The position numbers and the translations under genes were made by a program. A stretch of DNA of 64,000 nucleotides, from IMG/VR virus record IMGVR_UViG_3300049988_000286, positions 32,001-96,000 of that record. One strand, 5' to 3'. The notes under the pieces were generated by a model. The model did no database searches. It had not been told where the DNA came from and saw nothing but the letters and a program-made list of their open reading frames with translations. The DNA is from a virus. Lineage: Duplodnaviria > Caudoviricetes. This document shows positions 1 through 64,000 of the stretch, one piece after another (the first letter of the stretch is position 1; each line of letters opens with the position of its first letter).

Positions 1-268
1 CATCGCGGCGGACGAATTGATGATCGGCGTTGCCCTCTAGACGCCCACCGAATATCGCGCGAGCGAACAGGGAAGTGAACTTGCACGACAGGGAGAGATC
101 ATCGGGCAGGGTTGCGTTAGGCCCGCCGCGTTCACGGGCGCGTTCCTGCCACTTGCGCAGAACGAAGACGCGTGCGGCTTCGATGTTCTCGCTCGTGGGT
201 TCGAGAAGACCGTCTTTGTCAGCGCGCTTGAAGTCCCGGCCTTCGACTAGGTTGATCCAGTTTCGCAT
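1..268 (-). CDS. hypothetical protein, N-terminal part (MRNWINLVEG...), runs off left edge
   Basis: ATG at 268, 4 nt after minus-strand TAAATA (273-278); frame open to the edge. Confidence 0.7.
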   Translation of the reverse strand, partial: MRNWINLVEGRDFKRADKDGLLEPTSENIEAARVFVLRKWQERARERGGPNATLPDDLSLSCKFTSLFARAIFGGRLEGNADHQFVRRD

Positions 269-285
269 CCTCTATTTAGGGCTGC

Positions 286-314
286 TTGACACATGTGAGC
301 GAACTGTATAGAGG
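286..314 (+). promoter_or_regulatory. sigma70-like early promoter
   Basis: TTGACA-N17-TAGAGG, then GGAG and ATG 335. Confidence 0.55.
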
Positions 315-334
315 GCGGGGAGGAGATAGCCGAA

Positions 335-841
335 ATGTCTGAACTCTACCCCAGCGATCCCGCGCTACGCCAACGCCTCAATAGCTTCGCGCTATCCCCG
401 ACCCTCAACTCCTTGGTGGGTTGGGTGATGCCCCGTGGCGGCATCGTCTTCACGGAAACGCATGAGCATCGGTCGGCTTTGCCCAAGGAGTGGCAGGATC
501 GCTACACGGAACTCCTCCACGCAGCGGAGCGCGCGATCGAGGATCAGTTGGAGGAGGAGTATCGCCTCTACCCCGACGAGCATCCCGCCTATCATCGTTT
601 CGATGCCGACTCGGATGCCGACGATGCCTTGCTGCGACAACTCGCCGAGGAGGGCTACATGCGCTTCGGTATCTGGCGCACCGGCGGGGATGTCCGCATG
701 GAAGTGACCGCCACCCCGGCGTTGGTGAAGCGCCATGATCTCGCCGTGCGTGAATTAGTCTCGGAGGCCTTGGTGGAAGCCGTTTACCTCGACGAGATTA
801 CGCAATATGGAACGCGGCGTAAGCGTCTCCGAGGGTATTGA
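335..841 (+). CDS. hypothetical protein
   Basis: ORF with SD and upstream promoter. Confidence 0.75.
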   Translation: MSELYPSDPALRQRLNSFALSPTLNSLVGWVMPRGGIVFTETHEHRSALPKEWQDRYTELLHAAERAIEDQLEEEYRLYPDEHPAYHRFDADSDADDALLRQLAEEGYMRFGIWRTGGDVRMEVTATPALVKRHDLAVRELVSEALVEAVYLDEITQYGTRRKRLRGY

Positions 842-870
842 TTTCAGTCTCAACATTCAGAGGAAGTATC

Positions 871-1329
871 ATGAACGACGCAGCACAGCGTTTCCGCGCC
901 TCGTTGGAGAAGCGCATCGCCGAGCATCCCAAGGTGGAACCCCACCCCTCCCTCTGTCCGCCGCGTGCGGGCGGGCGTTGGCCGTGGCCGTTCTTCCGTC
1001 TCTCGAACGGGTTCGAGATCGAGTTGAACGAAGTCCTGCGGGTGCGATGCTTGCGAGACTTCGATGGATCGCAGGGTGCGGTGGCTCGCGTCGGTGATGT
1101 GATCGCAGTCCGCGCGGAGCCTCGTTGGTTGGAGTTGGTCAAGTTCGGCCGGGGCAATCGTCGCTACCTCAATGTTCAGACGCCCGCGATCGAGGGTCGG
1201 GACTTCGAGGTCATCGCGAGCGAGAAGATGTGGCTCATCAATGATCAGGCGCGATCGATGGCGGGTATGACCGACGAGGCATTGGCTGCTCGTCAGGAGC
1301 GTGAATGCGGACCCCATACGCAGGATTGA
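871..1329 (+). CDS. hypothetical protein
   Basis: ORF, GAGGA SD before ATG 871. Confidence 0.7.
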   Translation: MNDAAQRFRASLEKRIAEHPKVEPHPSLCPPRAGGRWPWPFFRLSNGFEIELNEVLRVRCLRDFDGSQGAVARVGDVIAVRAEPRWLELVKFGRGNRRYLNVQTPAIEGRDFEVIASEKMWLINDQARSMAGMTDEALAARQERECGPHTQD

Positions 1330-1363
1330 AACAGCGCGTCGCGATCGAGCAGAAGCGGCGTCG

Positions 1364-1693
1364 TTAGTCCGAGTACTTCTCCATGACGCGCTTGATATCG
1401 GCGAAGAATGCGGAAATCTGGCGTGCATCACCATTGATGGTGATCGGAACCGTCTTGGAGAGGAAACCACTAGGCGCGCCGATCTCAACATCAGTGAGAC
1501 CGAATTTCTTTGCGGCGAGGCGCTGAAGCGTCGTAGGCAGCGTCGGGCTCCAGTGAATGCGCCCAATCTCCAACGAGGTGCGAACCCGAGCCGTGCCGGG
1601 ATGACCGGCGAGACGATCGATCGCTGTATCCATATCGAGGATCGGTGCCTCTTCGAGGACGCTTTCGTTGATGATGTTGATGAAATTTCGCAT
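1364..1693 (-). CDS. hypothetical late protein (MRNFINIINES...)
   Basis: ATG 4 nt after TAAATA (1698-1703, minus). Confidence 0.65.
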   Translation of the reverse strand: MRNFINIINESVLEEAPILDMDTAIDRLAGHPGTARVRTSLEIGRIHWSPTLPTTLQRLAAKKFGLTDVEIGAPSGFLSKTVPITINGDARQISAFFADIKRVMEKYSD

Positions 1694-1729
1694 ATGGTAT
1701 TTAGCGTTCGGACCGGCAGGAGAGCAACC

Positions 1730-1948
1730 ATGAAGACCGCCAGTGAGATCATTGCACTGATCCGCGAATACCAAACCGGCTACGCGGCGCAGGACAACAT
1801 CGAGGCGGCTCGGGTCGCCAAGGTTCTGGCTCGACTGCTCGATGAAGCAGAGGGGAGGAAGCCCCCCATGCAGCCACTGCCGTCCGATGTCGTGACTGGA
1901 ACGCCGAATATCGCAGAACTGCGAGAGAAATACTTCGGGAGTGATTGA
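1730..1948 (+). CDS. hypothetical protein
   Basis: AGGAG SD, ATG 1730. Confidence 0.6.
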   Translation: MKTASEIIALIREYQTGYAAQDNIEAARVAKVLARLLDEAEGRKPPMQPLPSDVVTGTPNIAELREKYFGSD

Positions 1949-1973
1949 CACAGTTCGCATCATGGTGTAGTTC
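1945..1973 (+). promoter_or_regulatory. sigma70-like early promoter
   Basis: TTGACA-N17-TAGTTC. Confidence 0.5.
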
Positions 1974-1994
1974 GCTCTATGAAAGGAATCACCC

Positions 1995-2306
1995 ATGAAG
2001 CAGTTTTTCACCAACCTCCGCGCCCGCATCGAGGGTGCCTCGATCCAGACTCGTTCCATCTACGCGATCGTGACCGCGCTGATCGGCATCACGATCAACT
2101 TCGCCTTCGCCTCGGTCTGCTTCGCGGCGGTGCGGGCGTTCTGGCCCCTGTCGGCGGGCGGGACTGCATGGGGTCTGGGCTTCATGGCTTTCCTCGTCGC
2201 CATCGAGGTCTTGAAGAATGTTGCCAAGGCGGTGATTTCGATTATCTTCGCCTTCCGTGACCTCGCGGTGCAGCGTCGTCTCGATCTTTTCGTAAAGGGT
2301 GCCTGA
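1995..2306 (+). CDS. membrane protein
   Basis: two to three hydrophobic segments; AAGGA SD. Confidence 0.75.
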   Translation: MKQFFTNLRARIEGASIQTRSIYAIVTALIGITINFAFASVCFAAVRAFWPLSAGGTAWGLGFMAFLVAIEVLKNVAKAVISIIFAFRDLAVQRRLDLFVKGA

Positions 2307-2788
2307 TGTCCGATCTTCCTGCCGGTTACCTCGTCCGCGTCACCTCGTGGGAGAATGATGCCGATAATTACAAGACCGTGGAACGGGCAGGTTTGAGCGA
2401 GAGCGACGCGCGGTTCTTCATCCGGGCCGCGCAGCTTTTCCGGAGCGTGAACAGGCACGAGTTCGGCGACGCGCCGCGCTTCGGTAATGCGGACATTCGA
2501 GGCGATCGTCCCGGTCGTGCAAACGACGCCGGACTTCCCGACGCCTTGGAGGCGCTGGTGCGCGAGCACAAAGCTGTGTTCGGATCGGTTCCCCAATATT
2601 GGGATACCGACACGTGGAAGAACGAGGCCCAGCACGCCGAGTACCGCGTGGACTACACCCATGAGGTCTTCTATGACCTGATCGGGACGTGGGCGGAAGG
2701 CGAGTATTGGCGCGTCTATGAATCGCACGTGGTGTTGTTCGTGCCAGAGGTGATTCGTGATGTGACGGCCTCGTTCGCCACGGGATGA
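2306..2788 (+). CDS. hypothetical protein
   Basis: coupled ORF (TGATG). Confidence 0.75.
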   Translation: MSDLPAGYLVRVTSWENDADNYKTVERAGLSESDARFFIRAAQLFRSVNRHEFGDAPRFGNADIRGDRPGRANDAGLPDALEALVREHKAVFGSVPQYWDTDTWKNEAQHAEYRVDYTHEVFYDLIGTWAEGEYWRVYESHVVLFVPEVIRDVTASFATG

Positions 2789-3012
2789 GGTTGCTCGCCT
2801 CGCCTCCGATGCCATTCGGGCAGCAGCACATCGTTGCCATCCGGGGCTTTCGCGATCGTTGCCGCACAGCCTTGAAGCATTGGCTTCGAGAGAATGGATA
2901 TCTGACCGCAGAGATCGGGATGGATATTGGCATATGGTGCAACGTCTATTTCACCGATTCCCATGAGGCCGATCTGTTCTATCTCACCTTTGCGTCGGTG
3001 AGGACGCTGTGA
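2785..3012 (+). CDS. small paralog-family protein (HWLRENG...EADLFYLTF)
   Basis: family motif, coupled. Confidence 0.65.
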   Translation: MRLLASPPMPFGQQHIVAIRGFRDRCRTALKHWLRENGYLTAEIGMDIGIWCNVYFTDSHEADLFYLTFASVRTL

Positions 3013-3236
3013 TTCAGTCACGGCGGATATTCTTCCACGGGTATGCGAAAAGGTGGGCATGTGCCTTGCGTGAACCGAGCCTCCGGGTTTCTTCGACCGC
3101 GATGGATGTGCGTCGATGGCTAGATCAGAATGGTATGCCGCAAGCCAGCGTGGGTAACTCCAAAATGATCTGGTTCGATAGCGAGGATGACGCTGCGTTG
3201 TTCCATCTCGCCTTCGTGACCGGTATGGAATTATAG
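3009..3236 (+). CDS. small paralog-family protein (RWLDQNG...DDAALFHLAF)
   Basis: family motif, coupled. Confidence 0.65.
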   Translation: MIQSRRIFFHGYAKRWACALREPSLRVSSTAMDVRRWLDQNGMPQASVGNSKMIWFDSEDDAALFHLAFVTGMEL

Positions 3237-3285
3237 TCTGGACAGTTCGCTATAATCATTTATACAGCGGGTAAGGAGAATCGAG

Positions 3286-3465
3286 ATGTCCAAGTCCCGC
3301 CAGCGTCTCACCTACGGCTTCGCCCTCGGTCAGGATCGCATCGTCGTCACCATCACCGAGGCAAAGTTTGGGTGGACAGTTGTTCGCCGCCGTAACGGTG
3401 TCGAGGAGAGCCGTGAAACCGCCATGGGTTCGCTCATGACGGTGCTCGCGGAGGCCACGTCTTGA
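3286..3465 (+). CDS. small hypothetical protein (59 aa)
   Basis: TAAGGAG SD; upstream TGGACA-N16-TATACA. Confidence 0.6.
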   Translation: MSKSRQRLTYGFALGQDRIVVTITEAKFGWTVVRRRNGVEESRETAMGSLMTVLAEATS

Positions 3466-3496
3466 CGCTATTGTCGAACTGTGAGACAAGCGGGCG

Positions 3497-3904
3497 ATGA
3501 ACCCTAGTGACGAACGCCCCGCGTGGTGGACCGCCTTCATCGATCGCTTCGAGCGTCTCGACAACTTGATCGAGCAGGGCGTCAGTGATGCCGACGATGA
3601 GCAGCTTGCCATCAACACGTCCTCGCAATTCCATGCGCAGAGGTTCGCGGCCCAATTGATCGACTGTCGAAGGCCGGGCGTCTTCATCGACCTTAACGGT
3701 TGCGTGCGATTGGTCTGGGACGCCGGGGAGGAACAGGTCGCGCTGCTCTTCAATCCAAGGGGGAGGGTAGGGTTTGTCTTCCTGCGCCTCGATGGTGAGG
3801 GGGCGGTGGATGATCTTCGCGGAACAGTCCGCGCATCGCTCATCATGCTGTTGATCGAGCGATTTGAGATCAAGCACGTGATGCTCGACAGGAGTGACCA
3901 ATGA
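3497..3904 (+). CDS. hypothetical protein
   Basis: ORF in co-oriented run. Confidence 0.65.
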   Translation: MNPSDERPAWWTAFIDRFERLDNLIEQGVSDADDEQLAINTSSQFHAQRFAAQLIDCRRPGVFIDLNGCVRLVWDAGEEQVALLFNPRGRVGFVFLRLDGEGAVDDLRGTVRASLIMLLIERFEIKHVMLDRSDQ

Positions 3905-4086
3905 TCGACTTCCATGATTTTGAAAGAGATGGCCAAGGGCGTCCCTACCCCAACGATACACCGGAGCAGTTGCGCGCACGCTCGGAAGACCTTCGCGAGA
4001 GGATCGCGGCCCGGCAGCGTGGCGAGTGGCCCACCTTTCGCCTCCCGACCAAAGGTGATGTGGGCGGCGAGATACCGGGCGGTTGA
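3901..4086 (+). CDS. small hypothetical protein
   Basis: AGGAG SD. Confidence 0.55.
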   Translation: MIDFHDFERDGQGRPYPNDTPEQLRARSEDLRERIAARQRGEWPTFRLPTKGDVGGEIPGG

Positions 4087-4313
4087 GATGTTGCTGACCG
4101 GGCTCACCGGCTATCTTGTTTCCCTCGGCAGTGTCGGCCATGAACAAGTAAGGCAAGGGGTCTCTCACCCCCGCGACTGACGGCACCTAGTGCCTCCCAG
4201 AACCTCCGACCGGATTGTGTGTCCATCCACACCGCAGCAACCCAGTGACGATACCCGCGACAGGGGCGATTTTCAATATTGCCCAGCGCCACGGAAGCGC
4301 CTATCACGTCATT

Positions 4314-4455
4314 GTCGGGGAAGCGCATGGAGGTCGTTCCTTCTTTGCATGATAAGCCCGAGGTTGCAGGTTCGAGCCCTGCCTCTCCAACCTGATGGAG
4401 GGTAGCTCAATTGGTAGAGCGCGGAAAAAATACGGTTCCGATTTGCTTCCCCGGC
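4314..4455 (+). ncRNA. circularly permuted tRNA-Ile(GAT)-like RNA (3' half precedes 5' half)
   Basis: 3' half GATAA-GCCCG-AGGTT-GCAGG-TTCGAGC-CCTGC-CTCTCCA-A (4351-4390) then 5' half TGGAGGG-TA-GCTC-AATTGGTA-GAGC-G-CGG (4396-4424); acceptor strands pair 7/7; flanks pair 11/11 (4314-4324 with 4445-4455). Confidence 0.7.
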
Positions 4456-4464
4456 CCTTGACCG

Positions 4465-4485
4465 AACTACCCCAGCGGGGTAGTT
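4465..4485 (+). terminator. perfect hairpin after the permuted RNA (terminator or processing site)
   Basis: AACTACCCC-AGC-GGGGTAGTT. Confidence 0.4.
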
Positions 4486-4658
4486 GAAGGCATGACCTAT
4501 ACCCAAACCGCTCCCGGTGGCGCGACGCGCGTTTTCGAGACCTTCATCGACGATGCGGGCTCGACGTGGCTGATCATCATCGAGGGGGAGGATCGGCATG
4601 AAATGTGCCTCAAGCCCAGCGATGTCATGGGTCTGGGGCGTATCTTGGGATTTGGGCG

Positions 4659-5144
4659 ATGAAGCCCCTCTGGCTTTATCGCCCGCTCCTCAACATTCGC
4701 CCGGTGCTGGAATTTGCGCAACGCGTTGGCGTCACCAAAGTGATGCCGCCCGAGCATCTTCATGCCACGCTCGCGACCGTCCGTCCCCCGTGCGACTGGG
4801 ATGACCTCGCACTCGAAACCGACGAGATCATCATCCCGGCGGGGATGAAGAAAATCCAGATTTTCGGCTTCCACGCCAAGGGACTGACCTTCGGCCACGA
4901 GCGGTTCTCCTCTCGCCATGCCGAGTTGGCGCGCCTCTACCCTGCGATGGATCACGCCTCGTTGCTGCGTCCCCACGTCACCCTCTACCGTGGGGGCAAG
5001 ATGCCGCGCGGAGATGTCGGCTACGAGGGTGAACTTGTTTTCGGTCCCGAGATCGCCGTTGAATTCGATGAGGTAGAAGCGCGTGGCATCAAGCACGTCA
5101 AACTCGCCGATTACCTTAATGCACGCGAGGACGCCTCGGTGTAG
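4659..5144 (+). CDS. 2H phosphoesterase, Acb1/T4 gp57B-like (anti-CBASS candidate)
   Basis: two HxT motifs (LHATL, PHVTL), P-x-D-W, and C-terminal G-E-L-V-F-G-P-E. Confidence 0.7.
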   Translation: MKPLWLYRPLLNIRPVLEFAQRVGVTKVMPPEHLHATLATVRPPCDWDDLALETDEIIIPAGMKKIQIFGFHAKGLTFGHERFSSRHAELARLYPAMDHASLLRPHVTLYRGGKMPRGDVGYEGELVFGPEIAVEFDEVEARGIKHVKLADYLNAREDASV

Positions 5145-5153
5145 GTTCGTGGT

Positions 5154-5759
5154 ATGACCATCAATCAAGAACTCGTCGTCTACGACGCCGCTCTCCGCGC
5201 TGACTCTACCCTTCACGATCAGATGATCGAGCATGGCGGTGTCTCCGCCCCTGTGCGGCACCTCGCCGGGGCTGATGTCCCAGATGAGTATTTCAGTGAG
5301 GCGATCAGCGCGATGGTGCAGGAGACCATCGTCATGCTGTTCTACGATCTCCACCGTGCTGCTCGACGACTACGACCCACTGCGACGCTGAATTGGTCGG
5401 CTACCTTCTCCGACGAGATAGAGCTTAAATCCATCCCGGCAAAGATGGTACTAACCGCCAAGGCCTTGAGCGATGATGCCATCTTCGTCGTATCTCCGAC
5501 TGTTCTCACGATCGTTCAGTCCGCTGGTGCATTGCAGCGAGTAGAGAATATGCGCCGCGACGAGAATGAATACTCGATCTCTGGTCACCGAGTATTCATC
5601 GACCCCTATGCTGATGATCAAGCAGCCATCATCGTGGCACAGCGGGGCTGGTTCCATTTCAGCAATGGTTCAATCCACAGTGATGGGCTCATGATGAAAA
5701 ACGACATCGTGACCTCGCTGGTCCCCGATCGTATTGCCATTATCGATCTGGTGCAGTAA
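5154..5759 (+). CDS. degenerate T4 gp23/gp24-like capsid paralog fragment
   Basis: FVVSPTV...SGHRVFIDPYADD resembles the gp23 C-terminal region; only 201 aa. Confidence 0.4.
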   Translation: MTINQELVVYDAALRADSTLHDQMIEHGGVSAPVRHLAGADVPDEYFSEAISAMVQETIVMLFYDLHRAARRLRPTATLNWSATFSDEIELKSIPAKMVLTAKALSDDAIFVVSPTVLTIVQSAGALQRVENMRRDENEYSISGHRVFIDPYADDQAAIIVAQRGWFHFSNGSIHSDGLMMKNDIVTSLVPDRIAIIDLVQ

Positions 5760-5794
5760 CGCCGTGGTGTTGCACCGGGCACCCCGAGATACGT

Positions 5795-5892
5795 GAGGCT
5801 AGCGTATGCAAGGTTTGAGAGAGGCTCCAAGCCCGGCCGATCAGGGATCAAATCCTGAACTGGAGCGGTTCGATTCCGTAGATGCTTCACCA
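5795..5892 (+). ncRNA. possible degenerate tRNA-like RNA
   Basis: GCGG-TTCGATT-CCGT T-arm, GAGGC/GCTTC partial acceptor, A-CCA end, two internal hairpins. Confidence 0.3.
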
Positions 5893-5930
5893 TTCCAAAT
5901 CGATCTCGGCATCGACGCCAATGGCCAGAT

Positions 5931-6078
5931 CATGCAATTCAGTGATTTTCAAAGGCAGAGATCGGCTGTCTTGCAATGGTGCAATGATAATTTACCCGCA
6001 GGGTCTTGGCGCTACGGCTACCAAGCGCTTTTACTCGATCGTGAGCAAGACTATATACTCTATACATTAAGCTTTTAG
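5931..6078 (+). CDS. small paralog-family protein (QWCNDNL...EQDYILYTLSF); start approximate
   Basis: family motif; start codon uncertain. Confidence 0.5.
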
Positions 6079-6174
6079 GAGGTTGTTTATGTCATCGCGG
6101 GACGCCGGTTAAGTAAAAGGTTTCAGAAGATCGCTCCCCTCTACGCGTATTTCGCGCGTGATTGGCAGCACTGT

Positions 6175-6480
6175 ATGGACTTCACCCCATACGCTCTGCA
6201 AGACCTCTACGTCTATGAGAGCACAGGTCGCGGTCATGTTTGCGCGTGCAACGGTTACGCACACGGCAAAAAGATGATGGATGTAAACCTCGCACAATGG
6301 CGCGAGGACATGTGGAAGACACTTTGGCCATGGGAACTCTACGAAGACCCCCATCTGCCTGATTGGTGGCTGGACAAAGTATTGGGGTTCGAGGGGAGTC
6401 GCCTCTATGGTGTTGACTCCCTTGATCGTCATCCTATACTTGGGACAGCACAGGTGCCGTCCATAGGTGAGACGGAATAG
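6175..6480 (+). CDS. hypothetical protein
   Basis: ORF. Confidence 0.6.
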   Translation: MDFTPYALQDLYVYESTGRGHVCACNGYAHGKKMMDVNLAQWREDMWKTLWPWELYEDPHLPDWWLDKVLGFEGSRLYGVDSLDRHPILGTAQVPSIGETE

Positions 6481-6491
6481 AGGGGGCGGAG

Positions 6492-7121
6492 ATGTTCGGA
6501 CAGTATCGCTCCCTTACCGTCAAAGAGGGACTCGGCTGGCTCAAGACTGGTGCCCCTTCACGCGAGACGATGCTCCTGCCGCACCCCACGGACTATTTCG
6601 ATCTCGACTTTGAGGAGCACGCATCCCGCTACAGGATGCGGGGTAGCTGGGTCCATACCTTGAGTTTCGCCATCCCCTGCCTTGAAGCGATGGAGTGCCT
6701 GAAGGCGCGTTCCGTTGTCGAGGTCGGCGCTGGGACTGGCTACTGGTCGTCCCTCATTGCCCTGCATGGCGGGGATATCATCGCGACCGATATCGAGACA
6801 GGCATATCAGGTTACCGGCACCACATCGGGGCCTTTCATGGTGTGGAGCAACTCTCCGCCACCGAAGCCGCTACCCGCTACCCGGATCGTGATGTCCTTA
6901 CCGTGTGGCCCAATTACGACGAGTCGTGGGCCTATGAGATGGCGTGCACGATTGAGGGAGATCGTCTGCTACATTACGTGGGTGAGGGTTACGGAGGCTG
7001 CACCGCCGACGATGATTTTCACACGCTGATGTCGCGAGAGTTCGATCAGATATCAGAGGTTGCAATTCCGCAGTGGGAGGGTATTCACGATTATCTGACC
7101 ACCTATCGGCGGAAGCGCTGA
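6492..7121 (+). CDS. class I SAM-dependent methyltransferase-like protein
   Basis: VVEVGAGTGYW motif I; GEGYGGCTADDDF. Confidence 0.7.
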   Translation: MFGQYRSLTVKEGLGWLKTGAPSRETMLLPHPTDYFDLDFEEHASRYRMRGSWVHTLSFAIPCLEAMECLKARSVVEVGAGTGYWSSLIALHGGDIIATDIETGISGYRHHIGAFHGVEQLSATEAATRYPDRDVLTVWPNYDESWAYEMACTIEGDRLLHYVGEGYGGCTADDDFHTLMSREFDQISEVAIPQWEGIHDYLTTYRRKR

Positions 7122-7123
7122 AC

Positions 7124-7199
7124 GGTCCCGAAGCTCAACTGGATGAGCGGCCGAATCCTAGTCGGAAGGTTGCGGGTTCGAGTCCCGCCGGGACCGCCA
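7124..7199 (+). tRNA. tRNA-Arg(CCT)
   Basis: cloverleaf GGTCCCG/CGGGACC, loop ATCCTAG, GTTCGAGTC, encoded CCA. Confidence 0.9.
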
Positions 7200-7349
7200 A
7201 CACGGAGAAGCATGTGGCGACGGCAACGATCACCTTGACGGTCACCGGTGACATCACCGATGTGCGCAGCCTTGAGACGCCCGCCCTCGCCGCGATGTTG
7301 GCCAAACTCCCCAATGTAGCGGAAGTGCAATGCACGGTTAGGATCGCGG

Positions 7350-7808
7350 ATGAAGATCACGAGTGAATCACCCGGAGACTTCGAATCTTCGATCGATCGC
7401 TTCTGCGAGCATCTCCTTACGCTTGAAGGGCCTCTCAAGGTCTCTGGATCGGTTCGGGTCTCTGATGGCCAAGCGACCCTCCTCGGGAGCATCGAACCCT
7501 ATCAGTCGATTCCGGGCTTTCAGTATTTCTACACCAAGGATTGGCCGTGTGGCGATCGTATCTTTGACGTGTCAGAGACGATCAACTTTCGCCTTCTCGA
7601 AGAGGGCAGGTTGGTTTGGTTCTGTATGCCCAGACAGCCACCGTGCACTCATGTCCTGACTCTCGTTTATGGCGTTTGGGCGCACAACAAAGAGCCGGTC
7701 CATAATCGCTTCGCTTTCCGGGGCAGCGACGAGGAGGCCTTTGTTCTCGCGCTCCAATACGGAGCACGCTTACAAAAGGCTTGCGACTTCTTTCGAACTG
7801 TGAGATAA
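7350..7808 (+). CDS. hypothetical protein ending in paralog-family motif
   Basis: ...FAFRGSDEEAFVLALQYG. Confidence 0.6.
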   Translation: MKITSESPGDFESSIDRFCEHLLTLEGPLKVSGSVRVSDGQATLLGSIEPYQSIPGFQYFYTKDWPCGDRIFDVSETINFRLLEEGRLVWFCMPRQPPCTHVLTLVYGVWAHNKEPVHNRFAFRGSDEEAFVLALQYGARLQKACDFFRTVR

Positions 7809-7880
7809 ACGCTTATCAGGAGAATAGGCATGAAGTACTGGATCGCCGACGCCCACTAGGTAACCTAGTGGAGAAAACCA

Positions 7881-8372
7881 ATGAACTACACCTACCCCCT
7901 CATCGCAACCTCGCGTAGCAATGAGACCCGCATCTTCCGTGATGCCGATACTTTTCTCGCATTCGCCCGTGACCGTCGCAACGGCGGCGTCGGGGCTTAC
8001 TGGCTAGAGGCTCGCGTCAACCTCTTCAGCGGGAAGAGCCCAAAGCTCTTCCGGGCCTCCGAAGGTGGTCTCTTCGATCGCTGGCGCGAGACCACTCGCA
8101 ACGAGTGGATCGTTCGCGACGATCGTGGTCGTGTTGTTGATCGCGCCGAGATCGCCGCCGCGAAGGGCGACGGTCCCCGTCGCTACTACCGCTACCGCGC
8201 GGATGTCGTCCTCGCTGCCAAGCTGGGGCTCCCCATCCCCGGCACGAGCAATCGTCGCGGTGGCAACAAGCGCTACAGCAAGAACGGGCGCAACGGCACC
8301 TACAACCGCGACAAGGGCCTGTTCCTCTTCGAGGACAACGAGATCGCTCGCGGCAACTTTACTGACCTCTGA
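7881..8372 (+). CDS. basic hypothetical protein
   Basis: GGAG SD, followed by a terminator. Confidence 0.75.
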   Translation: MNYTYPLIATSRSNETRIFRDADTFLAFARDRRNGGVGAYWLEARVNLFSGKSPKLFRASEGGLFDRWRETTRNEWIVRDDRGRVVDRAEIAAAKGDGPRRYYRYRADVVLAAKLGLPIPGTSNRRGGNKRYSKNGRNGTYNRDKGLFLFEDNEIARGNFTDL

Positions 8373-8373
8373 C

Positions 8374-8397
8374 AGGTGGCCTTCGGGCCACCTTTTT
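8374..8397 (+). terminator. intrinsic terminator
   Basis: AGGTGGCC-TTCG-GGCCACCT-TTTT. Confidence 0.85.
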
Positions 8398-8433
8398 CTT
8401 TACAGAGTTCGTTTCCCAGTATAGAGACAGGGT

Positions 8434-8784
8434 ATGAAGGATAAAGTCTACACCCTGACCGAACTCATTCCGATATCGGTGGTCTGGGTCTTCACCTTCA
8501 TCGACGGCATGGCAGAATTGTTCATAGACCGCGCGCTGCCCTTTCCCTGCTATCCCGCGATCTTCTTCATCATGTGCGTGATCGTCAACGGCGTAGCGGC
8601 AATGAGGTTTTCGGGGAAGGTTGGGCGGTGCTCGCGCGACCCGTTATGCATCAAGGTCGATGATCGCCCCACGGGTGTGGAGGGACATATGATCCACTTC
8701 TTCGACGGCGATGAGCCGATCGCCAAATTCTTTCGGTACCGGGACGATCAGGAGCGGGTCATGCACCGCTTGTCCGAGAACTGA
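8434..8784 (+). CDS. membrane protein with paralog-family-like C-terminus
   Basis: two hydrophobic segments; DDQERVMHRL. Confidence 0.6.
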   Translation: MKDKVYTLTELIPISVVWVFTFIDGMAELFIDRALPFPCYPAIFFIMCVIVNGVAAMRFSGKVGRCSRDPLCIKVDDRPTGVEGHMIHFFDGDEPIAKFFRYRDDQERVMHRLSEN

Positions 8785-8808
8785 AAAGCCCGGAATCGCT
8801 TCCGGGCT
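8784..8808 (-). terminator. intrinsic terminator between convergent genes
   Basis: AGCCCGGAA-TCGC-TTCCGGGCT with an A-tract on the left. Confidence 0.7.
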
Positions 8809-8813
8809 CCTCG

Positions 8814-8999
8814 TTACTTCTTCTTGGCGGTAGACTTCGTGTCGCTGTCCCGATCCTGCATCGACACCCCTGCCTCGCGGTTTTCCTTCAGCCGACCATC
8901 ATGGGCGGCGTCAGTGACCTTGCCTTGACCGTTGTCGTCGTAACGGCGATCGTGCTCGCCATCGATCCGGGTCTGCTCTTGCGCGCGATTGGTCATCAT
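8814..8999 (-). CDS. small hydrophilic protein
   Basis: GGAG SD. Confidence 0.6.
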   Translation of the reverse strand: MMTNRAQEQTRIDGEHDRRYDDNGQGKVTDAAHDGRLKENREAGVSMQDRDSDTKSTAKKK

Positions 9000-9097
9000 A
9001 TCGTCTCCAAGGCCTCATCGGTGAGGCAGGGGAGAAGCGCATCTGCGAGTAAGGTGTTCCCGCCTCGGAGTTGTTTTTACCTTGGGGTAACTTGCGT

Positions 9098-9589
9098 TTA
9101 CTGTGTGAGTTCTACCAAGGGATGATCGAACAACATCTCGTAATCGCCGTCATCGCGCAAATCGTAGAACACACTGGCGTCGATCTCGATGCGGACTAGG
9201 AACCGTGAGAGCGGTGCAATCCCAGTATCGGTGAGGACAAATTCCTCCGACTCTTCGCGACGACGCTCTGGATGGGCACCGTGGTGGTGCGACATGAAGT
9301 CGATCGGCACGAGGCGAAAGCGCTGTCGCAGACGCCGCTGATCGAACACGAACACGACATCCTGTCCCCACGTTCGAGCAAAATCTCGTGAGCGCGACAT
9401 GGAGACGCCGGTGACTTGCTGTCCGCCCGTCGTCTTGTCGCCACCGTGGATCATCAGGTTACGACGGGTCTGTGACGTGCGGGCATCTAGACGATCACTC
9501 TCGATGATCCGCAAAGCACTCATCGCATTGGTGCCGTGATAGAGGTAATCGGGGCGAACGCTGGCTTCGAAGAGATCGGACAGGAGCAT
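9098..9589 (-). CDS. ADP-ribosyltransferase-like late protein
   Basis: YLYHGT...GVSMSRS...ESEE pattern; ATG 4 nt after TAAATA. Confidence 0.5.
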   Translation of the reverse strand: MLLSDLFEASVRPDYLYHGTNAMSALRIIESDRLDARTSQTRRNLMIHGGDKTTGGQQVTGVSMSRSRDFARTWGQDVVFVFDQRRLRQRFRLVPIDFMSHHHGAHPERRREESEEFVLTDTGIAPLSRFLVRIEIDASVFYDLRDDGDYEMLFDHPLVELTQ

Positions 9590-9596
9590 GTCCTAT

Positions 9597-10265
9597 TTAG
9601 GACGCTTTCCGATCCACGGTGTAGAAGAGGTGGGTGGCGAACCGGACGATTGGCTTGATGCCGCGTGCCCACGAGGGGTTCACCGCTCGGGTGTGATAGA
9701 AGAGCGCTCCGCGCGTCGTGTCCTTGATGCGGCCGGTGAGCAGCCCCTTGGCGATCTTCTTGGTTTCCAGCCAGCGATCGTAGTCAAGGCTATCATGGGA
9801 GAGTTGTGCGATGTTACGCATCTGGTTGCGGCCGGGATCGCTCTCGTTCCAGCATGAGAAGGCGTAGGGCTTGAGCAACACGGCCGACAGCGTTGAGCCG
9901 AAATTGCGCGATGATGCCAGCCGGTTCAATGCGACATTTCCCACGGCAGTCATTCCCTTCCGACCCGTCGAGCGTCCCTCGCACCACATCGTAAGACGCA
10001 AGAGGCGCTCCTCCGCCGCAGTGTAGCGCGTCTTGAGCGCCACCACCTTGGCCGCGAGGGGCTTCTTGGCGCGCGGCTTTCTCGGCGTCGTCTCCGGGAT
10101 GATCTGGGTGACCGCCCGGCCCAAATACACCGGCACAGGCTTCTCGCGCGGTGCCGCCTCGGTGCGATACGCCATCACGGCGAGACCCAACATATACACG
10201 GCGACGGCGGCTTCGGATTTGCTCAACAACATACGGCCTCTCAATATATCGAACTGCTTAACCAT
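9597..10265 (-). CDS. SleB-family cell wall hydrolase
   Basis: MWCEGRS...AVGNVALNR...GALFYH...W...HLFY. Confidence 0.85.
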   Translation of the reverse strand: MVKQFDILRGRMLLSKSEAAVAVYMLGLAVMAYRTEAAPREKPVPVYLGRAVTQIIPETTPRKPRAKKPLAAKVVALKTRYTAAEERLLRLTMWCEGRSTGRKGMTAVGNVALNRLASSRNFGSTLSAVLLKPYAFSCWNESDPGRNQMRNIAQLSHDSLDYDRWLETKKIAKGLLTGRIKDTTRGALFYHTRAVNPSWARGIKPIVRFATHLFYTVDRKAS

Positions 10266-10318
10266 AGTTCGTTCGGTATTGCAAGCTGTGGTTGATAAAG
10301 GGTTAACCGTGTAAATAG

Positions 10319-10783
10319 GTGATGGTCTTCGACATCATCATGGGCTGGCTGATCGCCGATGCGTTGAGCGGCCTCCTCCACTACGTCCTCGATCATTTCG
10401 GGACCGCCGATACTAACGCGACAGCGAGCATCAGCGACGGTCCCCAGAAGATCAACCAGAGGAGGGCAACCATCCAAACCGCCAGCCATGTGTTGATGTG
10501 GCGAGCAAGGAAACCCCATTGTGTGAAGGCGAGCGGGCGATCGTGATGCTCACGGGCGAACCGTATCGCTCTCTTTCCCACAATCGGAGTTGGCGGCATG
10601 GTCTCCCCCTCTGTGCATTATTGGGCTCATTGCCCCCGCTACGCGCCCCGGTGGGCACGATGGCTCCAACGCTGGGGCGTCTTCCAATCGCCGCGCGGTC
10701 ACGCCCGTCACCATCGCCCTCCCTACACGGCTCATTACTGCGTGCTCACCGACTGGTTGAATCGATTATTGACCCGAAACTAA
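10319..10783 (+). pseudogene. CarF/TMEM189-family lipid desaturase disrupted by an internal 179-bp inversion (10412-10590)
   Basis: plus strand ADALSGLLHYVLDHFG...; minus strand TPIVG...REHHDRP...; plus strand HYWAH...HARHH...HYC; flipping the middle restores one 154-aa ORF. Confidence 0.85.
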
Positions 10784-10802
10784 CCGGGGTCTACACTCCC
10801 GC

Positions 10803-11456
10803 ATGTTTCTCAAATTCCTCGATCTTTCCCTCGCTAGCCGTGTTTTTGTGGTTGGTGATATCCACGGTGAGTTCACCATTTTGGATGACCGCCTCGCCGA
10901 TCTCAAATTTGATTATGAGCGCGATCGACTGTTGAGCGTCGGCGATCTCGTTGATCGCGGACCCGAGTCGGAACGGGCGATCGAATACGCGGTGCAGCCG
11001 TGGTTCGATCATGTTCGTGGCAACCACGAGGAATTGTGCGAAGGCGCGCTGCGCGGCGACATGTGGCAGATGCATCGCAAGAATGGCGGCATGTGGTTCG
11101 ACCTGTTGAGCGATGACGATCGCCGGGAGCATTCCCGCATCCTTAACAATGCTCCCGTGGCTATCGAGGCGCTACTTCCGAGTGGACGGCGGATTGGCGT
11201 TGTTCACGCCGATATTCCGACCAATGACTGGGACGATATGCGCAACCTCGCGCCCGAGATGGAGCGGAGTTGGACGCGCTGGTGCATGTGGAACCGTGAT
11301 CGTCTCTCGAACCCACCCCTAGATGGTATTCGGAATATCGATCACGTCTACTTCGGCCATACCCCGAAGAAGAGCGTCTATCGGGTAGGCAACACATCGT
11401 GGATCGACACGGGCGCTTTCGCTACAAAGAACTTGACGGTGCTCGAAATCAAATAA
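10803..11456 (+). CDS. Ser/Thr protein phosphatase (PrpA/NinI-like metallophosphoesterase)
   Basis: GDIHG, GDLVDRG, RGNHE, FGHTP, IDTG. Confidence 0.9.
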   Translation: MFLKFLDLSLASRVFVVGDIHGEFTILDDRLADLKFDYERDRLLSVGDLVDRGPESERAIEYAVQPWFDHVRGNHEELCEGALRGDMWQMHRKNGGMWFDLLSDDDRREHSRILNNAPVAIEALLPSGRRIGVVHADIPTNDWDDMRNLAPEMERSWTRWCMWNRDRLSNPPLDGIRNIDHVYFGHTPKKSVYRVGNTSWIDTGAFATKNLTVLEIK

Positions 11457-11805
11457 GGGGATCGAACCACAGGACGCCGGGGTCTTGCCGTCTCGGGGAG
11501 GTGATGGTGACCATGAGGGGCAGGTGGCAGCGAAGGCGTAACAGCCAAGCGCTGCTTTCCTCTGTCTGGAACGCGAAGAGCAACGCGCTGCGCTGTTCAA
11601 AACTGAATAGTGCCTCTCCGCAAAACTCGCGGATGAGTTCCGGAAAAGACGAGGCGTTCCAGATGTGTCGCCCCACCCGTTCCAAATAAGTCTCGTCCTC
11701 GGTCGCCTCATAGATGCGAAGGCTCGCCGCAATCGCCTGATCGGTCGAGATGGCTTCAAGAAAGTCGCGATCACGGGCGAGATCGATCTCTACATCTACC
11801 AGCAT
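11449..11805 (-). CDS. hypothetical late protein
   Basis: ATG 4 nt after TAAATA. Confidence 0.6.
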   Translation of the reverse strand: MLVDVEIDLARDRDFLEAISTDQAIAASLRIYEATEDETYLERVGRHIWNASSFPELIREFCGEALFSFEQRSALLFAFQTEESSAWLLRLRCHLPLMVTITSPRRQDPGVLWFDPLI

Positions 11806-11809
11806 GGAG

Positions 11810-11821
11810 TATTTATAAATA
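11810..11821. promoter_or_regulatory. bidirectional T4-late-like promoter
   Basis: palindrome TATTTATAAATA gives TATAAATA on both strands, each 4 nt from an ATG. Confidence 0.75.
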
Positions 11822-11825
11822 CGGG

Positions 11826-12968
11826 ATGCGCATCGTTGAAATCCGCTCAAATCCTGATCTGAATCCCAAGGTGAGCGTGCTCGACATGCTTCGACCATAC
11901 CGGGATCGCGAAGATGCTTTCGTATCTTTCACAAAAATAGAGAAGCTAGGCATAAACCCAAACAGCGCATTCTCGACGCCCGTGGGCATCTACTGCTATC
12001 CCTTGAAGGAGATGTGGTCGATGTATGTCGAGGATCGCGAGCACACGATTGCCCACGATTCGGACGGTATCGGAAAGCTTGTGCCCTTCGCTGGTCAGCA
12101 GCCGTTCGTCACCCTATTCTCCTGCCCGCCGCAGGAGGGTTTGATCAACGACATCGGCGATGTCACACAAGCTGACTTCGATGCCGCCGTGGAAAAAATC
12201 GTCCCAATCTATTCCGACTGGGTGGATCGCACTATGCCGAACTATCGCCAGACGATGCAGAAGCATAGTGATGAATCGATGGACGAGATGTCGAGAAAGG
12301 CAATCACGGGAATCATCAAGGATGGTATGACCTCCTATGGCGCTAATAACAAGACACCCGGTGGACTGCTCTGGTATCTGACTTGGAAACTCTCTAACTC
12401 AATGAGTGGTATCGAGCGCGACCGAGGACTTGCGCGTAATACCGATAATCGCGTGGCGTTTATCTGGAACGCATTGATGCGTCGCATCGGGATCATTGGC
12501 ATCTGTGATCGTAATGGCAAGGGGGTGATCCACGTCGCCGAACCGATGCAAGCCGTGTTCTTCTCGCTGAAGGGACTGCGCGTCATCGCTCGCTTCAACA
12601 ACAAGCACGTGAGCGATGAGCGCAATGCTCATGCCAAAGCAAGAGGTTTGGTGAATACTCAACGTAAACGTAGTCGCGAAGCGGTGTTGTCTTTTGTCGA
12701 AAACAAGCTTTTTGGCCAGCGAATCGATCTTCCCGCAGACGCGAATGTGGTGATCGAACAAGTCCGTGCGTGGCGAGCCGCCAACGGCTTTCCTTCTCAA
12801 CCGGTTACGCGACATCATCTTGTCAGCGAAATCTGCAAACACCTTCCCGGTGTCGAAACCGATACTCTTCTTGTGATGACTGCTGTCCGAGCGATTGATA
12901 ATATCTTTCATGAGGACACAACCGATGGGCAGTTGTCTATCTGGCACGCTATTATTGAAAACGAGTAA
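11826..12968 (+). CDS. hypothetical late protein
   Basis: long ORF; FVSFT...LGINP...TPVGIYCYPL. Confidence 0.8.
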   Translation: MRIVEIRSNPDLNPKVSVLDMLRPYRDREDAFVSFTKIEKLGINPNSAFSTPVGIYCYPLKEMWSMYVEDREHTIAHDSDGIGKLVPFAGQQPFVTLFSCPPQEGLINDIGDVTQADFDAAVEKIVPIYSDWVDRTMPNYRQTMQKHSDESMDEMSRKAITGIIKDGMTSYGANNKTPGGLLWYLTWKLSNSMSGIERDRGLARNTDNRVAFIWNALMRRIGIIGICDRNGKGVIHVAEPMQAVFFSLKGLRVIARFNNKHVSDERNAHAKARGLVNTQRKRSREAVLSFVENKLFGQRIDLPADANVVIEQVRAWRAANGFPSQPVTRHHLVSEICKHLPGVETDTLLVMTAVRAIDNIFHEDTTDGQLSIWHAIIENE

Positions 12969-12989
12969 ACCCTCCCCTATAACACCCTC

Positions 12990-13175
12990 ATGGCAAAACA
13001 ATTCTGGGTTCGTGGCGGTATCTACCGCGATACTGATTTCTCCGATCTCATCGAGGGCACCGAGGAGTGTTACGGTCCCTTCCCCAGCGAGGAGGAGGCT
13101 GCGGTTGAGTGGAGTGGGCGCGCCCGCGCCAATATCGATATCTGCTGCCACCGGTTGACTATCGAGTCCGAATAA
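12990..13175 (+). CDS. small hypothetical protein
   Basis: ORF. Confidence 0.6.
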   Translation: MAKQFWVRGGIYRDTDFSDLIEGTEECYGPFPSEEEAAVEWSGRARANIDICCHRLTIESE

Positions 13176-13226
13176 AGCTTGACGAACTGCGGCCGTGATG
13201 GCAAGTCGAGGTCAGGAGACCTTGCT

Positions 13227-13733
13227 ATGATCGATCACCGCCGCATTCTGGATCGTGCAGACGCATTGGCGTTGTCGGGAGTCGATGTAGGCCCCGGCAC
13301 ACGCTGGTTCTTCGCACGTGCCGCCGTGACCATGAAGACCAACCCCAGCGAGGGGCGGCGCGAATACGAGGCGTTCCTGCGTGATCAATACGATCTGCGC
13401 GCCATCGAGGCGCTGAAGGATCGGCATCTCGTCACCACAAAGGTCGGCTATGATCTCGCCGGGGTGCTCTTCCGCGTCGCGGGTTTGTCATCGCAGAACC
13501 TCAATGATCTCTGGATGGGCGCGGAAATTTCGGCGTTTGACATCGACAGTCACGAGCAGGAACTGCTCGACCGCGAGTCGGCGCGCTACGCGAACAATTC
13601 CGCCAACACGGCCAAGGATGCGCTGCGAACCTTCCTCAAGGAGCGCAGCGTCCACTACACCAACGACGAGTTCAACACCCTCTTCGAGACGATGCGAGAC
13701 AACATCGCGCGTGGATCGCAGCCCTCGGCATGA
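13227..13733 (+). CDS. hypothetical protein
   Basis: AGGAG SD. Confidence 0.7.
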   Translation: MIDHRRILDRADALALSGVDVGPGTRWFFARAAVTMKTNPSEGRREYEAFLRDQYDLRAIEALKDRHLVTTKVGYDLAGVLFRVAGLSSQNLNDLWMGAEISAFDIDSHEQELLDRESARYANNSANTAKDALRTFLKERSVHYTNDEFNTLFETMRDNIARGSQPSA

Positions 13734-14335
13734 CCGACATCGCTGAACGCCTCGCCGCTGATCTCCTCAAGAACCTCTCCAAGGATGACTTGCTCACCGA
13801 GTTGAACAAACGTGGTGAGGTAGTCGAGGTGGCTACTGGAGGCCCATCGAGTTGGGACTTCGCCGGAAGCGCGGCGATAGGCAGGTGCCTGTCGTGTCGC
13901 TTCTTCACGATGCGGGACTCGTACAAGTCGGGGTCGGGCAATTGCCAAATCAGAGCACCGGGGGCTACCGGCTTCCCGGCGGTGCGCGCTGGCGCTTGGT
14001 GCGGCGAATGGCAGGAGCGTCTCGCCACCCAACCCCGCTACCACGAACCTCCGATCGAGACCGTGGCGAACCATACTGTTGTGCCGTTCATCCTCGCCGC
14101 GTTCGACGGTATCGAGAAGCTGGCTAAACATCGCCTGTCACAATCCACCAATCGCCATGGTGGTGCGCGAGACACCTTGCGCGAAGACGCGGAGCGGATC
14201 ACCTCTCTGTGCAAGGCGGCGCGCCGCTGTGGCCTCTACCCGCACGCATTGGAGGAATTCACTGCCGCGCTGGACGAGCCGATGCCCTTCGAGGTAGCAG
14301 CGACGATGAAGAAGCTGGGAGCGCGTGATGAGTAA
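13730..14335 (+). CDS. hypothetical protein with Cys cluster
   Basis: CLSC...C...WCGEW; coupled. Confidence 0.7.
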   Translation: MTDIAERLAADLLKNLSKDDLLTELNKRGEVVEVATGGPSSWDFAGSAAIGRCLSCRFFTMRDSYKSGSGNCQIRAPGATGFPAVRAGAWCGEWQERLATQPRYHEPPIETVANHTVVPFILAAFDGIEKLAKHRLSQSTNRHGGARDTLREDAERITSLCKAARRCGLYPHALEEFTAALDEPMPFEVAATMKKLGARDE

Positions 14336-14648
14336 GCAGTTGGAGCCACATTTCGTCAAGCTTCGTGTCGGCGACCGGTTCGTCCCCTACGCGACCTCGC
14401 GTATCGGCGACGAGTTCATCCCGGTCAAGTTCGAGCATTGGCACGCAGCTAACGATTTCGCGAACAGTCCTGATATCGTCGGCAACTATCTGGTGGAAAT
14501 CCACCCCTTCTACCCCGAATACGCTGATCTCGAACGTCGATCTCTCGACCGAGACATCGAAGCCTTGCGCGAGGATTTGCGCAAGATCGCGGAGAAGGTC
14601 GAAGAAGAGATCACCGCGCTCAACGCCAAGCGAGACCTCATCCCATGA
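14325..14648 (+). CDS. hypothetical coiled-coil protein
   Basis: coupled ORF. Confidence 0.65.
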   Translation: MMSKQLEPHFVKLRVGDRFVPYATSRIGDEFIPVKFEHWHAANDFANSPDIVGNYLVEIHPFYPEYADLERRSLDRDIEALREDLRKIAEKVEEEITALNAKRDLIP

Positions 14649-14804
14649 TCCGCATCACTGTCTTCATCGCGCTCCTGACAGCGCCGGGTCAACCTGCTAC
14701 TCGGGTGGAGAACCTGCCTCGCGTCCAAGATTGCATCACGGTGGTGCAAGCATGGAAGGCCCAACAGGCGGGGAACAACGGCTCTTGCGCGAAGGTGGAA
14801 CAAT

Positions 14805-15026
14805 ATGTCCGACGCTGATACTCAAGCCCGTGAGATGATCCGCGATGCCGAGCGTTACCGGGCATTGCGGCAGATGATCATCTCGATCAACAAGGTGCCG
14901 AAGAGCGAAACTCCCCTGTATGAGTTTGCGGTCTCTGACACCATCTATCCCCCGGCACAGGACTTTCTGCGCGCCGACGACATGGCGCAACTCGATGAGA
15001 TCGTGGACGCCGCGCTGGCGCGATGA
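14805..15026 (+). CDS. hypothetical protein
   Basis: coupled ORF. Confidence 0.6.
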   Translation: MSDADTQAREMIRDAERYRALRQMIISINKVPKSETPLYEFAVSDTIYPPAQDFLRADDMAQLDEIVDAALAR

Positions 15027-15298
15027 CACCGTATCCCGACCATGACTTCAACGAGCGTGAACGCTGGGAGGAAGGGGAGGCCGAGTTCTGTGACCGGATG
15101 GTAGAGTTGTGCCTCAAAACGGTCACGGAACAGAGCGAGCGATTATCGAAGGAGGCGAGTCGCGGCGGTCCCGGAGCCCTCTACCTGTCCACGATCGCGG
15201 AGCCGGTGCTCCATGCCACGATCCGGGCTCAAGTCTGGGGACAGATGGCGGACCATCTTCGCCGCTCCCGTATCGCAAGGATTGAGAACCCGCGTTGA
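15023..15298 (+). CDS. hypothetical protein
   Basis: coupled ORF. Confidence 0.6.
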   Translation: MTPYPDHDFNERERWEEGEAEFCDRMVELCLKTVTEQSERLSKEASRGGPGALYLSTIAEPVLHATIRAQVWGQMADHLRRSRIARIENPR

Positions 15299-15531
15299 TG
15301 TTGTTGCTCGCCCGCGTGAAGAAGCGACGCACGGTAGCCGCACAGCGGTGGCGCGATGCCGTGGCGCTTTCTCGCGCAGGGGTGAGTCGTAGCGAGGCGG
15401 CAGCGAGGCTCGGGATGACCGATGATGGTCTGAAATCATTACTTCATCGCCAAACCAAATCTTCAAAGTGGCCGATCAAAAACGATTGACCGAACTCTCC
15501 TCGTCAGTTATGCCGATGTTGGAGAAACGAT

Positions 15532-16344
15532 ATGAGCAAGATGTTCCCAACCGCGAGCGAGCGGACGACTCGTCGGGCTGCCCTGTATAAGCGCCTCGAC
15601 GCCTTTCTGGATAATCATGTCCCCAGCGATGGCGGCTACGCGCCCGCGACAGATGAGGATGTTCAGTTCATGCAAGGCGTCTTCGAGGAGATCGCCGATT
15701 TGAAGTTCGGCCGCGATCCGGATGGTGATCAGGTGCTCGGCACCGTGGCGTGGAATCGGCGACGCGGACGGATGGAAACCTTCTTCTTCCCGCACGATCC
15801 CAGCGAGCGAACGCTCGGTCGCGAGCCCACGCCGCTCGATCAGATCACGCACGAGAACCAGATGGCGCGCGCCACTGGGTTCATGGCATCGGTTCTCCAT
15901 CGTCATCTCGACCGGATCAGCATGGAGAGTGATATGCGCCGTGATGCTGCCATGAAGGTGGTCGATGGTGAAACCTTTGTGGAGGCATATCGCGTAACGC
16001 TCGCCCGTGATCCCATCGCTGCCGAGAAGATGCTCGATGACGAGATGGCGAAGCGCACTCCCCTGTTCGACAAACGCGGACCCATCCACAACATGATGCG
16101 CGAGGAATTTGGCGCGGTCATGGTCGAAGAGACTCGCGTCGCCGGGATGGCGATCGATCACGTCCTGTCAATGCTCGCCACGGCTCACGTCACGGATCGC
16201 CAGATCGAGAAGGAGGTAGCAGATACCATCATGCCCGCCTTGGCGCGCTTCGGAAAAGCAACCTTCAAGGATCAGGTAGAGCGCTGGAACTCCCTCTACA
16301 ACGAACGGCGACGCGCCCGGATGCTATTGACTACCGCGTCGTAA
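15532..16344 (+). CDS. hypothetical protein
   Basis: GGAG SD, TTGACC upstream. Confidence 0.75.
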   Translation: MSKMFPTASERTTRRAALYKRLDAFLDNHVPSDGGYAPATDEDVQFMQGVFEEIADLKFGRDPDGDQVLGTVAWNRRRGRMETFFFPHDPSERTLGREPTPLDQITHENQMARATGFMASVLHRHLDRISMESDMRRDAAMKVVDGETFVEAYRVTLARDPIAAEKMLDDEMAKRTPLFDKRGPIHNMMREEFGAVMVEETRVAGMAIDHVLSMLATAHVTDRQIEKEVADTIMPALARFGKATFKDQVERWNSLYNERRRARMLLTTAS

Positions 16345-16380
16345 ACCATTATCGAACTCTGATTATCAAAGGAACACTGT

Positions 16381-16686
16381 ATGGCGACTGCACTCAAGGC
16401 TGTGAAACCAACCGCTATCGCGTCGGCGATCCAGACCATCACCTCGATGCGTGACACGATCGCGGAGGCGCTTCCCAACGCCGAAGTGACTGCCAGCTTG
16501 AACGAGCGCGGCAACTTCACCGTGACGCTGCGCTTCGTGCTCGTCGAGGATCGGGAACTCGCCATGATGAAGATGACCCACGGCCTCGTCGGCGATCTCT
16601 CCTTCGCCGATATCTCGGCTGTTGCTGATCAGAAGAACGCACCCGGCAAGGGGCGGCTGCTCGTCAACGCTTCGGTGCTCGGGTGA
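16381..16686 (+). CDS. hypothetical protein
   Basis: AAGGA SD. Confidence 0.7.
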   Translation: MATALKAVKPTAIASAIQTITSMRDTIAEALPNAEVTASLNERGNFTVTLRFVLVEDRELAMMKMTHGLVGDLSFADISAVADQKNAPGKGRLLVNASVLG

Positions 16687-17102
16687 GCGAACCGTTCGAG
16701 ATCATCAACGAAACCGCCTCCATGATGGAAGGTCTCCGGAACGGAGAACCGATCACCAAGGAGGCGGCAGGGGTGTTGCTGGACAAAATCGCGACGCTTC
16801 GCAGCTACACCTTCAAGGCTGTCCGTATGGACTTCTACAACGAACTCCGTGATGCCGCCGACGTGGGCTTCGTCAAGCTAGTCGAAGTCCGCGATGGCCT
16901 CAATCAACTCCATGCCGACCTCCAGCAATACCCGGAGCGGGATAGTCGCAAGATCGAGAAAGCCAGTTTCGCGGCGGTACTCGGTGACGACATTGAGTTG
17001 TCGCGTGACGACATCGCGATGCTCAAGCGGCGGTATGACGATCGTATCGAGCGTCTGGCACTCGCTCTCAATGAGGGGCTGCATAAACCGCGTTACTCCT
17101 GA
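16683..17102 (+). CDS. hypothetical protein
   Basis: coupled ORF. Confidence 0.7.
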   Translation: MSEPFEIINETASMMEGLRNGEPITKEAAGVLLDKIATLRSYTFKAVRMDFYNELRDAADVGFVKLVEVRDGLNQLHADLQQYPERDSRKIEKASFAAVLGDDIELSRDDIAMLKRRYDDRIERLALALNEGLHKPRYS

Positions 17103-18130
17103 ACCGGCCGGAAGGCATTGTCGTGGAGGTTGGCGAACCGTTCCGGTCCGAGGGCAGCCTTAGTGGCCGTGAGTGTGTCGGGATGCATCCAGTCCCGTGA
17201 CGCCACAGCGATCTTGAGCGCGCAATCGTCGGTGGTCCATAGGCGATGGAACAACCCCTGTTCGGTGGCGGGGGTGCTGCCGACGATCAGATAAGGCGGT
17301 GTGATCATGATGCTGCTACCGGCATGGTAATGGCTTGATCGACCAGCGCTGCGTTCGATCATGTCATCGTGATCAAATGGCGCGATGACTTCCTTGCGCG
17401 TCACCGCATGGATGTAAGCCAATAGTCGGCTCTCAATCGAGAACGGGATGTGGGCGGCATTGTCGATCAGGATGTAGTCGTAATACTCGCCCACGAAGGC
17501 GGCATTGGACAACGCCTCGAAGGTCATGACCTTCACCGACGCATCGTCAATCTCCTTGGCGAGGTGAGTGACGAGGCGGTAATTGCTCGTCACCAGCAAG
17601 ACGTGTTTGCCCTGTGCGGCACGCTCGCGCGCGAACGCTATCATGAATGTCGTGAGACCAGCGCCGCGCGACGAATTGATCACCACATCGTTGCTACGCG
17701 CCGCCTCGGCGATCTTGATCCACAGCGGGCGCAGATGATCGTCTTCGGTCAGGCGGGGGCCGGTGATGCGGTAGCGCTCAACGAGGAAGTCTGACGGGTT
17801 GAAGCCATCAGAGAAAACCGGTGTCACTGCGCCTTCGAGCGCCTCTGGGACGATCGCTGCCGCCATATCGCGAAGCTGCTCCTCAAGGTGCACATGAACG
17901 CTCTCATCGGGGACGATGCCCGCAAGATTGGCGATCTCCTCCACCTCTTCGGAATGCTCTGGCAATTCAATGTCGCTGACCGGCGTGAGGGCAGTGGTGG
18001 TATTGGCGCGCGTTGCGACAGAATCACCGAGGAGGTAAGCCTCGACGATCGCGGCCTTGGCCATCATATCTTCGAAATTATAGGCAAAACCGCGCGCAGC
18101 CTCGATGGCTTGTAGGCGTGTATCAATCAT
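17093..18130 (-). CDS. degenerate terminase large-subunit ATPase-like protein
   Basis: SRGAGLTT (Walker A-like, no Lys), YILIDNAAHI (Walker B-like), GSTP...FHRLW, LGPERF. Confidence 0.5.
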   Translation of the reverse strand: MIDTRLQAIEAARGFAYNFEDMMAKAAIVEAYLLGDSVATRANTTTALTPVSDIELPEHSEEVEEIANLAGIVPDESVHVHLEEQLRDMAAAIVPEALEGAVTPVFSDGFNPSDFLVERYRITGPRLTEDDHLRPLWIKIAEAARSNDVVINSSRGAGLTTFMIAFARERAAQGKHVLLVTSNYRLVTHLAKEIDDASVKVMTFEALSNAAFVGEYYDYILIDNAAHIPFSIESRLLAYIHAVTRKEVIAPFDHDDMIERSAGRSSHYHAGSSIMITPPYLIVGSTPATEQGLFHRLWTTDDCALKIAVASRDWMHPDTLTATKAALGPERFANLHDNAFRPVQE

Positions 18131-18203
18131 GTTATTCTCCAATTCATTTCTGTATGGTAGTGAGATCGTTTCCGTCTCCCTTTATTTAGTTAAGTGAGCA
18201 TTT

Positions 18204-18794
18204 ATGTTGAATTTAGAGCACATGATGGAGCGATATGGAATAAAACTATTGGTGCTCTATCGTCGTTGCCATAATGGATATAATCGTGACCAGAACAGAA
18301 TAGCGATCTTCGAGTTTAGCGACTGGCGAGACATAGAGCGGCTCATCATGTGCGCCGACTACCCCTTCAAGCGGGGAGGGACTATCCTGAAGAGGATGAT
18401 TGGTGACGTTGATCGTGTCGGTCTCTTCCATACCAGCACGATTGATTACCTTTATGAGCGCTCGGCAAGTGTTGCCCCCGTCGAGTTCACGGTGTCATAT
18501 ACCTTGGTCAACCGCAGCTATATCGCGCGTGAGTATGACAACGTGATGATGTTGTTGGAGGGAGCATCGAAGGGTCAACAGAGCGGACGGCTCGCGCTGA
18601 TCACCAATAAGGATATGGCTGATGAACTCGATTGGCTCGGCGATTGGACTATCTGGATAAGCCCATCCTTCACCGCTGTAATCAAACTTTGGCCCTATCG
18701 TCGCATCGACGATCACGAACTCACGCTCTTTCGACTGCGCTGGGGACATTTGCTCCTTGCCCCGATGGAGAGTTCGAGTTACGCTGCGGTATGA
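18204..18794 (+). CDS. hypothetical protein ending in paralog-family motif
   Basis: DDHELTLFRLRWG. Confidence 0.65.
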   Translation: MLNLEHMMERYGIKLLVLYRRCHNGYNRDQNRIAIFEFSDWRDIERLIMCADYPFKRGGTILKRMIGDVDRVGLFHTSTIDYLYERSASVAPVEFTVSYTLVNRSYIAREYDNVMMLLEGASKGQQSGRLALITNKDMADELDWLGDWTIWISPSFTAVIKLWPYRRIDDHELTLFRLRWGHLLLAPMESSSYAAV

Positions 18795-19420
18795 ACCAAT
18801 TTCAAAAGCGCAAAGTCATCCTCCAGACTCTCCTTCAAGGGGAGGGCTACTATGATGCCTTGGCGGTGATGCACTACTGTGAACCTCACCACGCGGGAAC
18901 GCGCAAAGACGGGTTCACGCCCGAGTACTCCCACCAGATCAACATCGCGACCTTCGCCCTCGATCTTCCCGATCTCATGTATCGGCAGGACGTGATCGCA
19001 ACGATCTTCGGCCACGACACCAGCGAGGATGCTGGCCGGAAGTGGACGAAGATCGCCCGGCGGGTTCGTCGCTCCAAGAAGGCGCGCAAGCGTGTCGCTC
19101 GGGCGATCAAGAACATGACCAAGGAGTGGAAGGGTCAGCGCATCCCAGACGCTGATCTCTTCGCCAAGATGGCCCGCGATCCCGTCGCGTCGATCGCCAA
19201 GGGCTGCGACCGCATCCATAACCTGTCTTCGATGGTTGGTGTGTTCACGCCCGCGAAGCAGCGCGAATACATCCGGGAAGTCAGGGAGTTGTTCCTGCCG
19301 ATGCTCAAGCTGGCGCGGCGGCGCTTCCCCCATCAGGCGCGCGCCTACGAGATGATCAAGTTCGTCCTCATCTCGCAGATCACCCTGATCGAATCCGCCC
19401 TCAATGGAGCAGAGGCATGA
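18791..19420 (+). CDS. HD-domain hydrolase, RelA/SpoT (p)ppGpp-hydrolase-like
   Basis: H..TRKDG..PEYSH...GHDTSED...K.CDRIHN. Confidence 0.8.
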   Translation: MNQFQKRKVILQTLLQGEGYYDALAVMHYCEPHHAGTRKDGFTPEYSHQINIATFALDLPDLMYRQDVIATIFGHDTSEDAGRKWTKIARRVRRSKKARKRVARAIKNMTKEWKGQRIPDADLFAKMARDPVASIAKGCDRIHNLSSMVGVFTPAKQREYIREVRELFLPMLKLARRRFPHQARAYEMIKFVLISQITLIESALNGAEA

Positions 19421-19623
19421 ACGACCTTTTGGACAACAAAGAGCCCACGGTGTCGGCTCACGATCTCGCGCGCGAGCATACGCGGCGATGGCGCGACGCT
19501 GGGGAGATGATCGCCGCCGTGGCCTTCTCCGCTATGGCGCTGGGCGGTCTTCATTATCATGTCGAGTATGCGGGATGGCTGATCTTCTTGTCGGTCATCA
19601 TCGTGTGGCGACGAGTCGCATGA
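19417..19623 (+). CDS. small membrane protein
   Basis: two hydrophobic segments. Confidence 0.6.
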   Translation: MNDLLDNKEPTVSAHDLAREHTRRWRDAGEMIAAVAFSAMALGGLHYHVEYAGWLIFLSVIIVWRRVA

Positions 19624-20087
19624 AGGCGCTCCTGACCGAAATCATCTGGTTCGAAGGCCCCGCCCTGATCGCGTGCGATCATCGCTGCGACAAGGCGTGG
19701 GGGATGAATGGTCGCCTCGCGACAATCGGTAGCTATGCTCCTGCACAGATTCAGCTATCCGACGATGATGACGACCACGTTAACCTTGCCGATGCGGAGG
19801 TGGGCATAGCCCCGGAGGACACAGGCTGGTCCGAAGGACCGGACGGCAAGCCGTGGTTCCCGGAACGACACAATCGCTGGTGTGCCCGAGAGTGCGAACG
19901 CTCCTCGATCATCGATCCCGGTGATGCAGTGAAGATAACCGATTATCGGCAGAGGGTGTTCAACATACCGCATCTCCACGATGCCGAGAATGCCGTGATC
20001 GATTTCGGGTTCTCATTCCAGCCGAGCGGTCAAAAACACGCATCATTCATCGAGATAGATGTTGACACCTCGGAGACCATCAAGTAA
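19620..20087 (+). CDS. hypothetical protein
   Basis: coupled; ACDHRCDKAWG, WCARECER. Confidence 0.7.
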   Translation: MKALLTEIIWFEGPALIACDHRCDKAWGMNGRLATIGSYAPAQIQLSDDDDDHVNLADAEVGIAPEDTGWSEGPDGKPWFPERHNRWCARECERSSIIDPGDAVKITDYRQRVFNIPHLHDAENAVIDFGFSFQPSGQKHASFIEIDVDTSETIK

Positions 20088-20103
20088 ACCGATGATGTCT
20101 TGA

Positions 20104-20177
20104 CGCGAGGTGGTGAGATTAGTCCGTCCGGTTGCAAGCCGGGAGTAAGCTGGTGAAAGCCCCGGCCCCCGCGACCA
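20104..20177 (+). tRNA. degenerate tRNA-like gene, GCA anticodon
   Basis: CGCGAGG/CCCCGCG-A-CCA, TCCGG-TTGCAAG-CCGGG, T-loop TGAAAGCC, weak D-arm. Confidence 0.5.
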
Positions 20178-20185
20178 AGACATGT

Positions 20186-20262
20186 AGCGCTGTGTCCAGA
20201 GTGGTTATGGACTCTCCCCGCAAGGGAGAGATACGTGGGTTCGATTCCTCCCAGCGCTGCCA
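20186..20262 (+). tRNA. tRNA, GCA anticodon (Cys), atypical C33 and G73
   Basis: AGCGCTG/CAGCGCT-G-CCA; TCTCC-CCGCAAG-GGAGA. Confidence 0.7.
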
Positions 20263-20273
20263 ATCTATTTTGA

Positions 20274-20364
20274 GTGTCGGTGGCGGAGTCCGGCCGAACG
20301 CACAAGACTGCAAATCTTGCGAGGGCTTCCCTCCACGCCGGTTCAAATCCGGCCCGATGCTCCA
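20274..20364 (+). tRNA. tRNA-Cys(GCA) with long variable arm
   Basis: CAAGA-CTGCAAA-TCTTG, GAGGG-CTT-CCCTC V-arm, U73, CCA. Confidence 0.85.
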
Positions 20365-20374
20365 TAAATAGAAG

Positions 20375-20926
20375 ATGCGAGACATCATCGCGCTGATCGA
20401 AAGCGCTACCCTTCCGTTCAATCTCAACGACCAATTTGTGGCCAAAGTGCAAGCATACTTGCACGAGCATCTCGGTGATTGGGCCGATGATTTCCCTGAT
20501 CTCAAGCTGGCGATTATGCAAGCGTGGCAGTTGATCCACGATGAAGGCGTGCCAGACAATGGTGTGATCGAGGTTTATCGCGAGGAACTTCGTCCAAGTG
20601 AGCAGATCGCCAACCACAACTACGGCACCCTCGGTGCTTGCTGGTCGTGGGATGCCAATGGGGCGGGAACATGCCACCATGAAAACGCATATGACGAGCA
20701 CGGCCGGGAAAATGTCGAGGCCATTGTGTTCATCGGCGAGGTCTCGCTCTCCGATGTCGAATGGGTTCAGACCATCGCGAAGAATCTCGTGCTCAAGAAC
20801 GAGCGCGAGATCAACATCCGGGACGGCGCACGGGTGAGGCTTGAGGGTCAGTATAAGGCTGGCGCTCGGGGCTACGAACCGCTAGCCGATCAGGTATATC
20901 AAATCAGCAATATCAACGACTTCTAA
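20375..20926 (+). CDS. ADP-ribosyltransferase-like late protein
   Basis: MRDIIALIES; VYR...LGACWSW...NERE; 4 nt after TAAATA. Confidence 0.45.
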   Translation: MRDIIALIESATLPFNLNDQFVAKVQAYLHEHLGDWADDFPDLKLAIMQAWQLIHDEGVPDNGVIEVYREELRPSEQIANHNYGTLGACWSWDANGAGTCHHENAYDEHGRENVEAIVFIGEVSLSDVEWVQTIAKNLVLKNEREINIRDGARVRLEGQYKAGARGYEPLADQVYQISNINDF

Positions 20927-20927
20927 C

Positions 20928-20953
20928 GGAACGAACTCTCCTTGCCGTAAGTT
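20928..20953 (+). promoter_or_regulatory. possible EcfG/SigT (general stress) promoter
   Basis: GGAAC-N17-AGTT directly upstream of the LOV kinase. Confidence 0.35.
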
Positions 20954-20980
20954 AGATGGTCTGCTACCGGGGTAGAAATT

Positions 20981-22570
20981 TTGCGGGATTCGCGAGTGCC
21001 TGATAATCGGAACATCGACAGCCGTGGTAACTTGGATCACACGGAAGCGCAAGGCTTCGATAGCGATCACAGCGACATCTTCTATGCGGCAATCCAGCGT
21101 TCGCGGATGCCGATGATCCTCACCGATCCTAATCGTCCAGACAACCCGATCGTGTTTTTCAACACGGCCTTCTCGACGCTCACTGGATACCCCCCGGAGG
21201 AAATCCTAAATCGCAACTGTCGCTTCCTGCAAGGGGAGGAGACGGATCGCGATAAGGTCGCCTATGTGGGTCAACAGATTCTCGCGGAGAAGGACTGCTC
21301 GGTAGAGTTGCTCAACTACCGCAAGGACGGCACCTCGTTCTGGAACGCGCTCTTCATCTCGCCCGTCTATGACAATGACGGTAAGCTCGCGTATTACTTC
21401 GCATCCCAGCTTGACGTTACCCGGCGGGTGAAGAGCGAGGAGTTGCTTCGCCAGACCCAGAAGATCGAGACGCTGGGACAACTCACCGGCGGCATCGCGC
21501 ACGACTTCAACAACATGTTGACCGTGGTGATGGGCAACCTCAACATGGCGCAGAACGCCATGGAGGTGAAGCAACCCGATCGCGTATCAGTTTACCTCGA
21601 TCGCGCCATGGCGGCAGCAAAGTCGAGCGATCGTCTCACCCAGCAGCTTCTCTCCTTCGCGCGCAAGCAGCGGATGACGACGGAGCGTCTCGATCTCAAC
21701 GAGGTGGTGCGTCAGGTGCAGACGATGTTCGAGCGCGTGCTCACCACGGGCATCTACGTCTCCGCCGAACTCACCAGTGATCCGTGGATGGTTTCCCTCG
21801 ATCCCAGCCACGCACAGAGCGCTTTCCTCAACGTGCTCCTCAACGCTCGCGATGCCATCCCGGCGACCGGGGGCTCGATCAAGCTACGGACGCGTAATCG
21901 CATCGTCGATGCCGAAAATCCCTTCTACGACCTCGCAGAGGGTGCGTATGTGGAACTCTCGATCGAGGATACCGGGTCGGGCATGTCGGAGGAAACGAAG
22001 ATGCGCGTCTTCGAACCTTTCTTCACCACCAAGGGTGTGGGTAAGGGCACCGGCATGGGGCTCGCCATGGTGCATGGCTTTGCCGACCAGTCCAACGCCA
22101 CCATCATCATCGAGAGCACCGAGGGCGTGGGGACAACGATCTCCTTCATCTTCCCCACCGATGACGCTCACGCCGTAGAGAGGGACCGCCACAGCGGATC
22201 ACGCATCCTTGTCGTGGAGGACAACCAGATGCTCCGCGAGACGACGGTGGATTTCCTGCGGATGCACGGATTCACAGTGCGGGATGTCGATAGCGCCGAC
22301 AGCGCGATCAAGGCACTCGACGGCGGATACGTCCCCGACATCCTGTTCAGCGATGTCGTCATGCCGGGGACGATGGACGGCTTCGGTCTCGGCCGCGTTG
22401 TCCGTGACCGCTTCCCCAGCGTTCACGTGCTGCTCAACAGCGGGTGGACAGATGGTCGCGAGAACAACGACGAGTTCGAGGTGATGAGCAAGCCGTACGA
22501 TCTCACCAAGCTGGCAAGCGTGTTGACGCGCATGAGCGATCTCGATCGCGACAAAGCGCACGAGGGCTAG
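20981..22570 (+). CDS. LOV-domain hybrid histidine kinase (LOV-HisKA-HATPase-REC)
   Basis: NRNCRFLQG LOV motif; GGIAHDFNN H-box; NARDA, DTGSGM, FFTTK, GTGMGL; LFSDVVMPG and KPY receiver. Confidence 0.92.
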   Translation: MRDSRVPDNRNIDSRGNLDHTEAQGFDSDHSDIFYAAIQRSRMPMILTDPNRPDNPIVFFNTAFSTLTGYPPEEILNRNCRFLQGEETDRDKVAYVGQQILAEKDCSVELLNYRKDGTSFWNALFISPVYDNDGKLAYYFASQLDVTRRVKSEELLRQTQKIETLGQLTGGIAHDFNNMLTVVMGNLNMAQNAMEVKQPDRVSVYLDRAMAAAKSSDRLTQQLLSFARKQRMTTERLDLNEVVRQVQTMFERVLTTGIYVSAELTSDPWMVSLDPSHAQSAFLNVLLNARDAIPATGGSIKLRTRNRIVDAENPFYDLAEGAYVELSIEDTGSGMSEETKMRVFEPFFTTKGVGKGTGMGLAMVHGFADQSNATIIIESTEGVGTTISFIFPTDDAHAVERDRHSGSRILVVEDNQMLRETTVDFLRMHGFTVRDVDSADSAIKALDGGYVPDILFSDVVMPGTMDGFGLGRVVRDRFPSVHVLLNSGWTDGRENNDEFEVMSKPYDLTKLASVLTRMSDLDRDKAHEG

Positions 22571-22573
22571 GCG

Positions 22574-22936
22574 TTACCCGAACTTGGCGGAAAGGCGCTC
22601 GAAATCTGCGCGTTCCCGTTGTTCGCGCAGAGCGTCACGCTCCGCCTTCGCGCACGCGCGCGCGATCATCTCATCGTCGGTTTCCTCGCGGACGCCATAG
22701 ACGTAGATGTATTGTTCATCCCCGTAACCGTCACCGTGTTTGCGAAACTCGAAGGACTTATACTCGGGATAGTCTTCCTCGATGCGCGCCATATTGTCGC
22801 GGACCGAATCGAAAGAGTTCTCGACGTCGAACGACATTAGCTTGATGCTCACGACGCCGCGCGTCTCTGCGAGTTCGACGATCCTCGCCACGACTGCGCC
22901 GCGAATGTCGGCGATCTGCTGTTCGGTCAGGGGCAT
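22574..22936 (-). CDS. hypothetical protein
   Basis: GAGGAG SD; TTGACA-N16-TATCAG upstream (22955-22982). Confidence 0.75.
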   Translation of the reverse strand: MPLTEQQIADIRGAVVARIVELAETRGVVSIKLMSFDVENSFDSVRDNMARIEEDYPEYKSFEFRKHGDGYGDEQYIYVYGVREETDDEMIARACAKAERDALREQRERADFERLSAKFG

Positions 22937-22992
22937 GATGTTCTCCTCACGGCCCTGATAAACAATTACGACGAACTGTCAAGCTGGAACTA

Positions 22993-23026
22993 TTATGGCC
23001 CCTCATGTTGCCATGAGGGGCCATAA
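22993..23026 (-). terminator. 15-bp perfect hairpin closing the long non-coding region
   Basis: TTATGGCCCCTCATG-GCAA-CATGAGGGGCCATAA on the minus strand. Confidence 0.6.
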
Positions 23027-25067
23027 ATCCAGTAGCGTGAGACTATCACCACTGGTGCTTGATCGCACAGTCATTATCCCGTTGCCGAAGCGCGGGGTTC
23101 TACTGCTTGTCCTCGACCGAAGTCGCCACCAAGCGTCACCACACCAATCGTTACCCACTGGTGCCGTGGGGCATCCACAAACGATATCGGCAATCTTACG
23201 ACTACCGAACACCAGACCATGTGCTGATCTCGTGCTCCTCATTCTCCAAAGAGTGAGGAATTAGGTGACTCCCGTTCGTGGAGAACGGCTACTTCTGCAT
23301 TGCTCGCCCGCCGGTCCTATTTCGTCACCCGGAGGCGACATTCCTATAACCGTCGTGCGCGTCATCGGACGCTGCCTCTATCTCGGCTCCGACTTGCGTC
23401 GGAATACCTTCTCGCCCTCTATCAGCGGTTGCTCGCTGATCAATCCTTCGGACGACGTGGCTCCGTCACCCTCTGGACTGCCGATCCCACCCTTGTATGC
23501 CTACTCGGGCGCTTGGAGGAGCGCAGCGATGCTACACTCCGATCCGCGACTCGCGTCGCTGATTGACCGACTACTGGTTGACCGACTTGTGGGCGTATAA
23601 AGCGACAAGGAGCGGATGCTTATCCCCGACTTCCACTGACCTGTTTCTCCCGCGAGCGGGCATCGAGCCAGTGATTACTTCCCTTGTATCTACGCCGTCG
23701 AGGTCTGTTCCCCCTGACTTGCGTCAACAGAAACTCCCTCACGGGTGGTCCCAGCTTGCATAGATGAACCCCTGTGGCGTGACCCACACAGGCCCAAGGC
23801 TATGACCCCTGCCTTGGCTTACCAGCGGTTACCCGCTCGTTGCTCATTAGACTGCGCTACACCGCAGTATCGCGATCAAGCATCACCTGATCTCCACCCA
23901 ACACTTGCCGGGCTTCACAGACCTTGCGAGAGGCTGATTGCGGATTTTCCAGAGATACCGGCGAGATGGACACGATCCTAGAACCGCATCAGACAATTCG
24001 CCGGTATCCCTGCGGAACCGACTTTCATCGATCCCGATCTTTCAAGCACGGTTTGAGCGCTCCCGCGAAGGCGCGTTCGGACTTCCTCAACCGCGAGGTA
24101 TTGGAAGGCTTGGCAGTTTTCACCGCCGTTCACCGTGCTTGTGGTATCCGAGTAAACCCGGAGACCAAATTTCCGGAGAGGATTTTGCTACCGCAGCCCC
24201 GCAAAGGATTACAGCAGAATCGGCCTCTCCGTGGACCGGACCGAAGTCCTGCCCAAGATTTCAGGAGTTCTCATCTCAACTTCGGCGATGAAGGCATGGT
24301 GACCCGGCCATCGTCCTCGGTAGTAAGTCACTCCTGCGGTCCCGACCGAAGTCTGAACCGATTTTCCAAGGAGCCGCCTCGGTCATCCTGCGCTACATCG
24401 TATGACCGATATCCGCTCTGGCTGTCCTGCGCACTCCTTGTGGTAGATGTTCTCAACCTAAGTCTCGATCACCACCAATCTCGTGAGCGTTTGTTCCGCT
24501 CTGGAACCCTGATACTCAAACCCGAGGGTGAGCGTCAAGAAGTTTTTTCGAAGGGGATGACCAACCGAAGTTGATCATCCCGCTTCTGGATCAAGGCCTA
24601 GACCTCAACCCGTCTTTCGAGGTTGGTTTAGCGACACCGCCGTTTTCACGGCTGTGATCCAACCTCGCGGCGACAAGGGGTGAACCCAACGAACCACCCT
24701 TGCAACCGAACTTCCGGAGGGGACGGGGAGGTGAGCGTGCTTTTCAGCATATTCTCCGCCTTCCGGGCGAGGGTCGGCGGACCCCTCCGTGGCGCGACGC
24801 CGAAGCATCGTTGCCGTTTTCCGAGGATGACCAGCATGATACCGAAGTATCTTACCCGCCATCCTCGCGGTCAGGGATTTTCGACTCTGCTCGAAAGCAT
24901 CATCTACGGTCCCTTGACCGATCTCGTAAACTGATTGCCCCGAAGGGCTGTCAAAGAGCAGTATCGACCGAGGCCTATACTTCGGAAGCATCTCGGTAGT
25001 GAGTCATTCAACTCTCTACTTCAATCTAGGTTCCGCCGTTTGTCTTCGGCAGCGCCTCGTTTCCGTT
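22993..25067 (-). ncRNA. candidate giant structured non-coding RNA (or RNA cluster), ~2.1 kb
   Basis: no credible CDS; at least 8 C(UUCG)G and several GNRA hairpins on the minus strand; bounded by promoter and terminal hairpin. Confidence 0.7.
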
Positions 25068-25073
25068 GATCCG

Positions 25074-25103
25074 TCTATAGGGGTGAGGCTTTCGACCTGT
25101 CCA
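25074..25103 (-). promoter_or_regulatory. sigma70-like promoter facing the non-coding region
   Basis: A-rich upstream, TGGACA-N18-TATAGA on the minus strand. Confidence 0.5.
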
Positions 25104-25228
25104 GCACTTTTTTCACAGCCGTGCATTTTTTTCGTCATCACCCTATCGCGCAATCGAACTTCGGTGTTGCGATCCAGACGTGTAATTGATACCCTCGGGG
25201 TTGAAATCTTTTGGAGAACCAAACTCAA

Positions 25229-25696
25229 ATGAAGAAACATCTGTTCGGCGCGGTGCTGGCAAGTATCGCGCTCGTTCTTCCCGCCACGGCGCAGCCTTTG
25301 ACTCGCGAGCAACTCGGCTACCGCGTCGGCGTCACCCAAGTCGTCGATGGCGATACCCTGACCCTCGATGCACGATCGTGGTCCCCCTTCCCCAACCTCT
25401 CGTGGAAGGTACGCGTGCGCGGGATCGACACGCCGGAGAAGCGCAGCCAGTGCGTGGCGGAGCGTGAGGCAGCGGTTCGGGCAACCCGATACACCAAGAC
25501 CTTGATCGAGCGTGCGGGCAATCAGGTTTACATTCAGGAACCTCGTCATGACAAATATGGCGGACGTTTCCTCGGCGTGATCATTCTCCCCAATGGGGTC
25601 TCGCTCGCCGACACATTGATTCGCAGCGGTTACGCCCGCCCCTATAACGGCGGACAGCGCCGTCCGTGGTGCGTGTTCGGTCAGTATCGTCCATAA
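25229..25696 (+). CDS. thermonuclease (SNase) family protein with signal peptide
   Basis: VVDGDT, RVRGIDTPE, DKYGGRFLG, GYARPY. Confidence 0.9.
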   Translation: MKKHLFGAVLASIALVLPATAQPLTREQLGYRVGVTQVVDGDTLTLDARSWSPFPNLSWKVRVRGIDTPEKRSQCVAEREAAVRATRYTKTLIERAGNQVYIQEPRHDKYGGRFLGVIILPNGVSLADTLIRSGYARPYNGGQRRPWCVFGQYRP

Positions 25697-25708
25697 AAGG
25701 ATTGCGTC

Positions 25709-26272
25709 GTGGTGGTGACAAGTACGAGCACGTGGTCGGTGGTGATGCACAACACCAGTAAGGTGGCTCCGCCGCCATACGTCCACACGGTCGAGCGTGA
25801 TGGTCTGCGCGCCATGCGGCTCACTTGGTGGCGCATTAGAGGCTACAAGAACGACATCAACCCCGGTGTTGATGCCCGATATGAGCGTCGGGGATGGCTT
25901 GGTCTCACCGCCACGAACATGAGCGACCACGAATTCCGCGAGATCAGAAAGTGGTTCCGCGAGCGCGAGGGCGCGTGGGTATCGAAGAGGATCGGGGATT
26001 GTGACGAACCCCATATCCGCGAGATGATCGGCGAGTATGAGGATCACTGCGTGACGATGTGGTTCGCAACCGAGGCTCTCCTTGATGCCTTTGTCGAGTT
26101 CCTCAAGGCGTTTCCCGTCCGCGACACCGCCCTCCTGATCTCGCGCTCGGCTGACGTGCGCCACCTCATTACCGGAACCAATTTCCGGATCATCCGAGGC
26201 CGGGATCACGCGCTGCTCGCCATCACCGATGAAGTCGATGATACCTCTCGTATGCTGTTGCGCCTGATCTAG
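25709..26272 (+). CDS. hypothetical protein with paralog-family-like motifs
   Basis: KWFREREG; DDTSRMLLRLI. Confidence 0.6.
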   Translation: MVVTSTSTWSVVMHNTSKVAPPPYVHTVERDGLRAMRLTWWRIRGYKNDINPGVDARYERRGWLGLTATNMSDHEFREIRKWFREREGAWVSKRIGDCDEPHIREMIGEYEDHCVTMWFATEALLDAFVEFLKAFPVRDTALLISRSADVRHLITGTNFRIIRGRDHALLAITDEVDDTSRMLLRLI

Positions 26273-26487
26273 TCCCAGAGATCAGCGAGGGCATTCACTG
26301 CCTCCATGACAACCGCGAAAGCGAGCCCGGCGACTACTGCACCGATGACAGTCACGATCACGCCGATCCAGAACAGGATAAGGAGCGGGATCGTGATTGG
26401 TGACAAACAGAGAAAGAAGCGGCGAAGCCAGCGCGGCCAAGTCGCCGGTGAGGCGATGTCGAAGATTTGGTTGAGGAAGTCGATCAT
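26269..26487 (-). CDS. small membrane protein
   Basis: long hydrophobic segment. Confidence 0.6.
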   Translation of the reverse strand: MIDFLNQIFDIASPATWPRWLRRFFLCLSPITIPLLILFWIGVIVTVIGAVVAGLAFAVVMEAVNALADLWD

Positions 26488-26511
26488 CGCTCCTCATACC
26501 ATGACGAGCGC

Positions 26512-26937
26512 CTAGCCGGTATATTCCCGACAACGCATCCGGATCATCGCCATGTCTTCGGCATCGGGCGTGGTGATATAGAGCGAGTAAGGTGACCTGA
26601 TCGCAGTCATTGGTGTGAGCAACGACTCATCCAACCAGCGCTTCAAATGGGGTTCTGCCGAGACGATTATTTCATGACCGAGATGCCAACGAGGGTTGCG
26701 GATGAGGGGGAAGATGGTGCGCAGCGTGCTGACCGCCAAACGGAAACCGTTCTCATCGTCGGAATGTCCAATCGGTTCATCGAACTCATAGAAGATCATC
26801 GACTTGTCGGGAACGCCCATATCGAGGCGTCCGATTGCATGACCACCGACTGGTGCTGGTTGGCTCTCGAAGGTGAAACGAATATAACCGTCGAGGAAGA
26901 TTTCACCCGGCCACCAGCGATGTTTTACTTGACCCAT
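26512..26937 (-). CDS. hypothetical protein ending in paralog-family motif
   Basis: RWLDES...DAEDMAMIRMR. Confidence 0.6.
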   Translation of the reverse strand: MGQVKHRWWPGEIFLDGYIRFTFESQPAPVGGHAIGRLDMGVPDKSMIFYEFDEPIGHSDDENGFRLAVSTLRTIFPLIRNPRWHLGHEIIVSAEPHLKRWLDESLLTPMTAIRSPYSLYITTPDAEDMAMIRMRCREYTG

Positions 26938-26971
26938 AGCACCTAATCGTTTAGTCAATGGCTTGGAGATC

Positions 26972-27514
26972 ATGATGTCATATTCGGGCTGGAAAATCAA
27001 CGAGCAGGATCGCGCCGCCCTGCTGGCCGCGTTTCCGCCCCGGTACCCCGATGTTATGGCGCATCACGTCACCCTGCGTCGTGGCGACAAATCGGTTCCT
27101 GATTTCGCGCGCTTCGCCGTTGTGGGTCATGTCGATGATGGTCTGGGTTGCGAGGCGCTGATCGTTGCCCGCGACGGCATGACCGAGAACGGATCGCGGA
27201 CCTTCCACGTCACTTGGTCGATCGATCGCGAGGCGGGACGCAAGCCCGTGCACAGCAACGATGTGATCGCCGGGGGGTGGGAAGCCGTTGAGGCTCGGTC
27301 GTTCGAAGCTACGCCGTTCCGAGTGGATCACGATCGCGTCGAGCATTTTCACACCGATGAATCGGCTGCGAGATCGCGCTGCCGCGCCGAAGGCATGGAC
27401 CCCGATTTCGTTGGTGAGAAGGGATATGAGAACTGGCGCATGTTCACCGATGCGGCGCGAGCACAAACGCGGGCGTTCCTGCGCGCCACCGAAGAAATGA
27501 TTCGTGACCGATAG
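26972..27514 (+). CDS. 2H phosphoesterase-like protein
   Basis: AHHVTL and FHVTW HxT motifs. Confidence 0.6.
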   Translation: MMSYSGWKINEQDRAALLAAFPPRYPDVMAHHVTLRRGDKSVPDFARFAVVGHVDDGLGCEALIVARDGMTENGSRTFHVTWSIDREAGRKPVHSNDVIAGGWEAVEARSFEATPFRVDHDRVEHFHTDESAARSRCRAEGMDPDFVGEKGYENWRMFTDAARAQTRAFLRATEEMIRDR

Positions 27515-27794
27515 GCGTCTGCGCCGCAACGATGTCGTGATCGAGCGGGAGAACTCATGGCTCTACGGACGAGTCGTGAGGTGCATCGACAGTGAGACGG
27601 TCGTGGTCATCGATTGCGGTAAACACCACAGAATATTCCTCATGGAAGACCTCAAGCTCACCGATTACCGGGGCTACCATAGAAGGGACAGATTCGTCGC
27701 CATGCCATCGCTGCGTCGGCTCAAACAAAACGCAGCGGGTTACCATCCCGAAGTATGGCGTCACTATCGTCGGAGGCACGGCCTTGAAGAATAG
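27504..27794 (+). CDS. hypothetical protein
   Basis: coupled ORF. Confidence 0.55.
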   Translation: MTDRRLRRNDVVIERENSWLYGRVVRCIDSETVVVIDCGKHHRIFLMEDLKLTDYRGYHRRDRFVAMPSLRRLKQNAAGYHPEVWRHYRRRHGLEE

Positions 27795-28458
27795 TCCCAA
27801 CACCGTCGCGCTGACGCCAACTCATTATTTCCGCGACCACACCGATTGCCGCAAGCGCAATCGAAGTGGGGATCGCACGCAGGGTGATTGGCTCCGCCCT
27901 ACCGAGAGCAAAATCCTACATCCGGAAGTCTTTCGGTGGCTGCGTGAGAACGTCGGCCTTGAATTGAACGAGGTCTGGGACGTGGACCGCTACTACTATC
28001 CCGGTGAAGACCTACCCGTGCTGCCCCGAGGTGCGCGGGGCGAGTGGCTCGCGGCTGGGCGGGTGTGTCTCGCCGACCACGTAAGCGGAGAATACAGCCA
28101 CAACCGAAGCCAAGACAGTATCTACTTTCCCGAAGTCAAGCACGCGAAGGCGTTCCGCGAAAGGTTCGGCTTGTGGGAAGAAAATTGGGCGCTGCTCAAT
28201 CACGCGATGGATCGTCGGTACGCCGTCATGGACTTCTTCCTCGGCGATATGGCACGCCGCCCGATATACGCCGTCGCGACCGCAACGAGGATACTGGCCC
28301 GTGACGATCGTTATGAGAGCGCCACGTTCCGCCACCATGTGGACTATTACAAGACGATCGTCGCGCTACGCGATGAAGCGGAGGAGGTGCTCTTTCGCAT
28401 CGAGCACCCCGACTTCGTTATCGTGACCGCTCGTGAAGTCCAAGCAGCATCCGCCTGA
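27784..28458 (+). CDS. hypothetical protein with paralog-family motifs
   Basis: RWLRENVG...YFPEVKHAKAF; DEAEEVLFRIEHP. Confidence 0.65.
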   Translation: MKNSPNTVALTPTHYFRDHTDCRKRNRSGDRTQGDWLRPTESKILHPEVFRWLRENVGLELNEVWDVDRYYYPGEDLPVLPRGARGEWLAAGRVCLADHVSGEYSHNRSQDSIYFPEVKHAKAFRERFGLWEENWALLNHAMDRRYAVMDFFLGDMARRPIYAVATATRILARDDRYESATFRHHVDYYKTIVALRDEAEEVLFRIEHPDFVIVTAREVQAASA

Positions 28459-28732
28459 CATAATCGGATAGATCGGCGGGCGTGATAGGAATGGACTCAT
28501 CCCGCCAGTCGAATTGCAGAGCATCGTATTCGGCTTGGGTCACGTTGAGCACGGCGGCGATCGGCGCTTCGATCCGCTTGTCATCGGGATCGTAGAAGAT
28601 GATCTTGTCAGTGGCGTACTTCCACTGCCACAGGCCCTGTTTGTTGAGATCAAGCACACGGCAGTCGCCGCGCATCTTGCGTTCGTGGAGGAGCGGATCG
28701 TTGCCGCGCACTTTTAGCTTTTGGTCTGGCAT
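28418..28732 (-). CDS. hypothetical protein
   Basis: ORF. Confidence 0.55.
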   Translation of the reverse strand: MPDQKLKVRGNDPLLHERKMRGDCRVLDLNKQGLWQWKYATDKIIFYDPDDKRIEAPIAAVLNVTQAEYDALQFDWRDESIPITPADLSDYVRRMLLGLHERSR

Positions 28733-28826
28733 GGCGGCGGATTAGGCAGGTGGGTCATGACCGTCAAGTAGATTTGGGGTTGCATAGTTCGTTCGATCTG
28801 ATAAACGACTTGGCGAGGAGAACAAC

Positions 28827-29177
28827 ATGCGACAGAAGCTGCTCACCAAGGCAAACATCGACCGACTCATGCGCAACGGCGCGGAACAGGCCAGAGGCGT
28901 TGATCGTGACCGCAAGCCGGTGGTGAAGCTCTTCAACCCGATGGGAGCGCAGACATGGCTCATTACCGAGATCGACCCCAATGATCTCGACACGATGTTC
29001 GGCCTGTGCGATCTTGGTCTCGGTGAGGCGGAACTCGGCTCGGTGTCGTTGAACGAACTTGCGACACTGCGGCTGCCGCTCGGACTCAAGATCGAACGCG
29101 ACCAGCATTTCACCCCTGATCGGACGATCGGGCAATACGCGGAGGCGGCACGCGCCGCCGGGAGGATCGTGGCATGA
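28827..29177 (+). CDS. DUF2958-family protein
   Basis: VVKLFNPMGAQTWLITE...FGLCDLGLGEAELGSVSLNEL. Confidence 0.85.
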   Translation: MRQKLLTKANIDRLMRNGAEQARGVDRDRKPVVKLFNPMGAQTWLITEIDPNDLDTMFGLCDLGLGEAELGSVSLNELATLRLPLGLKIERDQHFTPDRTIGQYAEAARAAGRIVA

Positions 29178-29707
29178 AGTTCGTCAAGCTTGGCACCAAG
29201 CATCAGGTGCTACCCAGTAATGATGAGCAGCGCAGCAATCTGCTGAAACTCGCCCACCATCTCGCCGCCTTGGAGAACACTTACTCGCACTTTCACATGG
29301 GATTCTACTTCCTCGCGCAAGCCGATGACACTGTTGCCGATTGGCGTCTCCGCGAGGGCATCGACGAGGACGGTCTCGACAACATGTTCGAGGTGAAGGT
29401 GCAGGAGAACTCGTTCGAGGCTCGCATCGGTCAGTGCGGAGCGGTCGCGTGCGCGATCGGGCACGGCCCCCTCGCAGGAATTCCCGAGTCCAGCGACGAT
29501 TGCGATTGGGACGACTACGCCGTTCGGGTATTCGGCGTCGATGCTTCTCGGTCGGGGTCGTTTCTTTTCGGCTGCGAATGGACACAGACGGCCAACACTG
29601 CTCATGAGGCTGCGGAGCGCATCTTCTACGCACTCGAACACGGAGTCCCCTGTGAGGGGGACTATTTCCACTTGGACTACTTCCACGAAGAAGTTGTCCG
29701 CGTTTAG
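29174..29707 (+). CDS. hypothetical protein
   Basis: coupled; VACAIGHGP. Confidence 0.7.
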   Translation: MKFVKLGTKHQVLPSNDEQRSNLLKLAHHLAALENTYSHFHMGFYFLAQADDTVADWRLREGIDEDGLDNMFEVKVQENSFEARIGQCGAVACAIGHGPLAGIPESSDDCDWDDYAVRVFGVDASRSGSFLFGCEWTQTANTAHEAAERIFYALEHGVPCEGDYFHLDYFHEEVVRV

Positions 29708-30240
29708 TCGTCGTCCATCTGCTTCGCTTGGGCGTCTGCGAATAGCTGGTGAAGAAATGGGTCGTCTTTATGTTTGATGACCCAATGCTGGAAGAGGCCG
29801 CGCGCAGAATTACAGCGATGACATGACGGGACTAAATTGGCTAATTCGTTATTCAATTTGTCACCGTCGAGGTGATCAACGTGTATTCCCGAACGTCCTG
29901 ACCATTCGAGCGATTTACCACACCAACGACAACTATGCGACCCTTCGCCAATCGCATCGTACAATACACGTCGATGCTTGTAAACGAAACCGCTCGTAGT
30001 TGCTAGCGGATGATCCGGTCGTGATTGCCATACATATCCATGGCTACTGACACGTTCGGACTCTCCTCTCACGTGAAGCGTGAGCAGTGGATCGCCATGG
30101 CGCTTGAAGCGCGAATAATGTTTATGGCAAAAACCTTTGCCGATGCGATTACTTTCACATCCCTCTACCGAACAGAGGGCCGGTGTCTTCAATGGGGCTC
30201 TGCGTATTCTCTTACCTGATTTTGGAATTCCCTCGGGCAT
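29704..30240 (-). CDS. HNH endonuclease (homing-type)
   Basis: CSVEGC, CRWC, HVDHLDGDKLNN...CHRCN. Confidence 0.85.
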   Translation of the reverse strand: MPEGIPKSGKRIRRAPLKTPALCSVEGCESNRIGKGFCHKHYSRFKRHGDPLLTLHVRGESERVSSHGYVWQSRPDHPLATTSGFVYKHRRVLYDAIGEGSHSCRWCGKSLEWSGRSGIHVDHLDGDKLNNELANLVPSCHRCNSARGLFQHWVIKHKDDPFLHQLFADAQAKQMDDD

Positions 30241-30263
30241 CTTTTACTTCCTGACAATCTCTT

Positions 30264-30728
30264 TTATTTAACGTCAGGCTTTCCTCTACCGCGAACTTTC
30301 TTGGGTTTCGTTCCGGTCGTTCCCATCTGCTTTTTTTGAGCACGCCGAGCTTCCGCCCTAGCACTTGCCTCTGATCCAGTTTTCTTCTTGTGGCACTCGT
30401 GGCAGAGAGTGGCCAAGTTATCCATCATCCAGAATTCAATTCGCCCCTCTGCCTCAATGAGGGGACGGATGTGATCCATGTCCCAGCCACGCTCACCGCA
30501 CTTGGTGCCACAGCCGATGCAGTGACCTCGATCACGCTTCCACACCGCCTTGCGGGTCTCTTGGGGCCAGTAGATCAGCTTGTAGGTCTCGATGCAGTCC
30601 TTATGCCAACCAGCGCGTAGGTTGATCCGCCCATCCTTCTTGTAGATGGGCTGCCCGCAGTATCGGCAGTCGCCCTTGGGCGCGGTGTCGTAGTAGATGG
30701 GCTTTGGCGGGGCGCGGTGTTTCTGCAT
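30264..30728 (-). CDS. HNH endonuclease
   Basis: CIGC...MDHIRPL...DNLATLCHECHKKKT; 4 nt after TAAATA. Confidence 0.85.
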   Translation of the reverse strand: MQKHRAPPKPIYYDTAPKGDCRYCGQPIYKKDGRINLRAGWHKDCIETYKLIYWPQETRKAVWKRDRGHCIGCGTKCGERGWDMDHIRPLIEAEGRIEFWMMDNLATLCHECHKKKTGSEASARAEARRAQKKQMGTTGTKPKKVRGRGKPDVK

Positions 30729-30735
30729 CGAATAT

Positions 30736-31161
30736 TTAGGCCAGCCACCGCGCAACGGCTTTAAGCGCCGTAAGCTTTTGCACGTCCGCATGAGTGTGGA
30801 CGAGCAACACCAAGCCGTTCTTTAGGTCGAGCGTGCGCATCTCGTCATCCCATTCCCGCTCCATGGCGGCAAAGGGGCTCGCGGGATCACGGATCAAGAA
30901 GACTTGCCAACCCGCGTATTCGGGATTGCCATGACGGGAGATGATTCCTTCCCAAGCCCCCATCGCAGCAAGTCTTTGTGCAGTCTCTGGATGGATAGCC
31001 GAGTTGGCCTCCCACAGCCACACCGTCTTTCCATCCGTGAGACCGCGCATTGATCCCGATTGTTTGATCAGGTTGGTGATGTGCGACAGCATGGGGTTCA
31101 GATATAGGCGATGCCCCGATACCATGATCTGTTTCGCTTCAATGATTTGCGTCCACCTCAT
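30736..31161 (-). CDS. hypothetical late protein (MRWTQIIEA)
   Basis: 4 nt after TAAATA. Confidence 0.65.
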   Translation of the reverse strand: MRWTQIIEAKQIMVSGHRLYLNPMLSHITNLIKQSGSMRGLTDGKTVWLWEANSAIHPETAQRLAAMGAWEGIISRHGNPEYAGWQVFLIRDPASPFAAMEREWDDEMRTLDLKNGLVLLVHTHADVQKLTALKAVARWLA

Positions 31162-31186
31162 CGCGTATTTAGGCGTAAATAGCCGC

Positions 31187-31585
31187 ATGGATCAAAGCAA
31201 AGCCGTGGCGGAGTGGACGCTTGACCTTTTTCCACTAGCGGACCAGCCGCGACTCTCCCTCGCCGATTGTCAGGCGCTCGTTGATCGTGCTTGGTGGTTC
31301 CATCGTGGAACACCCAATGGCCCGAAGGTCTGTCCGATCGAACTCCGTCATGCTCTCGCAGTCGGGGGTCGTATCCTTCTGCCCTCGTGGGCAATGGTAG
31401 CGTCGGTGGTCCTCCATGAGGTCGCGCATTGCCTCCTCATGACGGAAAACAATTTTGTCGCCCGTGAGAGCGGCCATGATCCGGCTTTCGTCTCGCTAGT
31501 GGCTGATCTATATCGTCAGCATCTCGGCACGGGCATGACGGTCATGCGCCTAGCCGCCGATCGTCATGGAGTACGCGGCCTGTGA
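31187..31585 (+). CDS. SprT-like zinc metalloprotease
   Basis: VVLHEVAH...GHDPAF. Confidence 0.7.
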   Translation: MDQSKAVAEWTLDLFPLADQPRLSLADCQALVDRAWWFHRGTPNGPKVCPIELRHALAVGGRILLPSWAMVASVVLHEVAHCLLMTENNFVARESGHDPAFVSLVADLYRQHLGTGMTVMRLAADRHGVRGL

Positions 31586-31713
31586 TCCTAACGCTTCGAT
31601 GCCATGACGAAGATTGCCTTGTCGTCGGGCGTATCCCAATTTCGATTTGGCATTGTGACACATGGATTTGTCCCGAATGCTTCACCGAAACGCGGCTGTG
31701 GTCGAGAATAGTG

Positions 31714-32166
31714 CTAGGTGAGCCAACAGAGGTGAGCGCAAACATCGAGGGCCAATCCCCGGTCGATGAGGCGGCGTGAGACCCACGGTGGTTTAGCCCA
31801 GAACAGGGTCGCATCCTTGGGTTTGATCGCCAAGCACCATTCTGTGAACAGGACTGCATTGTCGATTACCAGTTCATACTGGGCCGCGCCGGAAAAATCA
31901 TCGGTGAGCACTCGATCGGTCCGGAGCTTCTCCGGCACCCCACCCTCATAGACCTCATCGTTGATGATCACGGTGCGCGGCGGGAAGATACTCTTTCCCC
32001 GCCATTGCATCGCTGGCGCGTAATCTCTGGGCGTGTAGGCGGACTCTCGCTCGATATGCCAGCGTATCGCGGCCATCAGATCATTGATCGCGTCCGCTGC
32101 GGGATGTTCCAAAGCGGTGTGGATATCGTCGCACAGCGTAAGATCGATGATCGACAGATCGCTCAC
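31714..32166 (-). CDS. hypothetical protein
   Basis: coupled to the upstream gene. Confidence 0.6.
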   Translation of the reverse strand: MSDLSIIDLTLCDDIHTALEHPAADAINDLMAAIRWHIERESAYTPRDYAPAMQWRGKSIFPPRTVIINDEVYEGGVPEKLRTDRVLTDDFSGAAQYELVIDNAVLFTEWCLAIKPKDATLFWAKPPWVSRRLIDRGLALDVCAHLCWLT

Positions 32167-32987
32167 AAGGTGATCAACTCGTGGGGCTGGAAGGGTGTGT
32201 AGCGCTGCTTGGGTTGCCCCTCCCCCAGACGAGAGCGCTCATATTTGTCAAACTCACACATGACGTTCTGCATGTCCTGCGCGTGGAAGGGCTCCGACAC
32301 CGAGTCATTCACCGCCTCACGAAGCTGGGTCAAGCACGCGTGCCACTCCGGCTCACGCCACGAAGCCTCTACGGGACGATTGAACACTCGATTGAGCCCT
32401 CGACGGCTACCCGGTCCAGAACCCGCCCACGTCCACCAGTCGCTCGCCCCGGCGAGCACGGGTGTGTACTTCATATCGGCGACGACTTGCGCGGTAGTGA
32501 AGCTTCCCGCCCCATAGCTGGCGTGTAGGCGTGAAAAAAATGCCGCGAGGGTGTCGCCCTCACGCGGTGCGATCTCTTCTCTACGCTCCCACATGGGCGT
32601 GAGGAGACGCTGATCAAGGAAGTCGGCTTTGTTGCCGCGCCAATTCGGCGTCGCGATCATGTAGGCGGGATTGTAGAGTTTCTCCCCCGCCGACGCGCGC
32701 GTCTTCATCAAGGTAACGAAACGCTCGCGATCCCACGGCACCGGGTAGCCCAAGGCTTCCATGGTGGGGATGTGGTTGGTTGCCATCCTCGCAACCGCCA
32801 TCGCGAACCAGAGATGGGGATCATCTGCGTGCGGGTTGCGCCAATGATCCGCGATCCAGCGCGTTACCCGATCGTCCTCGCGGCGCATGTTGCAAAATCG
32901 GTATTGGCGAATGATCGGGTCAGTGGCCACGCCGGTGCGGGCTAGTTCTCGGGCGGCGATGAAGGCAAGGACATCAAGGGTTCTCAT
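32163..32987 (-). CDS. alpha-glutamyl/putrescinyl thymine pyrophosphorylase (aGPT-Pplase1-like), DNA hypermodification
   Basis: DPIIRQYRFCNMRREDDRVTRWI; FTTAQVVADM; GPGSRRGL; CEFDKY. Confidence 0.75.
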   Translation of the reverse strand: MRTLDVLAFIAARELARTGVATDPIIRQYRFCNMRREDDRVTRWIADHWRNPHADDPHLWFAMAVARMATNHIPTMEALGYPVPWDRERFVTLMKTRASAGEKLYNPAYMIATPNWRGNKADFLDQRLLTPMWERREEIAPREGDTLAAFFSRLHASYGAGSFTTAQVVADMKYTPVLAGASDWWTWAGSGPGSRRGLNRVFNRPVEASWREPEWHACLTQLREAVNDSVSEPFHAQDMQNVMCEFDKYERSRLGEGQPKQRYTPFQPHELITL

Positions 32988-33195
32988 CCCCGGATATTAG
33001 CGTGATGGCCCCCGCTCCGCGATATTCATCACTCGCCCTTGAGCATCCCGATCAACTCGGGCCGTGTGAAGTTTCGTCCCTTGAACGCGAGCAGTTTCCC
33101 GATCTCGCGGGCGATGCCTACCTGAATGCCGTTCACCACCACTTTGAACTCGGTCGTGGGACCAGTCCTTGACCGCCGGACCAAGCGAACGCTCA

Positions 33196-33567
33196 TCATC
33201 GTTGCACGCTATTGCGACGATCTTCGACCAGCGCCAATGCTTGGCCGACCTCGGGTGTCACACCGTGCGCGATCAGCGACTGAATGCCACGAGAGACCAC
33301 GCCGTTGGGCGGACCATCAAGGGCCAGTCCGCCCCACTCGCACGCCATCGCGAGCGCGGTACGGAGACAATCGATCTCCGTCATCGTCTCGCCCTCTGCG
33401 CCCAGCACGTTGTCGTTGATCATCTGATGGATCGCCATCGAGGCAGCGCGCGTCTCCAACTCGATGCCGAGTTCCTCCATTGGGGAGGGATGGAGACGCG
33501 CATTGATCCGGATGCGCATGGAGTCGAGATGCTGCTGAATGGCCCGTAGTGTGGCGGGCTGGCTCAC
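33196..33567 (-). CDS. hypothetical protein
   Basis: ORF. Confidence 0.65.
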   Translation of the reverse strand: MSQPATLRAIQQHLDSMRIRINARLHPSPMEELGIELETRAASMAIHQMINDNVLGAEGETMTEIDCLRTALAMACEWGGLALDGPPNGVVSRGIQSLIAHGVTPEVGQALALVEDRRNSVQR

Positions 33568-33932
33568 GCCTCGTCTTCTTGCAGCGCCCGCAGCACGTCG
33601 GCGAGATCGCGCTCGTAAGTGTCCTCGACCTGCACGCGCGAGCCATAGGCAAGCGGCGAGCGATTGCCATCCGGGTCGAGGTAGAAGAGAGCGGTGGCAC
33701 GGAATGAGAGTGGCTGACTGTCCTCCTCGTCATCACCGAAACGCTCCGTGATGATATGGTCGCGCAGTGACGCGGCATTCCACGGCCGATCGCCATCGAG
33801 CACCGGCATGGTGATCTGACCGATGTTGCGTGCCGTGTCCCCAGCGTGCATGAGCACCTCGTCGATCTCGACGATGATACTTCCCTCGCGCTTCTGTGCG
33901 AGCAACTCGAAGTCAATGTCAGTCTTCATCAT
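33564..33932 (-). CDS. hypothetical protein
   Basis: GAGGAG SD. Confidence 0.7.
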   Translation of the reverse strand: MMKTDIDFELLAQKREGSIIVEIDEVLMHAGDTARNIGQITMPVLDGDRPWNAASLRDHIITERFGDDEEDSQPLSFRATALFYLDPDGNRSPLAYGSRVQVEDTYERDLADVLRALQEDEA

Positions 33933-33987
33933 TGGTGTTCTCCTCACCCCGGCGATATACGAACTTTCGCGAGGGGTCAAGGACGAA

Positions 33988-34389
33988 CTATGGCCACTCC
34001 GTGAGATCAACGTAGAGGACAGGATTGTTGGTCAGGATCGCGGCGATGATGTGGTGGTTACCGTCGATGATGTCGATGCCGTCAAGGACGACGATGCGCT
34101 CGCGATCATAGGCCTTGGCCTTCTTTGCCACGATGGCCTTTTGCGCCTTGGAGGCATCTCGCTGATACGCGTCCCAGAGTGTCAGATCGCCCCGGCGTGC
34201 CATGACACGCTCCTTTGCCTCCTCGGCAGTCATCGTCTCGACGGTAAGGGGATCGTCCCAATTCATCGGCGGACACGCGTGCGCGAGAGCCTCGCGCTCG
34301 TCCATCAATTCGTCAGAGTCATAGAGGTCGGTGATGAGCACCGTCTCGCCCACCGCATGTTCGATCAGGTTGATGAGGTAGCGCATCAT
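33988..34389 (-). CDS. ParB/Srx-like domain late protein (MRYLINLIEH)
   Basis: IVVLDGIDIIDGNHH. Confidence 0.55.
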   Translation of the reverse strand: MMRYLINLIEHAVGETVLITDLYDSDELMDEREALAHACPPMNWDDPLTVETMTAEEAKERVMARRGDLTLWDAYQRDASKAQKAIVAKKAKAYDRERIVVLDGIDIIDGNHHIIAAILTNNPVLYVDLTEWP

Positions 34390-34913
34390 GCCCTCCGCAT
34401 TGTCGTGTCGAAGGGTTGCGCCACTGAGGTGTCATCGACATCGAAATCGGGGAGGAGATCGACTCGCTTGACCATCACCGATGCGCCGGGATTGACCTTG
34501 ATCTCGTGCTCCCACGGCACTGCGAGGTTCTGCAAGATCGTGCGCGGCATATCGATATCGTGGGGATCGATGGTAGCGGTCAGGCGGTAGAGGCCGCAAT
34601 CCTCTCCCGCCGTGTCCCAGCCCGTCAGCGCATGAAGATTGATATTCAGATCGTGGCACCAGAACGTGCCGAGCGGGCCGGACAGGTACTTGGAAAGCTG
34701 GTTGGGGCGGAGGAGGACGTAGCGGTAGATGATCGGCGTCTGCATCTTGGTGTCGATCATGGCTTTCATCGCCGCTACATGCTCGTCGGTGATCTCGAAA
34801 TCGTTGCCATCTTCGTCATAACCGTGTCCCGCCGCCGCGTCGGTGTCGTGGGGGACCATCTTCTTCACCGCGTCGGCGAGACTATCCTCGAACAAATCAA
34901 TCCATTGTCGCAT
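34386..34913 (-). CDS. ADP-ribosyltransferase-like late protein (MRQWIDLFED)
   Basis: IYR...LGTFW...WEHEI; 4 nt after TAAATA. Confidence 0.45.
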   Translation of the reverse strand: MRQWIDLFEDSLADAVKKMVPHDTDAAAGHGYDEDGNDFEITDEHVAAMKAMIDTKMQTPIIYRYVLLRPNQLSKYLSGPLGTFWCHDLNINLHALTGWDTAGEDCGLYRLTATIDPHDIDMPRTILQNLAVPWEHEIKVNPGASVMVKRVDLLPDFDVDDTSVAQPFDTTMRRA

Positions 34914-35332
34914 CAACTATTTAGGGACGATCCATCTGCCCCTCGCGGAATACGACAACGGAGAAGAGGATCGCGGGAACCCACGTCCAAAATGAATTCT
35001 CTGCCACGCCCCAGCGCACGAGAGACTTGCTCATCATGTTCGCGAGGAAGCTATAGAGGAGGGCGTTGGCGAGAACGTGACCGAACGGCCCCCACGCGAC
35101 GATGCGGGCGATCACTTCTGCTCACCCACCACGATGGCGACAGGCCCCATGAACTCGCCCTTCGCGTTCACCACCGCGACATAATCGCGATCCTTGAACG
35201 AGATGGTCTTGAGCCCTTCCTTCGCACGACTGACGCGCTCGATGACATCTTCCTCGATAGTCACCGTACCCACGCCGTCCTCGGGCTCGCTGCTGTGCAG
35301 GGTGCGCACTGACGCACCAACGATGTAGCGCA

Positions 35333-35677
35333 TCACTCGTCCCCCAGATGCGAGATCGTTCGCGAGGCGAAATAGGCCGCTTCCTCGGCGACGGGGACGA
35401 CCACCGCTTCCGGGTAGTAGCGCTGGAGCATGATCTCGCGTGGGTTGGTCATCGCCGGGAATTCCGTCGCGAGTGCCCGCCACGCCTCGGTGGCCTCGAT
35501 CGCCGCGTAGCTCTCCTCCAAGGACATGGAGTGGCGCACCATCACGGGTTCGCGTGCCTTGTCGAGCAGCGCGTTGATACGGTCGACGTGGATGTCTGCC
35601 GCCGCATCGGTGAGGCTGTGAAGGAGGACGAGCGACTTGGTTTCGCCGTCGTCGAAGTCATAGACGATCTTGTTCAC
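35333..35677 (-). CDS. hypothetical protein
   Basis: AAGGAG SD before GTG. Confidence 0.6.
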   Translation of the reverse strand: MNKIVYDFDDGETKSLVLLHSLTDAAADIHVDRINALLDKAREPVMVRHSMSLEESYAAIEATEAWRALATEFPAMTNPREIMLQRYYPEAVVVPVAEEAAYFASRTISHLGDE

Positions 35678-35875
35678 GATAATCTCCTTGTGCGCCCTTT
35701 GCACTAAAGGCAGAGTTCGGTCAAGGATTGTTTTCTTCGATGCGCTTTCGTTCCAGATAAGCGCGTGCCGCCTTTGCGGAAGCGGATTGATCGGGACCAG
35801 CCCGTGCCCGCATTGCGGCAAGCTGTTCGTCCCAGTATCGGGAACGCTCTGCATCGGTGGTCCACCGGCGGCTCA

Positions 35876-36130
35876 TCAGTAGAACCACACCCGATGGAGT
35901 GCGAGTTGCTCCTCCCAATCGCGGTTGAGATCGTAGACCTCTTGCACTCGCTGCATTGAGTGGGTGGCGTGGTACACTTCGACTTCTCTGCGCAACACCT
36001 CACCACCCTCCCGACGATAGACGGGATAGTCGCTGTAGTCGAAGCGGTCGCAGACCACCATCATATGGGTGAAACCATCTGCGGCTCCGTCTTCGAGCCA
36101 CTGCCGGATCATGTGTTGAGTAGCAGCCAT
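35876..36130 (-). CDS. hypothetical protein
   Basis: ORF with TTGACA upstream. Confidence 0.7.
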   Translation of the reverse strand: MAATQHMIRQWLEDGAADGFTHMMVVCDRFDYSDYPVYRREGGEVLRREVEVYHATHSMQRVQEVYDLNRDWEEQLALHRVWFY

Positions 36131-36171
36131 GAGGCTTGGTGATGGTTGCGGGGGATGGTGTCAAGATTTGT

Positions 36172-36259
36172 TGGTTCTCCCCCGAGGACTCGAACCTCCA
36201 TCCCTTACGAGAGCCCACGATTCAGAGCCGTGTCGCCTTACCAGTTAGCGGAGGGGAGA
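36172..36259 (-). tRNA. tRNA with CTG (Gln) anticodon on a long-variable-arm, Leu-like body
   Basis: TCTCCCC/GGGGAGA-A-CCA; CACGG-CTCTGAA-TCGTG; V-arm TCTC-GTAA-GGGA. Confidence 0.85.
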
Positions 36260-36268
36260 ATATGTGAT

Positions 36269-36342
36269 TGGATCGGGCGACAGGGATCGAACCTGTATTG
36301 TGAAGGCCAAAACTTCATGTCCTGCCATTAGACGACGCCCGA
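36269..36342 (-). tRNA. tRNA-Gln(TTG)
   Basis: TCGGGCG/CGCCCGA, TGAAG-TTTTGGC-CTTCA, CCA. Confidence 0.9.
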
Positions 36343-36488
36343 GCACAGGCGTCCGCGCGGACGCCGCTTCAGCGTTGCTGTCGTTGGGCCTCGAAGGGCA
36401 GCAGGGCGTGTGAATTGGTCACGAGTTATTTATCTCACAGTGTGCGCGGCGTTGTCAACAATCTTTTTCAACCACGATAAATATCGCC

Positions 36489-36920
36489 ATGCGCGATCTC
36501 ATCAACCTATTCGAAGACCAGCAGTGGCCAGCCACCATCTCGGGTGACGATCTCGCCCTGCATGTGCAAGAATTGCATCACACTCCCGAGGATTTCATCG
36601 ACGGTGACATCGAGAACAACATCGCTTCGTTTGGGGTCTATAACTTGCGCACTATTCCAATCACGGACATACGGCGCGGTATGTACACGATCTACGACGA
36701 TCTCGTGGGCGAGTATGCGGCAGTGACCACCCAAGCACCACCCGTGATCGTTGATCCCAGTCATGGATTGGTCATCGATGGTAATCATCGTGTCGAAGCA
36801 GCGGTGGCGAGAGGCGAGACGGAAATTCTCGCCTACGTGGGTGACCCAGAGACCTACTCCTACATCAGCAACGATGAGGATGAGGATGAGGATGACGAGT
36901 ACCGACCGAAGGGCTGGTAA
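36489..36920 (+). CDS. ParB/Srx-like domain late protein (MRDLINLFED)
   Basis: PPVIVD...IDGNHRVEAA; 5 nt after TAAATA. Confidence 0.7.
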   Translation: MRDLINLFEDQQWPATISGDDLALHVQELHHTPEDFIDGDIENNIASFGVYNLRTIPITDIRRGMYTIYDDLVGEYAAVTTQAPPVIVDPSHGLVIDGNHRVEAAVARGETEILAYVGDPETYSYISNDEDEDEDDEYRPKGW

Positions 36921-37396
36921 GGTTAAGGACGATACCCCTCAAGATAGGGACCACGACAACCGCTCACCCGCTTCATGAACGAGATGCACTCCTCCCATGT
37001 GCCGATGAAAAACACGCGATCGTCGCGGACCGATCCCAGCACCTGATACCGCTGCATCAGAAATCGCCCCAATTGTCGTCTTTGCGTTTCTCGACCTTCT
37101 TGGGCTTCTTCGCCTTACATACATCGGTGTCGTAGACGTTCTGTCCACATGCGAGACAGACTTCGGTATATTGTTGGATGGGTCCAAGATGGGCCATCAG
37201 GCGCTCCGCCGTTCGAAGAGACAGCACACCACGATGCCGCCCATGTAGCCGGTATTGGCGATCGAGACGTTGACAAGTTCCACCGGCGATCGACCTAGCG
37301 AGTCGCTGTGACCTGCCGTCACCTCTGCGCAAAGCTTCTCCACCACGGTATCGATTTCACCCGGTGTACACGACTTGGAGCGTGTGAAGCGGTTCA

Positions 37397-37651
37397 TCAC
37401 GCAAACCTCAACTTGAACAATTCGGCATCTTCGAGGGTCCGGAAGGCGAAAACCCATTCATATCCAGAGAAGACATCGGGATCGGGTGCTCCCCAATCGT
37501 CACCGAAGGTTTCATGGAGCCAACCCATCACCTCATCCTGCCGGTCGAGCCAATGCTCGCTCACGGCATTGAAGGCGATTGTCCGCGCATCGATGGTGAC
37601 TTCCCAAGGATGGTCGTTACGCGCGATTGTGATCGGAAGGCCTAAAGACAT
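37397..37651 (-). CDS. small paralog-family protein
   Basis: GWLHETFG...EDAELFKLRF. Confidence 0.7.
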   Translation of the reverse strand: MSLGLPITIARNDHPWEVTIDARTIAFNAVSEHWLDRQDEVMGWLHETFGDDWGAPDPDVFSGYEWVFAFRTLEDAELFKLRFA

Positions 37652-37678
37652 GGAGGCGTGCTACCACCCCCATATCAG

Positions 37679-37963
37679 TTAGGCAATTTCTTCCCGCAGG
37701 AGTCGATCGAGATAGTTCTGGAAGCTATCGGCGAGGACGCTCCAGACCCAGTAGTGCTCTCCCAGCCGAGCATCGCTCGCCCCCATGGTGGCACGCATCT
37801 GCGTCTCGCGCTCGTAGTTGTGCCCCTCCTCGTTGTCGTAATTGCCGTGATAGGCGGTCTCGCGATGAACCCCGTAGGCCTTGACGAGATCGCGCGGCTT
37901 GATCTTCATCACGCCATAGTAGGTGTTCTGCTTGAGATAGCGCTTTGCGAGGTCGAGATACAT
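37679..37963 (-). CDS. hypothetical protein
   Basis: ORF MYLDLAKRY. Confidence 0.65.
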   Translation of the reverse strand: MYLDLAKRYLKQNTYYGVMKIKPRDLVKAYGVHRETAYHGNYDNEEGHNYERETQMRATMGASDARLGEHYWVWSVLADSFQNYLDRLLREEIA

Positions 37964-37964
37964 A

Positions 37965-38153
37965 TCACTGCGCCCACTGGCGCGCGAGCGAGTCGCGCTG
38001 CTGCCGAAGGTGGAAGAGGAAGTTGCTCGCCTCCACTTCACCAGCATCCAAGCGGGCGAGACCCTCGAAGACGAAGCGCAGCGTTTCCGCCGCATCCTTG
38101 ATCTGGCGGATGGTGAGGGTCTCGGGATTGAACGGGATCGGGTTGGTGGCCAT
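37965..38153 (-). CDS. small hypothetical protein
   Basis: AAGGA SD. Confidence 0.6.
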   Translation of the reverse strand: MATNPIPFNPETLTIRQIKDAAETLRFVFEGLARLDAGEVEASNFLFHLRQQRDSLARQWAQ

Positions 38154-38210
38154 CAGGGCTTCCTTTCGCCCCAGACCTACACCGAACTACTCTACTCGTC
38201 AAATCAATAT

Positions 38211-38339
38211 TGTCGCGAACCGGACTCGACACCGGCTGTTCGGTTTCGTCTTACTCAACCCTCGCGGGTTGGTCGGGGATCGAACCCGTTACAAACCTAC
38301 CAACTGACGTACGGGCGTGTCCTTCCACGCTGCCGCGAC
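38211..38339 (-). ncRNA. tRNA-like RNA with expanded anticodon domain and an internal second T-arm
   Basis: GTCGCGG/TCGCGAC acceptor, GCGT-GGAAGGAC-ACGC D-arm, GCCGG-TGTCGAGT-CCGGT T-like arm, 78-nt insert with CGGG-TTCGATC-CCCG. Confidence 0.7.
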
Positions 38340-38399
38340 GCCCTCGTAGTAGCGCTATGCGATATTGTCGTCAACGGTTTATTGCTCTACTTCGATGGG

Positions 38400-38627
38400 A
38401 TGAACCGAACGCCTTTCCGTATCGAGACGCAAGAACTGACCCGTTGGTCGGGCGAGCGGCTTGAGTTGAAAGAACCCTATGGCTCTTGGTGCAGGGACAA
38501 CATTGGCGGCATAGGGTTCGAGATTTGGTTCTGTCACGATTGGAACCGGCTCCGCACAACCCTTTATCTCGCCTCCGAGGAAGACCTGACCCTGTTCCGA
38601 ATTCGCTTTCCCGAGGTTGCAGAATGA
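38400..38627 (+). CDS. small paralog-family protein
   Basis: SWCRDNIG...EEDLTLFRIRF. Confidence 0.7.
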   Translation: MNRTPFRIETQELTRWSGERLELKEPYGSWCRDNIGGIGFEIWFCHDWNRLRTTLYLASEEDLTLFRIRFPEVAE

Positions 38628-38893
38628 TCATCCCTTATAGTGAGGCAACGCTGATCCTCTTCCAGTTCACGAAAGAAAAATCGGGCTTCTACGCGTTCGC
38701 GCTCGCGAGCAAAGCGAAGGAGTGGTGTAAAGCTTCACTGGGCTATGAGCCCGATTTGTCAGAATGCGACGCGGATGACGGGGGTTGCATCACCTTTCGT
38801 GATCAGCATGACGCCGACCTTTTCCGCTTCGCTTTCGCGGAGCACATCATCAGGGTTGAAGATAGTTCGCCGATGTGCGAAGACGAGGAATGA
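38624..38893 (+). CDS. small paralog-family protein
   Basis: EWCKASLG...QHDADLFRFAF. Confidence 0.7.
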   Translation: MIIPYSEATLILFQFTKEKSGFYAFALASKAKEWCKASLGYEPDLSECDADDGGCITFRDQHDADLFRFAFAEHIIRVEDSSPMCEDEE

Positions 38894-39126
38894 CCCACGG
38901 CCTCGACTGCACGCGATCCGCCTTCGTGGTGCATCTCTTCCACTCCATCGACGATCCCGTCCCCGCCGTGGTGCCCCGCTCCGGTCTCGCGGAGTGGGCG
39001 ATGGAGCAATTTGGCTACATCCCCACGGGCGAGGTGATCCAAGGTCGCCCGCACCTCATCTTCCGTTTCGCCGAAGACGCGACGCTGTTCCGCCTTCATT
39101 TCGCACACCTCTGGGGACGAGAGTGA
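38890..39126 (+). CDS. small paralog-family protein
   Basis: EWAMEQFG...EDATLFRLHF. Confidence 0.7.
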   Translation: MTHGLDCTRSAFVVHLFHSIDDPVPAVVPRSGLAEWAMEQFGYIPTGEVIQGRPHLIFRFAEDATLFRLHFAHLWGRE

Positions 39127-39404
39127 TCAGGATCGAGTTCAACTTCGTGCGTGGCCTCACTGGCTATCGCAGCGACCGCGATAGTCCATGGGGGTTGCTC
39201 CACTCGGTGGAGGATTGGTGCCAAGAGGTGCTCGGCTATCTACCGCAACTCTCCCGCAGTCAGGAGAACAATACGGCAGACGGTCGCTCACTCTCCTACT
39301 ATCTCTCGTGCTCGTTCCACGACGAGACCGATGCATGGTTGTTCTACCTCAACTACCGCGCGAATTTCATGCAAGCGCTCCACTTCGAGACCGAATACGC
39401 TTGA
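39123..39404 (+). CDS. small paralog-family protein
   Basis: DWCQEVLG...ETDAWLFYLNY. Confidence 0.7.
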   Translation: MIRIEFNFVRGLTGYRSDRDSPWGLLHSVEDWCQEVLGYLPQLSRSQENNTADGRSLSYYLSCSFHDETDAWLFYLNYRANFMQALHFETEYA

Positions 39405-39436
39405 TCAATTGAGTAGTTCGGTGTAGAGGGCGAATC

Positions 39437-40156
39437 ATGTCTCGCTTCTACAGCCCTTGGGAAATTGAACGACTTGGCGAAGCCATCGGCAATTGGTCGA
39501 TTGGCAACACGTCGCTCTACGATCGCATCGACGCCCTTGAGAAGGCGCGGGATGATTCGAGTGAGTATGACGATCGCCTGTTCACGATCGGGCGTCCGTT
39601 CCGCGATGGCGGCGAATACATGTACGAGGTAGTGGCCACCCCGCTGTTCGATTACATGCTGGAGGGAGCGGGCTTCGACATCTGGTGGGATTGTCAGCGG
39701 ATGGACTATTCCCTCAATGCGACGCTGAAGGACGGGGAGCGGGCACTGGAACGCCTGATGATCCGGGACGCAACGGCGCGCAAGATGGAGGAAAACATCA
39801 CCGAGTGGCGCATCTATTGGCCCAAGAGCAAACGCGTCGTCGAATTCCAGCAGCGCTTCTCTGCGTGGCTGGAAGCGCTTGTTCCCACGCCTCTGACTGG
39901 GCTAGGCGCGGCTGGTACCTTCTGCACAAAGGAGCACGCGCTCTCCGTTCTTCGCGGGGAGACGAACACGATCATCGAAGCACCGGAGTGCAGTGAGTTC
40001 CAGCGTGAACAACTCCTCTCGCTGCTATCACAATACGGGGGCTATTGGCCCAATGATGCTGCGCTTGATGACATGCACACCTGCATGACCCTCGACATGA
40101 TCGAGCGCGAACGCGTCCATGATCGCGGGCGAGTCTCTTATAGGAAAGTCCTCTGA
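39437..40156 (+). CDS. hypothetical protein
   Basis: promoter TTGATC-N17-TAGAGG at 39401-39429. Confidence 0.75.
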   Translation: MSRFYSPWEIERLGEAIGNWSIGNTSLYDRIDALEKARDDSSEYDDRLFTIGRPFRDGGEYMYEVVATPLFDYMLEGAGFDIWWDCQRMDYSLNATLKDGERALERLMIRDATARKMEENITEWRIYWPKSKRVVEFQQRFSAWLEALVPTPLTGLGAAGTFCTKEHALSVLRGETNTIIEAPECSEFQREQLLSLLSQYGGYWPNDAALDDMHTCMTLDMIERERVHDRGRVSYRKVL

Positions 40157-41367
40157 TGCCACGGATCACTGCATGGAAGAGCACGGAGACGGGCACGATC
40201 TTCGAGCACGAGAGCGACTACCGCGCTCATCTCGACGGCCTCGCCAAGATCAAGGAAACGGAGGCACGGCACCGCGACGCGCTGGTAAAGGCAGACGAGG
40301 CGCTGGCGTCTCTCTACCTGTGTCGTTCTCACGGCGAAATCGCGGCATGGCTGATCGAGAACAGTGACGCCTTTATCGAAGCGCAAATCGCGCGGGGACA
40401 CTTTCGTGAGTGGCGAGGGCCGCGCCGTAAGAAGCTGCGCTTCACCGAGGTGACCTTCGAACAGATACGCTGGGAAGGCGACCTCTCAAATTCACACTCG
40501 AATCCCATGGGGCGAGTATCAAACTGGGGTGGATGCCTCCCCGAAGCACCGCGTTCCTATCCCGGCTGGTCGTCGAGAATACGGTTTCGGCTCAATCGAG
40601 AGATCGATACCTTCAGTTCTGATCTCTTTCGCGGCACTGGTATCCATCCCGGCACCGGCGGAAGCGGGGATTACGATTGCAAGCTGTTCGCCGACGACTT
40701 CCCCGCCATGCGGGCGTGGGAGAATCGTGCTAATCCGCGACTGCGGCAGCGCAAGAACGGCGCTGTCATTGTTGACGAGCGAACCGTCGCGATCTCGGAG
40801 ATCATCTCCTCACCGTCATCGAGAGATGGGATAATGGTTCGTCGCGGCGACCTCTTCATCCCGATTGAGAAGTCGGATCGTCCTCTCCCCTCCACGATCG
40901 ACCAGTGGCTCCGCGACCACGTGGGTTGGGACGACAACCATGAGACAGATCATGACCGCTTCATCTACGATCGCGGACCAACGGGTCCAGCGGTGCCGAT
41001 CGGTGACCTTCCCGGTCCGCGTCGGCGCTACTCCTACGACGCCGAGCGACAAACCATTTTCTTCCACGACATCCGCGATGCTCGGAAGTTCAGGGCAGTG
41101 TTTGGCAACCTTATCAACAACGCGCGGCTAATCAACTACCGGCATGGGGACGAAACCGCGCGCGCTTTTCTGCTCTCACATCAGGACGTGGCTTACCATT
41201 CCGTCTGTTCGATTTGGGGTGAGACCGATCTCGGTCATGACCGCACAGGGCACTGGAACCTCTTCCGCGACGAGCAGGAGCGGCTGATGTTCCAGATCGT
41301 TCGTCCCGAAGCGGTGTTCTTTTACGCGGCCGATCTCGATATTGCACAACGGGGCACAGGTGTGTAA
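40156..41367 (+). CDS. hypothetical protein with C-terminal paralog-family modules
   Basis: QWLRDHVG...FFHDIRDARKF; DEQERLMFQI. Confidence 0.75.
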   Translation: MPRITAWKSTETGTIFEHESDYRAHLDGLAKIKETEARHRDALVKADEALASLYLCRSHGEIAAWLIENSDAFIEAQIARGHFREWRGPRRKKLRFTEVTFEQIRWEGDLSNSHSNPMGRVSNWGGCLPEAPRSYPGWSSRIRFRLNREIDTFSSDLFRGTGIHPGTGGSGDYDCKLFADDFPAMRAWENRANPRLRQRKNGAVIVDERTVAISEIISSPSSRDGIMVRRGDLFIPIEKSDRPLPSTIDQWLRDHVGWDDNHETDHDRFIYDRGPTGPAVPIGDLPGPRRRYSYDAERQTIFFHDIRDARKFRAVFGNLINNARLINYRHGDETARAFLLSHQDVAYHSVCSIWGETDLGHDRTGHWNLFRDEQERLMFQIVRPEAVFFYAADLDIAQRGTGV

Positions 41368-41400
41368 GGTCGCGGCCTGATGTTCTCTATAACTGGGGAG

Positions 41401-41536
41401 GGTGTCATGTGAAGGTTGTTTGGGGCTTATTACAGTCCATCTAACGGCTGGTGTAATGGCCAGTCTATCGACCGTGGGAGGTGGTGACCCACCAGTAGTA
41501 ATATTGTATGCACCATGGGGGCGGGGAACCGCCCCC
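41401..41536 (+). ncRNA. possible small structured RNA
   Basis: GGTG(T)CAT/ATGCACC and TATTAC/GTAATA stems, two hairpins, then GGGGGCGG-GGAA-CCGCCCCC. Confidence 0.3.
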
Positions 41537-41546
41537 TAAATAGTAC

Positions 41547-41628
41547 GGGCTAGTATCGCCGCCGTTTTCTAAACGGTCGTTAAAAGCGTAATTGGAGTAT
41601 GCGGGTTCGAGTCCTGCCTAGCCCGCCA
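41547..41628 (+). ncRNA. D-armless tRNA-like RNA, TCT (Arg) anticodon, long variable region
   Basis: GGGCTAG/CTAGCCC-G-CCA; GCCGT-TTTCTAA-ACGGT; GCGGG-TTCGAGT-CCTGC; starts 4 nt after TAAATA. Confidence 0.7.
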
Positions 41629-41629
41629 T

Positions 41630-42079
41630 CTATCGACAGCGTTTCAGAATCCTGATCGTAAACGCGCCGCCGCCGTGCTTCTCCACGCAGGAGTGAACGC
41701 GCGGCAGACCTTCCATCCATCGCTCAAATTCACGCCTGATCTGGCCCGACTTGCCGGTGATAATCGTCATCGACTTCCGGCCAGAATTCTCCACGAAGTC
41801 GATCGAGGCCCGGTAGGCATCAGTGACGGTGAGGCCATGTAGATCGAGCGTGGAGGGCGATACTGGCAGGGGGATGGGTGCGTGAGGCTTTTGGAGAAAA
41901 CGGCTCGCGACCGGGCGCTCCGCCAGCGCTTTGGTGATCTGGGCATCAAGGGCCAGCGTCTCTGTAAATTGCGCACGAAGTTCCCCCTCCGTCAGGGGTC
42001 GAACCTGTTCAGCGCTGCTACGCTCCAGAGGCTTTACAGTTTGCTTGACCGCCGCCCACCATTGATCGCCTCTGTTCAT
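41630..42079 (-). CDS. Smr/MutS2-domain protein
   Basis: LDLHGLT...IITGKSG...GGGAF. Confidence 0.85.
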   Translation of the reverse strand: MNRGDQWWAAVKQTVKPLERSSAEQVRPLTEGELRAQFTETLALDAQITKALAERPVASRFLQKPHAPIPLPVSPSTLDLHGLTVTDAYRASIDFVENSGRKSMTIITGKSGQIRREFERWMEGLPRVHSCVEKHGGGAFTIRILKRCR

Positions 42080-42558
42080 CAGCGATAGAATACATGACCA
42101 CCGATACGGTAGCCAGTTCTTTTGAGCCGACGTGAGCAGAAACTCAACGCGCCACGGCTCGCATCATCACTCGAAGCCATCACGGCGGTGGCGACGCCGA
42201 TCGCGGTGGTCCACATCGATGCCGTTCTCGGCAGCACCGGCGTGGTGCCACGCAGGAACGAGAATTGCCCGCGCTGGAACAGTACCGCGCAAATGGTGGT
42301 GGGGTAGCGGGGGGAGCGGGTTCGATTCACGAGGACGTGCCCAACGGCGCGCTGACCTTCGATCGGCTCACCACGAGCCTCGAAATAAATCGCCAAGGCG
42401 AGACAGGCTGCTTCGCGACGGTTGGCTTCTGGAACTTGCTGCAAGGACGAATGGGGGAGTAGACCGTCGATCCAAGCTGGCACCGCATGTGCGGGCGAGA
42501 TAGCGAAAAATAACACCAATACGACTAATAGTAGCTTTCTGAAAAACAAACCCAACAC
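42079..42558 (-). CDS. SleB-family cell wall hydrolase, secreted
   Basis: CLALAIYFEARGEP...AVGHVLVNR...QFSF...IGGHVFY. Confidence 0.9.
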   Translation of the reverse strand: MLGLFFRKLLLVVLVLFFAISPAHAVPAWIDGLLPHSSLQQVPEANRREAACLALAIYFEARGEPIEGQRAVGHVLVNRTRSPRYPTTICAVLFQRGQFSFLRGTTPVLPRTASMWTTAIGVATAVMASSDDASRGALSFCSRRLKRTGYRIGGHVFYR

Positions 42559-42769
42559 CTATGAGTAGTTGAGGGGATATTTAATCAAATGTTACAACAA
42601 TTTGGAACAAAATGTCGTCGAACCGTTACTCTAACGGGGCGAGTTGAGGGAACTATGTAATGATTTGAATATTGCAGCCGGGGCTGGGGCTCGTTCATAA
42701 GGGTTTGCGGGACAGAGGTCTGCATCTCGATCTCCCCCGTCCTATCAGAGATGCTTATAAGAGACTTGT

Positions 42770-43042
42770 ATGCGCAAGAACGAGAACATCGATAACTTCC
42801 GACAGTGGCTCGTCGCCCTGCCGGTCAACTACAAGCCGAGCCTCAAGGTCAACGGCAACGGCTATTCGACCGCCGTAGTGGTCGTGGACTTCGGAACCCC
42901 GAAGGAGGGCGTTCGTCTCACCAGTGAGCAGAATAGCGAGCTTGGTGCCCGGATGAAGGAACTCACCACGACGCTGACCGGTCGTCGCAGTGTCCGCGTC
43001 GGCTATGACAACAACGCGGGTGTTTACTGGACGAGCATCTAA
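42770..43042 (+). CDS. hypothetical protein
   Basis: ORF followed by a terminator. Confidence 0.7.
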   Translation: MRKNENIDNFRQWLVALPVNYKPSLKVNGNGYSTAVVVVDFGTPKEGVRLTSEQNSELGARMKELTTTLTGRRSVRVGYDNNAGVYWTSI

Positions 43043-43047
43043 CGACT

Positions 43048-43077
43048 TGGGGGGCTGCGTGCCCCCCATTTTATTTC
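43048..43077 (+). terminator. intrinsic terminator
   Basis: TGGGGGGC-TGCGT-GCCCCCCA then T-rich. Confidence 0.7.
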
Positions 43078-43529
43078 AACTCTTCGATTGTATGACCATC
43101 AGCGGTCTGATGCTTTTCTGTCCGATGCGTGAGGCGCAACATCGTGGCATCCACGTCGGAGAGACCAAGGATGCGCAACATTCCTCCCTGTAGGAGGAAG
43201 CGTGTTGTCTCCGCGAAAACGAAGTTGATATGACCGAGGCTCACCTCGCCGCCGTTGAGGTAGAAGACGCTTGGAGTTTCGTATCGGCTGTTGATCAACA
43301 ATGCGCGCTCACTATCCGCCTCTAGTGCGGTGAGATCACCCAAATCACCGCTCTGTTTGAACTCACCTCCCGGTGGAATGACTGCACAACGTGCATTGAT
43401 GACAGCGAGGTCGGCATCTTGTCCGAAACTCTCCGGTGGTTCACCCTCGACGAACGCGAGGAGCGCCTTGATCTCGGGAACCGAGATTTCCGTGCCATCC
43501 TCGACTTGTAGGTGCAACACAGCAGTCAT
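43071..43529 (-). CDS. hypothetical protein with paralog-family-like C-terminus
   Basis: SDVDATMLRL. Confidence 0.65.
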   Translation of the reverse strand: MTAVLHLQVEDGTEISVPEIKALLAFVEGEPPESFGQDADLAVINARCAVIPPGGEFKQSGDLGDLTALEADSERALLINSRYETPSVFYLNGGEVSLGHINFVFAETTRFLLQGGMLRILGLSDVDATMLRLTHRTEKHQTADGHTIEELK

Positions 43530-43861
43530 TGAGAAATCCTCATCAGCATAGCGTCAGTTTCGGTAAGCCCATAGATGTTAATCTGTTCACCGCTGGGATC
43601 GAGTGATAGCGTGGCGGTGCGGGACAGGGGCACCTCGATCTTATTGATCGTGATATCTCCATCATCGAATGTGAGGATGACGAGACACTTCCCCTTGGCG
43701 GTTATCGCCATCATTGATCCGGTGGTCACACCGATATAGCCGCGAGATTGTAGACCATCGATGGTTTGGGCGTTCGCGCTATCGGCGGTGAGCCGGGGGA
43801 AGAGGTCGAGCAGGGCTGTGACAGGCACCGCCTTGTCGGGCATAATCTCGAATTCCCACAT
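43526..43861 (-). CDS. hypothetical protein with paralog-family-like C-terminus
   Basis: TETDAMLMRI. Confidence 0.65.
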   Translation of the reverse strand: MWEFEIMPDKAVPVTALLDLFPRLTADSANAQTIDGLQSRGYIGVTTGSMMAITAKGKCLVILTFDDGDITINKIEVPLSRTATLSLDPSGEQINIYGLTETDAMLMRISQ

Positions 43862-44109
43862 CAGCTATGATCTCCACTCTTACCCCAGCGTAGCACCAAG
43901 AGATCGAGATCACCAGCGTCGGTGAGATTGACTATGATGCGCTCGTTGAAGAGGTAGGTGATCTCGAATCCATCTTGGAGATTTTCGTTGCACCATAGGC
44001 GCAGTTCCGCCATGAACTCACGGGCAGTTACCTCGCGGTTTGTCCAGCCACGAGCCCAATACCGCCGGGGTGGTTCGTATTTGAAGATGGTGGTGTAAAT
44101 CATAGGCAT
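43861..44109 (-). CDS. small paralog-family protein
   Basis: LWCNENL...GDLDLLVLRWG. Confidence 0.7.
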   Translation of the reverse strand: MPMIYTTIFKYEPPRRYWARGWTNREVTAREFMAELRLWCNENLQDGFEITYLFNERIIVNLTDAGDLDLLVLRWGKSGDHS

Positions 44110-44318
44110 GGCGCACCAAAGCGCATGACGAGAAGATCGAAATCATCCTCGTCGCGAAGGACCACGACGGTGCGACCTTGAGTCCAGCAGCCTTGAGTGA
44201 TCTCCCACCCGCATTGAAGATTAGCGCGGCACCAATCCCGAACACCCCGAGCCCCCTCCGGCACCCGATATTCCTTCGGCCGTCCGGAGAGCACTTGGTA
44301 ATCCACACCTGCGATCAC
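44100..44318 (-). CDS. small paralog-family protein
   Basis: DWCRANL...DEDDFDLLVMRFG. Confidence 0.7.
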   Translation of the reverse strand: MIAGVDYQVLSGRPKEYRVPEGARGVRDWCRANLQCGWEITQGCWTQGRTVVVLRDEDDFDLLVMRFGAPCL

Positions 44319-45694
44319 AGCTTGGCTTTCTTCAATGCGTCGAGTTCATCCAAGTAGATGTCGCGACGGCGCTCCGGATCAGCCATAATGGCACTGTATT
44401 CGACCACCCGCGCCTCGATCTCCGCGATCTTGGTCTCCACCTCGGCTTCGAACGCCTTGGTCCAACGATAGGTGGGCAGCGATACGGCGCGGTCGATCTG
44501 GCTATCATCGGTCAGAAGCTTTGCTTTCTTGCCGACCGCGACGACATCCACTTCGACGGCGGCGCGATCCGCGAAGGTGCCAAGCTTCTTGGTGAACCCG
44601 GCGCGGAACAATGCCCGCAGCAACTTCCAGTAGATGAGATCACGATTAGCCTCATCGAGAAGGCGAGCGTAGCGCTTCTCATACCACCCGAGCCGCCATT
44701 CGGCGAAATCGCGGATCAGCGCCACGGCGTTGTCGTAGGTGCCGATGTTCTCGCACGCCCAGTCCACGACGGTGATGCGCTCGGTGACCTTCTCGCGTAG
44801 CTTCAGAAAATCGACTGCCTGACGCTCCGACCAGCCCTTGACCGTGCCACGCTTCATCTGAATCTCGACATCGATCGTATCGGCGGAACCGTCGAGGAAA
44901 TTGATGATCTCGTCGCGTTCCTCCATCTGGATCAGTCGCTTCTTGAAATCTTCAAGCGAGCATCCCGGCGGTAGTTCTGTGACCCGTAGCGTCGAGGTGT
45001 TCTCCACGGTGACCCGGCCGGTGAACTCATACTGGGAATCACCCAAGGCAGTGACGGTGATCGCATAATTGTTATACTCGGGCCGGGGCTCGGCAATCTT
45101 CTTCGTGCCACGGAGCGCCGCCTGTGTTGCAGCAATCAGGTCGGGGAGGGCACGGGGCAGGATTTTGGTCGAGAATCCTACCGCTACACCCTCGACGCCG
45201 TTGAGGAGCACGACCGGGATGAGGGGCAGGAAGTGGATGGGGAGGACGTTCGAGCCGTCGTAGTTCTCCGTTTCGGGGACGAGGGCGAGATCGTTGTAGA
45301 GGAAGGCCTCTCCCGCTTTGCTTCGCCGCACTTCCGTGTAGCGGGGTGCCCCGATACCATCCGGGATGGCGCGCGAGCCGAACTGCCCCAGTCCCTCGAT
45401 CAGGGGGACGTTGTTCTTATACGGGGCGCACAGGTAGCCCACTGCGTTACCCGACGAGGCGTCGCCGTGCACGTAGAGGCGTTCCGCCGCCATCAAACCG
45501 GTGAGACCGATCGTTTTGGTCTTCTCGGCTTTGTTGCGGAGCAGCCACAGGGCGATACGCTGAACAGGCTTGAGACCATCCCCGACATGGGGGATGGCGC
45601 GCTGCATGGCGACGTAGATCGCATATTCGCGCGAACCCTTGAGGAGGAACTCCGAAGGGGTCTGCGGGATCGGTGCTTTGTTCTTCATCGCCAT
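44315..45694 (-). CDS. type II DNA topoisomerase, DNA-cleavage subunit (T4 gp52/GyrA-like)
   Basis: DGLKPVQR, YVHGDAS, GQFGSR, APRYT active-site Tyr. Confidence 0.93.
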   Translation of the reverse strand: MAMKNKAPIPQTPSEFLLKGSREYAIYVAMQRAIPHVGDGLKPVQRIALWLLRNKAEKTKTIGLTGLMAAERLYVHGDASSGNAVGYLCAPYKNNVPLIEGLGQFGSRAIPDGIGAPRYTEVRRSKAGEAFLYNDLALVPETENYDGSNVLPIHFLPLIPVVLLNGVEGVAVGFSTKILPRALPDLIAATQAALRGTKKIAEPRPEYNNYAITVTALGDSQYEFTGRVTVENTSTLRVTELPPGCSLEDFKKRLIQMEERDEIINFLDGSADTIDVEIQMKRGTVKGWSERQAVDFLKLREKVTERITVVDWACENIGTYDNAVALIRDFAEWRLGWYEKRYARLLDEANRDLIYWKLLRALFRAGFTKKLGTFADRAAVEVDVVAVGKKAKLLTDDSQIDRAVSLPTYRWTKAFEAEVETKIAEIEARVVEYSAIMADPERRRDIYLDELDALKKAKL

Positions 45695-45695
45695 C

Positions 45696-47573
45696 TTAAA
45701 TCCCCATCCACTTCTTACGGTCATCGGCTCGGCTTGCATTAAAGAGAAGGTCGAGCGCCTCCTTGAGTTTGCCGTCCTCGACGATCGGGGTCAGCTTCGG
45801 ATCGGCCAGAGCATTGACCCAATCGGGCTTCTTCAACGCCGCCAAGCCTTTCGCGCGGGTGATCTCCCACCCCTTCATCTCCTGTTGATCAAATGTCTGA
45901 TAATCATCCTTGTACCAGTATCGCCGCTGCTTCCCCTTCGATGCAATAATCAACGGAGTGTCGAAGACGTAGATGAAGGGATCACTGGGGTCGAACAATT
46001 CCGGCCATAGCTGGTAGAAGAAATTCACCAAGAGGCTTGTAATATCTTTGCCGTCTTCGTCAGCGTCGCACGTGATATAGATTTTACCGTAGCGGAGTTT
46101 CGACCTTACGGCGCGCTCGCCACAACTCAAACCCACTGATCGCATGATCTGCAACAAGGCTTCGTTGGACGCGATCGTCTTCAGCGATGACTTGCTGGGA
46201 TGGCAGTTCAGCACCTTACCCCGGAGCGGCAGGGCACCATGGAGGTTCTTGTCACGCGCCTCGATAAAGCCAGAAATCGCCGAATCACCCTCCGCGAGCA
46301 ACAATACGGCGTTGCGACGCACGAGACCGATCGAATCGATGAGCTTCTCGACCTTCTGCTTGCGGCCCGCCTTGTTGATCTTTGCCAACTCGCTGGCATC
46401 CTTCTTCATGGTGCGCTCTTCGCACCGGGTGAAGATGGCCGCGATCCAATCGGGGTGACGCTTGATCAAGTCCTTGTAGAAATCTGGGTTTTCGAGGTGG
46501 CGCTTCATCACCGAAGCGACTTCCTCGTTGATCAGACGAGTCTTCGACTGCGAATCAAAGTTTGGAGCCGTCATATTGGTGATGTTGTAGATAAACATGC
46601 CATCTTGGATGTCAGAACGATTCGGCGCAAGCTTGCGCTTCTTCGCCTCTCGCTCCAGCCCACCTAGCATCCCCGCGTAGAAGAGACGCCGGAAGGCATC
46701 GACGTGAACGCCACCATTGAACACTGGGATGTTGTTGACGAGCGAGTGGATGTGTTCGACACCCTCGTTCCCGTAGGTGATCCAGAATTTGCTCCGCAGC
46801 GTGCCTTCGTTGATCTCAACACAGATGGGCTTCCGGCCGGGAAAGAGCGTCTGCTCCTGCCGGGGCTTGACCTTGATCTGCTCGCCGTTGTAGAAAATCT
46901 TCAAGGCAGGATTGCAGATCGCGATCTCGGTTACGCGCGACCGCACAAAGTCCTCCGGCAAGATGCGCGACTTAAAGACTTCGTTACTGGGCAGGAACTC
47001 GATCTTGGTTCCCGTCTTGTCGCTCTTCACCTCGGTGATCTTGGGTTTGGCGATGTCGATCTGTTTACTGCCCGGCATTCCCTCCCGGTACGTCTGGGTA
47101 AACTTCTTACCGTCGCGATGAATCTCGACCTTGAACCATTCGGCAGTGATAGAGACAGCCGATGATCCGATGCCGTTGACACCCGCGACTTCACCACGCT
47201 CATCGAAGTTGCGACCGGCGCGAGGCTCGGTCAGCACCATGGTGGCGAGATACTGGTTGTGGGCCTTGTCGAACTCGATCGGGATGCCGCGTCCATTATC
47301 AGCGACAGTGAAGATCAGCTTCTCTGCATCGAAGCCGACATCGATCCGGCTACCGTGGCCGTGGCCAACTATCTCATCAAGGGCGTTGTCGATGATTTCG
47401 CGCAAACAGGTGAAGAGAGCGGGGGTCCAAGTCACCTCAACAACACGAGGCTGAATGTCCTCGCTGTAGAGAACGATTGATTGAACGTGGGGTTCGATCG
47501 AGCCGAGATACATGTTCGTGCGAAGACGAATGTGCTCGTAATCGGTCTTTTTCTTAATTCCGTGGGTGGTCAT
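45696..47573 (-). CDS. type II DNA topoisomerase, ATPase/TOPRIM subunit (T4 gp39+60/GyrB-like)
   Basis: EIIDNALDE, DNGRGIP, GVNGIG, EGDSA, PLRGK, DADEDG, KGL. Confidence 0.93.
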   Translation of the reverse strand: MTTHGIKKKTDYEHIRLRTNMYLGSIEPHVQSIVLYSEDIQPRVVEVTWTPALFTCLREIIDNALDEIVGHGHGSRIDVGFDAEKLIFTVADNGRGIPIEFDKAHNQYLATMVLTEPRAGRNFDERGEVAGVNGIGSSAVSITAEWFKVEIHRDGKKFTQTYREGMPGSKQIDIAKPKITEVKSDKTGTKIEFLPSNEVFKSRILPEDFVRSRVTEIAICNPALKIFYNGEQIKVKPRQEQTLFPGRKPICVEINEGTLRSKFWITYGNEGVEHIHSLVNNIPVFNGGVHVDAFRRLFYAGMLGGLEREAKKRKLAPNRSDIQDGMFIYNITNMTAPNFDSQSKTRLINEEVASVMKRHLENPDFYKDLIKRHPDWIAAIFTRCEERTMKKDASELAKINKAGRKQKVEKLIDSIGLVRRNAVLLLAEGDSAISGFIEARDKNLHGALPLRGKVLNCHPSKSSLKTIASNEALLQIMRSVGLSCGERAVRSKLRYGKIYITCDADEDGKDITSLLVNFFYQLWPELFDPSDPFIYVFDTPLIIASKGKQRRYWYKDDYQTFDQQEMKGWEITRAKGLAALKKPDWVNALADPKLTPIVEDGKLKEALDLLFNASRADDRKKWMGI

Positions 47574-47690
47574 ACTTCCTTTCATTACCGCGTAGAGTTC
47601 CCCGCGCGCAATATACTTGATCGATGGCCGTATATAGTCCGGAGATTGATTTGGCTTGACTCCGAACTGCGGCGTGGTAAGAACGCTGCT

Positions 47691-48095
47691 ATGGGTATCG
47701 CGCCGATCATCAACCGCAACACATGGTTCCCCAGCTTCTTCTGGTGGCTTCCGGCTGACGCCGTTCTGGTTGAGGAAGCGGAGCAGTTGCTCGTCAATTC
47801 CGAGCCATGGCTGTGTATGAACCCCGATGTCTGCTTCTACATGCGGGGGCTGCAATGGTGGGAGGTCAAGCGCCGCGCCAAGCGATTGGGTGATCGGATG
47901 GTGGCCGTCGTCAGTGACTTGGCGTATAAGGACGCGGCTCGTTACAGCGACATCAAGCAGATCATCGAGCGTTCACCAGTGCCGGTCCGCGTGCACCTTC
48001 GCTACACAGTAGGGCGTAGCACGCTTGCCGCCGACGCTGCCTTCATCGAGTTCATCGACGCCGCTGATGCGACACTGTTCAGGCTCGCGCTATGA
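47691..48095 (+). CDS. paralog-family protein
   Basis: FIDAADATLFRLAL. Confidence 0.7.
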   Translation: MGIAPIINRNTWFPSFFWWLPADAVLVEEAEQLLVNSEPWLCMNPDVCFYMRGLQWWEVKRRAKRLGDRMVAVVSDLAYKDAARYSDIKQIIERSPVPVRVHLRYTVGRSTLAADAAFIEFIDAADATLFRLAL

Positions 48096-48388
48096 TCGAC
48101 AACCAGACTTTGGAGCGCCTCGTCGATGAGATGACCGGCGGCACTTTCGACCCACTATCGTACCAGACGGTATTGGATCATCCCACGCTGCCTTTGCGGC
48201 TCCGGGCTGGTTCACCGATTGCGGATCGCTGGTCGGAGCGTACCGAATGTGTGCTATCGGGTAGCGGGTGGCGGTATAGCTTTCGTGCTATCAAGACCTT
48301 CAACGTGTTTGAACAGGATAATGTTAACCTAACCGGCAATTATGCGCGTTTTGAGGAAGACATGACCTTGGTGACGCTATGCCTCTGA
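48092..48388 (+). CDS. paralog-family-like protein
   Basis: FEEDMTLVTLCL. Confidence 0.65.
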   Translation: MIDNQTLERLVDEMTGGTFDPLSYQTVLDHPTLPLRLRAGSPIADRWSERTECVLSGSGWRYSFRAIKTFNVFEQDNVNLTGNYARFEEDMTLVTLCL

Positions 48389-48702
48389 ACCTTGGTCTTG
48401 ATCGTGACACGCTGCTGCGCGTCGTTGACCATCTCTTGGGCTGTGAGATGGCTACCCGCTTTGGTCGGCCAACCCAGCCCATGATCGCGGTGACGCTTAC
48501 GAAGAAGAGTGAGAAGGTCCGCCGCCTCGTCGATGGAAAGACGCTGACCCAGTGTTGCTGGCTCAACGGCAAGGGATGGTCGTTGTCCTTTGTTCGACGC
48601 AACCACAATGGCCGATATACGATCGACTGGAACTATAACCTCATGGGCGATGAAGAGGCGTTCAACGCTGATTGGCTCATGCTCACCTTGGCGCTCCGAT
48701 GA
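48379..48702 (+). CDS. paralog-family-like protein
   Basis: FNADWLMLTLAL; paralogous to the preceding ORF. Confidence 0.65.
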   Translation: MPLNLGLDRDTLLRVVDHLLGCEMATRFGRPTQPMIAVTLTKKSEKVRRLVDGKTLTQCCWLNGKGWSLSFVRRNHNGRYTIDWNYNLMGDEEAFNADWLMLTLALR

Positions 48703-48980
48703 AATACTCTGCGCCGAAGTTCAACTTCCACGATCCGATTACCGCTGCGCAAATCCGTCACTACACCTCTGTGTCTTATCGCGGGCTGCGCGACGAAATC
48801 CAACATTGGGGCGAGGCGGATCGTTTCGTGGAATTGGAGCGCTGCTATACCCCCGAGACGGTGCGAAAGATCATCACTCGGTCGCCGGTCAATGTGCGCG
48901 CTCATATCACCAGAGAGCATCCCACCTTGCTGGAATTCCAAGACGTGAACGACCGAGACATTTTTCTTCTTGCCAGATAG
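48699..48980 (+). CDS. paralog-family protein
   Basis: LEFQDVNDRDIFLLAR. Confidence 0.65.
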   Translation: MKYSAPKFNFHDPITAAQIRHYTSVSYRGLRDEIQHWGEADRFVELERCYTPETVRKIITRSPVNVRAHITREHPTLLEFQDVNDRDIFLLAR

Positions 48981-49018
48981 CCGCTAATCAATTATACGGC
49001 GGGTCAAGGAGAACACTG

Positions 49019-49234
49019 ATGTCGCTCGAAGCCCTGATCAAGAAGCACCGCCCGGCAATCGACGCCATGACCGATGGCAGCGACATCACCGATACCGTCT
49101 ACGACGACTTCTACGACTATTACCTCAATGCTGGCGCGATCCCCTACGGGACCGCGAAGGCTCGCGACGGCGATCCCTATTGGTGGGTGGCCGCTCGCAT
49201 CCTCGAAGACGCCAAGAAGGAAACGCTGTTTTGA
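49019..49234 (+). CDS. small hypothetical protein
   Basis: AAGGAG SD. Confidence 0.7.
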   Translation: MSLEALIKKHRPAIDAMTDGSDITDTVYDDFYDYYLNAGAIPYGTAKARDGDPYWWVAARILEDAKKETLF

Positions 49235-49512
49235 TCACCGATCGCGTCGCCAAGCAGATTGAGCGCTCGAAGCAGATTCGGCGTGAACTCGCCCAGCCCC
49301 GTGCGACCAATAACGAGGTCGAGACGCTACGGGCGACGCTCGCCGACCTCGGTCAGCGTCAGGCGGAGCGTGAGCGTATCATGCTTGGTACGATCGGGGA
49401 GCGCGACACCGAGATCAACCGTCTGCTGCGCAACCTGCGTGTCATCCGCCACCACGGCGACGAGAAGATCGCCGAGATGGCGCAGCGCGCGCTCGACGGT
49501 GACCGCCTCTAG
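49231..49512 (+). CDS. coiled-coil hypothetical protein
   Basis: coupled ORF. Confidence 0.6.
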   Translation: MITDRVAKQIERSKQIRRELAQPRATNNEVETLRATLADLGQRQAERERIMLGTIGERDTEINRLLRNLRVIRHHGDEKIAEMAQRALDGDRL

Positions 49513-50663
49513 TATTTCGAATGCGCCATCTCCTGTAGGCGGTATTCGAACTCCTGATAGCGATCGAACGAGGCTCGGAAACGGGCCTCGTCTCGCGCCA
49601 TGGCGCGGTAATCGATCGTGGGTCCGGAAAGGACTTTGCGCGACCGGTACCCCACCACATTCTCCTCATCGCCATATTGGAAGCCGGGGAGGTCGTACTC
49701 TGCTGGCTCTACCCAGATATCGGCCTTCTCCTCCTTCGCGATCGTGAACGCGAGGGCGAGCATGAACGCGGCCAGCTTGGGGTTCTCTGCCCCAAATTGC
49801 TTGATGCGTCCCACGGGACCGTCACGGGTGTCGTGGACGTAGCAATAGACGAAGCCCTTGATCATCCGGTCGGCGAACATCGCGTGCTTCTCGCTATCAA
49901 CGATGTGGGCGAGCTTGCGATCATAGAGGATGAAGGAGCCACCGTCGTCGTGGAATAGGAGCCATGACGCGGGATCACGACTTGCGAGATCGACCTCATC
50001 CCGCTTCGGGCGATGCTGGGGCTTCGCTGACACGACGATCGCCTTTGCTCGTTCGGTGGTGATCGTCCCGGCACGGACGAGTTTCGAGTAGAGGCCGGAG
50101 GCGAGGGCGTCGCGAACAAACTCGCGGTGAACACGCATGAAATTGCGCGCACCGCCGGGAGTGAAGCCACCGCTAGTTTTACCGGGCTCCAACGTTCGCG
50201 CTGCCTTACCGATCACGGTGCCGAGACCAAACTGTCGATACTCCTTGGCGACCATGATGAGCACGCAGCCCCATTCATCTTGTGCCGATGCCACGCGCGT
50301 GTCGCCTTCAAAGATCGACAGTGTAAATTCTTCGGGTTGGAAACCCAACCTTTTCACCTCTTCGTCAGAGTAAAACTGCACCTCACCGTCGATGCGGATC
50401 AATTCCTTGTCGGCATCCCGCATTGCATAATCGCAACGCCGTGTCTTGACCATGAGGTCGAACGCGATGCCGTTGACCTTGAAGCGCCGGACATGCCTAT
50501 ATGCTGCACGCTTGTCACCCTCGTATTGGTTAAGATCGGTCAGTGTGACATTGTAGGCTTGTTCGCCGTGCCATTTGTCGTTCTCATTACAGAGGTGAAG
50601 GTATTCGCTACTGGTGAGTAGCGCGGGGTTGATTTCGTTCGGATTCCAAGGACGCGGTAGCAT
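49509..50663 (-). CDS. late protein with GNAT-like acetyltransferase motif
   Basis: VAKEYRQFGLGT; 4 nt after TAAATA. Confidence 0.55.
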   Translation of the reverse strand: MLPRPWNPNEINPALLTSSEYLHLCNENDKWHGEQAYNVTLTDLNQYEGDKRAAYRHVRRFKVNGIAFDLMVKTRRCDYAMRDADKELIRIDGEVQFYSDEEVKRLGFQPEEFTLSIFEGDTRVASAQDEWGCVLIMVAKEYRQFGLGTVIGKAARTLEPGKTSGGFTPGGARNFMRVHREFVRDALASGLYSKLVRAGTITTERAKAIVVSAKPQHRPKRDEVDLASRDPASWLLFHDDGGSFILYDRKLAHIVDSEKHAMFADRMIKGFVYCYVHDTRDGPVGRIKQFGAENPKLAAFMLALAFTIAKEEKADIWVEPAEYDLPGFQYGDEENVVGYRSRKVLSGPTIDYRAMARDEARFRASFDRYQEFEYRLQEMAHSKY

Positions 50664-50708
50664 TGAGTATTTATGGATAAATACTTCAACTATCTCCAAG
50701 GAGTCATC

Positions 50709-51251
50709 ATGCTTTACGACATCACCATCGCGGGTATTGGTGGCACCGCCCCCAGCGATGGTTTCATCGACCCAAAAACCGTTTACGCCTACATGGAGGC
50801 GAACAAAACCGACCTCCCCACCAGCTACGCCAATGCTCTCGCGAAGTCGCGCGCAAATGTGCGCAACCGCGACGTGATGGCCTCGATCCAGACCTACTCC
50901 CAGATGGAGATCAAGTCAGTGACCGCGACCGGTTCACCCTCTGCGAGCACGCCGCCGTCGAGCATCATCATCCGGGTATCAGTGAACGATGTCGCCGATG
51001 TAGTGACGCGTGACGAGAACAACGCTGGTGCTCTACTGACCGGCGACGCGGCGGTGAAGCGCATCATCGCTCGCGCGTTGGTCAAGTCGATGATCGGCGT
51101 GATGGACATCTTCGACCCGACGAAGACCACCGCCCCCGGTAATGCCACCCCGGCGATCCGCACCGGAACGCGTTTTAATACTGAAACTACTGGCGCGCTT
51201 TATGCTAATCTCGCCACCGCTGGCAGCAGCGTCACTATCACCGCTGTATAA
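50709..51251 (+). CDS. hypothetical late (virion-like) protein
   Basis: downstream of TAAATA 50678; Ala/Thr-rich. Confidence 0.7.
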   Translation: MLYDITIAGIGGTAPSDGFIDPKTVYAYMEANKTDLPTSYANALAKSRANVRNRDVMASIQTYSQMEIKSVTATGSPSASTPPSSIIIRVSVNDVADVVTRDENNAGALLTGDAAVKRIIARALVKSMIGVMDIFDPTKTTAPGNATPAIRTGTRFNTETTGALYANLATAGSSVTITAV

Positions 51252-51267
51252 GGAGAACACCGAAGAA

Positions 51268-51672
51268 ATGTCCCACCTTAATCATCTTCATCTGCTCGTC
51301 ACCGCTTGGGTGGATAACCCTCCGATGACTGCCGACGCGGGAACCGACTGGCTGCGTGAACTTGTCGATATTATCGATATGCAGATTTTGATGGATGCCA
51401 CGGCGATCTTCTGTGAAGACCTTGGTAACGAAGGCGTGACCGGTATCGTCGGTCTCACCACCTCGCACGCGAGTTTCCATAGCTGGCACGACGCCCCGCG
51501 CCCATTTATTTCGTTCGATCTTTACTCATGTCGCCATTTCGCGGTGGAGAAGGTATTCGAGCATCTCGCCAAGTGGGGGCTGATGAAGTGCAACTACGTG
51601 CTTATCGATCGAGACCCGAGCCACGCGACGATGCAAATCATCGATCAGGGCATCTTTACTCCCGAAGCTTGA
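51268..51672 (+). CDS. speD: S-adenosylmethionine decarboxylase proenzyme
   Basis: H-L-L-V; GVTGIVGLTTSHASFHSW; FDLYSC. Confidence 0.8.
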   Translation: MSHLNHLHLLVTAWVDNPPMTADAGTDWLRELVDIIDMQILMDATAIFCEDLGNEGVTGIVGLTTSHASFHSWHDAPRPFISFDLYSCRHFAVEKVFEHLAKWGLMKCNYVLIDRDPSHATMQIIDQGIFTPEA

Positions 51673-51681
51673 TAACGAGAA

Positions 51682-52131
51682 ATGCGCAAATTTATCAATC
51701 TGATCGAAGAGGCTAGAGCGATCCCCAGTGAGGTTGTGGATCGCATCTTGTCCGATCACCGCGCCAAGCGTGGCGTGAAAGTACCTGCGTCGGCGCGCTT
51801 GTGGCGCGGCGAGAGCGAGGAGTCGGGTTCTGGCATGGCCACCTACGGCCTCGGAACCTACTTCACCTGCGACCGCAAGTACGCGGCTCGGTACGGCACC
51901 GTGCGTGAAGTTCAACGCTCTATGCTCCCCTATAATTGCCTCCGCTTCGATACCATCAACGACTTCGAGATTTGGTATCAGACTGCCTTCAAGCTGATGG
52001 GCTACAATGACAATCGTGATGTATGGAAAGATTTCCACGGGATGGATGATTTCATTCGACATATCGATATGTCCGTTGACGGTCTTCAAATAGGCAAAGG
52101 CAAAGATGCCATGTTTGTGCTTTATCCGTAA
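51682..52131 (+). CDS. ADP-ribosyltransferase-like protein (MRKFINLIEE)
   Basis: LWRG...YGLGTYFT...AARY. Confidence 0.5.
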   Translation: MRKFINLIEEARAIPSEVVDRILSDHRAKRGVKVPASARLWRGESEESGSGMATYGLGTYFTCDRKYAARYGTVREVQRSMLPYNCLRFDTINDFEIWYQTAFKLMGYNDNRDVWKDFHGMDDFIRHIDMSVDGLQIGKGKDAMFVLYP

Positions 52132-52198
52132 AGTTCAGAGATAAATACCTAGACGCACATAATGCGTTGGCAAAGCACAACATATAGAGGCAAAGCAT

Positions 52199-53260
52199 AT
52201 GAAACTAATCACAGGCATTGCGACGCTTGTCGTCGCCATTTTAATTTCCGTCATCGCGGGCTATTTCTCCATCGTGGGTCTCGCGGCATTGTTCGCGGCT
52301 CGCGCCCTCCCCGTCATCGTCATGGGATCGGTCCTCGAAATCGGCAAACTCGTCGCAGCGACGTGGCTCAAGTTCAACTGGGCTGATCGCGGCGTTGCGT
52401 GGCCCCACAAGGGCTACCTCCTTCTTGCCACGCTCGTCCTGATGATCATCACCTCCTTGGGCATCTTCGGCTTCCTGTCGGCGGGACACCTCGAACAGAA
52501 TGCCCCACTGGCGGGTCTATCGATCCAAGCGCAGCAGTACCAAACGCGTCTTGACCAAACCATGGCGACGAACCGTCGTATCGAGCAGCGGCTGGGGCAG
52601 ATCGACACCAACATCAACGCCTTCCTGACCAGCGGAGCGGCCTCGAAGGGCTTGCGGGCGAGCGAGACGTTGAAGCGCGAACGCGCCGACTTGCAGACGC
52701 AGATGGATGCCAACAACGCGCAGATAAACGATCTCAATACCAAACTGGCACCATTGAAGCAGCAGAGCACCGAAGTTGAGGCCAAGCTTGGCCCGGTCAA
52801 ATATCTCGCTAGCGCGGCGGGCTATGACGATCCCGAAGTTGCCGTGCGTCTCGTCATCCTCCTGATCATGATCGCGTTCGACCCCCTCGCGGTGGTGCTC
52901 ATGATCTCCGGCTTGATCTCGCTCCGCCAGTGGCGCGACGAGCGAGTTGTTGAAGCCGAGGTCGTCCCTACGGAGCCGGTAGCGCCGATCGTTGAGCAAC
53001 CCCTCGCCGCCGAGATAACGCCAGAGCCTGAACCCGAGCCCATCCCGGCGACGATTATTGCCGCTCACCCGACCGTCGAGTTATTGATGCACGGCGGCGG
53101 TGTCGTGACGGCACCCCATGAGGAAATCGATGTCAGGACGCTCCTCATCGATCTCATGGAGGAGCATCCCGAGATCGTTACCGAGTTCATCGCAGCCGTG
53201 AAGGAAACGGAACTCGACGCGCGCTCTACCACCAACACGACGGGAGGAACGATTGACTAA
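52199..53260 (+). CDS. membrane-anchored coiled-coil protein
   Basis: three N-terminal TM segments, coiled coil, then TM (AFDPLAV). Confidence 0.75.
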   Translation: MKLITGIATLVVAILISVIAGYFSIVGLAALFAARALPVIVMGSVLEIGKLVAATWLKFNWADRGVAWPHKGYLLLATLVLMIITSLGIFGFLSAGHLEQNAPLAGLSIQAQQYQTRLDQTMATNRRIEQRLGQIDTNINAFLTSGAASKGLRASETLKRERADLQTQMDANNAQINDLNTKLAPLKQQSTEVEAKLGPVKYLASAAGYDDPEVAVRLVILLIMIAFDPLAVVLMISGLISLRQWRDERVVEAEVVPTEPVAPIVEQPLAAEITPEPEPEPIPATIIAAHPTVELLMHGGGVVTAPHEEIDVRTLLIDLMEEHPEIVTEFIAAVKETELDARSTTNTTGGTID

Positions 53261-53573
53261 TTACGCGGAAGTCAGAGAGAGCAACAGGGTCACAGCAGAG
53301 GAGTTGCTCACCCGCATCCCCGCTGTGATCACAGGGTCGAATGCGCGAACATGCCCGGAGAACCTCCGGTGGCTGCTCAATCGCGTCATCGAGAAGATAG
53401 ACACCTACCCCTTGGACAAGATCGGCCGCTGGATCGGTTTCGTCCAAGGGGTGCTCGCCATGTCGGACAATCTGGACGTGGATGCCGAGCGAGACCGCAC
53501 GCGCGCGAGGATGCAAGCCGCGTATCTCGCCACTGGTCAAGAAGTTCCCGAAACGGCTGAAATGCCACAGTAA
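53253..53573 (+). CDS. hypothetical protein
   Basis: GGAGG SD; DKIGRWIGFVQG. Confidence 0.7.
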   Translation: MTNYAEVRESNRVTAEELLTRIPAVITGSNARTCPENLRWLLNRVIEKIDTYPLDKIGRWIGFVQGVLAMSDNLDVDAERDRTRARMQAAYLATGQEVPETAEMPQ

Positions 53574-53632
53574 TATTGCGCCCCGGATACCTGACGCGTC
53601 ATTATGTCTAAATATATCTGACACTCCCACGC

Positions 53633-54901
53633 ATGAGGTATCCGGTGGAAGCTAACCAAGAGTATAAATGCACATTCTGCGGCTTGCACAAAAATCAAGT
53701 CGATGTCCTCATTCGCGGTGAGGAAAACTCTCATGGCTTCATCTGTAATACTTGCGTCGATAAGTGCTACGATCTCGTCCACGGTGACGAAGATGCCTCC
53801 GAGGAGGAAACCGATGCGGTAACAGTCGAGGAGGCTCCGGCCGAGGAGCCTGAAAAGTCCCCGACCCCCGTGGCAATCAAGCAGTATCTGGACCAATACG
53901 TCGTGGGTCAGGAAACGGCAAAGATCACCGTTTCTGTCGCCGCGTACAACCACTACAAGCGCGTCACCAACCCCGATCCGCTCGCGGTTGAGATCGATAA
54001 ATCGAATATCCTGCTAATCGGCCCCACCGGCTGCGGCAAGACCCTCATCGCGCAGTCGCTGGCTCGTTACCTCGATGTGCCATGGGTCATGGCTGATGCC
54101 ACCTCTCTGACCGAAGCGGGCTATGTCGGCGAGGATGTGGAATCGATTATTGGACGCCTTCTCGCTGCCGCTGACTACAATGTCGGTATGGCGGAGCGCG
54201 GCATCGTCTTCCTCGACGAGATCGATAAGAAGAAGGCCAGCCGATCAGCCAGTTCGCAGCGCGATGTGTCGGGCGAGGGTGTGCAGCAAGCACTCCTCAA
54301 GCTGATCGAGGGCACGGAGATGATGGTGTCCCCGCCGGGCAAGAAGAACGCCGAGCGAGTAAAGATCAACACGAAGAACATCCTCTTCATCGTCTCCGGG
54401 GCTTTCGTGGGTCTCGATAAGCTGATCAAGAAAGAGAAGCGCGCAATCGGATTTGGTCTTGGTGTCGAGGCGGCAGCGACTTCGACAATGATCAGCGAGC
54501 ACTTGGTAGAGTTTGGTCTCATCCCCGAGTTGGTTGGTCGTCTGCCCGTCGTTGGTATCTTGGAGGAGTTGAACGAGGATCAACTCTATCATGTGCTGAC
54601 CGAGCCCCGCAACGCGATCACCAAGCAGTTCCGCGCGATGTTTAACCTCGATGGTGTCGATCTCGAATTCACCGACGAGGGGCTGCGCAGCCTTGCCCGC
54701 AAGGCGATTGCCAACAAGACGGGTGCGCGCGGTCTCCGAGGCCTGATCGAAGGCGCTCTCCTTACTACGCAGTATAATCTTCCCGACATGCGCGACATCG
54801 GGGTTGAAGTAGTAATCGTCAACGATGAAGTATTCACCGATGGGAAGCAGCCCACTGTGCGTTTTCGCAAAGAAGATATTGAAGCACAGCAGAGTGTGTG
54901 A
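53633..54901 (+). CDS. clpX: ATP-dependent Clp protease ATP-binding subunit ClpX
   Basis: CTFC...CNTC zinc finger; GPTGCGKT; EAGYVGEDVE; RDVSGEGVQQ; IGF loop; TGARGLR. Confidence 0.95.
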   Translation: MRYPVEANQEYKCTFCGLHKNQVDVLIRGEENSHGFICNTCVDKCYDLVHGDEDASEEETDAVTVEEAPAEEPEKSPTPVAIKQYLDQYVVGQETAKITVSVAAYNHYKRVTNPDPLAVEIDKSNILLIGPTGCGKTLIAQSLARYLDVPWVMADATSLTEAGYVGEDVESIIGRLLAAADYNVGMAERGIVFLDEIDKKKASRSASSQRDVSGEGVQQALLKLIEGTEMMVSPPGKKNAERVKINTKNILFIVSGAFVGLDKLIKKEKRAIGFGLGVEAAATSTMISEHLVEFGLIPELVGRLPVVGILEELNEDQLYHVLTEPRNAITKQFRAMFNLDGVDLEFTDEGLRSLARKAIANKTGARGLRGLIEGALLTTQYNLPDMRDIGVEVVIVNDEVFTDGKQPTVRFRKEDIEAQQSV

Positions 54902-54932
54902 GAATATTCAGCACCACTAAAGGAATATAGTA

Positions 54933-55169
54933 GTGTCGAATAAGCATTTTAAGTCGTCGTTCGAAGGCAAGAAGGGCCTTACGGTTGAGGTCAGGAACGG
55001 AAACGTCGAAGGGGCGGTGCGGTTGCTGTCTCGTCGTCTCAAGCAGGAGGGCATCATGCGCGAGCTTCGTGCGCGCTCCTTCTACGAGAAGCCGAGCACC
55101 AAGAAGCGCCGGAAGCACGCAGAAGCGGTTTCGCGCTGGCGCAAGCAGCTAGCGAAGGACGACCGCTAA
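54933..55169 (+). CDS. rpsU: 30S ribosomal protein bS21
   Basis: VEVRNGNVEGA...LKQEGIMRELRARSFYEKPS.KKRRK. Confidence 0.85.
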   Translation: MSNKHFKSSFEGKKGLTVEVRNGNVEGAVRLLSRRLKQEGIMRELRARSFYEKPSTKKRRKHAEAVSRWRKQLAKDDR

Positions 55170-55185
55170 AATATTGCAAACAGGG

Positions 55186-55218
55186 TGAGGCTGGGGTAAA
55201 ACCCGGCCTCATTCTTTT
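55186..55218 (+). terminator. intrinsic terminator
   Basis: TGAGGCTGGG-GTAAAA-CCCGGCCTCA-TTCTTTT. Confidence 0.65.
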
Positions 55219-55228
55219 GGAGCGCCGT

Positions 55229-55525
55229 GTGGCCGACACTCTCACCGACGAGAAAACCGATCTCAATCTCGATTTCCCCTCCCTGTGGGGAGCGAAGTTC
55301 TTCAACGACGACTACACCCCCATGGAATTCGTTATCCTCGTCCTCCATCAGGAATTTCGGCTCGATCTCGCGGCGGCGGAAGCGGTTATGATCAAGGTCC
55401 ATGAGGAGGGCAGCGCCGTGGTAGGGTCGTACACCAAGGATGTCGCACAGACGAAGGTCATGACCGTGCAGTCACAGGCACGGCACATGGGCCATCCCCT
55501 CCAACTCGAAGCGGTGTCGGTATGA
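55229..55525 (+). CDS. clpS: Clp protease adaptor ClpS
   Basis: NDDYTPMEFV, VHEEGSAVVG, HPLQ. Confidence 0.9.
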   Translation: MADTLTDEKTDLNLDFPSLWGAKFFNDDYTPMEFVILVLHQEFRLDLAAAEAVMIKVHEEGSAVVGSYTKDVAQTKVMTVQSQARHMGHPLQLEAVSV

Positions 55526-55722
55526 ACACGATGAAGGTGTGGCTCCTCGTCGTCTTTGGTGTCGTGACATGTGGAGAATACTGTGAGGATACTCGTCGCC
55601 CGATGATCGTCATCGACAATCTGGCTTCACGGGAGCAGTGTATTGCCCTCGGCACTCGCCTCGCTGGCAAGACCACCAATGGTTCCTACGACTGCACTGG
55701 CTTAAGCAAGGTCAAGCAGTAA
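55522..55722 (+). CDS. small Cys-containing secreted/membrane protein
   Basis: coupled ORF. Confidence 0.55.
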   Translation: MNTMKVWLLVVFGVVTCGEYCEDTRRPMIVIDNLASREQCIALGTRLAGKTTNGSYDCTGLSKVKQ

Positions 55723-55760
55723 ACTGCGAACATAAATAATGCATCTCTTGAGGTGCATTT

Positions 55761-56075
55761 ATGTCTAGGCCGAAACCAACCGTTATTCTTTCCCACTCCG
55801 TTCCCTTTACGGGAAAGACGGAGCAGGTCTTGGCTGCAACCGCCATCTACGCGGTGTTCTACGATGGTCGGCCCATCAACGTGAAGAGCACCCTGCCCAA
55901 TCTCGGTATCCCGCAAACCAAATATCGCAAAAGCAGCTTCTCCAATAGCGGCCATGCCTTCAACCTCGCCGAGCGTCTCAACACGATGTTCGCCACCACT
56001 TTATTCAGCGTGGTGCGCCTCACTGCCGGTGAGGTGATGGTCGAGGGCGACGAAGGTGACGAGGATGGCCTTTGA
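55761..56075 (+). CDS. hypothetical late protein
   Basis: TAAATA at 55733, GAGGT SD; SFSNSGHAFNLAERLN. Confidence 0.75.
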   Translation: MSRPKPTVILSHSVPFTGKTEQVLAATAIYAVFYDGRPINVKSTLPNLGIPQTKYRKSSFSNSGHAFNLAERLNTMFATTLFSVVRLTAGEVMVEGDEGDEDGL

Positions 56076-56454
56076 TCGCACCCGCTTCGTCGCAGGACTA
56101 CGTGCCCTTGATCCTGATCAAAACGCCAAAGCATTAAAATGGCTCGTGCGCCTCACCGACGATGAAGTAGTCGCACAGCTTTTCCGGAACGCGCGCGGTG
56201 ATGCGAAGTCCGGACGAGGCAAACTCCTCTCTACGAAGGGCAGGAAATTCCTCAAGCAGGTGTACAACCATTGGGAGGTAACGCTTGATCACGCGATGAC
56301 GGCGCGACAACAACTTCGTTTCGCGCGGGCGTGCCGCCTCCCTTACCACTACACAGAGGTGTCGCTACTCACCTTCGAGGAAGACGTGGGCGTGTGGCTG
56401 TCCCTTATACAGGGCGATATCGATCTGATGGACAATGTGCTGCCGGAATATTGA
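56065..56454 (+). CDS. hypothetical protein
   Basis: coupled ORF. Confidence 0.65.
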   Translation: MAFDRTRFVAGLRALDPDQNAKALKWLVRLTDDEVVAQLFRNARGDAKSGRGKLLSTKGRKFLKQVYNHWEVTLDHAMTARQQLRFARACRLPYHYTEVSLLTFEEDVGVWLSLIQGDIDLMDNVLPEY

Positions 56455-56555
56455 TCACCGAGTAGATTTTTTTGTTGACCCGGCCGGGGATGGTATGAGA
56501 GAGAGGCGTTGCGGATGGGAAAACCCGGCGCGCCTATCAACTCGGAGTATCGAAG

Positions 56556-57965
56556 ATGTCGGACACCACCAGCGTTTCCCCCACCCAGTTGCGGCCGAAG
56601 TCGGTTCGTAACGTCGTTCGTCTCATGACGACCACCTATCTCGCGACCTTCATCTGGGGGTCGCCGGGCATTTCCAAGTCGGCCGTCGCCAAGCAGATCG
56701 CCACCGAGCAGGGTATCGCCTTCGTCGATGTCCGCCTGTCGATGATGGCTCCCACCGACGTGTCGGGAATGCCCTACCGTATCGAGGAGAACGGCGAGAC
56801 GGTCGGCGTCGGCTTCACGCCGCCGAAGATTCTGCCGCGCAATCTCGCGCTGCGCAAGACCAAGACGATCGAGGCAATGCCGACCTTCGTCTCGTTCGAA
56901 GCGAGCAACCCCTTGGGTTCGAACGACATCCGCTACGTCACCGATGTCAAGATCGAGGTCAAGGCGATCAACCGTCCCGGCACTGCGCCGGAAGACATGC
57001 TCACCGCCGAGATCGTCGAGCAGAGCCTCACCGACTTCACGGTGGCGCTCGTCAACGCCAAGGGCGAGTATTCGTCGGGTCAGGTCTTCTACCACATCAC
57101 CGGCGACGCCAAGGCGCTGGTCGCGTTCGAGGAACTCAACTCGGCTCCGCTCGCCACGCAGCAAGCCGCCTACCAGTTCATCCTCGATCGTCGCGTCGGC
57201 GAATACATCGTTCCCGATGGTGTCCGCCTGATCGCGATGGGCAACCGCCAGACCGACAAGGGCCTGACCTTCACCATGCCGTCGCCGCTGGCGAACCGTT
57301 TCGACCATATCGAGATGGTGGTCAACTTCGACGACTGGCAGGAGTGGGCGATCGGCGCAATGGTGCACCCGCATGTCATCGGCTACCTGACCGACAACGC
57401 GATCGACCTCGACCAGTTCAACGCCCAGAACGCCTCGCGGGGCTTCGCGACGCCGCGTTCGTGGACGGCGGTCTCGACCATCCTGCAAGCGCAGGAAGCG
57501 GCGGGCGAGGACAGGAAGCTGTCGCCGAAGGAACTCCTTGCGGTGATCTGCGGCGCGATCGGCGACGGCACCGGGGTGAAGTTCAACACCTTCCGCAAGC
57601 TGATCGACAAGCTGCCGTCGATCGCCGACATCATGGCGGGGCGCGTCACCACGCTGCCCAAGGAGGACGGGGAGAACCCCGCGCTCGCTTACTCGCTCAC
57701 CGTTTCGCTGTGCTACGCGCTGCGGATGGAGAACGATCGCCTCGATGCGGAGGGCAAGTCGGTCGCCGACACCGGTGCGGAGCGCGAGGCGTGGTATAAG
57801 GGGTTCAACAACATCCTCGACTTCTGGATGAAGAACTTCGCGCCGGAGGTTCAGGTCATGGGGATGCGCACCATCCTGACCATCCACAAGCTGCCCGTGA
57901 AGAATCGTGCGAAGCTGCCCAGCCTCATCACCTTCACGAAGCTGAACAGCGATCTGATCCGCTAA
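56556..57965 (+). CDS. MoxR-like AAA+ ATPase with an internal ~90-aa insert
   Basis: GSPGISKS; FEELNSA; AMGNR; PLANRF; TPRSW. Confidence 0.85.
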   Translation: MSDTTSVSPTQLRPKSVRNVVRLMTTTYLATFIWGSPGISKSAVAKQIATEQGIAFVDVRLSMMAPTDVSGMPYRIEENGETVGVGFTPPKILPRNLALRKTKTIEAMPTFVSFEASNPLGSNDIRYVTDVKIEVKAINRPGTAPEDMLTAEIVEQSLTDFTVALVNAKGEYSSGQVFYHITGDAKALVAFEELNSAPLATQQAAYQFILDRRVGEYIVPDGVRLIAMGNRQTDKGLTFTMPSPLANRFDHIEMVVNFDDWQEWAIGAMVHPHVIGYLTDNAIDLDQFNAQNASRGFATPRSWTAVSTILQAQEAAGEDRKLSPKELLAVICGAIGDGTGVKFNTFRKLIDKLPSIADIMAGRVTTLPKEDGENPALAYSLTVSLCYALRMENDRLDAEGKSVADTGAEREAWYKGFNNILDFWMKNFAPEVQVMGMRTILTIHKLPVKNRAKLPSLITFTKLNSDLIR

Positions 57966-57988
57966 CCGAGGTCTCCGAGGAGAAGACT

Positions 57989-58022
57989 GGGTGTCGAAGT
58001 CATGGCTTCGGCACCCTTTTTT
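57989..58022 (+). terminator. intrinsic terminator
   Basis: GGGTGTCGAAG-TCATGG-CTTCGGCACCC-TTTTTT. Confidence 0.85.
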
Positions 58023-58076
58023 CTTGACCCTAGCCACCAGTGTGGCATACAGGGGTGACTATTAGAGAGGTCGTAT

Positions 58077-59432
58077 ATGAACGCGCTAAAGATTCTCGAA
58101 GACGCCCGCACCAAGATGGCCATGTCGGTCACGACACCGACGAACCTGATGAGCACGAAATCGCTCGAAGAGATGCGGACCAAGATCGCCCGCGACATCA
58201 CGCGTGCGCGCATCCAGCTTCTCCTCACCCAGCCGTTCTTCGGCAACATGGCGATGAGCCTTCAGGTGATCCTGACCGATCAGGAAAAGCACGGCTGGTG
58301 CAACACCGCCGCCACCGATGGCAAGCGCCTCTACATGAACATCTTCTTCATCTCGAAGCTGACGTTCGACGAACTCCTGTTCGTCGTCGCCCACGAGGTG
58401 CTCCACGTCGTGTTCGACCACCTGTCGCGTCGGCAGGGTCGCGATCCCGAATACTACAACATGGCGGCTGATTACGTCATCAACTACATCTTGGTGAAGA
58501 ACAAGATCGGCACCATGCCGCCGGTCGGCCTGTTCAGCGAGACGTACAACGACTCCTACAATTCGGAGCAGGTGTACGAGATGCTGAAAAAGGATGAGGT
58601 CGAGATCGAGATGCCCCTCGATCAGCACCTCGACGCCGCCGGTGGCGCGGACGGCAACACCGATGGCGACGGCAAGCAGAAGGGCTCGGGCAAGGGTTCG
58701 ATCAAGGTTCGCGTCAAGGGCAACGGCGACGGTCCCCCGGTCCTCTCCGACGAGGAGTTGGAGGAAATTCGCGCCGAAGTGCTCGCCCGCACCATTCAGG
58801 CGGTTCAGGCCGCTGACGCGCAGGAGAGCGCTGGCTGCGTTCCGGCTGGCGTGCGCCGGATGATCGCCGAGTTGACCGAACCCAAGCTGGACTGGCGCTC
58901 GATGCTCGACGCCACGATCCGGTCCCAGATCAAGTGCGACTACACCTTCACGCAGCTTGCCCGCGTGGAGATCGGTGGCGGCTTCATCTTCCCGGCGGAG
59001 GATGACGATTATGTCGCCGAGGCGGACATCAAGATCGACACCTCGGGCTCGATGGGCGAGGAGTTGCTGCGCGAGATCATGTCCGAGATCAAGGGGATCA
59101 TGACGACGTTCGGGCAGTTCAAGCTGCGCGTCTCGTGCTTCGACGCCAAGGCGTACACGATCCACAACTTCACCGAGCAGAACATCGACGAGATCGACGA
59201 CTTCAAGCTGGAAGGCGGCGGCGGCACCCTGTTCGGCTGCTTCTGGGAGCAGTTGAAGGAGGAGGCGATCATCCCGGAGCGTCTCGTCGTGTTCACCGAT
59301 GGTTACCCCTGCGACTCGTGGGGCGATGGCTTCGAGAACTACTGTGAGACCCTTTGGGTCGTCCATGGTGGCTCGAAGACAAAAGCGCCGTGGGGGACGA
59401 CGGTGTTCTACGAGGACATGCATAAGAATTGA
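58077..59432 (+). CDS. HExxH metallopeptidase-VWA protein (DUF2201-like)
   Basis: AATDG, AHEVLH, IDTSGSM, GGGGT, FTDG. Confidence 0.9.
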   Translation: MNALKILEDARTKMAMSVTTPTNLMSTKSLEEMRTKIARDITRARIQLLLTQPFFGNMAMSLQVILTDQEKHGWCNTAATDGKRLYMNIFFISKLTFDELLFVVAHEVLHVVFDHLSRRQGRDPEYYNMAADYVINYILVKNKIGTMPPVGLFSETYNDSYNSEQVYEMLKKDEVEIEMPLDQHLDAAGGADGNTDGDGKQKGSGKGSIKVRVKGNGDGPPVLSDEELEEIRAEVLARTIQAVQAADAQESAGCVPAGVRRMIAELTEPKLDWRSMLDATIRSQIKCDYTFTQLARVEIGGGFIFPAEDDDYVAEADIKIDTSGSMGEELLREIMSEIKGIMTTFGQFKLRVSCFDAKAYTIHNFTEQNIDEIDDFKLEGGGGTLFGCFWEQLKEEAIIPERLVVFTDGYPCDSWGDGFENYCETLWVVHGGSKTKAPWGTTVFYEDMHKN

Positions 59433-59434
59433 TT

Positions 59435-60181
59435 TTAGCAGGGAGGGTGGTTGCTGTGACCATCCTCCCATTTTGTATGAACACAGTAGCCGCGCGAACG
59501 CAGCAGACGCTCTCGTTCAAGGGTTCGAACATACAACTCGCCCATCGTCTTCTTGGCTTGCGGGTTGAAGAAATCGGGGCGATACATTCGCGGATTGCCG
59601 TGCCAGTAGTTGCCGTAGAACTCATAAACAGTTGAGCCGTCATCGCTCATACCATCGACATACAGCCGCTTGCCGTCGATAGAGATACAGACTTCACGCC
59701 GAGCGATGCCAAGACCGTCTAGCCATTCCGTAGCCGCTTTGCTGTGTCGATGCTGGCGCGTTGTGTTGCGCTCTCTGCTGCCCGTTCGCGCGACGAGGGT
59801 GGCTGTTGCCTTGCCAGCGGCACCCGGAACCTTGTTGGGATTATCAACGCCGTATCTTGCCTTGAGGGTTTCCACACCACGTGCTCGAACGTCATGCCGC
59901 TCGAATCCTGTAGCAACTCCATAATTGCGCAGGTGAGTAGCCGCTGCCTTGGCTCTCCCCGCATTGAACTTCGCTACCTTCTCATCAGAGATGTCTGCGT
60001 TGAAGAGATGCAAGGGGTTGGTAGCACCATAACGAGCTAAATTCTCTCTGCCTCTGCGAGCAATAACTTCTGGGCAACTCAAGTGGTGATCAGCACACTG
60101 CCATCGACCGTCCTTTAACTTTCGGCTCTTTGGTTTGAAAAACACTGCCGGTCTACCGCATCCATGTTCACATTCTTGCAT
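59435..60181 (-). CDS. free-standing endonuclease-like protein (Vsr/DUF559-like C-terminus)
   Basis: YVDG...YEFYGNYWHG...WE; repeated YG..NP; opposite to flanking genes. Confidence 0.6.
   Translation of the reverse strand: MQECEHGCGRPAVFFKPKSRKLKDGRWQCADHHLSCPEVIARRGRENLARYGATNPLHLFNADISDEKVAKFNAGRAKAAATHLRNYGVATGFERHDVRARGVETLKARYGVDNPNKVPGAAGKATATLVARTGSRERNTTRQHRHSKAATEWLDGLGIARREVCISIDGKRLYVDGMSDDGSTVYEFYGNYWHGNPRMYRPDFFNPQAKKTMGELYVRTLERERLLRSRGYCVHTKWEDGHSNHPPC
59441..59474 (+). terminator. intrinsic terminator
   Basis: GGGAGGGTGGT-N7-ACCATCCTCCC-ATTTT. Confidence 0.6.
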
Positions 60182-60255
60182 AGTTCCATCATGCCCTCTC
60201 CCCACCCGTGATTTCAATATTGCGAGCACCACGACCAGCCTCGTAAGATCATCTC

Positions 60256-60519
60256 ATGATCATCGATCAGGCCCGCTTCCGAAAGTTCTCGATTTCGACC
60301 GAGCCTTTGGTCGCCAGCCTGTCCGCTAATCAACCGGCTTTCTGGCCGCTCGATTGGGAGATCGTCAGCGTGGCACCTACCAGTGCCGAGGACGACCTCT
60401 ACGAGCGTGTTTACCAGAACAGCGCGGGGCCGGTCTCGTTCGCGACCTGTCATACTGGCGATGTCCTGATCGCGTTCAGCGATCCCACCGATGCGCTGAT
60501 GTTCAAAGTATCTGTTTAG
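60256..60519 (+). CDS. small paralog-family protein
   Basis: FSDPTDALMFKVSV. Confidence 0.65.
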   Translation: MIIDQARFRKFSISTEPLVASLSANQPAFWPLDWEIVSVAPTSAEDDLYERVYQNSAGPVSFATCHTGDVLIAFSDPTDALMFKVSV

Positions 60520-60531
60520 AGGAAAGTATCG

Positions 60532-61131
60532 ATGACAATGAATCTGATCCCGATGGTGGTTGAACAGGATGGGCGCGGAGAGCGTTCCTACGACCTGATG
60601 TCGCGTCTCCAGAAGGAGCGTATCATCTTCCTCAACGGCCCCGTGGATGATCACATGGCCCATATCGCCACGATGCAGCTTCTATACCTCGACAGCATCG
60701 CGGACACCAAGAAGCCCGAACCGATCAATATCTACATCAACTCCCCCGGCGGCAGCGTCTTGGCCGGGCTGGCTATCGCCGACACCATGGCGAGCGTGTC
60801 GTCCCCTATTGCCACCACCGCAATGGGCATGGCGATGTCGATGGGCGCTTATCTCCTCTCCTGTGGTGATCCCGGTATGCGCTCGGCTACCGAGGGTGTG
60901 CGCATCATGTGCCATCAGGTGTCAAGCGGCACGCGGGGCACAGCGGCGGATATGAAGATCAGCATGGCGGAGACTCTCTACCTCGATGAGTATCTGGCCG
61001 CGCGTCTGGCGAAGAATTGCGGCAAGTCCATCGAGCAGTATCGCCGCGATACCGATCGTGATTTCTACATGAGCGCTGCCGAGGGCGTAGAGTACGGGAT
61101 CATCGACCACGTAATCAAAAACAAGCGTTAA
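60532..61131 (+). CDS. clpP: ATP-dependent Clp protease proteolytic subunit ClpP
   Basis: [24 protein letters not shown] (catalytic Ser), MCHQ, RDFYM. Confidence 0.95.
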
Positions 61132-61139
61132 GGAGCAAG

Positions 61140-61460
61140 ATGGAAAACAATTACGAGACACTCTCGCGAAAGCACTTCGAACTCACACAGGCGATCAAAA
61201 AGGTCCGCGACTATGCCCATAAGAGCATCGATGCTCTGCTGCGGGGCGAGGAGGTCAAGGAGTGGATCGAGGCCGATACTCTTCGTGCCCTTGGGGAACG
61301 TGAAGTGAAGCTGAAGGCCGAGATGGTCGCAGCAGCGCCGGTGACCAATGAACTGGTCGGGTTCGAGCCCACCACGGTCCCGGAGATCGATCACACCACC
61401 AACATCGTCACGTTCTCGAAGGTGGTTGACGAAGCACTACGAGCCGCACAGAAGGGTTGA
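61140..61460 (+). CDS. hypothetical protein
   Basis: AAGGAG SD. Confidence 0.7.
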   Translation: MENNYETLSRKHFELTQAIKKVRDYAHKSIDALLRGEEVKEWIEADTLRALGEREVKLKAEMVAAAPVTNELVGFEPTTVPEIDHTTNIVTFSKVVDEALRAAQKG

Positions 61461-61744
61461 CCGAACTATGTCATTGTGCTAGGCGCTCTGTTCGGAGACC
61501 TAGCATGAAGATCACTCGAACCTACCAGCGCCGCAACGGCGAGCCGTTTACCGTCGAGGTCATGATCGATCCCGACAAGATCGCCGACGCGATGGCGCAC
61601 CGCATGGCTCGTCAGGGCGTATCTCGCGCTACTGCCTCCAACGGGGGTATCACGGCGGAGGTGCGGGAGAGCGCGTCGGTTTGACAATCACCCGAGCATC
61701 CTTCATGGTAGTGGTTCCATGGAGGTGCTCGGGCTAAATATCCG

Positions 61745-61984
61745 ATGGACTACCAATGCGGCAATCCATCTCCCCAGCTTTTTGCGATTTGGGTGTCAAA
61801 CACCCATTTCATGCTCCCCCTCGCCATAGAATCATGGTGCTTGACCAACTGCGACGGTGACTGGCATCTCGATGCTCGTGCTAACCGTGCCGCTGTCAGC
61901 TTCGCGCTCGACGAGGACGCCACGATGTTCCGCTTGAGCCCATTTCAGCGACATATCCGGAACATCGCATACCTATGCGCTTGA
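61745..61984 (+). CDS. small paralog-family protein
   Basis: SWCLTNCDG...DEDATMFRL; 4 nt after TAAATA. Confidence 0.7.
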   Translation: MDYQCGNPSPQLFAIWVSNTHFMLPLAIESWCLTNCDGDWHLDARANRAAVSFALDEDATMFRLSPFQRHIRNIAYLCA

Positions 61985-62014
61985 CATAAATGCATATTCT
62001 GTCATGAACGCATT

Positions 62015-62266
62015 ATGGTTCCCGACCTTCCCGTAAACGATTATCTCTCCGTGGCGGAGCAGCCACGTAGCGTCATCGTGGGTGATCGCCAGTTCCAGAC
62101 CGACGCCACCACGATAGCGCAAACCTATCCAGTGATCGATCTAGCAACGGTGGTGGGTGTTCGCATCACCTCGCTGTTCTGGGCCGATGCCGGTCTCGCC
62201 CTTGAGTTTCAATCTAACGAAGACCGAGCATTGTACAGTCTGGCCTACGAGGGTGTTCGCGACTGA
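62015..62266 (+). CDS. small paralog-family protein
   Basis: FQSNEDRALYSLAY. Confidence 0.65.
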   Translation: MVPDLPVNDYLSVAEQPRSVIVGDRQFQTDATTIAQTYPVIDLATVVGVRITSLFWADAGLALEFQSNEDRALYSLAYEGVRD

Positions 62267-62277
62267 CTAAATAGTGG

Positions 62278-62559
62278 GTGGAAGTTAACACCTACCTTTA
62301 TGTCATCGCAGCTTCCGAGAGCGGCCCCGTCAAGATCGGTTACAGTGCTGTTCCGGAGAAACGCGTCAGGCAATTACAGACGGGGCATCCCCAGCCCCTC
62401 GCACTCTTCTACCAGCAGGGCACCGATCTCGCATCGGCGAAACTGATTGAGCGTTTGGTCCATCGCACCATCGGCTACCTGCGAAGTCACGGCGAATGGT
62501 TTGACCTCACGGTCGAGGATGCGATAGCGGAAGTGCAAGTCGGACTGATGTCTGCGTAA
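62278..62559 (+). CDS. GIY-YIG-like (T5orf172/MUG113) protein
   Basis: YLYVI...VKIGYS...RVRQLQTG...GEWF. Confidence 0.85.
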   Translation: MEVNTYLYVIAASESGPVKIGYSAVPEKRVRQLQTGHPQPLALFYQQGTDLASAKLIERLVHRTIGYLRSHGEWFDLTVEDAIAEVQVGLMSA

Positions 62560-62577
62560 GCCGACACTGGAGTCGGA

Positions 62578-62991
62578 ATGTGGGTTAAGCAACGAACTAC
62601 CCCAGACTTGTTCATGAAGGATTGGGTTCTGCGATTTCCGTTCGGGCACAAGATGGATACCCATGATTGCGGTCGGGTGATCCAAATCGGAGGAGGAACT
62701 GTTCATTTAGATTTCGGTGACCGGCAATTTGAATTTTGCAAAACGGATATCGTGTTTGGTATCCACTCGGTTACCGGGAAGGAAAGCTTCATCACCGTTG
62801 CGGCGGGAAGGTTCATCTCGGAATATCAGAGCAATCCAACCGGGTTGTCGATGCCGGGTAGCGACCCTGAACTCGACGCCATGGTTGCGATTCTCGATCG
62901 TATTATCGAGGATTCAAATGAAGCTTCAAAGCAACGCCCAGCCCGTCGAGGTAATCGGCGCAGTTTCGGGAAAGACAGCGTTCACGGTTAA
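62578..62991 (+). CDS. hypothetical protein
   Basis: ORF; overlaps the rIIA start. Confidence 0.5.
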   Translation: MWVKQRTTPDLFMKDWVLRFPFGHKMDTHDCGRVIQIGGGTVHLDFGDRQFEFCKTDIVFGIHSVTGKESFITVAAGRFISEYQSNPTGLSMPGSDPELDAMVAILDRIIEDSNEASKQRPARRGNRRSFGKDSVHG

Positions 62992-64000
62992 GCCAACGGC
63001 GAAAGCCTTTGCGGTTTTGTCGTCGAAGTTGTACAAGAATAAGATCGCCGCTATCGTGCGGGAGATTAGCTGCAACGCCTATGATGCCCATATCGCAGCA
63101 GGGACACCGAACCTCCCCTTCGAGGTTCATCTCCCCACGATCTTGGAACCGTGGTTTTCAGTCCGGGATTTCGGTCCCGGATTGTCCCACCAGCAGACCA
63201 CCACGATCTTCACCACCTTCTTCGAATCCACGAAGGAGGACAGCAACGATTACATCGGCGCGCTCGGGTTGGGGTCGAAGTCGCCGTTCAGCTACGTGGA
63301 CAGCTTTGCGGTCTATAGCCACCACAACGGCGTGCGGCGCTCCTACGAGTGCTACCTCGAACACGGCATCCCCCAGCTATCCGTGAAAGCCGAAACGCCG
63401 ACCAACGGCGAGAGCGGCATCGAGGTGAGCCTCGCGGTTCAGCCGGAGGATTTCTACCTCTTCCAGCAGGAAGCAGCGTCGATCTATCGCTGGTTCCGGG
63501 TTCGCCCCGTGATCTTCGGCCAGACAATCGATATTCAGGACTGGATCGAGCCCGAGGGCTGCGGCTGGTCACGCCAGCCACGCTGCCCCAGCGACTATTC
63601 CGCCAGCGCAATCATGGGACAGGTCCGTTATCCCATCGACTCGCACGCGCTGTCATCGGATGTGCGGTGGATGCACAACAACAACATGGTGTTCCACTTC
63701 GACATCGGCGATCTCGACATTCAGGCAGGACGGGAGGAACTCTCCTACGACAAAGCCACTATTGCCGCTTTGGAGGCACGGGTGAGGGAAACTCGTGCCG
63801 AGATCGAAGCCGGTTACGCGGAACTCTTCCGTGACTGTAAGAACATCGTGGACGCGAGCCTGATCGTGCGCGCCAACCCCTCGCCGATGCACAACGTCAT
63901 CGTCCCTACCTTCGGGGGCACGCAGGTGCGGGTCGATTATCTCCAGCGCTGCTTCGACTCCAATGCCTATGGGGGACGAGCGGAAAGCTTCGGCACCCTT
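62918..64000 (+). CDS. rIIA: rIIA-like protein, partial (runs off right edge)
   Basis: LSSKLYKNKIAAIVREISCNAYDAH; RDFGPGL; GALGLGSKSPFSY; FDIGDLDIQAGREELSY. Confidence 0.9.
   Translation, partial: MKLQSNAQPVEVIGAVSGKTAFTVKPTAKAFAVLSSKLYKNKIAAIVREISCNAYDAHIAAGTPNLPFEVHLPTILEPWFSVRDFGPGLSHQQTTTIFTTFFESTKEDSNDYIGALGLGSKSPFSYVDSFAVYSHHNGVRRSYECYLEHGIPQLSVKAETPTNGESGIEVSLAVQPEDFYLFQQEAASIYRWFRVRPVIFGQTIDIQDWIEPEGCGWSRQPRCPSDYSASAIMGQVRYPIDSHALSSDVRWMHNNNMVFHFDIGDLDIQAGREELSYDKATIAALEARVRETRAEIEAGYAELFRDCKNIVDASLIVRANPSPMHNVIVPTFGGTQVRVDYLQRCFDSNAYGGRAESFGTL

Follow-up and report, generated by a model that had tools for sequence, protein, structure and literature searches.

A probable YrlA-type tRNA mimic in the translation and RNA island of a 499,572-bp phage genome without a detectable Ro60 gene

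Y RNAs are defined by their protein partner, Ro60. The tRNA-like Y RNA of bacteria and phages is known as YrlA (Chen et al. 2014, PMC4201824; Wang et al. 2018, bioRxiv 10.1101/312249), for which a structure is available (PDB 6CU1; Wang et al. 2018). It is composed of a T arm, a stem-loop at the position of the acceptor stem, a D arm, and paired ends that replace the anticodon arm (PMC4201824); most YrlAs are described as tRNAs in circular permutation whose acceptor stem is closed by a loop (Wang et al. 2018, bioRxiv 10.1101/312249). In M. smegmatis, YrlA has a 7-bp acceptor stem and serves as an RNase P substrate both in vitro and in vivo; the 5′ half is nibbled at its 3′ end before CCA is added, and the two halves of 82 nt and 65 nt stay together with Rsr, while shorter-stemmed YrlAs escape cutting by RNase P (PMC4201824). 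Earlier searches for YrlA were confined to Ro60-encoding genomes (PMC4201824).

The window analyzed here is a stretch of 64,000 nt, corresponding to G000:32001-96000, where G000 denotes the 499,572-bp virus record; positions without a prefix are those of the window. The record is complete according to CheckV, and the sample containing the phage DNA is a leaf metagenome. ARAGORN finds 41 tRNA genes and one permuted tmRNA in this genome. The tRNA-like element of interest lies on the + strand at 4314-4455, surrounded by same-strand ORFs that run from ~335 to 7121, where a tRNA-Arg gene at 7124 ends the series. Around it extends a translation and RNA island with tRNAs, a class I aminoacyl-tRNA synthetase, a second mimic, the permuted tmRNA, and an Rnl1 ligase. 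On the + strand, no promoter-like site was detected in 3400-5400 and no terminator-like site was called around the element. The neighboring and related features are as follows:

4465-4485, + strand: perfect hairpin of 9 bp with a 3-nt loop and no U tract (sequence)
4492-4662, + strand: 56-codon ORF with its ATG at 4492
4659-5144, + strand: Acb1-like 2H phosphoesterase, 161 aa (Pfam PF23474, 33 bits)
G000:5736-6278, + strand, outside the window: T4 Rnl1-type RNA ligase
G000:15556-15913, + strand, outside the window: permuted (two-piece type) tmRNA with tag VNDNDIRMAIAA (ARAGORN)
G000:98857-99225, − strand, outside the window: enzyme of the CCA-adding / poly(A) polymerase family
G000:324268-324723, − strand, outside the window: second RNA ligase domain

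Between the hairpin at 4465-4485 and the ATG at 4492 lie 6 nt, and the hairpin directly adjoins the purine-rich GAAGG at 4486-4490; it is not called as a terminator and might serve in translational control of the 56-codon ORF or in protection of an RNA end. The start of the Acb1-like gene overlaps the stop of this ORF, which places it two genes downstream of the element, and we treat it as context only. Its product has 71 metagenome relatives (42-63% identity), one of which is named “2′-5′ RNA ligase” by one source, and could act against CBASS or as an RNA-end phosphodiesterase. Rnl1, the second ligase, and the CCA-adding-family enzyme may together make up a phage-encoded kit for tRNA repair and maturation; RtcB was not found in the phage genome. 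The permuted tmRNA, in turn, points to a host with a two-piece tmRNA, for instance an alphaproteobacterium.

The element itself consists of the following parts, all on the + strand:

4314-4324: 5′ strand of the clamp, GUCGGGGAAGC, forming 11 of 11 pairs with 4445-4455, one of them G-U (present in the minimum free energy [MFE] fold)
4325-4348: predicted small hairpin stacked on the clamp, GCA/UGC and GGAGG/CCUUC with loop UCGUU (MFE fold only)
4358-4360: CCG, 3′ side of a 3-bp anticodon-stem remnant (sequence; aligned by the Rfam YrlA model)
up to 4365: class-I variable loop AGGUU, 5 nt (sequence; aligned by the Rfam YrlA model)
4366-4382: T arm, GCAGG / UUCGAGC / CCUGC, with a 5-bp stem and G53-C61 (sequence, Rfam, MFE, descriptor)
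4383-4389: acceptor 3′ strand CUCUCCA (sequence, MFE)
4390-4395: 6-nt loop ACCUGA, whose first bases are a discriminator-like A and then CC (sequence)
4396-4402: acceptor 5′ strand UGGAGGG, forming 7 of 7 pairs with 4383-4389, one of them G-U
4403-4404: U8-A9 (sequence, Rfam)
4405-4420: D arm, GCUC / AAUUGGUA / GAGC, with A14, A15, G18, G19, and A21 (sequence, Rfam)
4421: G26 (sequence)
4422-4424: CGG, pairing with CCG at 4358-4360 (sequence, MFE)
after CGG, to 4444: A-rich linker, with an alternative hairpin CGGAA/UUCCG possible (sequence, MFE)
4445-4455: 3′ strand of the clamp, GCUUCCCCGGC (sequence, MFE)

The stretch 4314-4455 thus holds a T arm, an acceptor-like hairpin, U8-A9, and a D arm in permuted tRNA order, closed by an 11-bp helix that extends to 12 pairs with G4325-U4444. 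Unconstrained MFE folding recovers the clamp, the T arm, the acceptor-like hairpin, and the D arm (z = -2.7). The positions that support tRNA tertiary structure are intact (U8, A14, A15:U48, G18G19, G53-C61, U54U55C56, and A58), and U4365 is able to form the Levitt pair with A4410 (A15:U48). The 3:70 pair of the acceptor-like stem is G-C. Of the five pairs of an anticodon stem, three can form (C27-G43, G28-C42, and G29-C41), followed by A-C and A-G. Most of this architecture had been described in a sequence-only reading of the window: its permuted tRNA halves with fully paired acceptor strands reappear on inspection of the sequence and in the MFE fold, as does its 11/11 clamp, and both its CGG/CCG pairing and its perfect downstream hairpin are borne out. 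Its coordinates were right to within one base, the acceptor 3′ strand lying one base earlier than had been claimed. Its multi-stem leader, on the other hand, did not hold, since the upstream sequence folds no better than shuffled versions of it (z = -0.74) and T4309>C in a 98%-identical relative would break the proposed GTGACG/CGTCAT stem.

We next compared the element with YrlA. In a permissive scan of 3900-4700, the Rfam YrlA model (RF02553) aligned with 4358-4426 at 38.3 bits (E 1e-6), over model positions 23-87 only, covering the T arm, the closed acceptor-like hairpin, and the D arm. This alignment is shorter than the full model and its score lies below the Rfam gathering score of 69; the element is called neither by ARAGORN nor by Rfam at gathering thresholds. 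In the same interval, neither the tRNA family (RF00005) nor the tmRNA family gave a match at E ≤ 10. The end-pairing stem that stands in place of the anticodon arm is present as the 11-12-bp helix 4314-4325 / 4444-4455. The element thereby shares with YrlA a 5′ stem strand, a T arm, a loop-closed acceptor-like stem, a D arm, and a 3′ stem strand in the same order, as well as the nucleotides of the tRNA elbow, among them an A15:U48-type Levitt pair, and the occurrence in phages, often in more than one copy per genome. It differs in lacking the V stem-loop and the GGTTAY box, instead of which it has the 5-nt class-I variable loop, and in that the inserts separating the core from the closing helix are longer. 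Its genomic setting differs too: no Ro60/TROVE gene lies on the same strand within ~4 kb, or is found elsewhere in the phage, and the surroundings are a tRNA / aminoacyl-tRNA synthetase island. The circularly permuted architecture is thus that of the already described YrlA class and not a new kind of gene, and the element is a real RNA gene of this known class in an atypical, Ro60-less setting. It is probably functional. The complete reading of 4314-4455 (+) as a YrlA-type tRNA mimic, whose fold and class are supported by the tools and whose processing and partner we infer, is the one we favor, with confidence somewhat above even.

The same phage carries a second element of this type:

G000:31111-31216 (= L002:1501-1606), + strand, 785-890 nt before the start of the window: second YrlA-type mimic (YrlA model, folding)

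It is located 5.2 kb upstream of the first element; genes for tRNA-Ala(CGC) and a class I aminoacyl-tRNA synthetase precede it at a distance of 264 nt. It matches the full-length YrlA model with 33 bits (E 1.6e-5). Folding (z = -3.5) gives it a T arm, a UUCG-closed hairpin of 6 bp, a D arm that lacks G18G19, and a closing stem of 9 bp. Apart from the tRNA consensus, no sequence is common to the two mimics or to their flanks; it is the design that recurs between them, not the sequence. With its UUCG-closed hairpin, the second element probably stays in one piece.

For the first element, the precedent of M. smegmatis YrlA suggests a route of processing. The sequence and folding show a single transcript that folds into the T arm, the loop-closed acceptor-like stem, and the D arm; its T and D loops can form a tRNA elbow, and the RNA's own ends, as an 11-12-bp helix, take the place of the anticodon arm. 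The element would probably be excised from a longer transcript. Because 7 bp stacked on the 5-bp T stem are followed by A-CC, host RNase P would probably cut at the predicted site 4395|4396. This site has A(-1)/U(+1), compared with the preferred U(-1)/G(+1), and its CC lies inside the closed 6-nt loop; for the cut together with a two-piece product, we put the chances at slightly short of even. After trimming, the new 3′ end would be restored to CCA, perhaps by the CCA-adding-family enzyme of the phage, leaving a two-piece, anticodon-less tRNA-like particle joined by the clamp, as in M. smegmatis YrlA. With that RNA the element shares the 7-bp acceptor-like stem, and it also has A-CC after the stem, but M. 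smegmatis YrlA has Rsr as its protein partner and rsr as its neighboring gene, whereas the phage has no Ro60 gene and the processing of its element is predicted. The element offers a second natural candidate for a tRNA-like RNA that RNase P turns into two pieces, the first being M. smegmatis YrlA. Its role would be to bind a protein that recognizes the tRNA elbow or the acceptor end. Since the phage encodes no Ro60, candidate partners would be the Ro60 of the host, if the host has one, or another factor that handles or attacks tRNAs. The roles as a decoy or as a substrate for RNA repair, which the sequence-only reading had put forward, are speculation.

Cutting by RNase P would also be expected if the tRNA-like fold served as a punctuation signal alone, separating the upstream message from that of the 56-codon ORF and the Acb1-like gene without any role in trans, as tRNAs do in polycistronic phage or organellar transcripts. 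The setting would suit such a signal, with the same-strand ORFs between ~335 and 7121, the tRNA-Arg gene (7124) at their end, the lack of promoter-like or terminator-like sites on the + strand near the element, and the downstream hairpin that abuts the next start codon; moreover, a 7-bp stem with a T arm is a minimal RNase P substrate. However, a processing signal would need neither the intact D arm with its elbow nucleotides nor the 11-bp clamp, and the UUCG-closed 6-bp hairpin of the second element should resist RNase P. We consider punctuation as the sole function improbable, although the two roles are compatible with each other.

A second alternative is that the element is a non-functional relic, left by duplication and deletion among phage tRNA genes, in which the 3′ half of one copy came to lie before the 5′ half of the next. 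Chen et al. caution that YrlA models give false positives on dimeric tRNAs (PMC4201824), and for this reason we built an empirical null from real tandem-tRNA junctions. A pattern scan of IMG/VR for a T loop followed by a D arm returned 124 matches, comprising 84 two-tRNA junctions (as judged by ARAGORN), 22 tRNA-free elements, and 18 one-sided cases. None of the 84 real junctions has acceptor strands with at least seven pairs, and two have at least six, while the 22 tRNA-free matches mostly have 6-9 acceptor-like pairs, which makes the architecture common in IMG/VR. A helix of at least 12 bp between the flanks arises in 1.0% of shuffles and in 3/84 real junctions, corresponding to p ~0.01-0.04 for the clamp. 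Within the 499,572-bp genome, a strict descriptor made up of T arm, perfect hairpin, and D arm matches the 4314-4455 site alone on both strands, whereas the YrlA model has four matches there, two of which fall on a tRNA-Arg/tRNA-Arg junction with 25-27 bits. That real tandem junctions of the phage also match the model speaks for a relic, as do the UGAUAAG before the 3′ half, which resembles an anticodon loop, the similarity of the 5′ part to a phage tRNA, and the failure to find distant orthologs. The most similar phage tRNA is a Trp-like one (G000:402970-403045), which shares 23 of 24 bases with the 5′ part of the element; two acceptor pairs differ between them on both sides and still pair, namely 1:72 (A-U vs U-A) and 6:67 (U-G vs G-U). 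Against a relic stand the seven matched acceptor positions that no real junction attains, the clamp, and the fully intact elbow nucleotides. In addition, the missing halves have left no trace at E ≤ 10, the same design is found in the second, sequence-unrelated element of this genome, and other phages carry similar elements. We judge a relic to be quite improbable, in line with the argument of the sequence-only reading that deletion debris would look different, which both the junction statistics and the lack of any tRNA-model match at E ≤ 10 in 3900-4700 uphold.

A 98%-identical strain in another sample keeps the arrangement free of gaps, with no change listed inside the element, which lends the YrlA-type reading weak support. 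Protein, 21-mer, pattern, and blastn searches yielded no ortholog at an informative distance. No useful relatives of the flanking proteins (5154-5759 and 3497-3904) turned up in IMG/VR, and no tRNA-like RNA was found upstream of the relatives of the Acb1-like gene in other contigs (one of them on a 545-kb contig), so that the approach via synteny failed. The exact 21-mer search returned an unrelated tRNA-Asn only. Patterns combining the T arm and the D arm matched tandem tRNAs only in JGI metagenomes and likewise in bacterial genomes, where all matches listed came from Bacillaceae and other Bacillota, and nothing in IMG/VR; blastn against isolated phages returned junctions of the tRNA-Asn|tRNA-Trp type.

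A third possibility is a true permuted tRNA gene, whose ends would be joined, for example by the phage Rnl1, and matured by RNase P and 3′ processing into a working tRNA-Ile(GAU). Permuted tRNA genes exist in some algae and one archaeon (reviewed in PMC4090602), and the element resembles those of Cyanidioschyzon merolae and its relatives in that the 3′ half precedes the 5′ half and a short linker connects the acceptor ends. The phage encodes Rnl1 and a CCA-adding-family enzyme, and ARAGORN accepts the re-ordered halves as a tRNA. This acceptance, however, extends to 85/144 junction variants, with an anticodon that differs by junction, and the isoleucine identity and GAT anticodon assigned by the sequence-only reading are therefore arbitrary, being wholly set by the junction one assumes. 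In the C. merolae genes, the junction is a bulge-helix-bulge, and splicing yields a complete anticodon arm. In the phage element there is no bulge-helix-bulge, the clamp is a plain helix 20-32 nt from the would-be junction, and, because only three of the five anticodon-stem pairs can form, a working tRNA cannot be rebuilt; on the same ground, the ligatable anticodon domain that had been envisaged is not supported. The phage, furthermore, already has tRNA-Ile(GAU) and tRNA-Ile(UAU). We consider a working permuted tRNA highly improbable.

An attachment site or a second two-piece tmRNA can practically be dismissed: attP sites typically carry tRNA 3′ fragments and a genuine permuted tmRNA exists in the same phage (G000:15556-15913), but the genome has no tyrosine integrase anywhere, which excludes an att site, and, as the sequence-only reading had already argued from the acceptor stem, the element is no tmRNA, with ARAGORN and the Rfam tmRNA models silent, 3:70 being G-C and not G-U, and no room for a tag frame or pseudoknots. 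The resemblance to alphaproteobacterial two-piece tmRNA lies in the acceptor 3′ strand preceding the 5′ strand and in the two paired pieces that maturation would give; the element lacks G3:U70, the tag frame, and the pseudoknots, and its D arm is complete. An ORF spanning the element was also considered and rejected, as it would require read-through of three in-frame TAG codons.

Across the complete 499,572-bp genome, Pfam detects no Ro60/TROVE gene, and an unfiltered search with an HMM built on 12 phage Ro60 proteins gave a best E of 0.9. By comparison, a TROVE/Ro60 gene is present in 16/19 searchable virus records with tRNA-free elements, and in 7/8 of the complete ones, a frequency that agrees with the literature. 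Among the 22 tRNA-free elements of the pattern scan, which stem mostly from TROVE-carrying records and include two identical copies, 14 show, 17-26 nt ahead of the T stem, a GG(U/A)UAY box with a V hairpin. The box and the V arm are absent from both elements of the phage and from two elements in other phages (L075 and L269), all of which have a short class-I variable loop instead. The GNCGAA(N)G motif, a proposed Ro60 contact, has no match within 120 nt upstream of the element, but this test discriminates poorly because the motif is absent from all phage elements sampled, most of them from TROVE-carrying records. Elements in records without TROVE are the following:

L075:5341-5396 (IMGVR_UViG_3300044446_000019): element in a complete 64-kb phage
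L269:1501-1612 (IMGVR_UViG_3300035698_012504): element in an 87%-complete 275-kb phage
L013:1682-1751: element in a record that is a 24% fragment, with no GGTTAY box in the flank inspected

Three tRNA genes lie 1.1 kb from the L075 element, whose hairpin loop encodes UCCA; the L269 element lies 1.1 kb from two tRNA genes. These few cases suggest a Ro60-less branch. It is tempting to speculate that the two copies described here, L075, and L269 form a branch of permuted tRNA mimics that does without Ro60 and resides in the tRNA islands of large phages. RNase P would open those of its members that have a 7-bp stem and an encoded (C)CA, giving two-piece tRNA-like particles that lack an anticodon and could serve as cofactors or decoys for tRNA-directed enzymes; in this full form, we regard the proposal as unlikely. 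Were it true, the targets would be host defense nucleases or transferases, or the repair and CCA enzymes of the phage itself. A YrlA-type mimic in complete phages without Ro60 would mean either that the Ro60 of the host is borrowed or that the tRNA-like module has a job of its own, and either reading would broaden the supposed role of the YrlA RNA class. For annotation, sightings of a “permuted tRNA” in phage islands need a prior check against YrlA and tandem-tRNA junctions.

Several tRNA genes of the phage are unusual in themselves. Six tRNAs of 87-91 nt, from normally short-armed families (Cys, Gln, Met, Arg, and Asn), carry an extra hairpin in the variable region:

20274-20364: long tRNA
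36172-36259: long tRNA
G000:25686-25776: long tRNA
G000:26983-27073: long tRNA
G000:27717-27803: long tRNA
G000:28227-28315: long tRNA

At 41547-41625 (+), Rfam reports a tRNA with 29.3 bits where ARAGORN is silent; conversely, the tRNA-Leu(CAG) and tRNA-Gln(CUG) called by ARAGORN at 29857-29932 (−) and 36172-36259 (−) are not reported by Rfam at its gathering score. Two tRNAs, G000:102238-102314 (+) and G000:106351-106425 (−), have a CUA anticodon of the amber suppressor type, and the Trp-like tRNA at G000:402970-403045 (−) has, according to ARAGORN, a four-base anticodon UCCA in an 8-nt loop.

Follow-up and report, generated by a model that had tools for sequence, protein, structure and literature searches.

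Unusual tRNA-like loci of a jumbo phage: probably a mixed set of working, non-decoding and doubtful RNAs

Results

We analysed a 64,000-nt window (bases 32001-96000) of a 499,572-bp jumbo phage record, in which a preliminary description had grouped eight atypical tRNA-derived loci into a single repertoire of RNAs that keep the elbow and acceptor shape and could serve as decoys for host tRNA-targeting defences. Our data indicate that these loci are probably a mixed set rather than one decoy repertoire, with three apparently working tRNAs, two non-decoding RNAs and three doubtful elements. A tRNA-like element is present at each of the eight positions, and the two tRNAs described as plainly canonical are indeed ordinary. 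The features discussed below, named by their first position, are the following:

4314..4455, plus strand: YrlA-like RNA (Rfam YrlA, 38.3 bits, E 7.6e-5)
5795..5892, plus strand: orphan tRNA-like element (from sequence; no Rfam match)
7124..7199, plus strand: ordinary tRNA-Arg(CCU) (ARAGORN; Rfam, 52.6 bits)
20104..20177, plus strand: degenerate GCA tRNA with A73, G38 and one acceptor mismatch (from sequence)
20186..20262, plus strand: GCA tRNA with C33, G38 and G73 (Rfam, 35 bits)
20274..20364, plus strand: tRNA-Cys(GCA) with a long variable arm, U33 and U73 (Rfam, 48.7 bits)
36172..36259, minus strand: tRNA-Gln(CUG) with a long variable arm, U1-A72, A73 and CCA (ARAGORN; identity table)
36269..36342, minus strand: ordinary tRNA-Gln(UUG) (ARAGORN; Rfam, 55.3 bits)
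36369..36422, minus strand: 17-codon leader ORF with tail CAA CGA CAG CAA CGC, upstream of both Gln tRNAs
38211..38339, minus strand: tRNA-framed RNA of 129 nt (core homologues; promoter spacing)
41547..41628, plus strand: rewired tRNA-Arg(UCU) (homologues, covariation, identity bases, promoter motif)

Genome context and tRNA census

A canonical RF00005 cloverleaf combines a 7-bp acceptor and a D hairpin with an anticodon arm (5-bp stem, 7-nt loop, U33), a T arm and CCA. This fold is found at 7124, 36269, 20274 and 36172, and is not attained by 41547, 20186, 20104, 5795, 4314 and 38211. Perfect T-arms number 5 in the window, versus 0.41 in shuffles, and those with at least 4 pairs number 14, versus 3.5. 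Rfam returned 39 tRNA matches above cut-off in the 499.6-kb genome; ARAGORN run with a lowered threshold returned 951, almost all of them noise. The statement that atypical forms outnumber normal tRNAs holds in the window but not genome-wide, where ordinary cloverleaves (~29) are the majority, next to ~10 class I tRNAs with long variable arms and ~12 other unusual forms; the unusual forms are thus a large minority, about 40%.

The phage encodes a CysRS with intact zinc- and anticodon-binding residues, a class I synthetase of Leu/Met type, a class II synthetase that is a SerRS and not a ThrRS, and a CCA-adding-type enzyme; RtcB, ArgRS and Glu/GlnRS were looked for in the genome and not found. 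A blastn search with the Cys region gave no match, and no related loci were reached through the topoisomerase, by which the closest cultured phages are Atu_ph07 and Phosso (55% identity). The proteins encoded upstream of 5795 and 20104 have either no relatives or relatives at just 40-54%. As no close phage relative was found, conservation per arm could be measured against distant phages only.

A rewired tRNA-Arg

The locus at 41547 has no D hairpin. Instead, CGC at positions 11-13 pairs with a GCG lying behind the anticodon arm, and a displaced D-loop ending in GGA comes next; the RNA ends in G73-CCA, and a TAAATA motif stands 4 nt ahead of its first base. Matches of at least 80% identity to this locus occur in 268 phage records. 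All 22 of 22 sequences form the three pairs that replace the D stem, and each of these pairs varies on both strands; the covariation score was reached by none of 500 shuffles (controls slid along the sequence pair in at most 47%, versus 98%); since the homologues are mutually related and were partly picked by anticodon- and T-loop patterns, these counts are not independent. With a pattern blind to the anticodon, 21 of the 22 rewired matches still carry Arg anticodons.

The base that follows GG is A in all 18 Arg members, which were not selected for it, and U in all 11 Ile members, which also all carry A73; this A20 and discriminator pattern matches published identity sets (PMC9976931). The tRNA-Arg identity set (A20, C35, U/G36, A/G/U73) is found complete at 41547, in the GGA of the displaced loop, the UCU anticodon and G73, and we infer that the displaced A occupies position 20 in three dimensions. 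The anticodon region, supposed to have diverged in these loci, is conserved where this can be tested: column identity in the family is 97% in the anticodon loop, on a par with the T-loop, and lowest in the acceptor sequence (58%). The locus is probably a working, Arg-decoding tRNA with an unusual fold. The AGA codon is rare in this phage (2.1 per 1000), so that codon demand does not explain its presence. A literature search, mostly without subscription journals, returned no description of such a rewired class.

tRNAs with long variable arms

In 20274 and 36172 the D and anticodon arms are normal, and the oddity is a long variable arm. Among the three GCA loci, 20274 alone has the Cys identity (GCA with U73), and U73 is present in 10 of 10 genuine long-arm GCA tRNAs from the loci fetched. 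Long-arm Gln tRNAs occur in other phages (5 of 122). Across our identity table, from which Met and the second Asn were left out, the long-arm genes carry the bases cognate to their anticodons: U73 for Cys, U1-A72 for Gln, U1-A72 and G73 for Asn, G73 for Arg and A73 for Ile. For 36172, A73 and the long arm are also compatible with LeuRS, and the phage SerRS reads long arms. Judged by their identity bases, both loci are probably working tRNAs of the cognate kind. They are not allo-tRNAs, which have an 8/4 or 9/3 branch as defined in PMC5389517; both have the normal 7/5 branch.

The leader ORF ahead of the Gln tRNA pair begins 4 nt downstream of a TAAATA promoter motif; of all TAAATA-to-ATG spacings in the genome, this one is the most frequent, with 75 cases. 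Three of its last five codons are Gln (P 3e-4 for the stretch, 0.014 for the whole ORF), with CAA as well as CAG. No leader with Cys codons was seen ahead of the Cys cluster.

GCA tRNAs lacking U73

The Cys determinant U73 is replaced by G73 in 20186 and by A73 in 20104. The anticodon loop of 20186 recurs in Sinorhizobium phage Phosso and locus L344, both with A73, and in L296 and L293, with U73. GCA tRNAs with G38 lack U73 in 6 of 8 cases, versus 3 of 85 in the comparison set, or in 5 of 6 versus 2 of 84 once chance and misread matches are dropped. This phage, Phosso and RpAliso each have such a tRNA in addition to a U73 tRNA-Cys. On its sequence, 20186 falls into a small accessory class, made up of GCA tRNAs that have G38 and mostly no U73, and would be either charged by the phage CysRS or uncharged. 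We disfavour a GNRA tetraloop in place of its anticodon loop: in every homologue the 5-bp stem closing a 7-nt loop is fully paired, while the tetraloop register breaks.

The neighbouring 20104 lacks the D-loop GG, has an 8-nt T-loop (UGAAAGCC) and was missed by both ARAGORN and Rfam. Its nearest relative is a normal U73 tRNA-Cys (E 0.18), and it looks like a tRNA-Cys that has lost part of the D-loop. Upstream, the GCA gene at G000:30779 likewise has no CCA.

Two tRNA-shaped RNAs without decoding

The RNA at 4314 is a tRNA body in circular permutation: a T arm comes first, then a 7-bp acceptor that a loop seals, then a D arm, all within an 11-bp end-to-end stem. Its fold z is -3.25, and a promoter-like TTGCCC-17-TATCAC stands ahead of it; a homologue is present in Ruegeria phage RpAliso. 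In the order of its T, acceptor-like and D stem-loops, and in the long terminal stem that encloses them, it follows the YrlA Y RNAs (RF02553; Chen et al. 2014, PMC4201824). It differs from them in scoring below the Rfam cut-off (38.3 versus 69 bits), in having no Ro-binding motif GNCGAAN0-1G near the 5' end, where the strand reads GGGGAAG and that of RpAliso GAGTGAAG, and in the lack of a recognisable partner gene in the genome, which gave neither a PF05731 match for Ro60/TROVE nor a phmmer match to Ro60-like proteins of other phages. RpAliso likewise yielded no Ro60/TROVE gene. It is possible that the partner is very divergent or host-encoded. A 726-aa protein common to both phages was considered for this role and rejected, as it resembles Prok-RING/TerD-cluster proteins. 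None of the 45 matches to a pattern for the 4314 subfamily proved to be another member. By its architecture, 4314 is a conserved non-decoding tRNA-shaped RNA, and its function would follow from that shape.

The RNA at 38211, preceded by a promoter-like TTGACG-17-TACTAC, has a conserved pseudoknotted core (38242-38311) made of a D-loop-like AGTTGGT, a 4-bp T arm, a sealed acceptor-like stem and two crossing helices, without an anticodon arm. Five homologues of the core were found, in Rhizobium phage RHph_Y65, Klebsiella phage VLCpiM5a, L249, L575 and L587; helices a and b covary among them, and the core occurs in both normal and permuted gene order. The core is a non-decoding tRNA-body module in its architecture, from which we infer its function. 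We did not find it described in a literature search covering few subscription journals. The closest likeness is to T4 rnaC (species 1 RNA), a stable small RNA from the T4 tRNA cluster with no known role (PMC12685909), which shares two short motifs with the core, GTAAGCC and a TAA right before a T arm; both are small RNAs lying amid tRNA genes or phage genes. As nhmmer searches of this genome with rnaC or rnaD gave no match, homology to rnaC would be putative.

An orphan element

The element at 5795 has a 5-bp acceptor, a long D-side hairpin, UCA in an 8-nt hairpin loop, a 4-bp T stem and an ACCA end in a 13-nt branch register. Elements like it arise in 1.5% of shuffled windows under criteria set after the fact, and a search for homologues found none. 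A tRNA-Sec has a 13-bp acceptor-T branch, a 7-nt UCA loop, a long variable arm and G73. The 13-nt register and the UCA of 5795 are present, but with 9 branch pairs, an 8-nt loop, no variable arm and A73 we reject this assignment, against which the missing Rfam match also counts. Its identity as an allo-tRNA was rejected too.

Discussion

We propose that 20274, 36172 and 41547 would be charged and would decode, as their conservation, covariation and identity bases suggest, within a set of ~45 tRNA genes that may be produced late in infection and could sustain translation once host tRNAs run short or are cleaved. With an extra arm or a re-threaded D-arm, they probably show tRNA nucleases an altered surface while keeping the synthetase determinants, which might confer nuclease resistance. 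The 4314 RNA and the 38211 core may present their elbow to some protein or to enzymes that process tRNA, and 4314 may act in the manner of a Y RNA. The RNA from 20186 would be charged by the phage's own CysRS or not at all. For 20104 and 5795, the likeliest reading is that they are copies in decay.

A repertoire of decoys would keep the elbow and acceptor shape to bind host nucleases that target tRNA, or proteins that sense it, and so titrate them. The pattern on which that idea was built, a diverged D or anticodon region next to intact acceptor and T arms, is seen in part in 20186 and 41547 and not in the other six: the acceptor is loop-sealed in 4314 and the 38211 core and down to 5 pairs in 5795, which has lost most of it, and 20104 has lost the elbow GG. 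Shape kept without decoding describes 4314 and 38211 well, as 4314 and the 38211 core are conserved and have the D-loop GG and the T-loop but no decodable anticodon arm; it does not describe 41547, 20274 and 36172, three of the eight loci, whose anticodon loops are kept with anticodon-matched identity bases. The G38 GCA tRNAs, mostly without U73, and the Acb1-like phosphoesterase gene directly downstream of 4314 would also suit a decoy. Our analysis gave no evidence of a decoy function. A literature search for phage tRNA-like decoys in anti-defence, covering few subscription journals, returned nothing, and the tested phage tRNA counter-defences that we reviewed act by replacing the cut host tRNA (PMC11464382, PMC11555353, PMC12445682), a change of anticodon having abolished rescue in the evasion of retron Eco7 (PMC11555353). 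We therefore consider a decoy repertoire of all the atypical loci unlikely; confined to the non-decoding RNAs (4314, 38211) and the GCA tRNAs of the 20186 class, the idea is a tentative possibility. One might speculate on a counter to tRNA-targeting immunity at two levels, with working tRNAs, rebuilt by an added arm or a re-threaded D arm, that nucleases miss and anticodon-less or unchargeable tRNA bodies (the 38211 core, the Ro60-less Y-like RNA and the non-U73 GCA tRNAs) that soak up nucleases or sensors, a combination that we regard as doubtful.

Random decay of redundant tRNA genes is very improbable for the set. The preliminary description had favoured selection over decay, and this stands for 41547, 38211, 4314, 20186, 20274 and 36172, with homologues or genes of the same design in unrelated phages and compensatory pairs; compensatory changes and wide spread (41547, 38211, 4314, 20186) and, at 4314, 38339 and 41547, promoter-like elements whose register is exact all argue against decay. 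It does not extend to 5795 and 20104, for which no close homologue was found and which may be in decay: for these two alone the chances are about even, given that 20104 is like a tRNA-Cys minus part of its D-loop and that the GCA gene at G000:30779 has no CCA. Purposeful mischarging, in which a SerRS- or LeuRS-like enzyme would place Ser or Leu on Cys and Gln anticodons of the long-arm and non-U73 tRNAs and so alter decoding in infection, can draw on the long arms, which are SerRS and LeuRS determinants (PMC9976931, PMC5389517), on the phage SerRS and Leu/Met-type synthetase, and on A73 in 36172 and G73 in 20186. It is nevertheless very improbable, as the long-arm genes keep cognate and not Ser or Leu determinants, with U73 in 10 of 10 long-arm Cys genes, and as the phage's own proteins would be corrupted by it.

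It is established that phage tRNAs which resist cleavage serve as replacements in the cases of PARIS (T5 tRNA-Lys; PMC11464382), retron Eco7 (tRNA-Tyr; PMC11555353) and OLD (tRNA-Thr against P2-OLD; PMC12445682), and an anticodon-loop hypothesis has been put forward for phage tRNAs (PMC10264068). As here, these tRNAs are phage-encoded, have host-type identity bases with altered stems or loops, and belong to large sets in lytic phages. They are ordinary cloverleaves with point changes, whereas the changes described here affect the architecture, through an extra arm or a re-threaded D arm, and the resistance is putative. Long variable arms on anticodons other than Ser, Leu and Tyr are also known from allo-tRNAs, selC* tRNA-Cys and (8/4) tRNAs, and irregular tRNAs from phages of alpha-proteobacteria (Mukai et al. 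2017, PMC5389517); in the accessible text of that paper, the rewired D arm of 41547 is not among the forms given, and the 7/5 branch of 20274 and 36172 sets them apart from allo-tRNAs.

As this case shows, some of the tRNAs in phage sets are overlooked or wrongly named by standard tools. The 38211 core is a small tRNA-body fold that lacks an anticodon, is conserved and occurs in two groups of cultured phages. A D-arm re-threaded behind the anticodon arm, with anticodon-matched identity bases, occurs in hundreds of phage records, including the cultured E. coli phages Felixounavirus, Justusliebigvirus and Asteriusvirus, where annotation mostly misses or mislabels it. Such a tRNA would widen the range of forms tolerated by bacterial ribosomes and synthetases.

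The tRNA complement of the phage genome

tRNA-like features are present at all eight listed loci, and perfect T-arms in the window (5, against 0.41 in shuffles) are well over chance. The preliminary description held that atypical forms outnumber normal tRNAs, which fails genome-wide: classes assigned gene by gene comprise about 29 ordinary cloverleaves, against about 10 class I tRNAs extended by a long variable arm and some 12 genes that are unusual in other ways. Unusual forms are a large minority of the set, and the main tRNA clusters flank the window. Over the whole 499,572-bp record (57% G+C), of which the window covers bases 32001-96000, Rfam gave 39 tRNA matches over cut-off and ARAGORN 41 tRNA calls plus one tmRNA. 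The ARAGORN call of tRNA-Leu(CAG) at window 29857-29932 (-) is probably false, as it lies inside an ORF (29704-30240), without a proper T-loop or Rfam match. Val-GAC (G000:25982-26057, G000 being the full record) and Ala-GGC (G000:29033-29108), with T-loop variant GGCAGAA, are detected by Rfam and missed by ARAGORN. Rfam has no match across about 2 kb of the window (22993-25067). Two CUA-anticodon tRNAs with A33 or C33 occur at G000:102238-102314 (+) and 106351-106425 (-); CUA-type tRNAs are likewise present in Sinorhizobium phage Phosso, where one lies between the genes for CysRS and SerRS, and TAG is the stop of 18 of 132 long ORFs in this phage.

Sequence and protein searches found no close relative of the phage. 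Its topoisomerase II shares 55% identity with the enzymes of two jumbo phages, Agrobacterium Atu_ph07 and Phosso, a relatedness that points to an alpha-proteobacterial host. ArgRS, Glu/GlnRS and RtcB were looked for in the genome and not found; the tRNA enzymes that it does encode are:

G000:23541-25127, SerRS
G000:29283-30596, class I Leu/Met-type synthetase, 438 aa
G000:98857-99225, CCA-adding-type enzyme
G000:493212-494084, CysRS

Unusual tRNAs that probably decode

At an identity of 80% or above, the gene at 41547, a rewired tRNA-Arg(UCU), has matches in 268 phage records, mostly without annotation or mislabelled there, from phages of E. coli, Salmonella, Klebsiella, Streptomyces and Rhodococcus. 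In all 22 aligned members, the three bases 3' of U8-A9-U10 pair with three behind the anticodon arm, and both sides of each replacement pair vary. No shuffle reached the pairing score of this helix, and slid controls pair at 47% at most, versus 98%. A D-loop-like motif follows the helix, directly before the T arm. In the fetched loci, a general detector recovered 87 rewired genes, almost all of which carry Arg or Ile anticodons, and an anticodon-blind pattern recovered Arg anticodons in 21 of 22 rewired matches. The base 3' of GG is A in 18 of 18 Arg members, which were not selected for it, and U in all 11 Ile members, which also all carry A73; members are related and partly chosen by pattern, so that these counts overstate independence. 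A20 is the chief determinant for Arg, and A73 is one of those for Ile (PMC9976931). The anticodon region, described earlier as diverging, does the reverse here: column identity reaches 97% for both the anticodon loop and the T-loop, compared with 92% for the displaced loop and 58% for the acceptor stem. As far as sequence can tell, this is the pattern of a charged tRNA. TAAATA lies 4 nt before the gene, the commonest TAAATA-to-start-codon spacing in the genome, which holds a second rewired tRNA, Arg-CCG (G000:26889-26979, +). A Tyr tRNA that lacks the usual D hairpin occurs at G000:443301-443384 (+), and an Smr-domain protein gene (window 41630-42079, -) converges on the 3' end of 41547.

The Cys gene 20274 and the Gln(CUG) gene 36172 are 7/5 cloverleaves of normal build, complete with U33 and CCA, to which a variable arm is added. 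Identity bases are kept (U73 and U1-A72, respectively), as are cognate bases in the genome's other reliably readable long-arm genes. The design is common in phages, accounting in the fetched loci for 7 of 82 Cys, 5 of 122 Gln and 14 of 117 Asn tRNAs; all 10 genuine long-arm GCA tRNAs have U73. Before 36172 and the ordinary Gln(UUG) gene, a 17-codon ORF starts 4 nt after TAAATA and has CAA, CAG and CAA among its last five codons. Codons read by the ordinary and by the atypical tRNA are both present in this putative leader, in keeping with a decoding role for the two.

GCA tRNAs without U73

The GCA gene 20186 has C33, G38 and G73, and its anticodon loop recurs in Phosso and three viral contigs, with paired changes in the stems. 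A discriminator other than U was found in 6 of 8 GCA tRNAs with G38 versus 3 of 85 without it (raw counts), or 5 of 6 versus 2 of 84 once two chance matches and one misread Ala tRNA were removed, an association that rests on few lineages. This phage, Phosso and Ruegeria phage RpAliso each have a U73 tRNA-Cys in addition; CysRS is encoded by the first two and absent from RpAliso. The phage CysRS retains the zinc ligands and, when aligned with its E. coli counterpart, also the Arg and Asp residues that bind the anticodon. The non-U73 GCA RNAs would be either charged by a relaxed phage enzyme or left uncharged, and they appear the best decoy candidates among the cloverleaves.

Its neighbour 20104 no longer has the D-loop GG, and its T-loop is 8 nt long, so that the standard elbow, which the atypical loci were said to keep, is not retained; its sole relative is a normal tRNA-Cys (E 0.18). 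A fourth GCA gene just upstream of the window (G000:30779-30849, +; C33, G38, A73, without CCA) is misread as Ala by ARAGORN. An HD-domain protein (Pfam HD_4; window 18632-19420, +) lies upstream of the Cys cluster, with a PAS-HisKA-HATPase-receiver hybrid histidine kinase nearby (20981-22570, +); an HWE/GAF kinase lies at about G000:16002-17219.

RNAs probably without a decoding role and an orphan element

The predicted fold of 4314 (z -3.25) has a long terminal stem around a T arm, a 7-bp loop-sealed acceptor and a D arm; as written, this RNA cannot decode. This stem-loop order is that of YrlA, whose definition also asks for a GNCGAAN0-1G motif and, close by, a gene for Ro60 (PMC4201824). 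The motif is absent from 4314, no TROVE gene is detectable in this phage or in RpAliso, and the Rfam YrlA score (38.3 bits) is under the cut-off of 69; 4314 falls outside the class but is predicted to work like a YrlA. Its RpAliso homologue shares the 5' motif, with changed stem sequences. A second permuted module (T arm, sealed stem, D arm) lies just upstream of the window (about G000:31060-31190, +), and such modules occur in many viral contigs (L123, L129, L138, L146, L164, L182, L213, L220, L224 and others); among the records tested, three encode TROVE proteins, as does Phosso. About 150 nt downstream of 4314, a 2H phosphoesterase (window 4605-5144, +) matches anti-CBASS Acb1 (Pfam PF23474, 33 bits, over cut-off). 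A 726-aa Prok-RING/TerD-cluster-like protein (G000:384444-386621, -) is encoded 350 kb from 4314; in RpAliso, its homologue (E 9e-33) follows the Y-like RNA at a distance of about 400 nt.

The tRNA-framed 38211 RNA (129 nt, minus strand, 38339-38211) is preceded by 6 nt by TTGACG-17-TACTAC, a spacing identical to that at 4314. Only its inner 70 nt are conserved, with homologues in Rhizobium phage RHph_Y65, in Klebsiella phage VLCpiM5a and in three contigs, one of them a viral contig of 455 kb. This core is built of a D-loop-like AGTTGGT, TAA, a T arm of 4 bp and an acceptor-like stem, which a loop seals in four copies; the other two leave it open and have the normal gene order (the L587 copy, with GTGA in place of GTAA, was classed as permuted by eye). 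Two crossing helices show paired changes: the first is GTC/GAC in 38211, GGC/GCC in three homologues and GAC/GTC in one; the second, GGTTT/AAACC here, is GTGTG/CACAC or AGCGC/GCGCT elsewhere. Rfam has no match; short motifs resemble T4 rnaC, to which a search detected no homology. No copy has an anticodon hairpin, and among the listed loci this one best fits the proposed elbow without anticodon.

The 5795 element combines a 5-bp acceptor, a long hairpin, an 8-nt loop containing UCA, a T stem of 4 bp and a terminal ACCA. By criteria chosen post hoc, 1.5% of shuffled windows contain something comparable, and no homologue was found. A decayed opal or Sec-like tRNA gene is the likeliest identity of 5795.

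One repertoire or a mixed set

A single decoy repertoire spanning all the atypical loci would suit 38211 and perhaps 20186, but sits poorly with the charged-tRNA pattern of the 41547 family and the lost elbow of 20104, and we consider it unlikely. Deliberate mischarging, for which the non-U73 GCA RNAs might speak, is improbable when identity bases are kept in the long-arm genes; general decay, plausible for 20104 and 5795, is slightly more improbable still, given the paired changes in 20186, 41547 and 38211.

Phages are known to counter PARIS with a non-cleavable T5 tRNA-Lys (PMC11464382), retron Eco7 with a tRNA-Tyr whose anticodon is required (PMC11555353) and OLD with a tRNA-Thr (PMC12445682), and replacement of a lost tRNA by a phage tRNA has been generalised (PMC10264068); our literature search found no paper on tRNA-like decoys in phages. 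Drawing on this published counter-defence by replacement and on the lack of a decoy precedent, we favour, with reasonable confidence, a mixed set. We found no paper on the rewired tRNA class or the 38211 core in a searched literature that is thin in subscription journals. The repertoire as originally framed is not one feature, and its parts are variants of kinds already known. Under the mixed-set reading, 20274, 36172 and 41547 would be working tRNAs that nucleases may overlook on account of their shape, 20186 would be either charged or uncharged, 20104 and 5795 are probably decaying, and 4314 and 38211 would be non-decoding tRNA-body modules with putative interaction partners.

Follow-up and report, generated by a model that had tools for sequence, protein, structure and literature searches.

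The G segment of phage Mu and the C segment of phage P1, which are inverted by Gin and Cin, respectively, carry inverted repeats of tens of bp, lie adjacent to a serine invertase gene, and provide alternative functional tail-fibre exons. The intragenic invertons of gut bacteria described by Chanin et al. have detectable inverted repeats, occur in both orientations per population, and are presumed to be flipped by invertases (10.1101/2023.03.11.532203). Enzyme-independent short flips are mentioned in the same study (10.1101/2023.03.11.532203). With respect to lipid desaturases, eight histidines are common to all CarF homologues, and mutating any one of them abolishes CarF function, whereas a ninth (CarF H113, mouse H131) is required for plasmalogen desaturase activity and is missing in the plant and alphaproteobacterial homologues without this activity (PMC9131029).

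The locus described here combines a small DNA inversion with a gene of the latter family. The window (i.e., the whole stretch of DNA analyzed, 64,000 nucleotides) comprises positions 32001–96000 of a 499,572-bp virus record (GC 57%, zero N, CheckV 100% complete), and the source environment of this ~500-kb phage genome is a leaf metagenome. At 10319–10783 of the window, three short ORFs lie on the plus, minus, and plus strands, and they encode parts of one protein of the PF10520 family (Lipid_desat; CarF/TMEM189/FAD4). We consider it likely that they record a real, recent, and lineage-specific in-place inversion of 173–179 bp, unprogrammed and mediated by microhomology, that inactivated a PF10520 gene.

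The broken gene is divergent to its left neighbor, a SleB-type cell-wall hydrolase (9597–10265, minus; Pfam Hydrolase_2, E 1e-17; PHROG endolysin), whose catalytic domain is preceded by an N-terminal hydrophobic stretch and a basic linker, so that it could be an endolysin of the signal-anchor type. A Metallophos phosphatase (10803–11456) lies downstream, and Pfam returned nothing for the flanking ORFs at 9098–9589 (minus, 163 aa) and 11449–11898 (minus, 149 aa). The starts of the divergent endolysin (10265, minus) and desaturase genes are separated by a 55-bp gap, which carries the spaced inverted pair CGAACT-N10-AGTTCG at 10250–10271, with ATAGTTCG at 10264–10271. This pair occurs just twice in the 499,572-bp genome, and the single hexamers CGAACT and AGTTCG occur 191 and 184 times genome-wide (~114 expected). 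A simple scan found no sigma-70-like promoter for either the desaturase-like gene or the minus-strand piece.

The N-terminal piece (10319–10414, plus) encodes residues 1–31/32 with the HxxxD motif and corresponds to PF10520 profile positions 1–24. The inverted segment (at most 10412–10590, at least 10415–10587, minus) encodes residues 32–91 of the restored protein, including the EHH motif (codons 10543–10548) and, based on hydropathy, most of a ~35-residue hydrophobic hairpin; it is contained in a minus-strand ORF of 68 aa (10393–10599) that matches positions 23–71. The C-terminal piece (10588–10783, plus) carries the HYWAH, HARHH, and YC motifs and the stop TAA (10781–10783), and its ORF (10598–10783, 61 aa), which has its own ATG at 10598, matches positions 94–152. 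Compared to the PF10520 cut-off of 26.4 bits, the scores were 59.6 for the C-terminal piece, 26.4 for the middle piece, and 70.6 for the plus-frame read-through. The family member is therefore recognisable in the window, but as three pieces on two strands instead of one uninterrupted coding sequence. By their matched positions (1–24, 23–71, 94–152), the pieces follow the profile from the N- to the C-terminus, but the middle one is encoded on the opposite strand, and they become colinear only once it is flipped. At present, the N-terminal frame runs on into antisense sequence and ends at TGA 10544–10546, producing a 75-aa hybrid ORF. This TGA is the sole plus-frame stop across the inverted part and is antisense to both histidine codons of EHH.

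Reverse-complementing 10412–10590 yields a stop-free 465-nt frame (154 codons plus TAA). The sequence-only reading of this locus, which had proposed a plus/minus/plus layout and a single 154-aa ORF with all histidine motifs after flipping, is thus borne out by the ORFs, the profile matches, and the restored frame. Its size of 179 bp needs a small revision: because the segment opens with ACT and closes with AGT, flips of 10412–10590, 10413–10589, 10414–10588, and 10415–10587 all give an identical product sequence, and the inversion, real as it is, spans 173–179 bp and not exactly 179 bp. It is exact and in place, with zero bases gained or lost, and since an inversion conserves length, both plus-strand pieces share one frame. 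ATG 10322 is more likely to be the start codon than GTG 10319, because a close relative found in run X9 (see below) reads GTA at 10319–10321. The right junction CGG|AGT creates GGAG (10586–10589) 8 nt upstream of ATG 10598, and CATG at 10597–10600 reads as ATG on both strands, so that all three fragments have a start codon; both features are probably coincidental.

When compared to other phages, the restored product (residues 2–153) aligned as one colinear segment to 15 loci in phages or prophages, all with the un-inverted arrangement. Identity was 48% (E 6e-46) to three T7-like phage contigs (L005–L007; L005 at 3487–3996), 47% to a P2-like prophage (L004, 5001–5570), and 28–46% to ten IMG/VR contigs and Erythrobacter phage vB_EliS-L02 (L015–L025; L015 at 2337–2873). 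Judged from these alignments, full-length similarity to the relatives is far beyond chance. The two junctions lie within well-aligned columns of a five-way alignment (...T|PIVGK vs. TPVVGP at the left; ALV|GG vs. AIVGG and AVVGG at the right), and the restored product has the shared residue at all positions that do not vary among the four closest relatives, including D25, YC, and eight histidines (H21, H46, H47, H100, H104, H128, H131, and H132). The latter were assigned to the eight histidines of CarF by motif pattern. Hydropathy shows segments at residues 1–20 and 62–96 (35 residues), consistent with three helices. The codon-usage model, which is a weak one (167 long frames, 0.18 bits per codon), gives the desaturase-like gene a score near 0.

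The earlier identification as a CarF/TMEM189 desaturase holds at the level of the family (PF10520), but seemingly not for the specific enzyme. Counted from the conserved Asp (mouse D100 = D25) with the mouse HH-motif numbering, the position of the ninth histidine would be W56 in the restored product; among the relatives, it is His in P0001 and P0003 and non-His in P0002 and P0004. The ninth histidine thus tentatively appears to be missing, and for this reason we use the family name and not that of plasmalogen desaturase. Membership in the family would suggest a role in membrane-lipid desaturation in the infected host.

Relatives of this gene are rare: two were found among 50,697 phage records (one in a 595-kb uncultured phage), a pattern search of IMG/VR returned ten contigs, and there is no PHROG family for the desaturase-like gene. 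Short PF10520 desaturase-like genes (~155–190 aa) nonetheless recur in unrelated phage types, where they adjoin terminase, lysis, or integrase genes. The copy in the P2-like prophage is located between tail-X/gpL and gpR, the place of the lysis genes in P2, and in the T7-like contigs it comes directly after the large terminase, close to a holin. In a Mu-like contig, the gene sits between gp27 and terminase, and the copy of Erythrobacter phage vB_EliS-L02, annotated as hypothetical, is found between PhoH and portal. Several other searches returned nothing: megablast of 9000–12500 had no match in the 50,697 phage records, the middle piece found nothing in the IMG/VR locus search or in a homologous-protein search at near length, neither IMG/VR nor the JGI metagenomes matched a degenerate DNA pattern of the un-inverted left junction (G-T-A-D-T-P-I-V-G-K), and the F-A-R-E-H-H-D-R-P pattern had no IMG/VR match. 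Seven metagenome loci that were picked up by the latter pattern (L008–L014) were not relatives according to tblastn. One further candidate (L003), from the IMG/VR locus search with the C-terminal piece, was discarded because its 24-residue match at 38% was too weak.

A much closer comparison is provided by X9, a run of another study with a different organism label, whose contigs are 96–98% identical to the window (depth 3–6x). A 643-nt contig of this run matches 9954–10413 on one strand and 10417–10587 on the other, i.e., with an opposite-strands joint at 10413|10587 and a shorter side of 171 nt. In gene orientation, its left junction reads ...GAT AC. CCG ATT GTG..., which is the intact form, and its 11 unaligned letters (...GCG CTA ATT GGC GG) give the intact right junction, A-L-I-G-G, in agreement with AIVGG and AVVGG of the relatives. 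Read in this way, the ~97% identical relative in X9 has an un-inverted, open gene, as have the 15 more distant loci. The X9 contigs end and restart within ~11 nt of the right inversion boundary, with the following contig beginning at 10590, a break that could reflect either low coverage (3–6x) or local heterogeneity. Contigs from X2 and X3 end before both junctions, and orientation is not readable from them.

The differences between these genomes indicate how long the gene has been broken. Each of the ten listed differences from X9 and X2 within the gene affects a third codon position and is synonymous in the restored frame (up to three more X9 differences near the piece ends are counted in addition to those listed). 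Four of the ten sit in the flipped part, where only minus-strand reading makes them synonymous. The right junction reads TTAGT in the window and CTAAT in X9 (2/5 bases); one of these changes is silent at a Leu codon, and the other exchanges Val and Ile, which is conservative and the sole replacement seen. Given that all listed changes are synonymous, the gene was under purifying selection until recently. Based on a rough estimate, ~10 synonymous changes over ~120 synonymous sites correspond to a dS of ~0.08, and neutral evolution of the gene over the window's whole branch would be expected to yield ~14 replacement changes. At most one was seen, so the break would take up less than about one third of that branch, and its actual age is probably far lower.

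The boundaries of the segment point to microhomology. On the left, CCGCCGATACT (10404–10414) ends in ACT, an exact inverted match to 10588–10590, and on the right, AGTTGGCGG (10588–10596) has the reverse complement CCGCCAACT. The match consists of three exact bases plus a gapped CCGCC nearby, and a repeat search found no longer inverted repeat at the boundaries. The ends thus form an imperfect repeat, as had been described from the sequence, and a weak one: the pairing of CCGCCGATACT with CCGCCAACT is equalled by 4.8% of position pairs drawn at random with the same spacing, and an exact 3-bp inverted match by 1.8%. An imperfect hairpin of ~80 nt is present inside the segment (10512–10591; DNA fold −17.9 kcal/mol, z −2.3, 5/200 shuffles equal), with its base adjoining the right breakpoint, and the ancestral orientation would put this base at the left breakpoint. 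Such a hairpin is a possible replication obstacle, and its predicted position at a breakpoint would fit an origin by template switching at a stalled fork, although this is only suggestive. A 19-nt pair (10391–10409 and 10435–10453), which the ancestral orientation would turn into a direct repeat, is asymmetric to the breakpoints and was taken as a coincidence.

The exact flip, the inverted microhomology on either side of the segment, and the retention of the ancestral orientation by close relatives are what a microhomology-mediated in-place inversion would leave behind. The mechanism has to be read from this scar: the event most likely took place at the minimal inverted microhomology of ACT/AGT, which has CCGCC/GGCGG a short distance further out. 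It could have been either illegitimate recombination between the short repeats or a stalled replication fork that switched template twice, and the adjacent hairpin may have aided it. The result is a small phage-borne lipid-desaturase-like gene that is split into three pieces and thereby probably inactivated. Of the three options offered by the sequence-only reading (a very recent microhomology inversion, a reversible switch, or an assembly or library chimera), the first is favoured by the inverted form in an independent assembly, the intact form in a near-identical relative, and the synonymous nature of the listed differences; the other two are disfavoured.

If the segment were a reversible intragenic inverton, it would act as an ON/OFF switch, flipped at the short repeats by a recombinase of the host or by one of the phage that belongs to an unrecognised family. 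Both orientations do occur in nature, in phages that are ~97% identical, and an exact flip that keeps its short inverted repeats could in principle flip back. The gene is without any decay, and ongoing purifying selection would also be expected if it were toggled. The GGAG located 8 nt before ATG 10598 and the presence of an ATG for each piece resemble 'premature stop' intragenic invertons (10.1101/2023.03.11.532203), and the X9 contig breaks at the right boundary. However, with three exact bases plus a gapped CCGCC, equalled by 4.8% of random pairs, and no longer inverted repeat, the boundaries carry no flanking inverted repeats that a recombinase would be expected to recognise. The earlier reading had suggested looking for an invertase elsewhere in the genome, and PF00239 (Resolvase), PF00589 (Phage_integrase), PF01548 (IS110-type DEDD), and PF07508 (large serine Recombinase) had no match in the whole 499,572-bp record, whereas control genomes do match these four profiles. 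The phage genome therefore has no invertase or recombinase gene of these four families. Furthermore, the contigs of each sample give one orientation only (X1, inverted; X9, intact), with the proviso that Logan contigs drop rare variants and minority intact molecules in X1, or inverted ones in X9, would stay hidden. None of the 15 relatives is inverted. On balance, we consider a reversible switch improbable, and the same doubt applies to its specific form, a membrane-lipid desaturase turned ON and OFF next to the lysis gene with almost no repeat, no phage invertase, and both states in the population. We infer a fixed inverted form that does not switch back and forth.

A second possibility is an artefact of assembly or library construction, with an intact gene in the real phage. 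The exact sequence was found in one run only (X1, a leaf metagenome run and the probable source sample), and the intact form is present in a close relative, and both points speak for an artefact. When X1 was assembled separately (Logan, a 31-mer graph assembly), the inverted form was rebuilt in a 25,506-nt contig (mean depth 47) that spans both inverted junctions and has 0 differences over 1,501 nt, and no contig with the alternative junctions was found in this assembly. X1 is possibly the record's own sample, and in that case the second assembly is independent in method but not in data. The inverted form is not peculiar to one assembler. A k-mer graph cannot invert a segment across repeats of 3–5 bp, chimeric reads are individual events that would not form the consensus at ~47x, and the genome record is without N. 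A chimera, which had been left as an option, is thus disfavoured by the second assembly at this depth and is, in our assessment, very improbable. A run search with the 60-nt junction-only sequence listed X1 as the sole run, on the basis of two sampled words, too few to count as evidence.

Finally, the new arrangement might itself be functional through its 75-aa N-terminal hybrid, 68-aa minus-strand, and 61-aa C-terminal products, each of which has a start codon (the last with the junction-made GGAG before ATG 10598), but this is very unlikely given that the eight histidines required in the family are divided among three fragments on two strands, that mutating any of them abolishes CarF function (PMC9131029), that the minus-strand piece has no promoter-like site, and that the arrangement is conserved nowhere else among the 15 relatives.

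Taken at face value, a single phage lineage has acquired a single mutation, a new instance of a kind already known, in a new phage member of a known family. It provides a tidy and datable case in which a huge phage lost a gene through a small microhomology inversion, and it would mean that the desaturase-like gene is dispensable in this lineage. There is also a consequence for annotation. Over this recognisable gene, gene callers will place either two or three small ORFs without meaning or a spurious one of 145 aa, and pseudogene detectors that look for frameshifts and stop codons are blind to small in-place inversions. The 145-aa ORF (10498–10935, plus) lies in another frame and extends across the broken gene into the beginning of the phosphatase gene. 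ORF logic as a means of detecting small inversions is too permissive at 57% GC. The more interesting lead is the desaturase-like gene, which is rare yet repeated across unrelated phage types and has no PHROG family; judged by their family, the short phage PF10520 proteins could remodel host membrane lipids.

Compared to the systems described at the outset, the locus shares with the Mu G and P1 C segments an inversion of phage DNA that alters the protein made, but the long repeats, the serine invertase, and the alternative tail-fibre exons of those segments are all absent here. The invertons of Chanin et al. are similar in that the inversion lies wholly within a coding sequence, introduces a premature stop, and results in several ORFs. 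Unlike them, this locus has a repeat at chance level, no phage invertase was found, and the contigs give one orientation per sample. With respect to the protein, the restored product resembles CarF, TMEM189 (PEDS1), and FAD4 in its profile match, its nature as a membrane protein, and its eight histidines arranged as HxxxD, HH, HxxxH, and HxxHH. Proteins of this type are about 270–280 aa in length, whereas the restored product is much shorter (153–154 aa), and its hydropathy profile suggests one N-terminal and one ~35-residue hydrophobic segment rather than an evident four-helix pattern, the topology of PEDS1-type plasmanylethanolamine desaturases; its gene also differs from theirs in being phage-borne and broken. 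The inversion itself resembles template-switch or short-inverted-repeat inversions, such as quasipalindrome mutations in bacteria and the enzyme-independent short flips, with which it shares an exact in-place flip, inverted microhomology of a few bases, and hairpin-prone sequence beside the breakpoint, but its 173–179 bp exceed the length of classical quasipalindrome corrections.

Follow-up and report, generated by a model that had tools for sequence, protein, structure and literature searches.

A LOV hybrid histidine kinase carried by T4-like megaphages, through which a virus may sense daylight

A hybrid histidine kinase of the photoreceptor type is encoded in the genome of a T4-like megaphage. 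Its gene lies in a 64,000-nucleotide stretch of DNA, here called the window (G000:C1:32001-96000 of a 499,572-bp virus record), and none of the catalytic motifs expected of a LOV domain, a HisKA/HATPase kinase or a receiver is missing from the product. The gene genuinely belongs to the phage, and its conservation across two megaphage lineages, which was missed in a preliminary description of the same DNA, is the strongest evidence presented here. By analogy with homologous proteins, the gene probably specifies a soluble blue-light photoreceptor kinase that has long been carried by a T4-like megaphage lineage of leaf-surface bacteria, with a mechanism assigned by homology. Viruses with this kinase may sense daylight.

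Reading frame and domain architecture

The kinase is encoded on the plus strand by a single reading frame of 529 amino acids without internal stops (20981–22570), with a TTG start at 20981, an alternative GTG start at 20996 and a TAG stop at 22568–22570. A Shine-Dalgarno-like run of the GGGG/GGGA type precedes each candidate start. The preliminary description had placed the gene at 20928–22570; the intact reading frame stands, although a start at 20928 is out of frame. Those coordinates take in the spacer between the upstream ORF and the kinase start (20927–20980, plus strand), which is intergenic because the upstream ORF stops at 20926. No sigma-70-like promoter was found in a scan of 19900–23300, spacer included, terminator-like sites occurred across the same interval at chance level only, and no common motif emerged when the 100-nt upstream regions of four orthologues were aligned. 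Codon usage of the kinase gene is typical of the genome (56th percentile), and its GC3 of 0.79 lies above the genome's 90th percentile (0.765), the latter being a point in favour of recent capture from a host. The N-terminus, M-R-D-S-R-V-P, does not match the pattern M-R-x-x-I-x-L-x-E of a capsid-targeting-like tag, and packaging of the kinase is therefore not proposed.

The LOV domain (residues 32–150; 21074–21430, plus strand) consists of an N-cap helix (residues 33–40) and a PAS core, and residues 48–147 match Pfam PAS_9 with 71.5 bits, above the gathering score. The adduct Cys80 (21218–21220) lies in the sequence N-R-N-C-R-F-L-Q-G, and this NCRFLQG-type motif is invariant, with its Cys, in 65 of 65 aligned homologues and in every phage copy. 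The polar flavin contacts of YtvA are Arg63, Gln66, Arg79, Asn94, Asn104 and Gln123; among their equivalents in the kinase, Arg81, Gln84, Asn112, Asn122 and Gln143 are present, and Gly97 stands at the position of Arg79. In phmmer searches of the PDB, YF1 (YtvA-LOV/FixL) was matched at 3.8e-40, the LOV domain of Brucella LOV-HK at 1e-34 to 3e-36, and the LOV domains of aureochrome and phototropin at about 1e-27. The LOV core of an AF2 model superposes on the Brucella LOV domain at 1.2 Å over 120 residues (TM 0.93). Taken from the alignments and the predicted fold, the LOV assignment goes beyond a generic PAS resemblance.

A J-alpha/coiled-coil linker runs unbroken into the DHp (HisKA) region (21419–21670, plus strand). 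In the model, which has a mean pLDDT of 83 and exceeds 90 in the LOV core, it appears as one continuous helix at residues 147–195, followed by a helix at 199–228. The HisKA domain (PF00512; residues 165–230) scored 33.8 bits against a cut-off of 26.9 and contains the phospho-accepting His174 of the H box (21500–21502). The spacing from Gln143 to His174 is 31 residues, the same as in 64 of 65 homologues, and from the LOV core to the H box the alignment with family members of Pseudomonas and Xanthomonas is free of insertions and deletions. The catalytic ATP-binding domain (residues 235–393; 21683–22159, plus strand) matches Pfam HATPase_c at residues 274–393 (64.9 bits; cut-off 26.4) and has the N box (Asn288), the G1 box (DTGSG, residues 330–334), the F box (Phe347) and the G2 box (GTGMG, residues 356–360). 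The DHp-CA structure of CckA (5idj) was matched by phmmer at 5.8e-38, and the kinase gave no Pfam match to HWE_HK or HisKA_2 at E≤0.01. The receiver domain (residues 408–520; 22202–22540, plus strand) matches Response_reg at residues 409–491 (44.7 bits; cut-off 30.2), with the acidic pair Glu413-Asp414, the phospho-accepting Asp458 (22352–22354), Ser487 and Lys504. The best Foldseek matches are full-length LOV kinases, YF1 (4gcz, 2.6e-27) and SB2F1. With all domains above the Pfam gathering scores and the key residues in place, the preliminary reading of a complete LOV hybrid histidine kinase is borne out.

Phage genome context and integrity of the locus

The virus record encodes a T4 Gp23 capsid protein (243 bits) and a T4 portal protein (311 bits), in agreement with the earlier view that the kinase lies amid phage genes, together with 42 tRNAs and a tmRNA. 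Upstream of the kinase is a 183-aa ORF that starts with MRDIIALIE and has no family match (20375–20926, plus strand), and two tRNA genes with a GCA anticodon lie directly upstream (20186–20364, plus strand). On the other side, a convergent 120-aa ORF, also without a family match (22574–22936, minus strand), has its stop 3 nt from the kinase stop. A homologue of the anti-CBASS protein Acb1 is encoded 16 kb upstream of the kinase (4605–5144, plus strand), and in three relatives (L002–L004, lineage A below) the Acb1 orthologue comes immediately before the LOV kinase. Acb1 as a conserved direct neighbour fails in the window, where the ORF at 20375–20926 is non-homologous to it. A search for GOLLD RNA near the kinase gave no Rfam match at E≤1 in 22500–25300, and blastn and nhmmer against the GOLLD regions of lineage B gave a 17-nt match only.

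In an independent assembly of the source sample, a 25.5-kb contig reaching to 21340 and a 30.5-kb contig starting at 21488 show no differences from the window and have depths of 47 and 51, respectively. The sole break in this sample falls at conserved kinase motifs, and an exact contig of 191 bp bridges it. Breaks of short-read contigs within the kinase gene would suit an assembly artefact, but each gene junction lies inside a long, exact contig of equal depth, and independent samples agree. In another study (X2), contigs at 20945–21508 and 22451–22780 cover both gene junctions, and a 2018 phyllosphere run (X3) covers 22390–22712; the matching contigs come from leaf and phyllosphere samples. 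A host chimera, named in the preliminary description as an outcome that would refute its reading, is thus ruled against. A metatranscriptome (X4) gave 47–59-nt pieces at conserved motifs, probably from other organisms, and a 967-nt contig on the adjoining non-coding region. No RNA dataset containing the kinase gene was found, which says nothing for or against its expression.

Orthologues, phylogeny and selection

In IMG/VR, a single-protein scan yielded nothing, and an alignment-based scan was needed to recover relatives of the kinase. In lineage A, on the related huge-phage contigs L002, L003 and L004, the kinases are 60–71% identical, and 11–20 neighbouring ORFs match the genome of the window. 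In lineage B (L086, L087, L088 and the 416-kb IMG/VR record L116), the kinases are 46–49% identical; the capsid protein of L116 is 67% identical to that of this phage, and L116 also encodes a second PAS hybrid kinase and a stand-alone receiver. In a phylogeny with bacterial LOV-HKs, the check suggested in the preliminary description, both lineages fall into one clade of their own, with support of 100/99 in a careful tree (LG+G4) and 96 SH-aLRT in a quick tree under a site-mixture model. This clade consists of nine phage-context orthologues and contains no bacterial members. Motifs specific to lineage A are N-x-N-I-D ... G-F-x-S-D-H at the N-terminus and H-E-G at the C-terminus. The best bacterial identity is 49%, the nearest named homologues being those of Brevundimonas/Caulobacteraceae, and full-length alignment with proteins of Methylobacterium, Brevundimonas, Xanthomonas, Pseudomonas and Variovorax gives 45–49% identity. 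Among the GenBank phage collection, no near-identical DNA was found, and tblastn gave partial matches only, in bacterial contigs or unannotated fragments. Several 'viral' IMG/VR matches found in isolate genomes group inside Pseudomonas and Roseomonas; these are probably genes of bacteria, taken from regions miscalled as prophage.

The dN/dS ratio is 0.17–0.24 overall, 0.10–0.13 in the LOV domain and 0.04–0.17 in the DHp, all of these values being approximate because dS is near saturation (1.2–1.8). The kinase gene is thus under purifying selection in related giant phages. With its flanking phage genes, its orthologues in related phages and purifying selection, it is a phage-maintained auxiliary gene. 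The gene is absent from five large capsid relatives, including a complete 382-kb record, and is therefore non-essential to the phage family. Its presence in two diverged lineages and its absence in close capsid relatives mark the gene as an adaptation to ecological conditions, probably those of the leaf surface.

Proposed function and alternative explanations

By homology with the P. syringae LOV-HK, YF1 and other LOV kinases, the LOV domain would bind flavin inside the infected cell, and blue light would produce an adduct between Cys80 and the flavin. The signal would then pass through the continuous helix 147–195 to the DHp and alter autophosphorylation at His174, from which phosphate would be transferred to Asp458 of the kinase's own receiver. 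Since the phage encodes neither an Hpt protein nor a DNA-binding response regulator, the phosphorylated receiver might act on host phosphorelay proteins or, alternatively, on the phage's single-domain receiver (17217–17570 of the genome), which adjoins a GAF-HWE kinase (16026–17222 of the genome) 36 kb from the LOV kinase. The leaf surface is a habitat in which light, UV and water availability rise and fall in step (PMC10515139). Signalling of this kind might couple the physiology of the host, or the time course of infection, to the day-night cycle of the leaf, light there co-varying with UV damage and drying. We tentatively suggest, as a possibility rather than a probability, that T4-like megaphages of leaf-surface Alphaproteobacteria sense daylight via their own kinase and schedule infection, for example by delaying lysis or re-programming the host under UV and drying. 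Caulobacterales, Sphingomonadales and Methylobacterium isolates of the same leaves are candidate hosts.

The protein could instead act largely or wholly independently of light, mainly as a mimic of host LOV-type hybrid kinases which, serving as a phosphatase, phosphate sink or competitor, disables or seizes the host phosphorelay; this is unlikely, although several observations would suit it. Host two-component systems are targeted by other phage proteins (PIT4, PMC10714779), and in the relatives the gene comes immediately after that of the anti-defence protein Acb1. The stem branch of lineage A is long (0.85–1.09 changes per site), and 22 changes have been fixed in this lineage at positions conserved in bacteria. 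The flavin site is perhaps weakened, as Gly97 (21269–21271) stands where 60 of 65 family members have Arg. This position aligns with Arg79 of YtvA, which contacts the flavin phosphate in LOV structures, and cofactor affinity or type may therefore differ. The position is variable in lineage A only (G, K, R). Against a light-independent role, Arg is retained in lineage B and in two members of lineage A. The LOV domain is under the strongest constraint within the protein, and Cys80, Arg81, Gln84, Asn112, Asn122 and Gln143 show no variation among phage copies, whereas a sensor that does not sense would be expected to decay or disappear.

It is quite improbable that the LOV flavin reports on redox or metabolism in the infected cell instead of on light, so that the kinase tunes infection to the energy status of the host. 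The letters LOV denote light, oxygen or voltage, and a response to redox state is possible in PAS domains that bind flavin; the GAF-HWE kinase, as a second sensor kinase, points to a general monitoring of conditions inside the cell. On the other hand, the adduct Cys and the full NCRFLQG motif, which are specific to photoactive LOV domains, are invariant here, the nearest solved or characterized relatives are all blue-light sensors, and the phage contigs come from light-exposed habitats. Finally, that a functionless gene was captured recently from a host, that the assembly is chimeric or that the 500-kb record is a megaplasmid is very improbable and largely refuted already, since a linear record without terminal repeats (CheckV/IMG-VR), the elevated GC3, the contig breaks and the matches nesting in bacteria are outweighed by the T4 capsid and portal on the record, the exact junctions, the nine-member clade without bacteria or a bacterial homologue above 49% identity, and a dN far below dS.

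If this reading of daylight sensing that schedules infection is true, the kinase would represent the first photosensory two-component system encoded by a virus, with a virus directly reading an environmental cue. Phages are known to respond to quorum signals of their hosts and to peptides of their own, and a phage-owned sensor of the physical environment would bring a new type of input to viral decision-making. As a small, soluble member of an easily assayed family (by flavin spectrum and by autophosphorylation in light and dark), the protein allows the idea to be tested directly even without a cultured host. For optogenetics, the kinases offer a natural set of diverged LOV-kinase sequences in which the linker register is constant. 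Several sensor kinases are found in these megaphages (the LOV-HK, the GAF-HWE kinase with its receiver and the PAS hybrid kinase of L116), and signalling may therefore be under-noticed in huge phages.

Comparison with known systems

As its architecture, linker register and tree placement indicate, the phage kinase belongs to the LOV-HisKA-REC type of plant-associated Proteobacteria. Its domain order is the same as in the LOV-HK of P. syringae (B728a / DC3000) and the LOV protein of Xanthomonas citri, and its size is nearly equal (PMC3684834, PMC3366940, PMC3829917); His174 and Asp458 of the phage kinase stand against His164 and Asp461 of the P. syringae LOV-HK. The alignment covered sampled Pseudomonas and Xanthomonas family members of the same tree (P0049 and P0059), to which identity is 45–46%. 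The P. syringae LOV-HK binds FMN, is autophosphorylated in blue light and passes phosphate to its own RR domain, for which His164 and Asp461 are required (PMC3684834). The LOV-HK-RR proteins of P. syringae and Xanthomonas are orphan kinases that control motility, adhesion and virulence (PMC3684834, PMC3366940), with no downstream partner assigned (PMC3684834). The phage kinase is an orphan of the same kind, with no adjacent cognate regulator or Hpt, but it is phage-encoded instead of chromosomal, falls in a long-stemmed clade made up of phage sequences alone, and has Gly97 in place of Arg as well as the lineage-A motifs.

Across the LOV domain, linker and kinase, YF1 (4gcz) and SB2F1 (8a3u and others) match best in both sequence and fold. 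As in the phage kinase, an unbroken coiled coil joins their LOV core to the phospho-accepting His, although they are engineered chimeras that lack a receiver and are 23–25% identical to the phage kinase over the whole alignment. The HWE/HisKA_2 LOV kinases, Caulobacter LovK, Brucella LOV-HK and Erythrobacter EL346, are tied to the general stress response (PMC4438053). The Brucella LOV domain is 48% identical to that of the phage (1.2 Å rmsd), but these kinases differ in the core, that of the phage kinase being HisKA (PF00512) with a fused receiver. The link to alphaproteobacterial stress signalling drawn in the preliminary description fits HWE/HisKA_2 cores and does not extend to the phage kinase. 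The other kinase of this phage does belong to the HWE type, with GAF instead of LOV as its sensor.

In a survey of 224 jumbo phages, histidine kinase signalling is unmentioned (PMC7824862). A paper in which 'LOV' and 'phage-encoded' both occur (PMC7468147) is irrelevant to phage LOV kinases. No phage LOV kinase is described in the literature searched, in line with the earlier remark that complete photoreceptor kinases are not typical phage cargo. Known viral light genes include the photosynthesis genes of cyanophages and the rhodopsins of giant viruses of eukaryotes. Like these, the phage kinase would be a host-derived, light-dependent protein in a virus; whereas the cyanophage genes and viral rhodopsins harvest light or conduct ions, the phage kinase would be a photosensory two-component protein in a phage of non-photosynthetic leaf bacteria.

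Domain organization and predicted structure

The LOV kinase, a LOV-HisKA-HATPase_c-REC hybrid histidine kinase, is encoded by one open frame of 529 codons at 20981-22570 (+), with TTG at 20981 or GTG at 20996 as the start codon. The start at 20928 assigned in the preliminary description falls in the 54-nt spacer behind the preceding ORF, while its account of the domains is upheld throughout. Pfam recognizes PAS_9 (residues 48-147), HisKA (165-230), HATPase_c (274-393) and Response_reg (409-491), all above the gathering score. The HisKA/HATPase module, described as complete, has His174 in the H box together with the N, G1, F and G2 boxes, and the receiver has its Asp (Asp458) as well as Glu413-Asp414, Ser487 and Lys504. 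The supposedly intact LOV domain indeed carries the photoactive cysteine, Cys80, in N-C-R-F-L-Q-G, and the closest proteins of solved structure are without exception blue-light LOV proteins (YF1, with 3.8e-40, and Brucella LOV-HK, aureochromes and phototropins); on these grounds the PAS domain is assigned as a LOV domain in the strict sense. In a HMMER alignment to YF1, in which residue numbers exceed those of YtvA by 18 and then 20, equivalents of YtvA Arg63, Gln66, Asn94, Asn104 and Gln123 are all present, and that of Arg79 is Gly97. Arginine occupies this position in 60 of 65 family members; the position varies (G, K, R, G, R) only in lineage A, one of the two phage lineages having orthologues, and Gly97 may reduce the affinity for the flavin phosphate. 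An AlphaFold2 model built from a 65-sequence alignment (mean pLDDT 83, LOV core >90) has a single unbroken helix, residues 147-195, that connects LOV core and DHp domain. Foldseek ranks two full-length LOV kinases, YF1 and SB2F1, highest, and the modelled LOV core superposes on that of Brucella LOV-HK at 1.2 Å.

Presence of the gene in a phage genome

The gene had been described as lying in the middle of phage genes, and the 499,572-bp IMG/VR virus record that contains it, of which the window is bases 32001-96000, encodes two T4-type structural proteins, the major capsid protein Gp23 (243 bits) and a portal (311 bits), whose families have no match in any of 14 control bacterial and archaeal genomes. 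The record also has 42 tRNA genes, a permuted tmRNA and a gyrase B/topoisomerase II-like protein, and terminal repeats are absent from it. The window itself encodes a homologue of the anti-CBASS phosphodiesterase Acb1 and an HD protein of RelA/SpoT type. Both junctions of the gene, where the preliminary description had called for read support, were checked by placing contigs from four public runs on 18500-24500. An independent assembly of the probable source sample, a leaf metagenome, gave two contigs, one of 25.5 kb that reaches to 21340 and one of 30.5 kb that begins at 21488, with zero differences to the window and depths of 47 and 51. The sole break between them sits in the stretch coding for the most conserved LOV and H-box motifs, where the summed depth rises to about 2000 because many bacterial kinases have these words in common; an exact 191-bp contig spans it. 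Contigs from a different study, at 98-99% identity, cover 20945-21508 and 22451-22780, that is, both gene boundaries, and a 2018 phyllosphere metagenome covers 22390-22712. Thus, independent contigs reach across both gene ends, and since codon usage of the gene is also ordinary for the genome (GC3 is somewhat high), a host chimera is very unlikely.

Orthologues and phylogeny

A search of 5.8 billion clustered proteins gave metagenomic proteins without names as the best five matches; four are full-length (60-71% identity) and one is a 385-aa fragment at 92%. Named matches are all bacterial (Methylobacterium, Brevundimonas, Luteibacter, Xanthomonas, Pseudomonas and Variovorax), with at most 49% identity. 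The contigs of three full-length matches, lineage A, carry short family-less ORFs together with aminoacyl-tRNA synthetase, NADAR, Tpt1 and DEDDh genes, and are relatives of the present phage, with 11-20 ORFs in each that match its genome at 38-82% identity. Lineage B, the sister group of lineage A in the tree, consists of three further unnamed proteins on contigs of huge-phage type (151 kb, 48 kb and 6 kb) with as many as nine tRNAs and several synthetases, some of the latter in common with the present genome at 48-70% identity. Scanning IMG/VR with an alignment added to lineage B a 416,714-bp record (L116), 90% complete, whose capsid protein is 67% identical to that of the present phage. Genes for CTA-anticodon tRNAs, labelled Pyl by ARAGORN, occur twice in the present genome and at 17202-17277 of the lineage-B contig L087, and would be of the amber-suppressor type. 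Another LOV hybrid kinase, P0109, is encoded on a third phage-type contig (L089; 266 kb, 64% GC) with phage replication and DNA-transfer genes. At 6790-7886 of this contig, the kinase gene directly follows a permuted tmRNA and three tRNA genes, and its neighbours include phage DNA-transfer, helicase, RNase H and methylase genes.

The comparison with bacterial LOV-HKs proposed in the preliminary description sets the phage copies apart. A careful maximum-likelihood tree built from 43 sequences unites lineages A and B in a single clade (support 100/99) with which P0109 groups (94/89); the phage clade contains no bacterial sequence, and Brevundimonas and other Caulobacteraceae are the closest named bacteria by path. 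A quick tree with a site-mixture model concurs. Some IMG/VR "viral" matches come from isolate genomes and group inside Pseudomonas and Roseomonas; the best reading of these is that they are bacterial genes located in prophage calls or next to them. The gene is constrained among the members of the phage clade: with synonymous sites close to saturation, dN/dS values lie at 0.17-0.24 over the full gene, at about 0.1 in the LOV domain and the DHp region, and at 0.2-0.4 in the receiver. It is not universal among capsid relatives, being absent from five large records with 63-70% identical capsids, one of them complete (382 kb).

Gene neighbourhood

The neighbourhood of the LOV kinase differs among relatives. 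Acb1 lies 24-60 nt ahead of it in the three lineage-A contigs (L002 9134-9697, L003 6512-7117 and L004 9431-9961) and 16 kb upstream, at 4605-5144 (+) of the window, in the present genome. In all four lineage-B phage contigs, a GOLLD RNA (Rfam RF02032) is found 3' of the kinase on the same strand (L087 10215-10649, L088 3883-4317, L086 10208-10669 and L116 8592-9046), with a score of 190.5 bits in each of two contigs; the other two, at 144.8 and 148.8, lie below the gathering score of 150. The region behind the kinase in the window consists of a 120-aa ORF and then 2.1 kb devoid of ORFs (about 22990-25067), in which Rfam gave no GOLLD match at E<=1 and which is covered by a 967-nt metatranscriptome contig. 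An HD_4-domain ORF of RelA/SpoT-type hydrolase fold (18632-19420 (+); phrog_15275 at 4e-33) lies 1.6 kb upstream on the same strand and may encode an alarmone hydrolase. The N-terminus M-R-D/K-x-I-x-L-x-E is found in the ORFs at 20375-20926 (+) of the window and at 68489-68920 and 83682-84131 of the genome; a strict pattern gives 10 ORFs of this kind in the genome, and the tag is absent from the LOV kinase.

Other signalling genes and a possible host group

The genome encodes neither an Hpt domain nor a further HisKA-type kinase. Outside the window, 36 kb upstream of the LOV kinase, a 398-aa GAF + HWE_HK histidine kinase is encoded just behind a permuted (two-piece) tmRNA, and a 117-aa single-domain receiver overlaps or directly follows the kinase gene (G000:C1, the full phage genome, 15556-17570; 1557-3570 of its excerpt L005); the two proteins make up a second two-component pair. 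Homologues of the GAF + HWE_HK kinase, 51-64% identical, occur on phage-type contigs, one of them (53%) on a 340-kb contig together with a lineage-A LOV kinase, and its closest named bacterial relatives are from Caulobacter. HWE kinases and permuted tmRNAs are typical of Alphaproteobacteria, and these two features, with the Caulobacterales affinity of both kinases, give a weak but consistent hint of an alphaproteobacterial host.

In L116, a second hybrid kinase, a 685-aa PAS-HisKA-HATPase_c-REC protein lacking the LOV motif (9085-11142), lies 1.5 kb off the LOV kinase, just past the GOLLD RNA, and an open frame of 162 aa near 272.4 kb contains a stand-alone receiver. The LOV-less 382-kb relative encodes no receiver domain. 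HisKA-HATPase-REC hybrid kinases without the LOV motif are encoded by many large viral contigs, among them the IMG/VR loci L098, L099, L126, L128, L133 and L145 (104-358 kb). Sensor kinases may be commoner in huge phages than the literature suggests. A full-text search for LOV domains, photoreceptors or histidine kinases in phages and jumbo phages found nothing relevant, and the only receiver-like domains mentioned in a survey of 224 jumbo phages lie outside two-component signalling. The PHROGs family phrog_5982, of unknown function, matches the whole LOV kinase (5e-119), and similar kinases are therefore already present, unnoticed, in phage or prophage collections.

Proposed role and comparison with bacterial LOV kinases

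In engineered LOV kinases, the sign of the light response depends on the register of the signalling helix. The last LOV glutamine and the histidine are 31 residues apart in the phage kinase, as in 64 of 65 homologues, so the register is unchanged. The closest characterised type is P. syringae LOV-HK, an FMN-binding protein that autophosphorylates under blue light and hands the phosphate on to the receiver at its own C-terminus, with His164 and Asp461 both required in vivo (PMC3684834); the phage kinase has the same layout, with His174 and Asp458. Given this layout and helix register, blue light would form a Cys80-flavin adduct, move the helix, alter autophosphorylation and lead to transfer to Asp458. 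As the phage lacks an Hpt or DNA-binding regulator of its own, the output would presumably pass through host relay proteins, the lone receiver of the phage, or protein-protein contacts of the phosphorylated receiver. The favoured adaptive sense would be timing. Light on the leaf predicts UV and fast desiccation, and the bacteria living there anticipate such conditions by means of light, in P. syringae mainly via a bacteriophytochrome (PMC10515139). P. syringae LOV-HK is likewise an orphan kinase with unknown downstream partners (PMC3684834), and the Xanthomonas citri LOV protein, of the same layout, influences motility, adhesion and virulence (PMC3366940, PMC3829917). As a kinase, the phage protein is an ordinary representative of this known family; the novelty lies in the carrier and the history of the gene, with a clade confined to phages and retained in two megaphage lineages.
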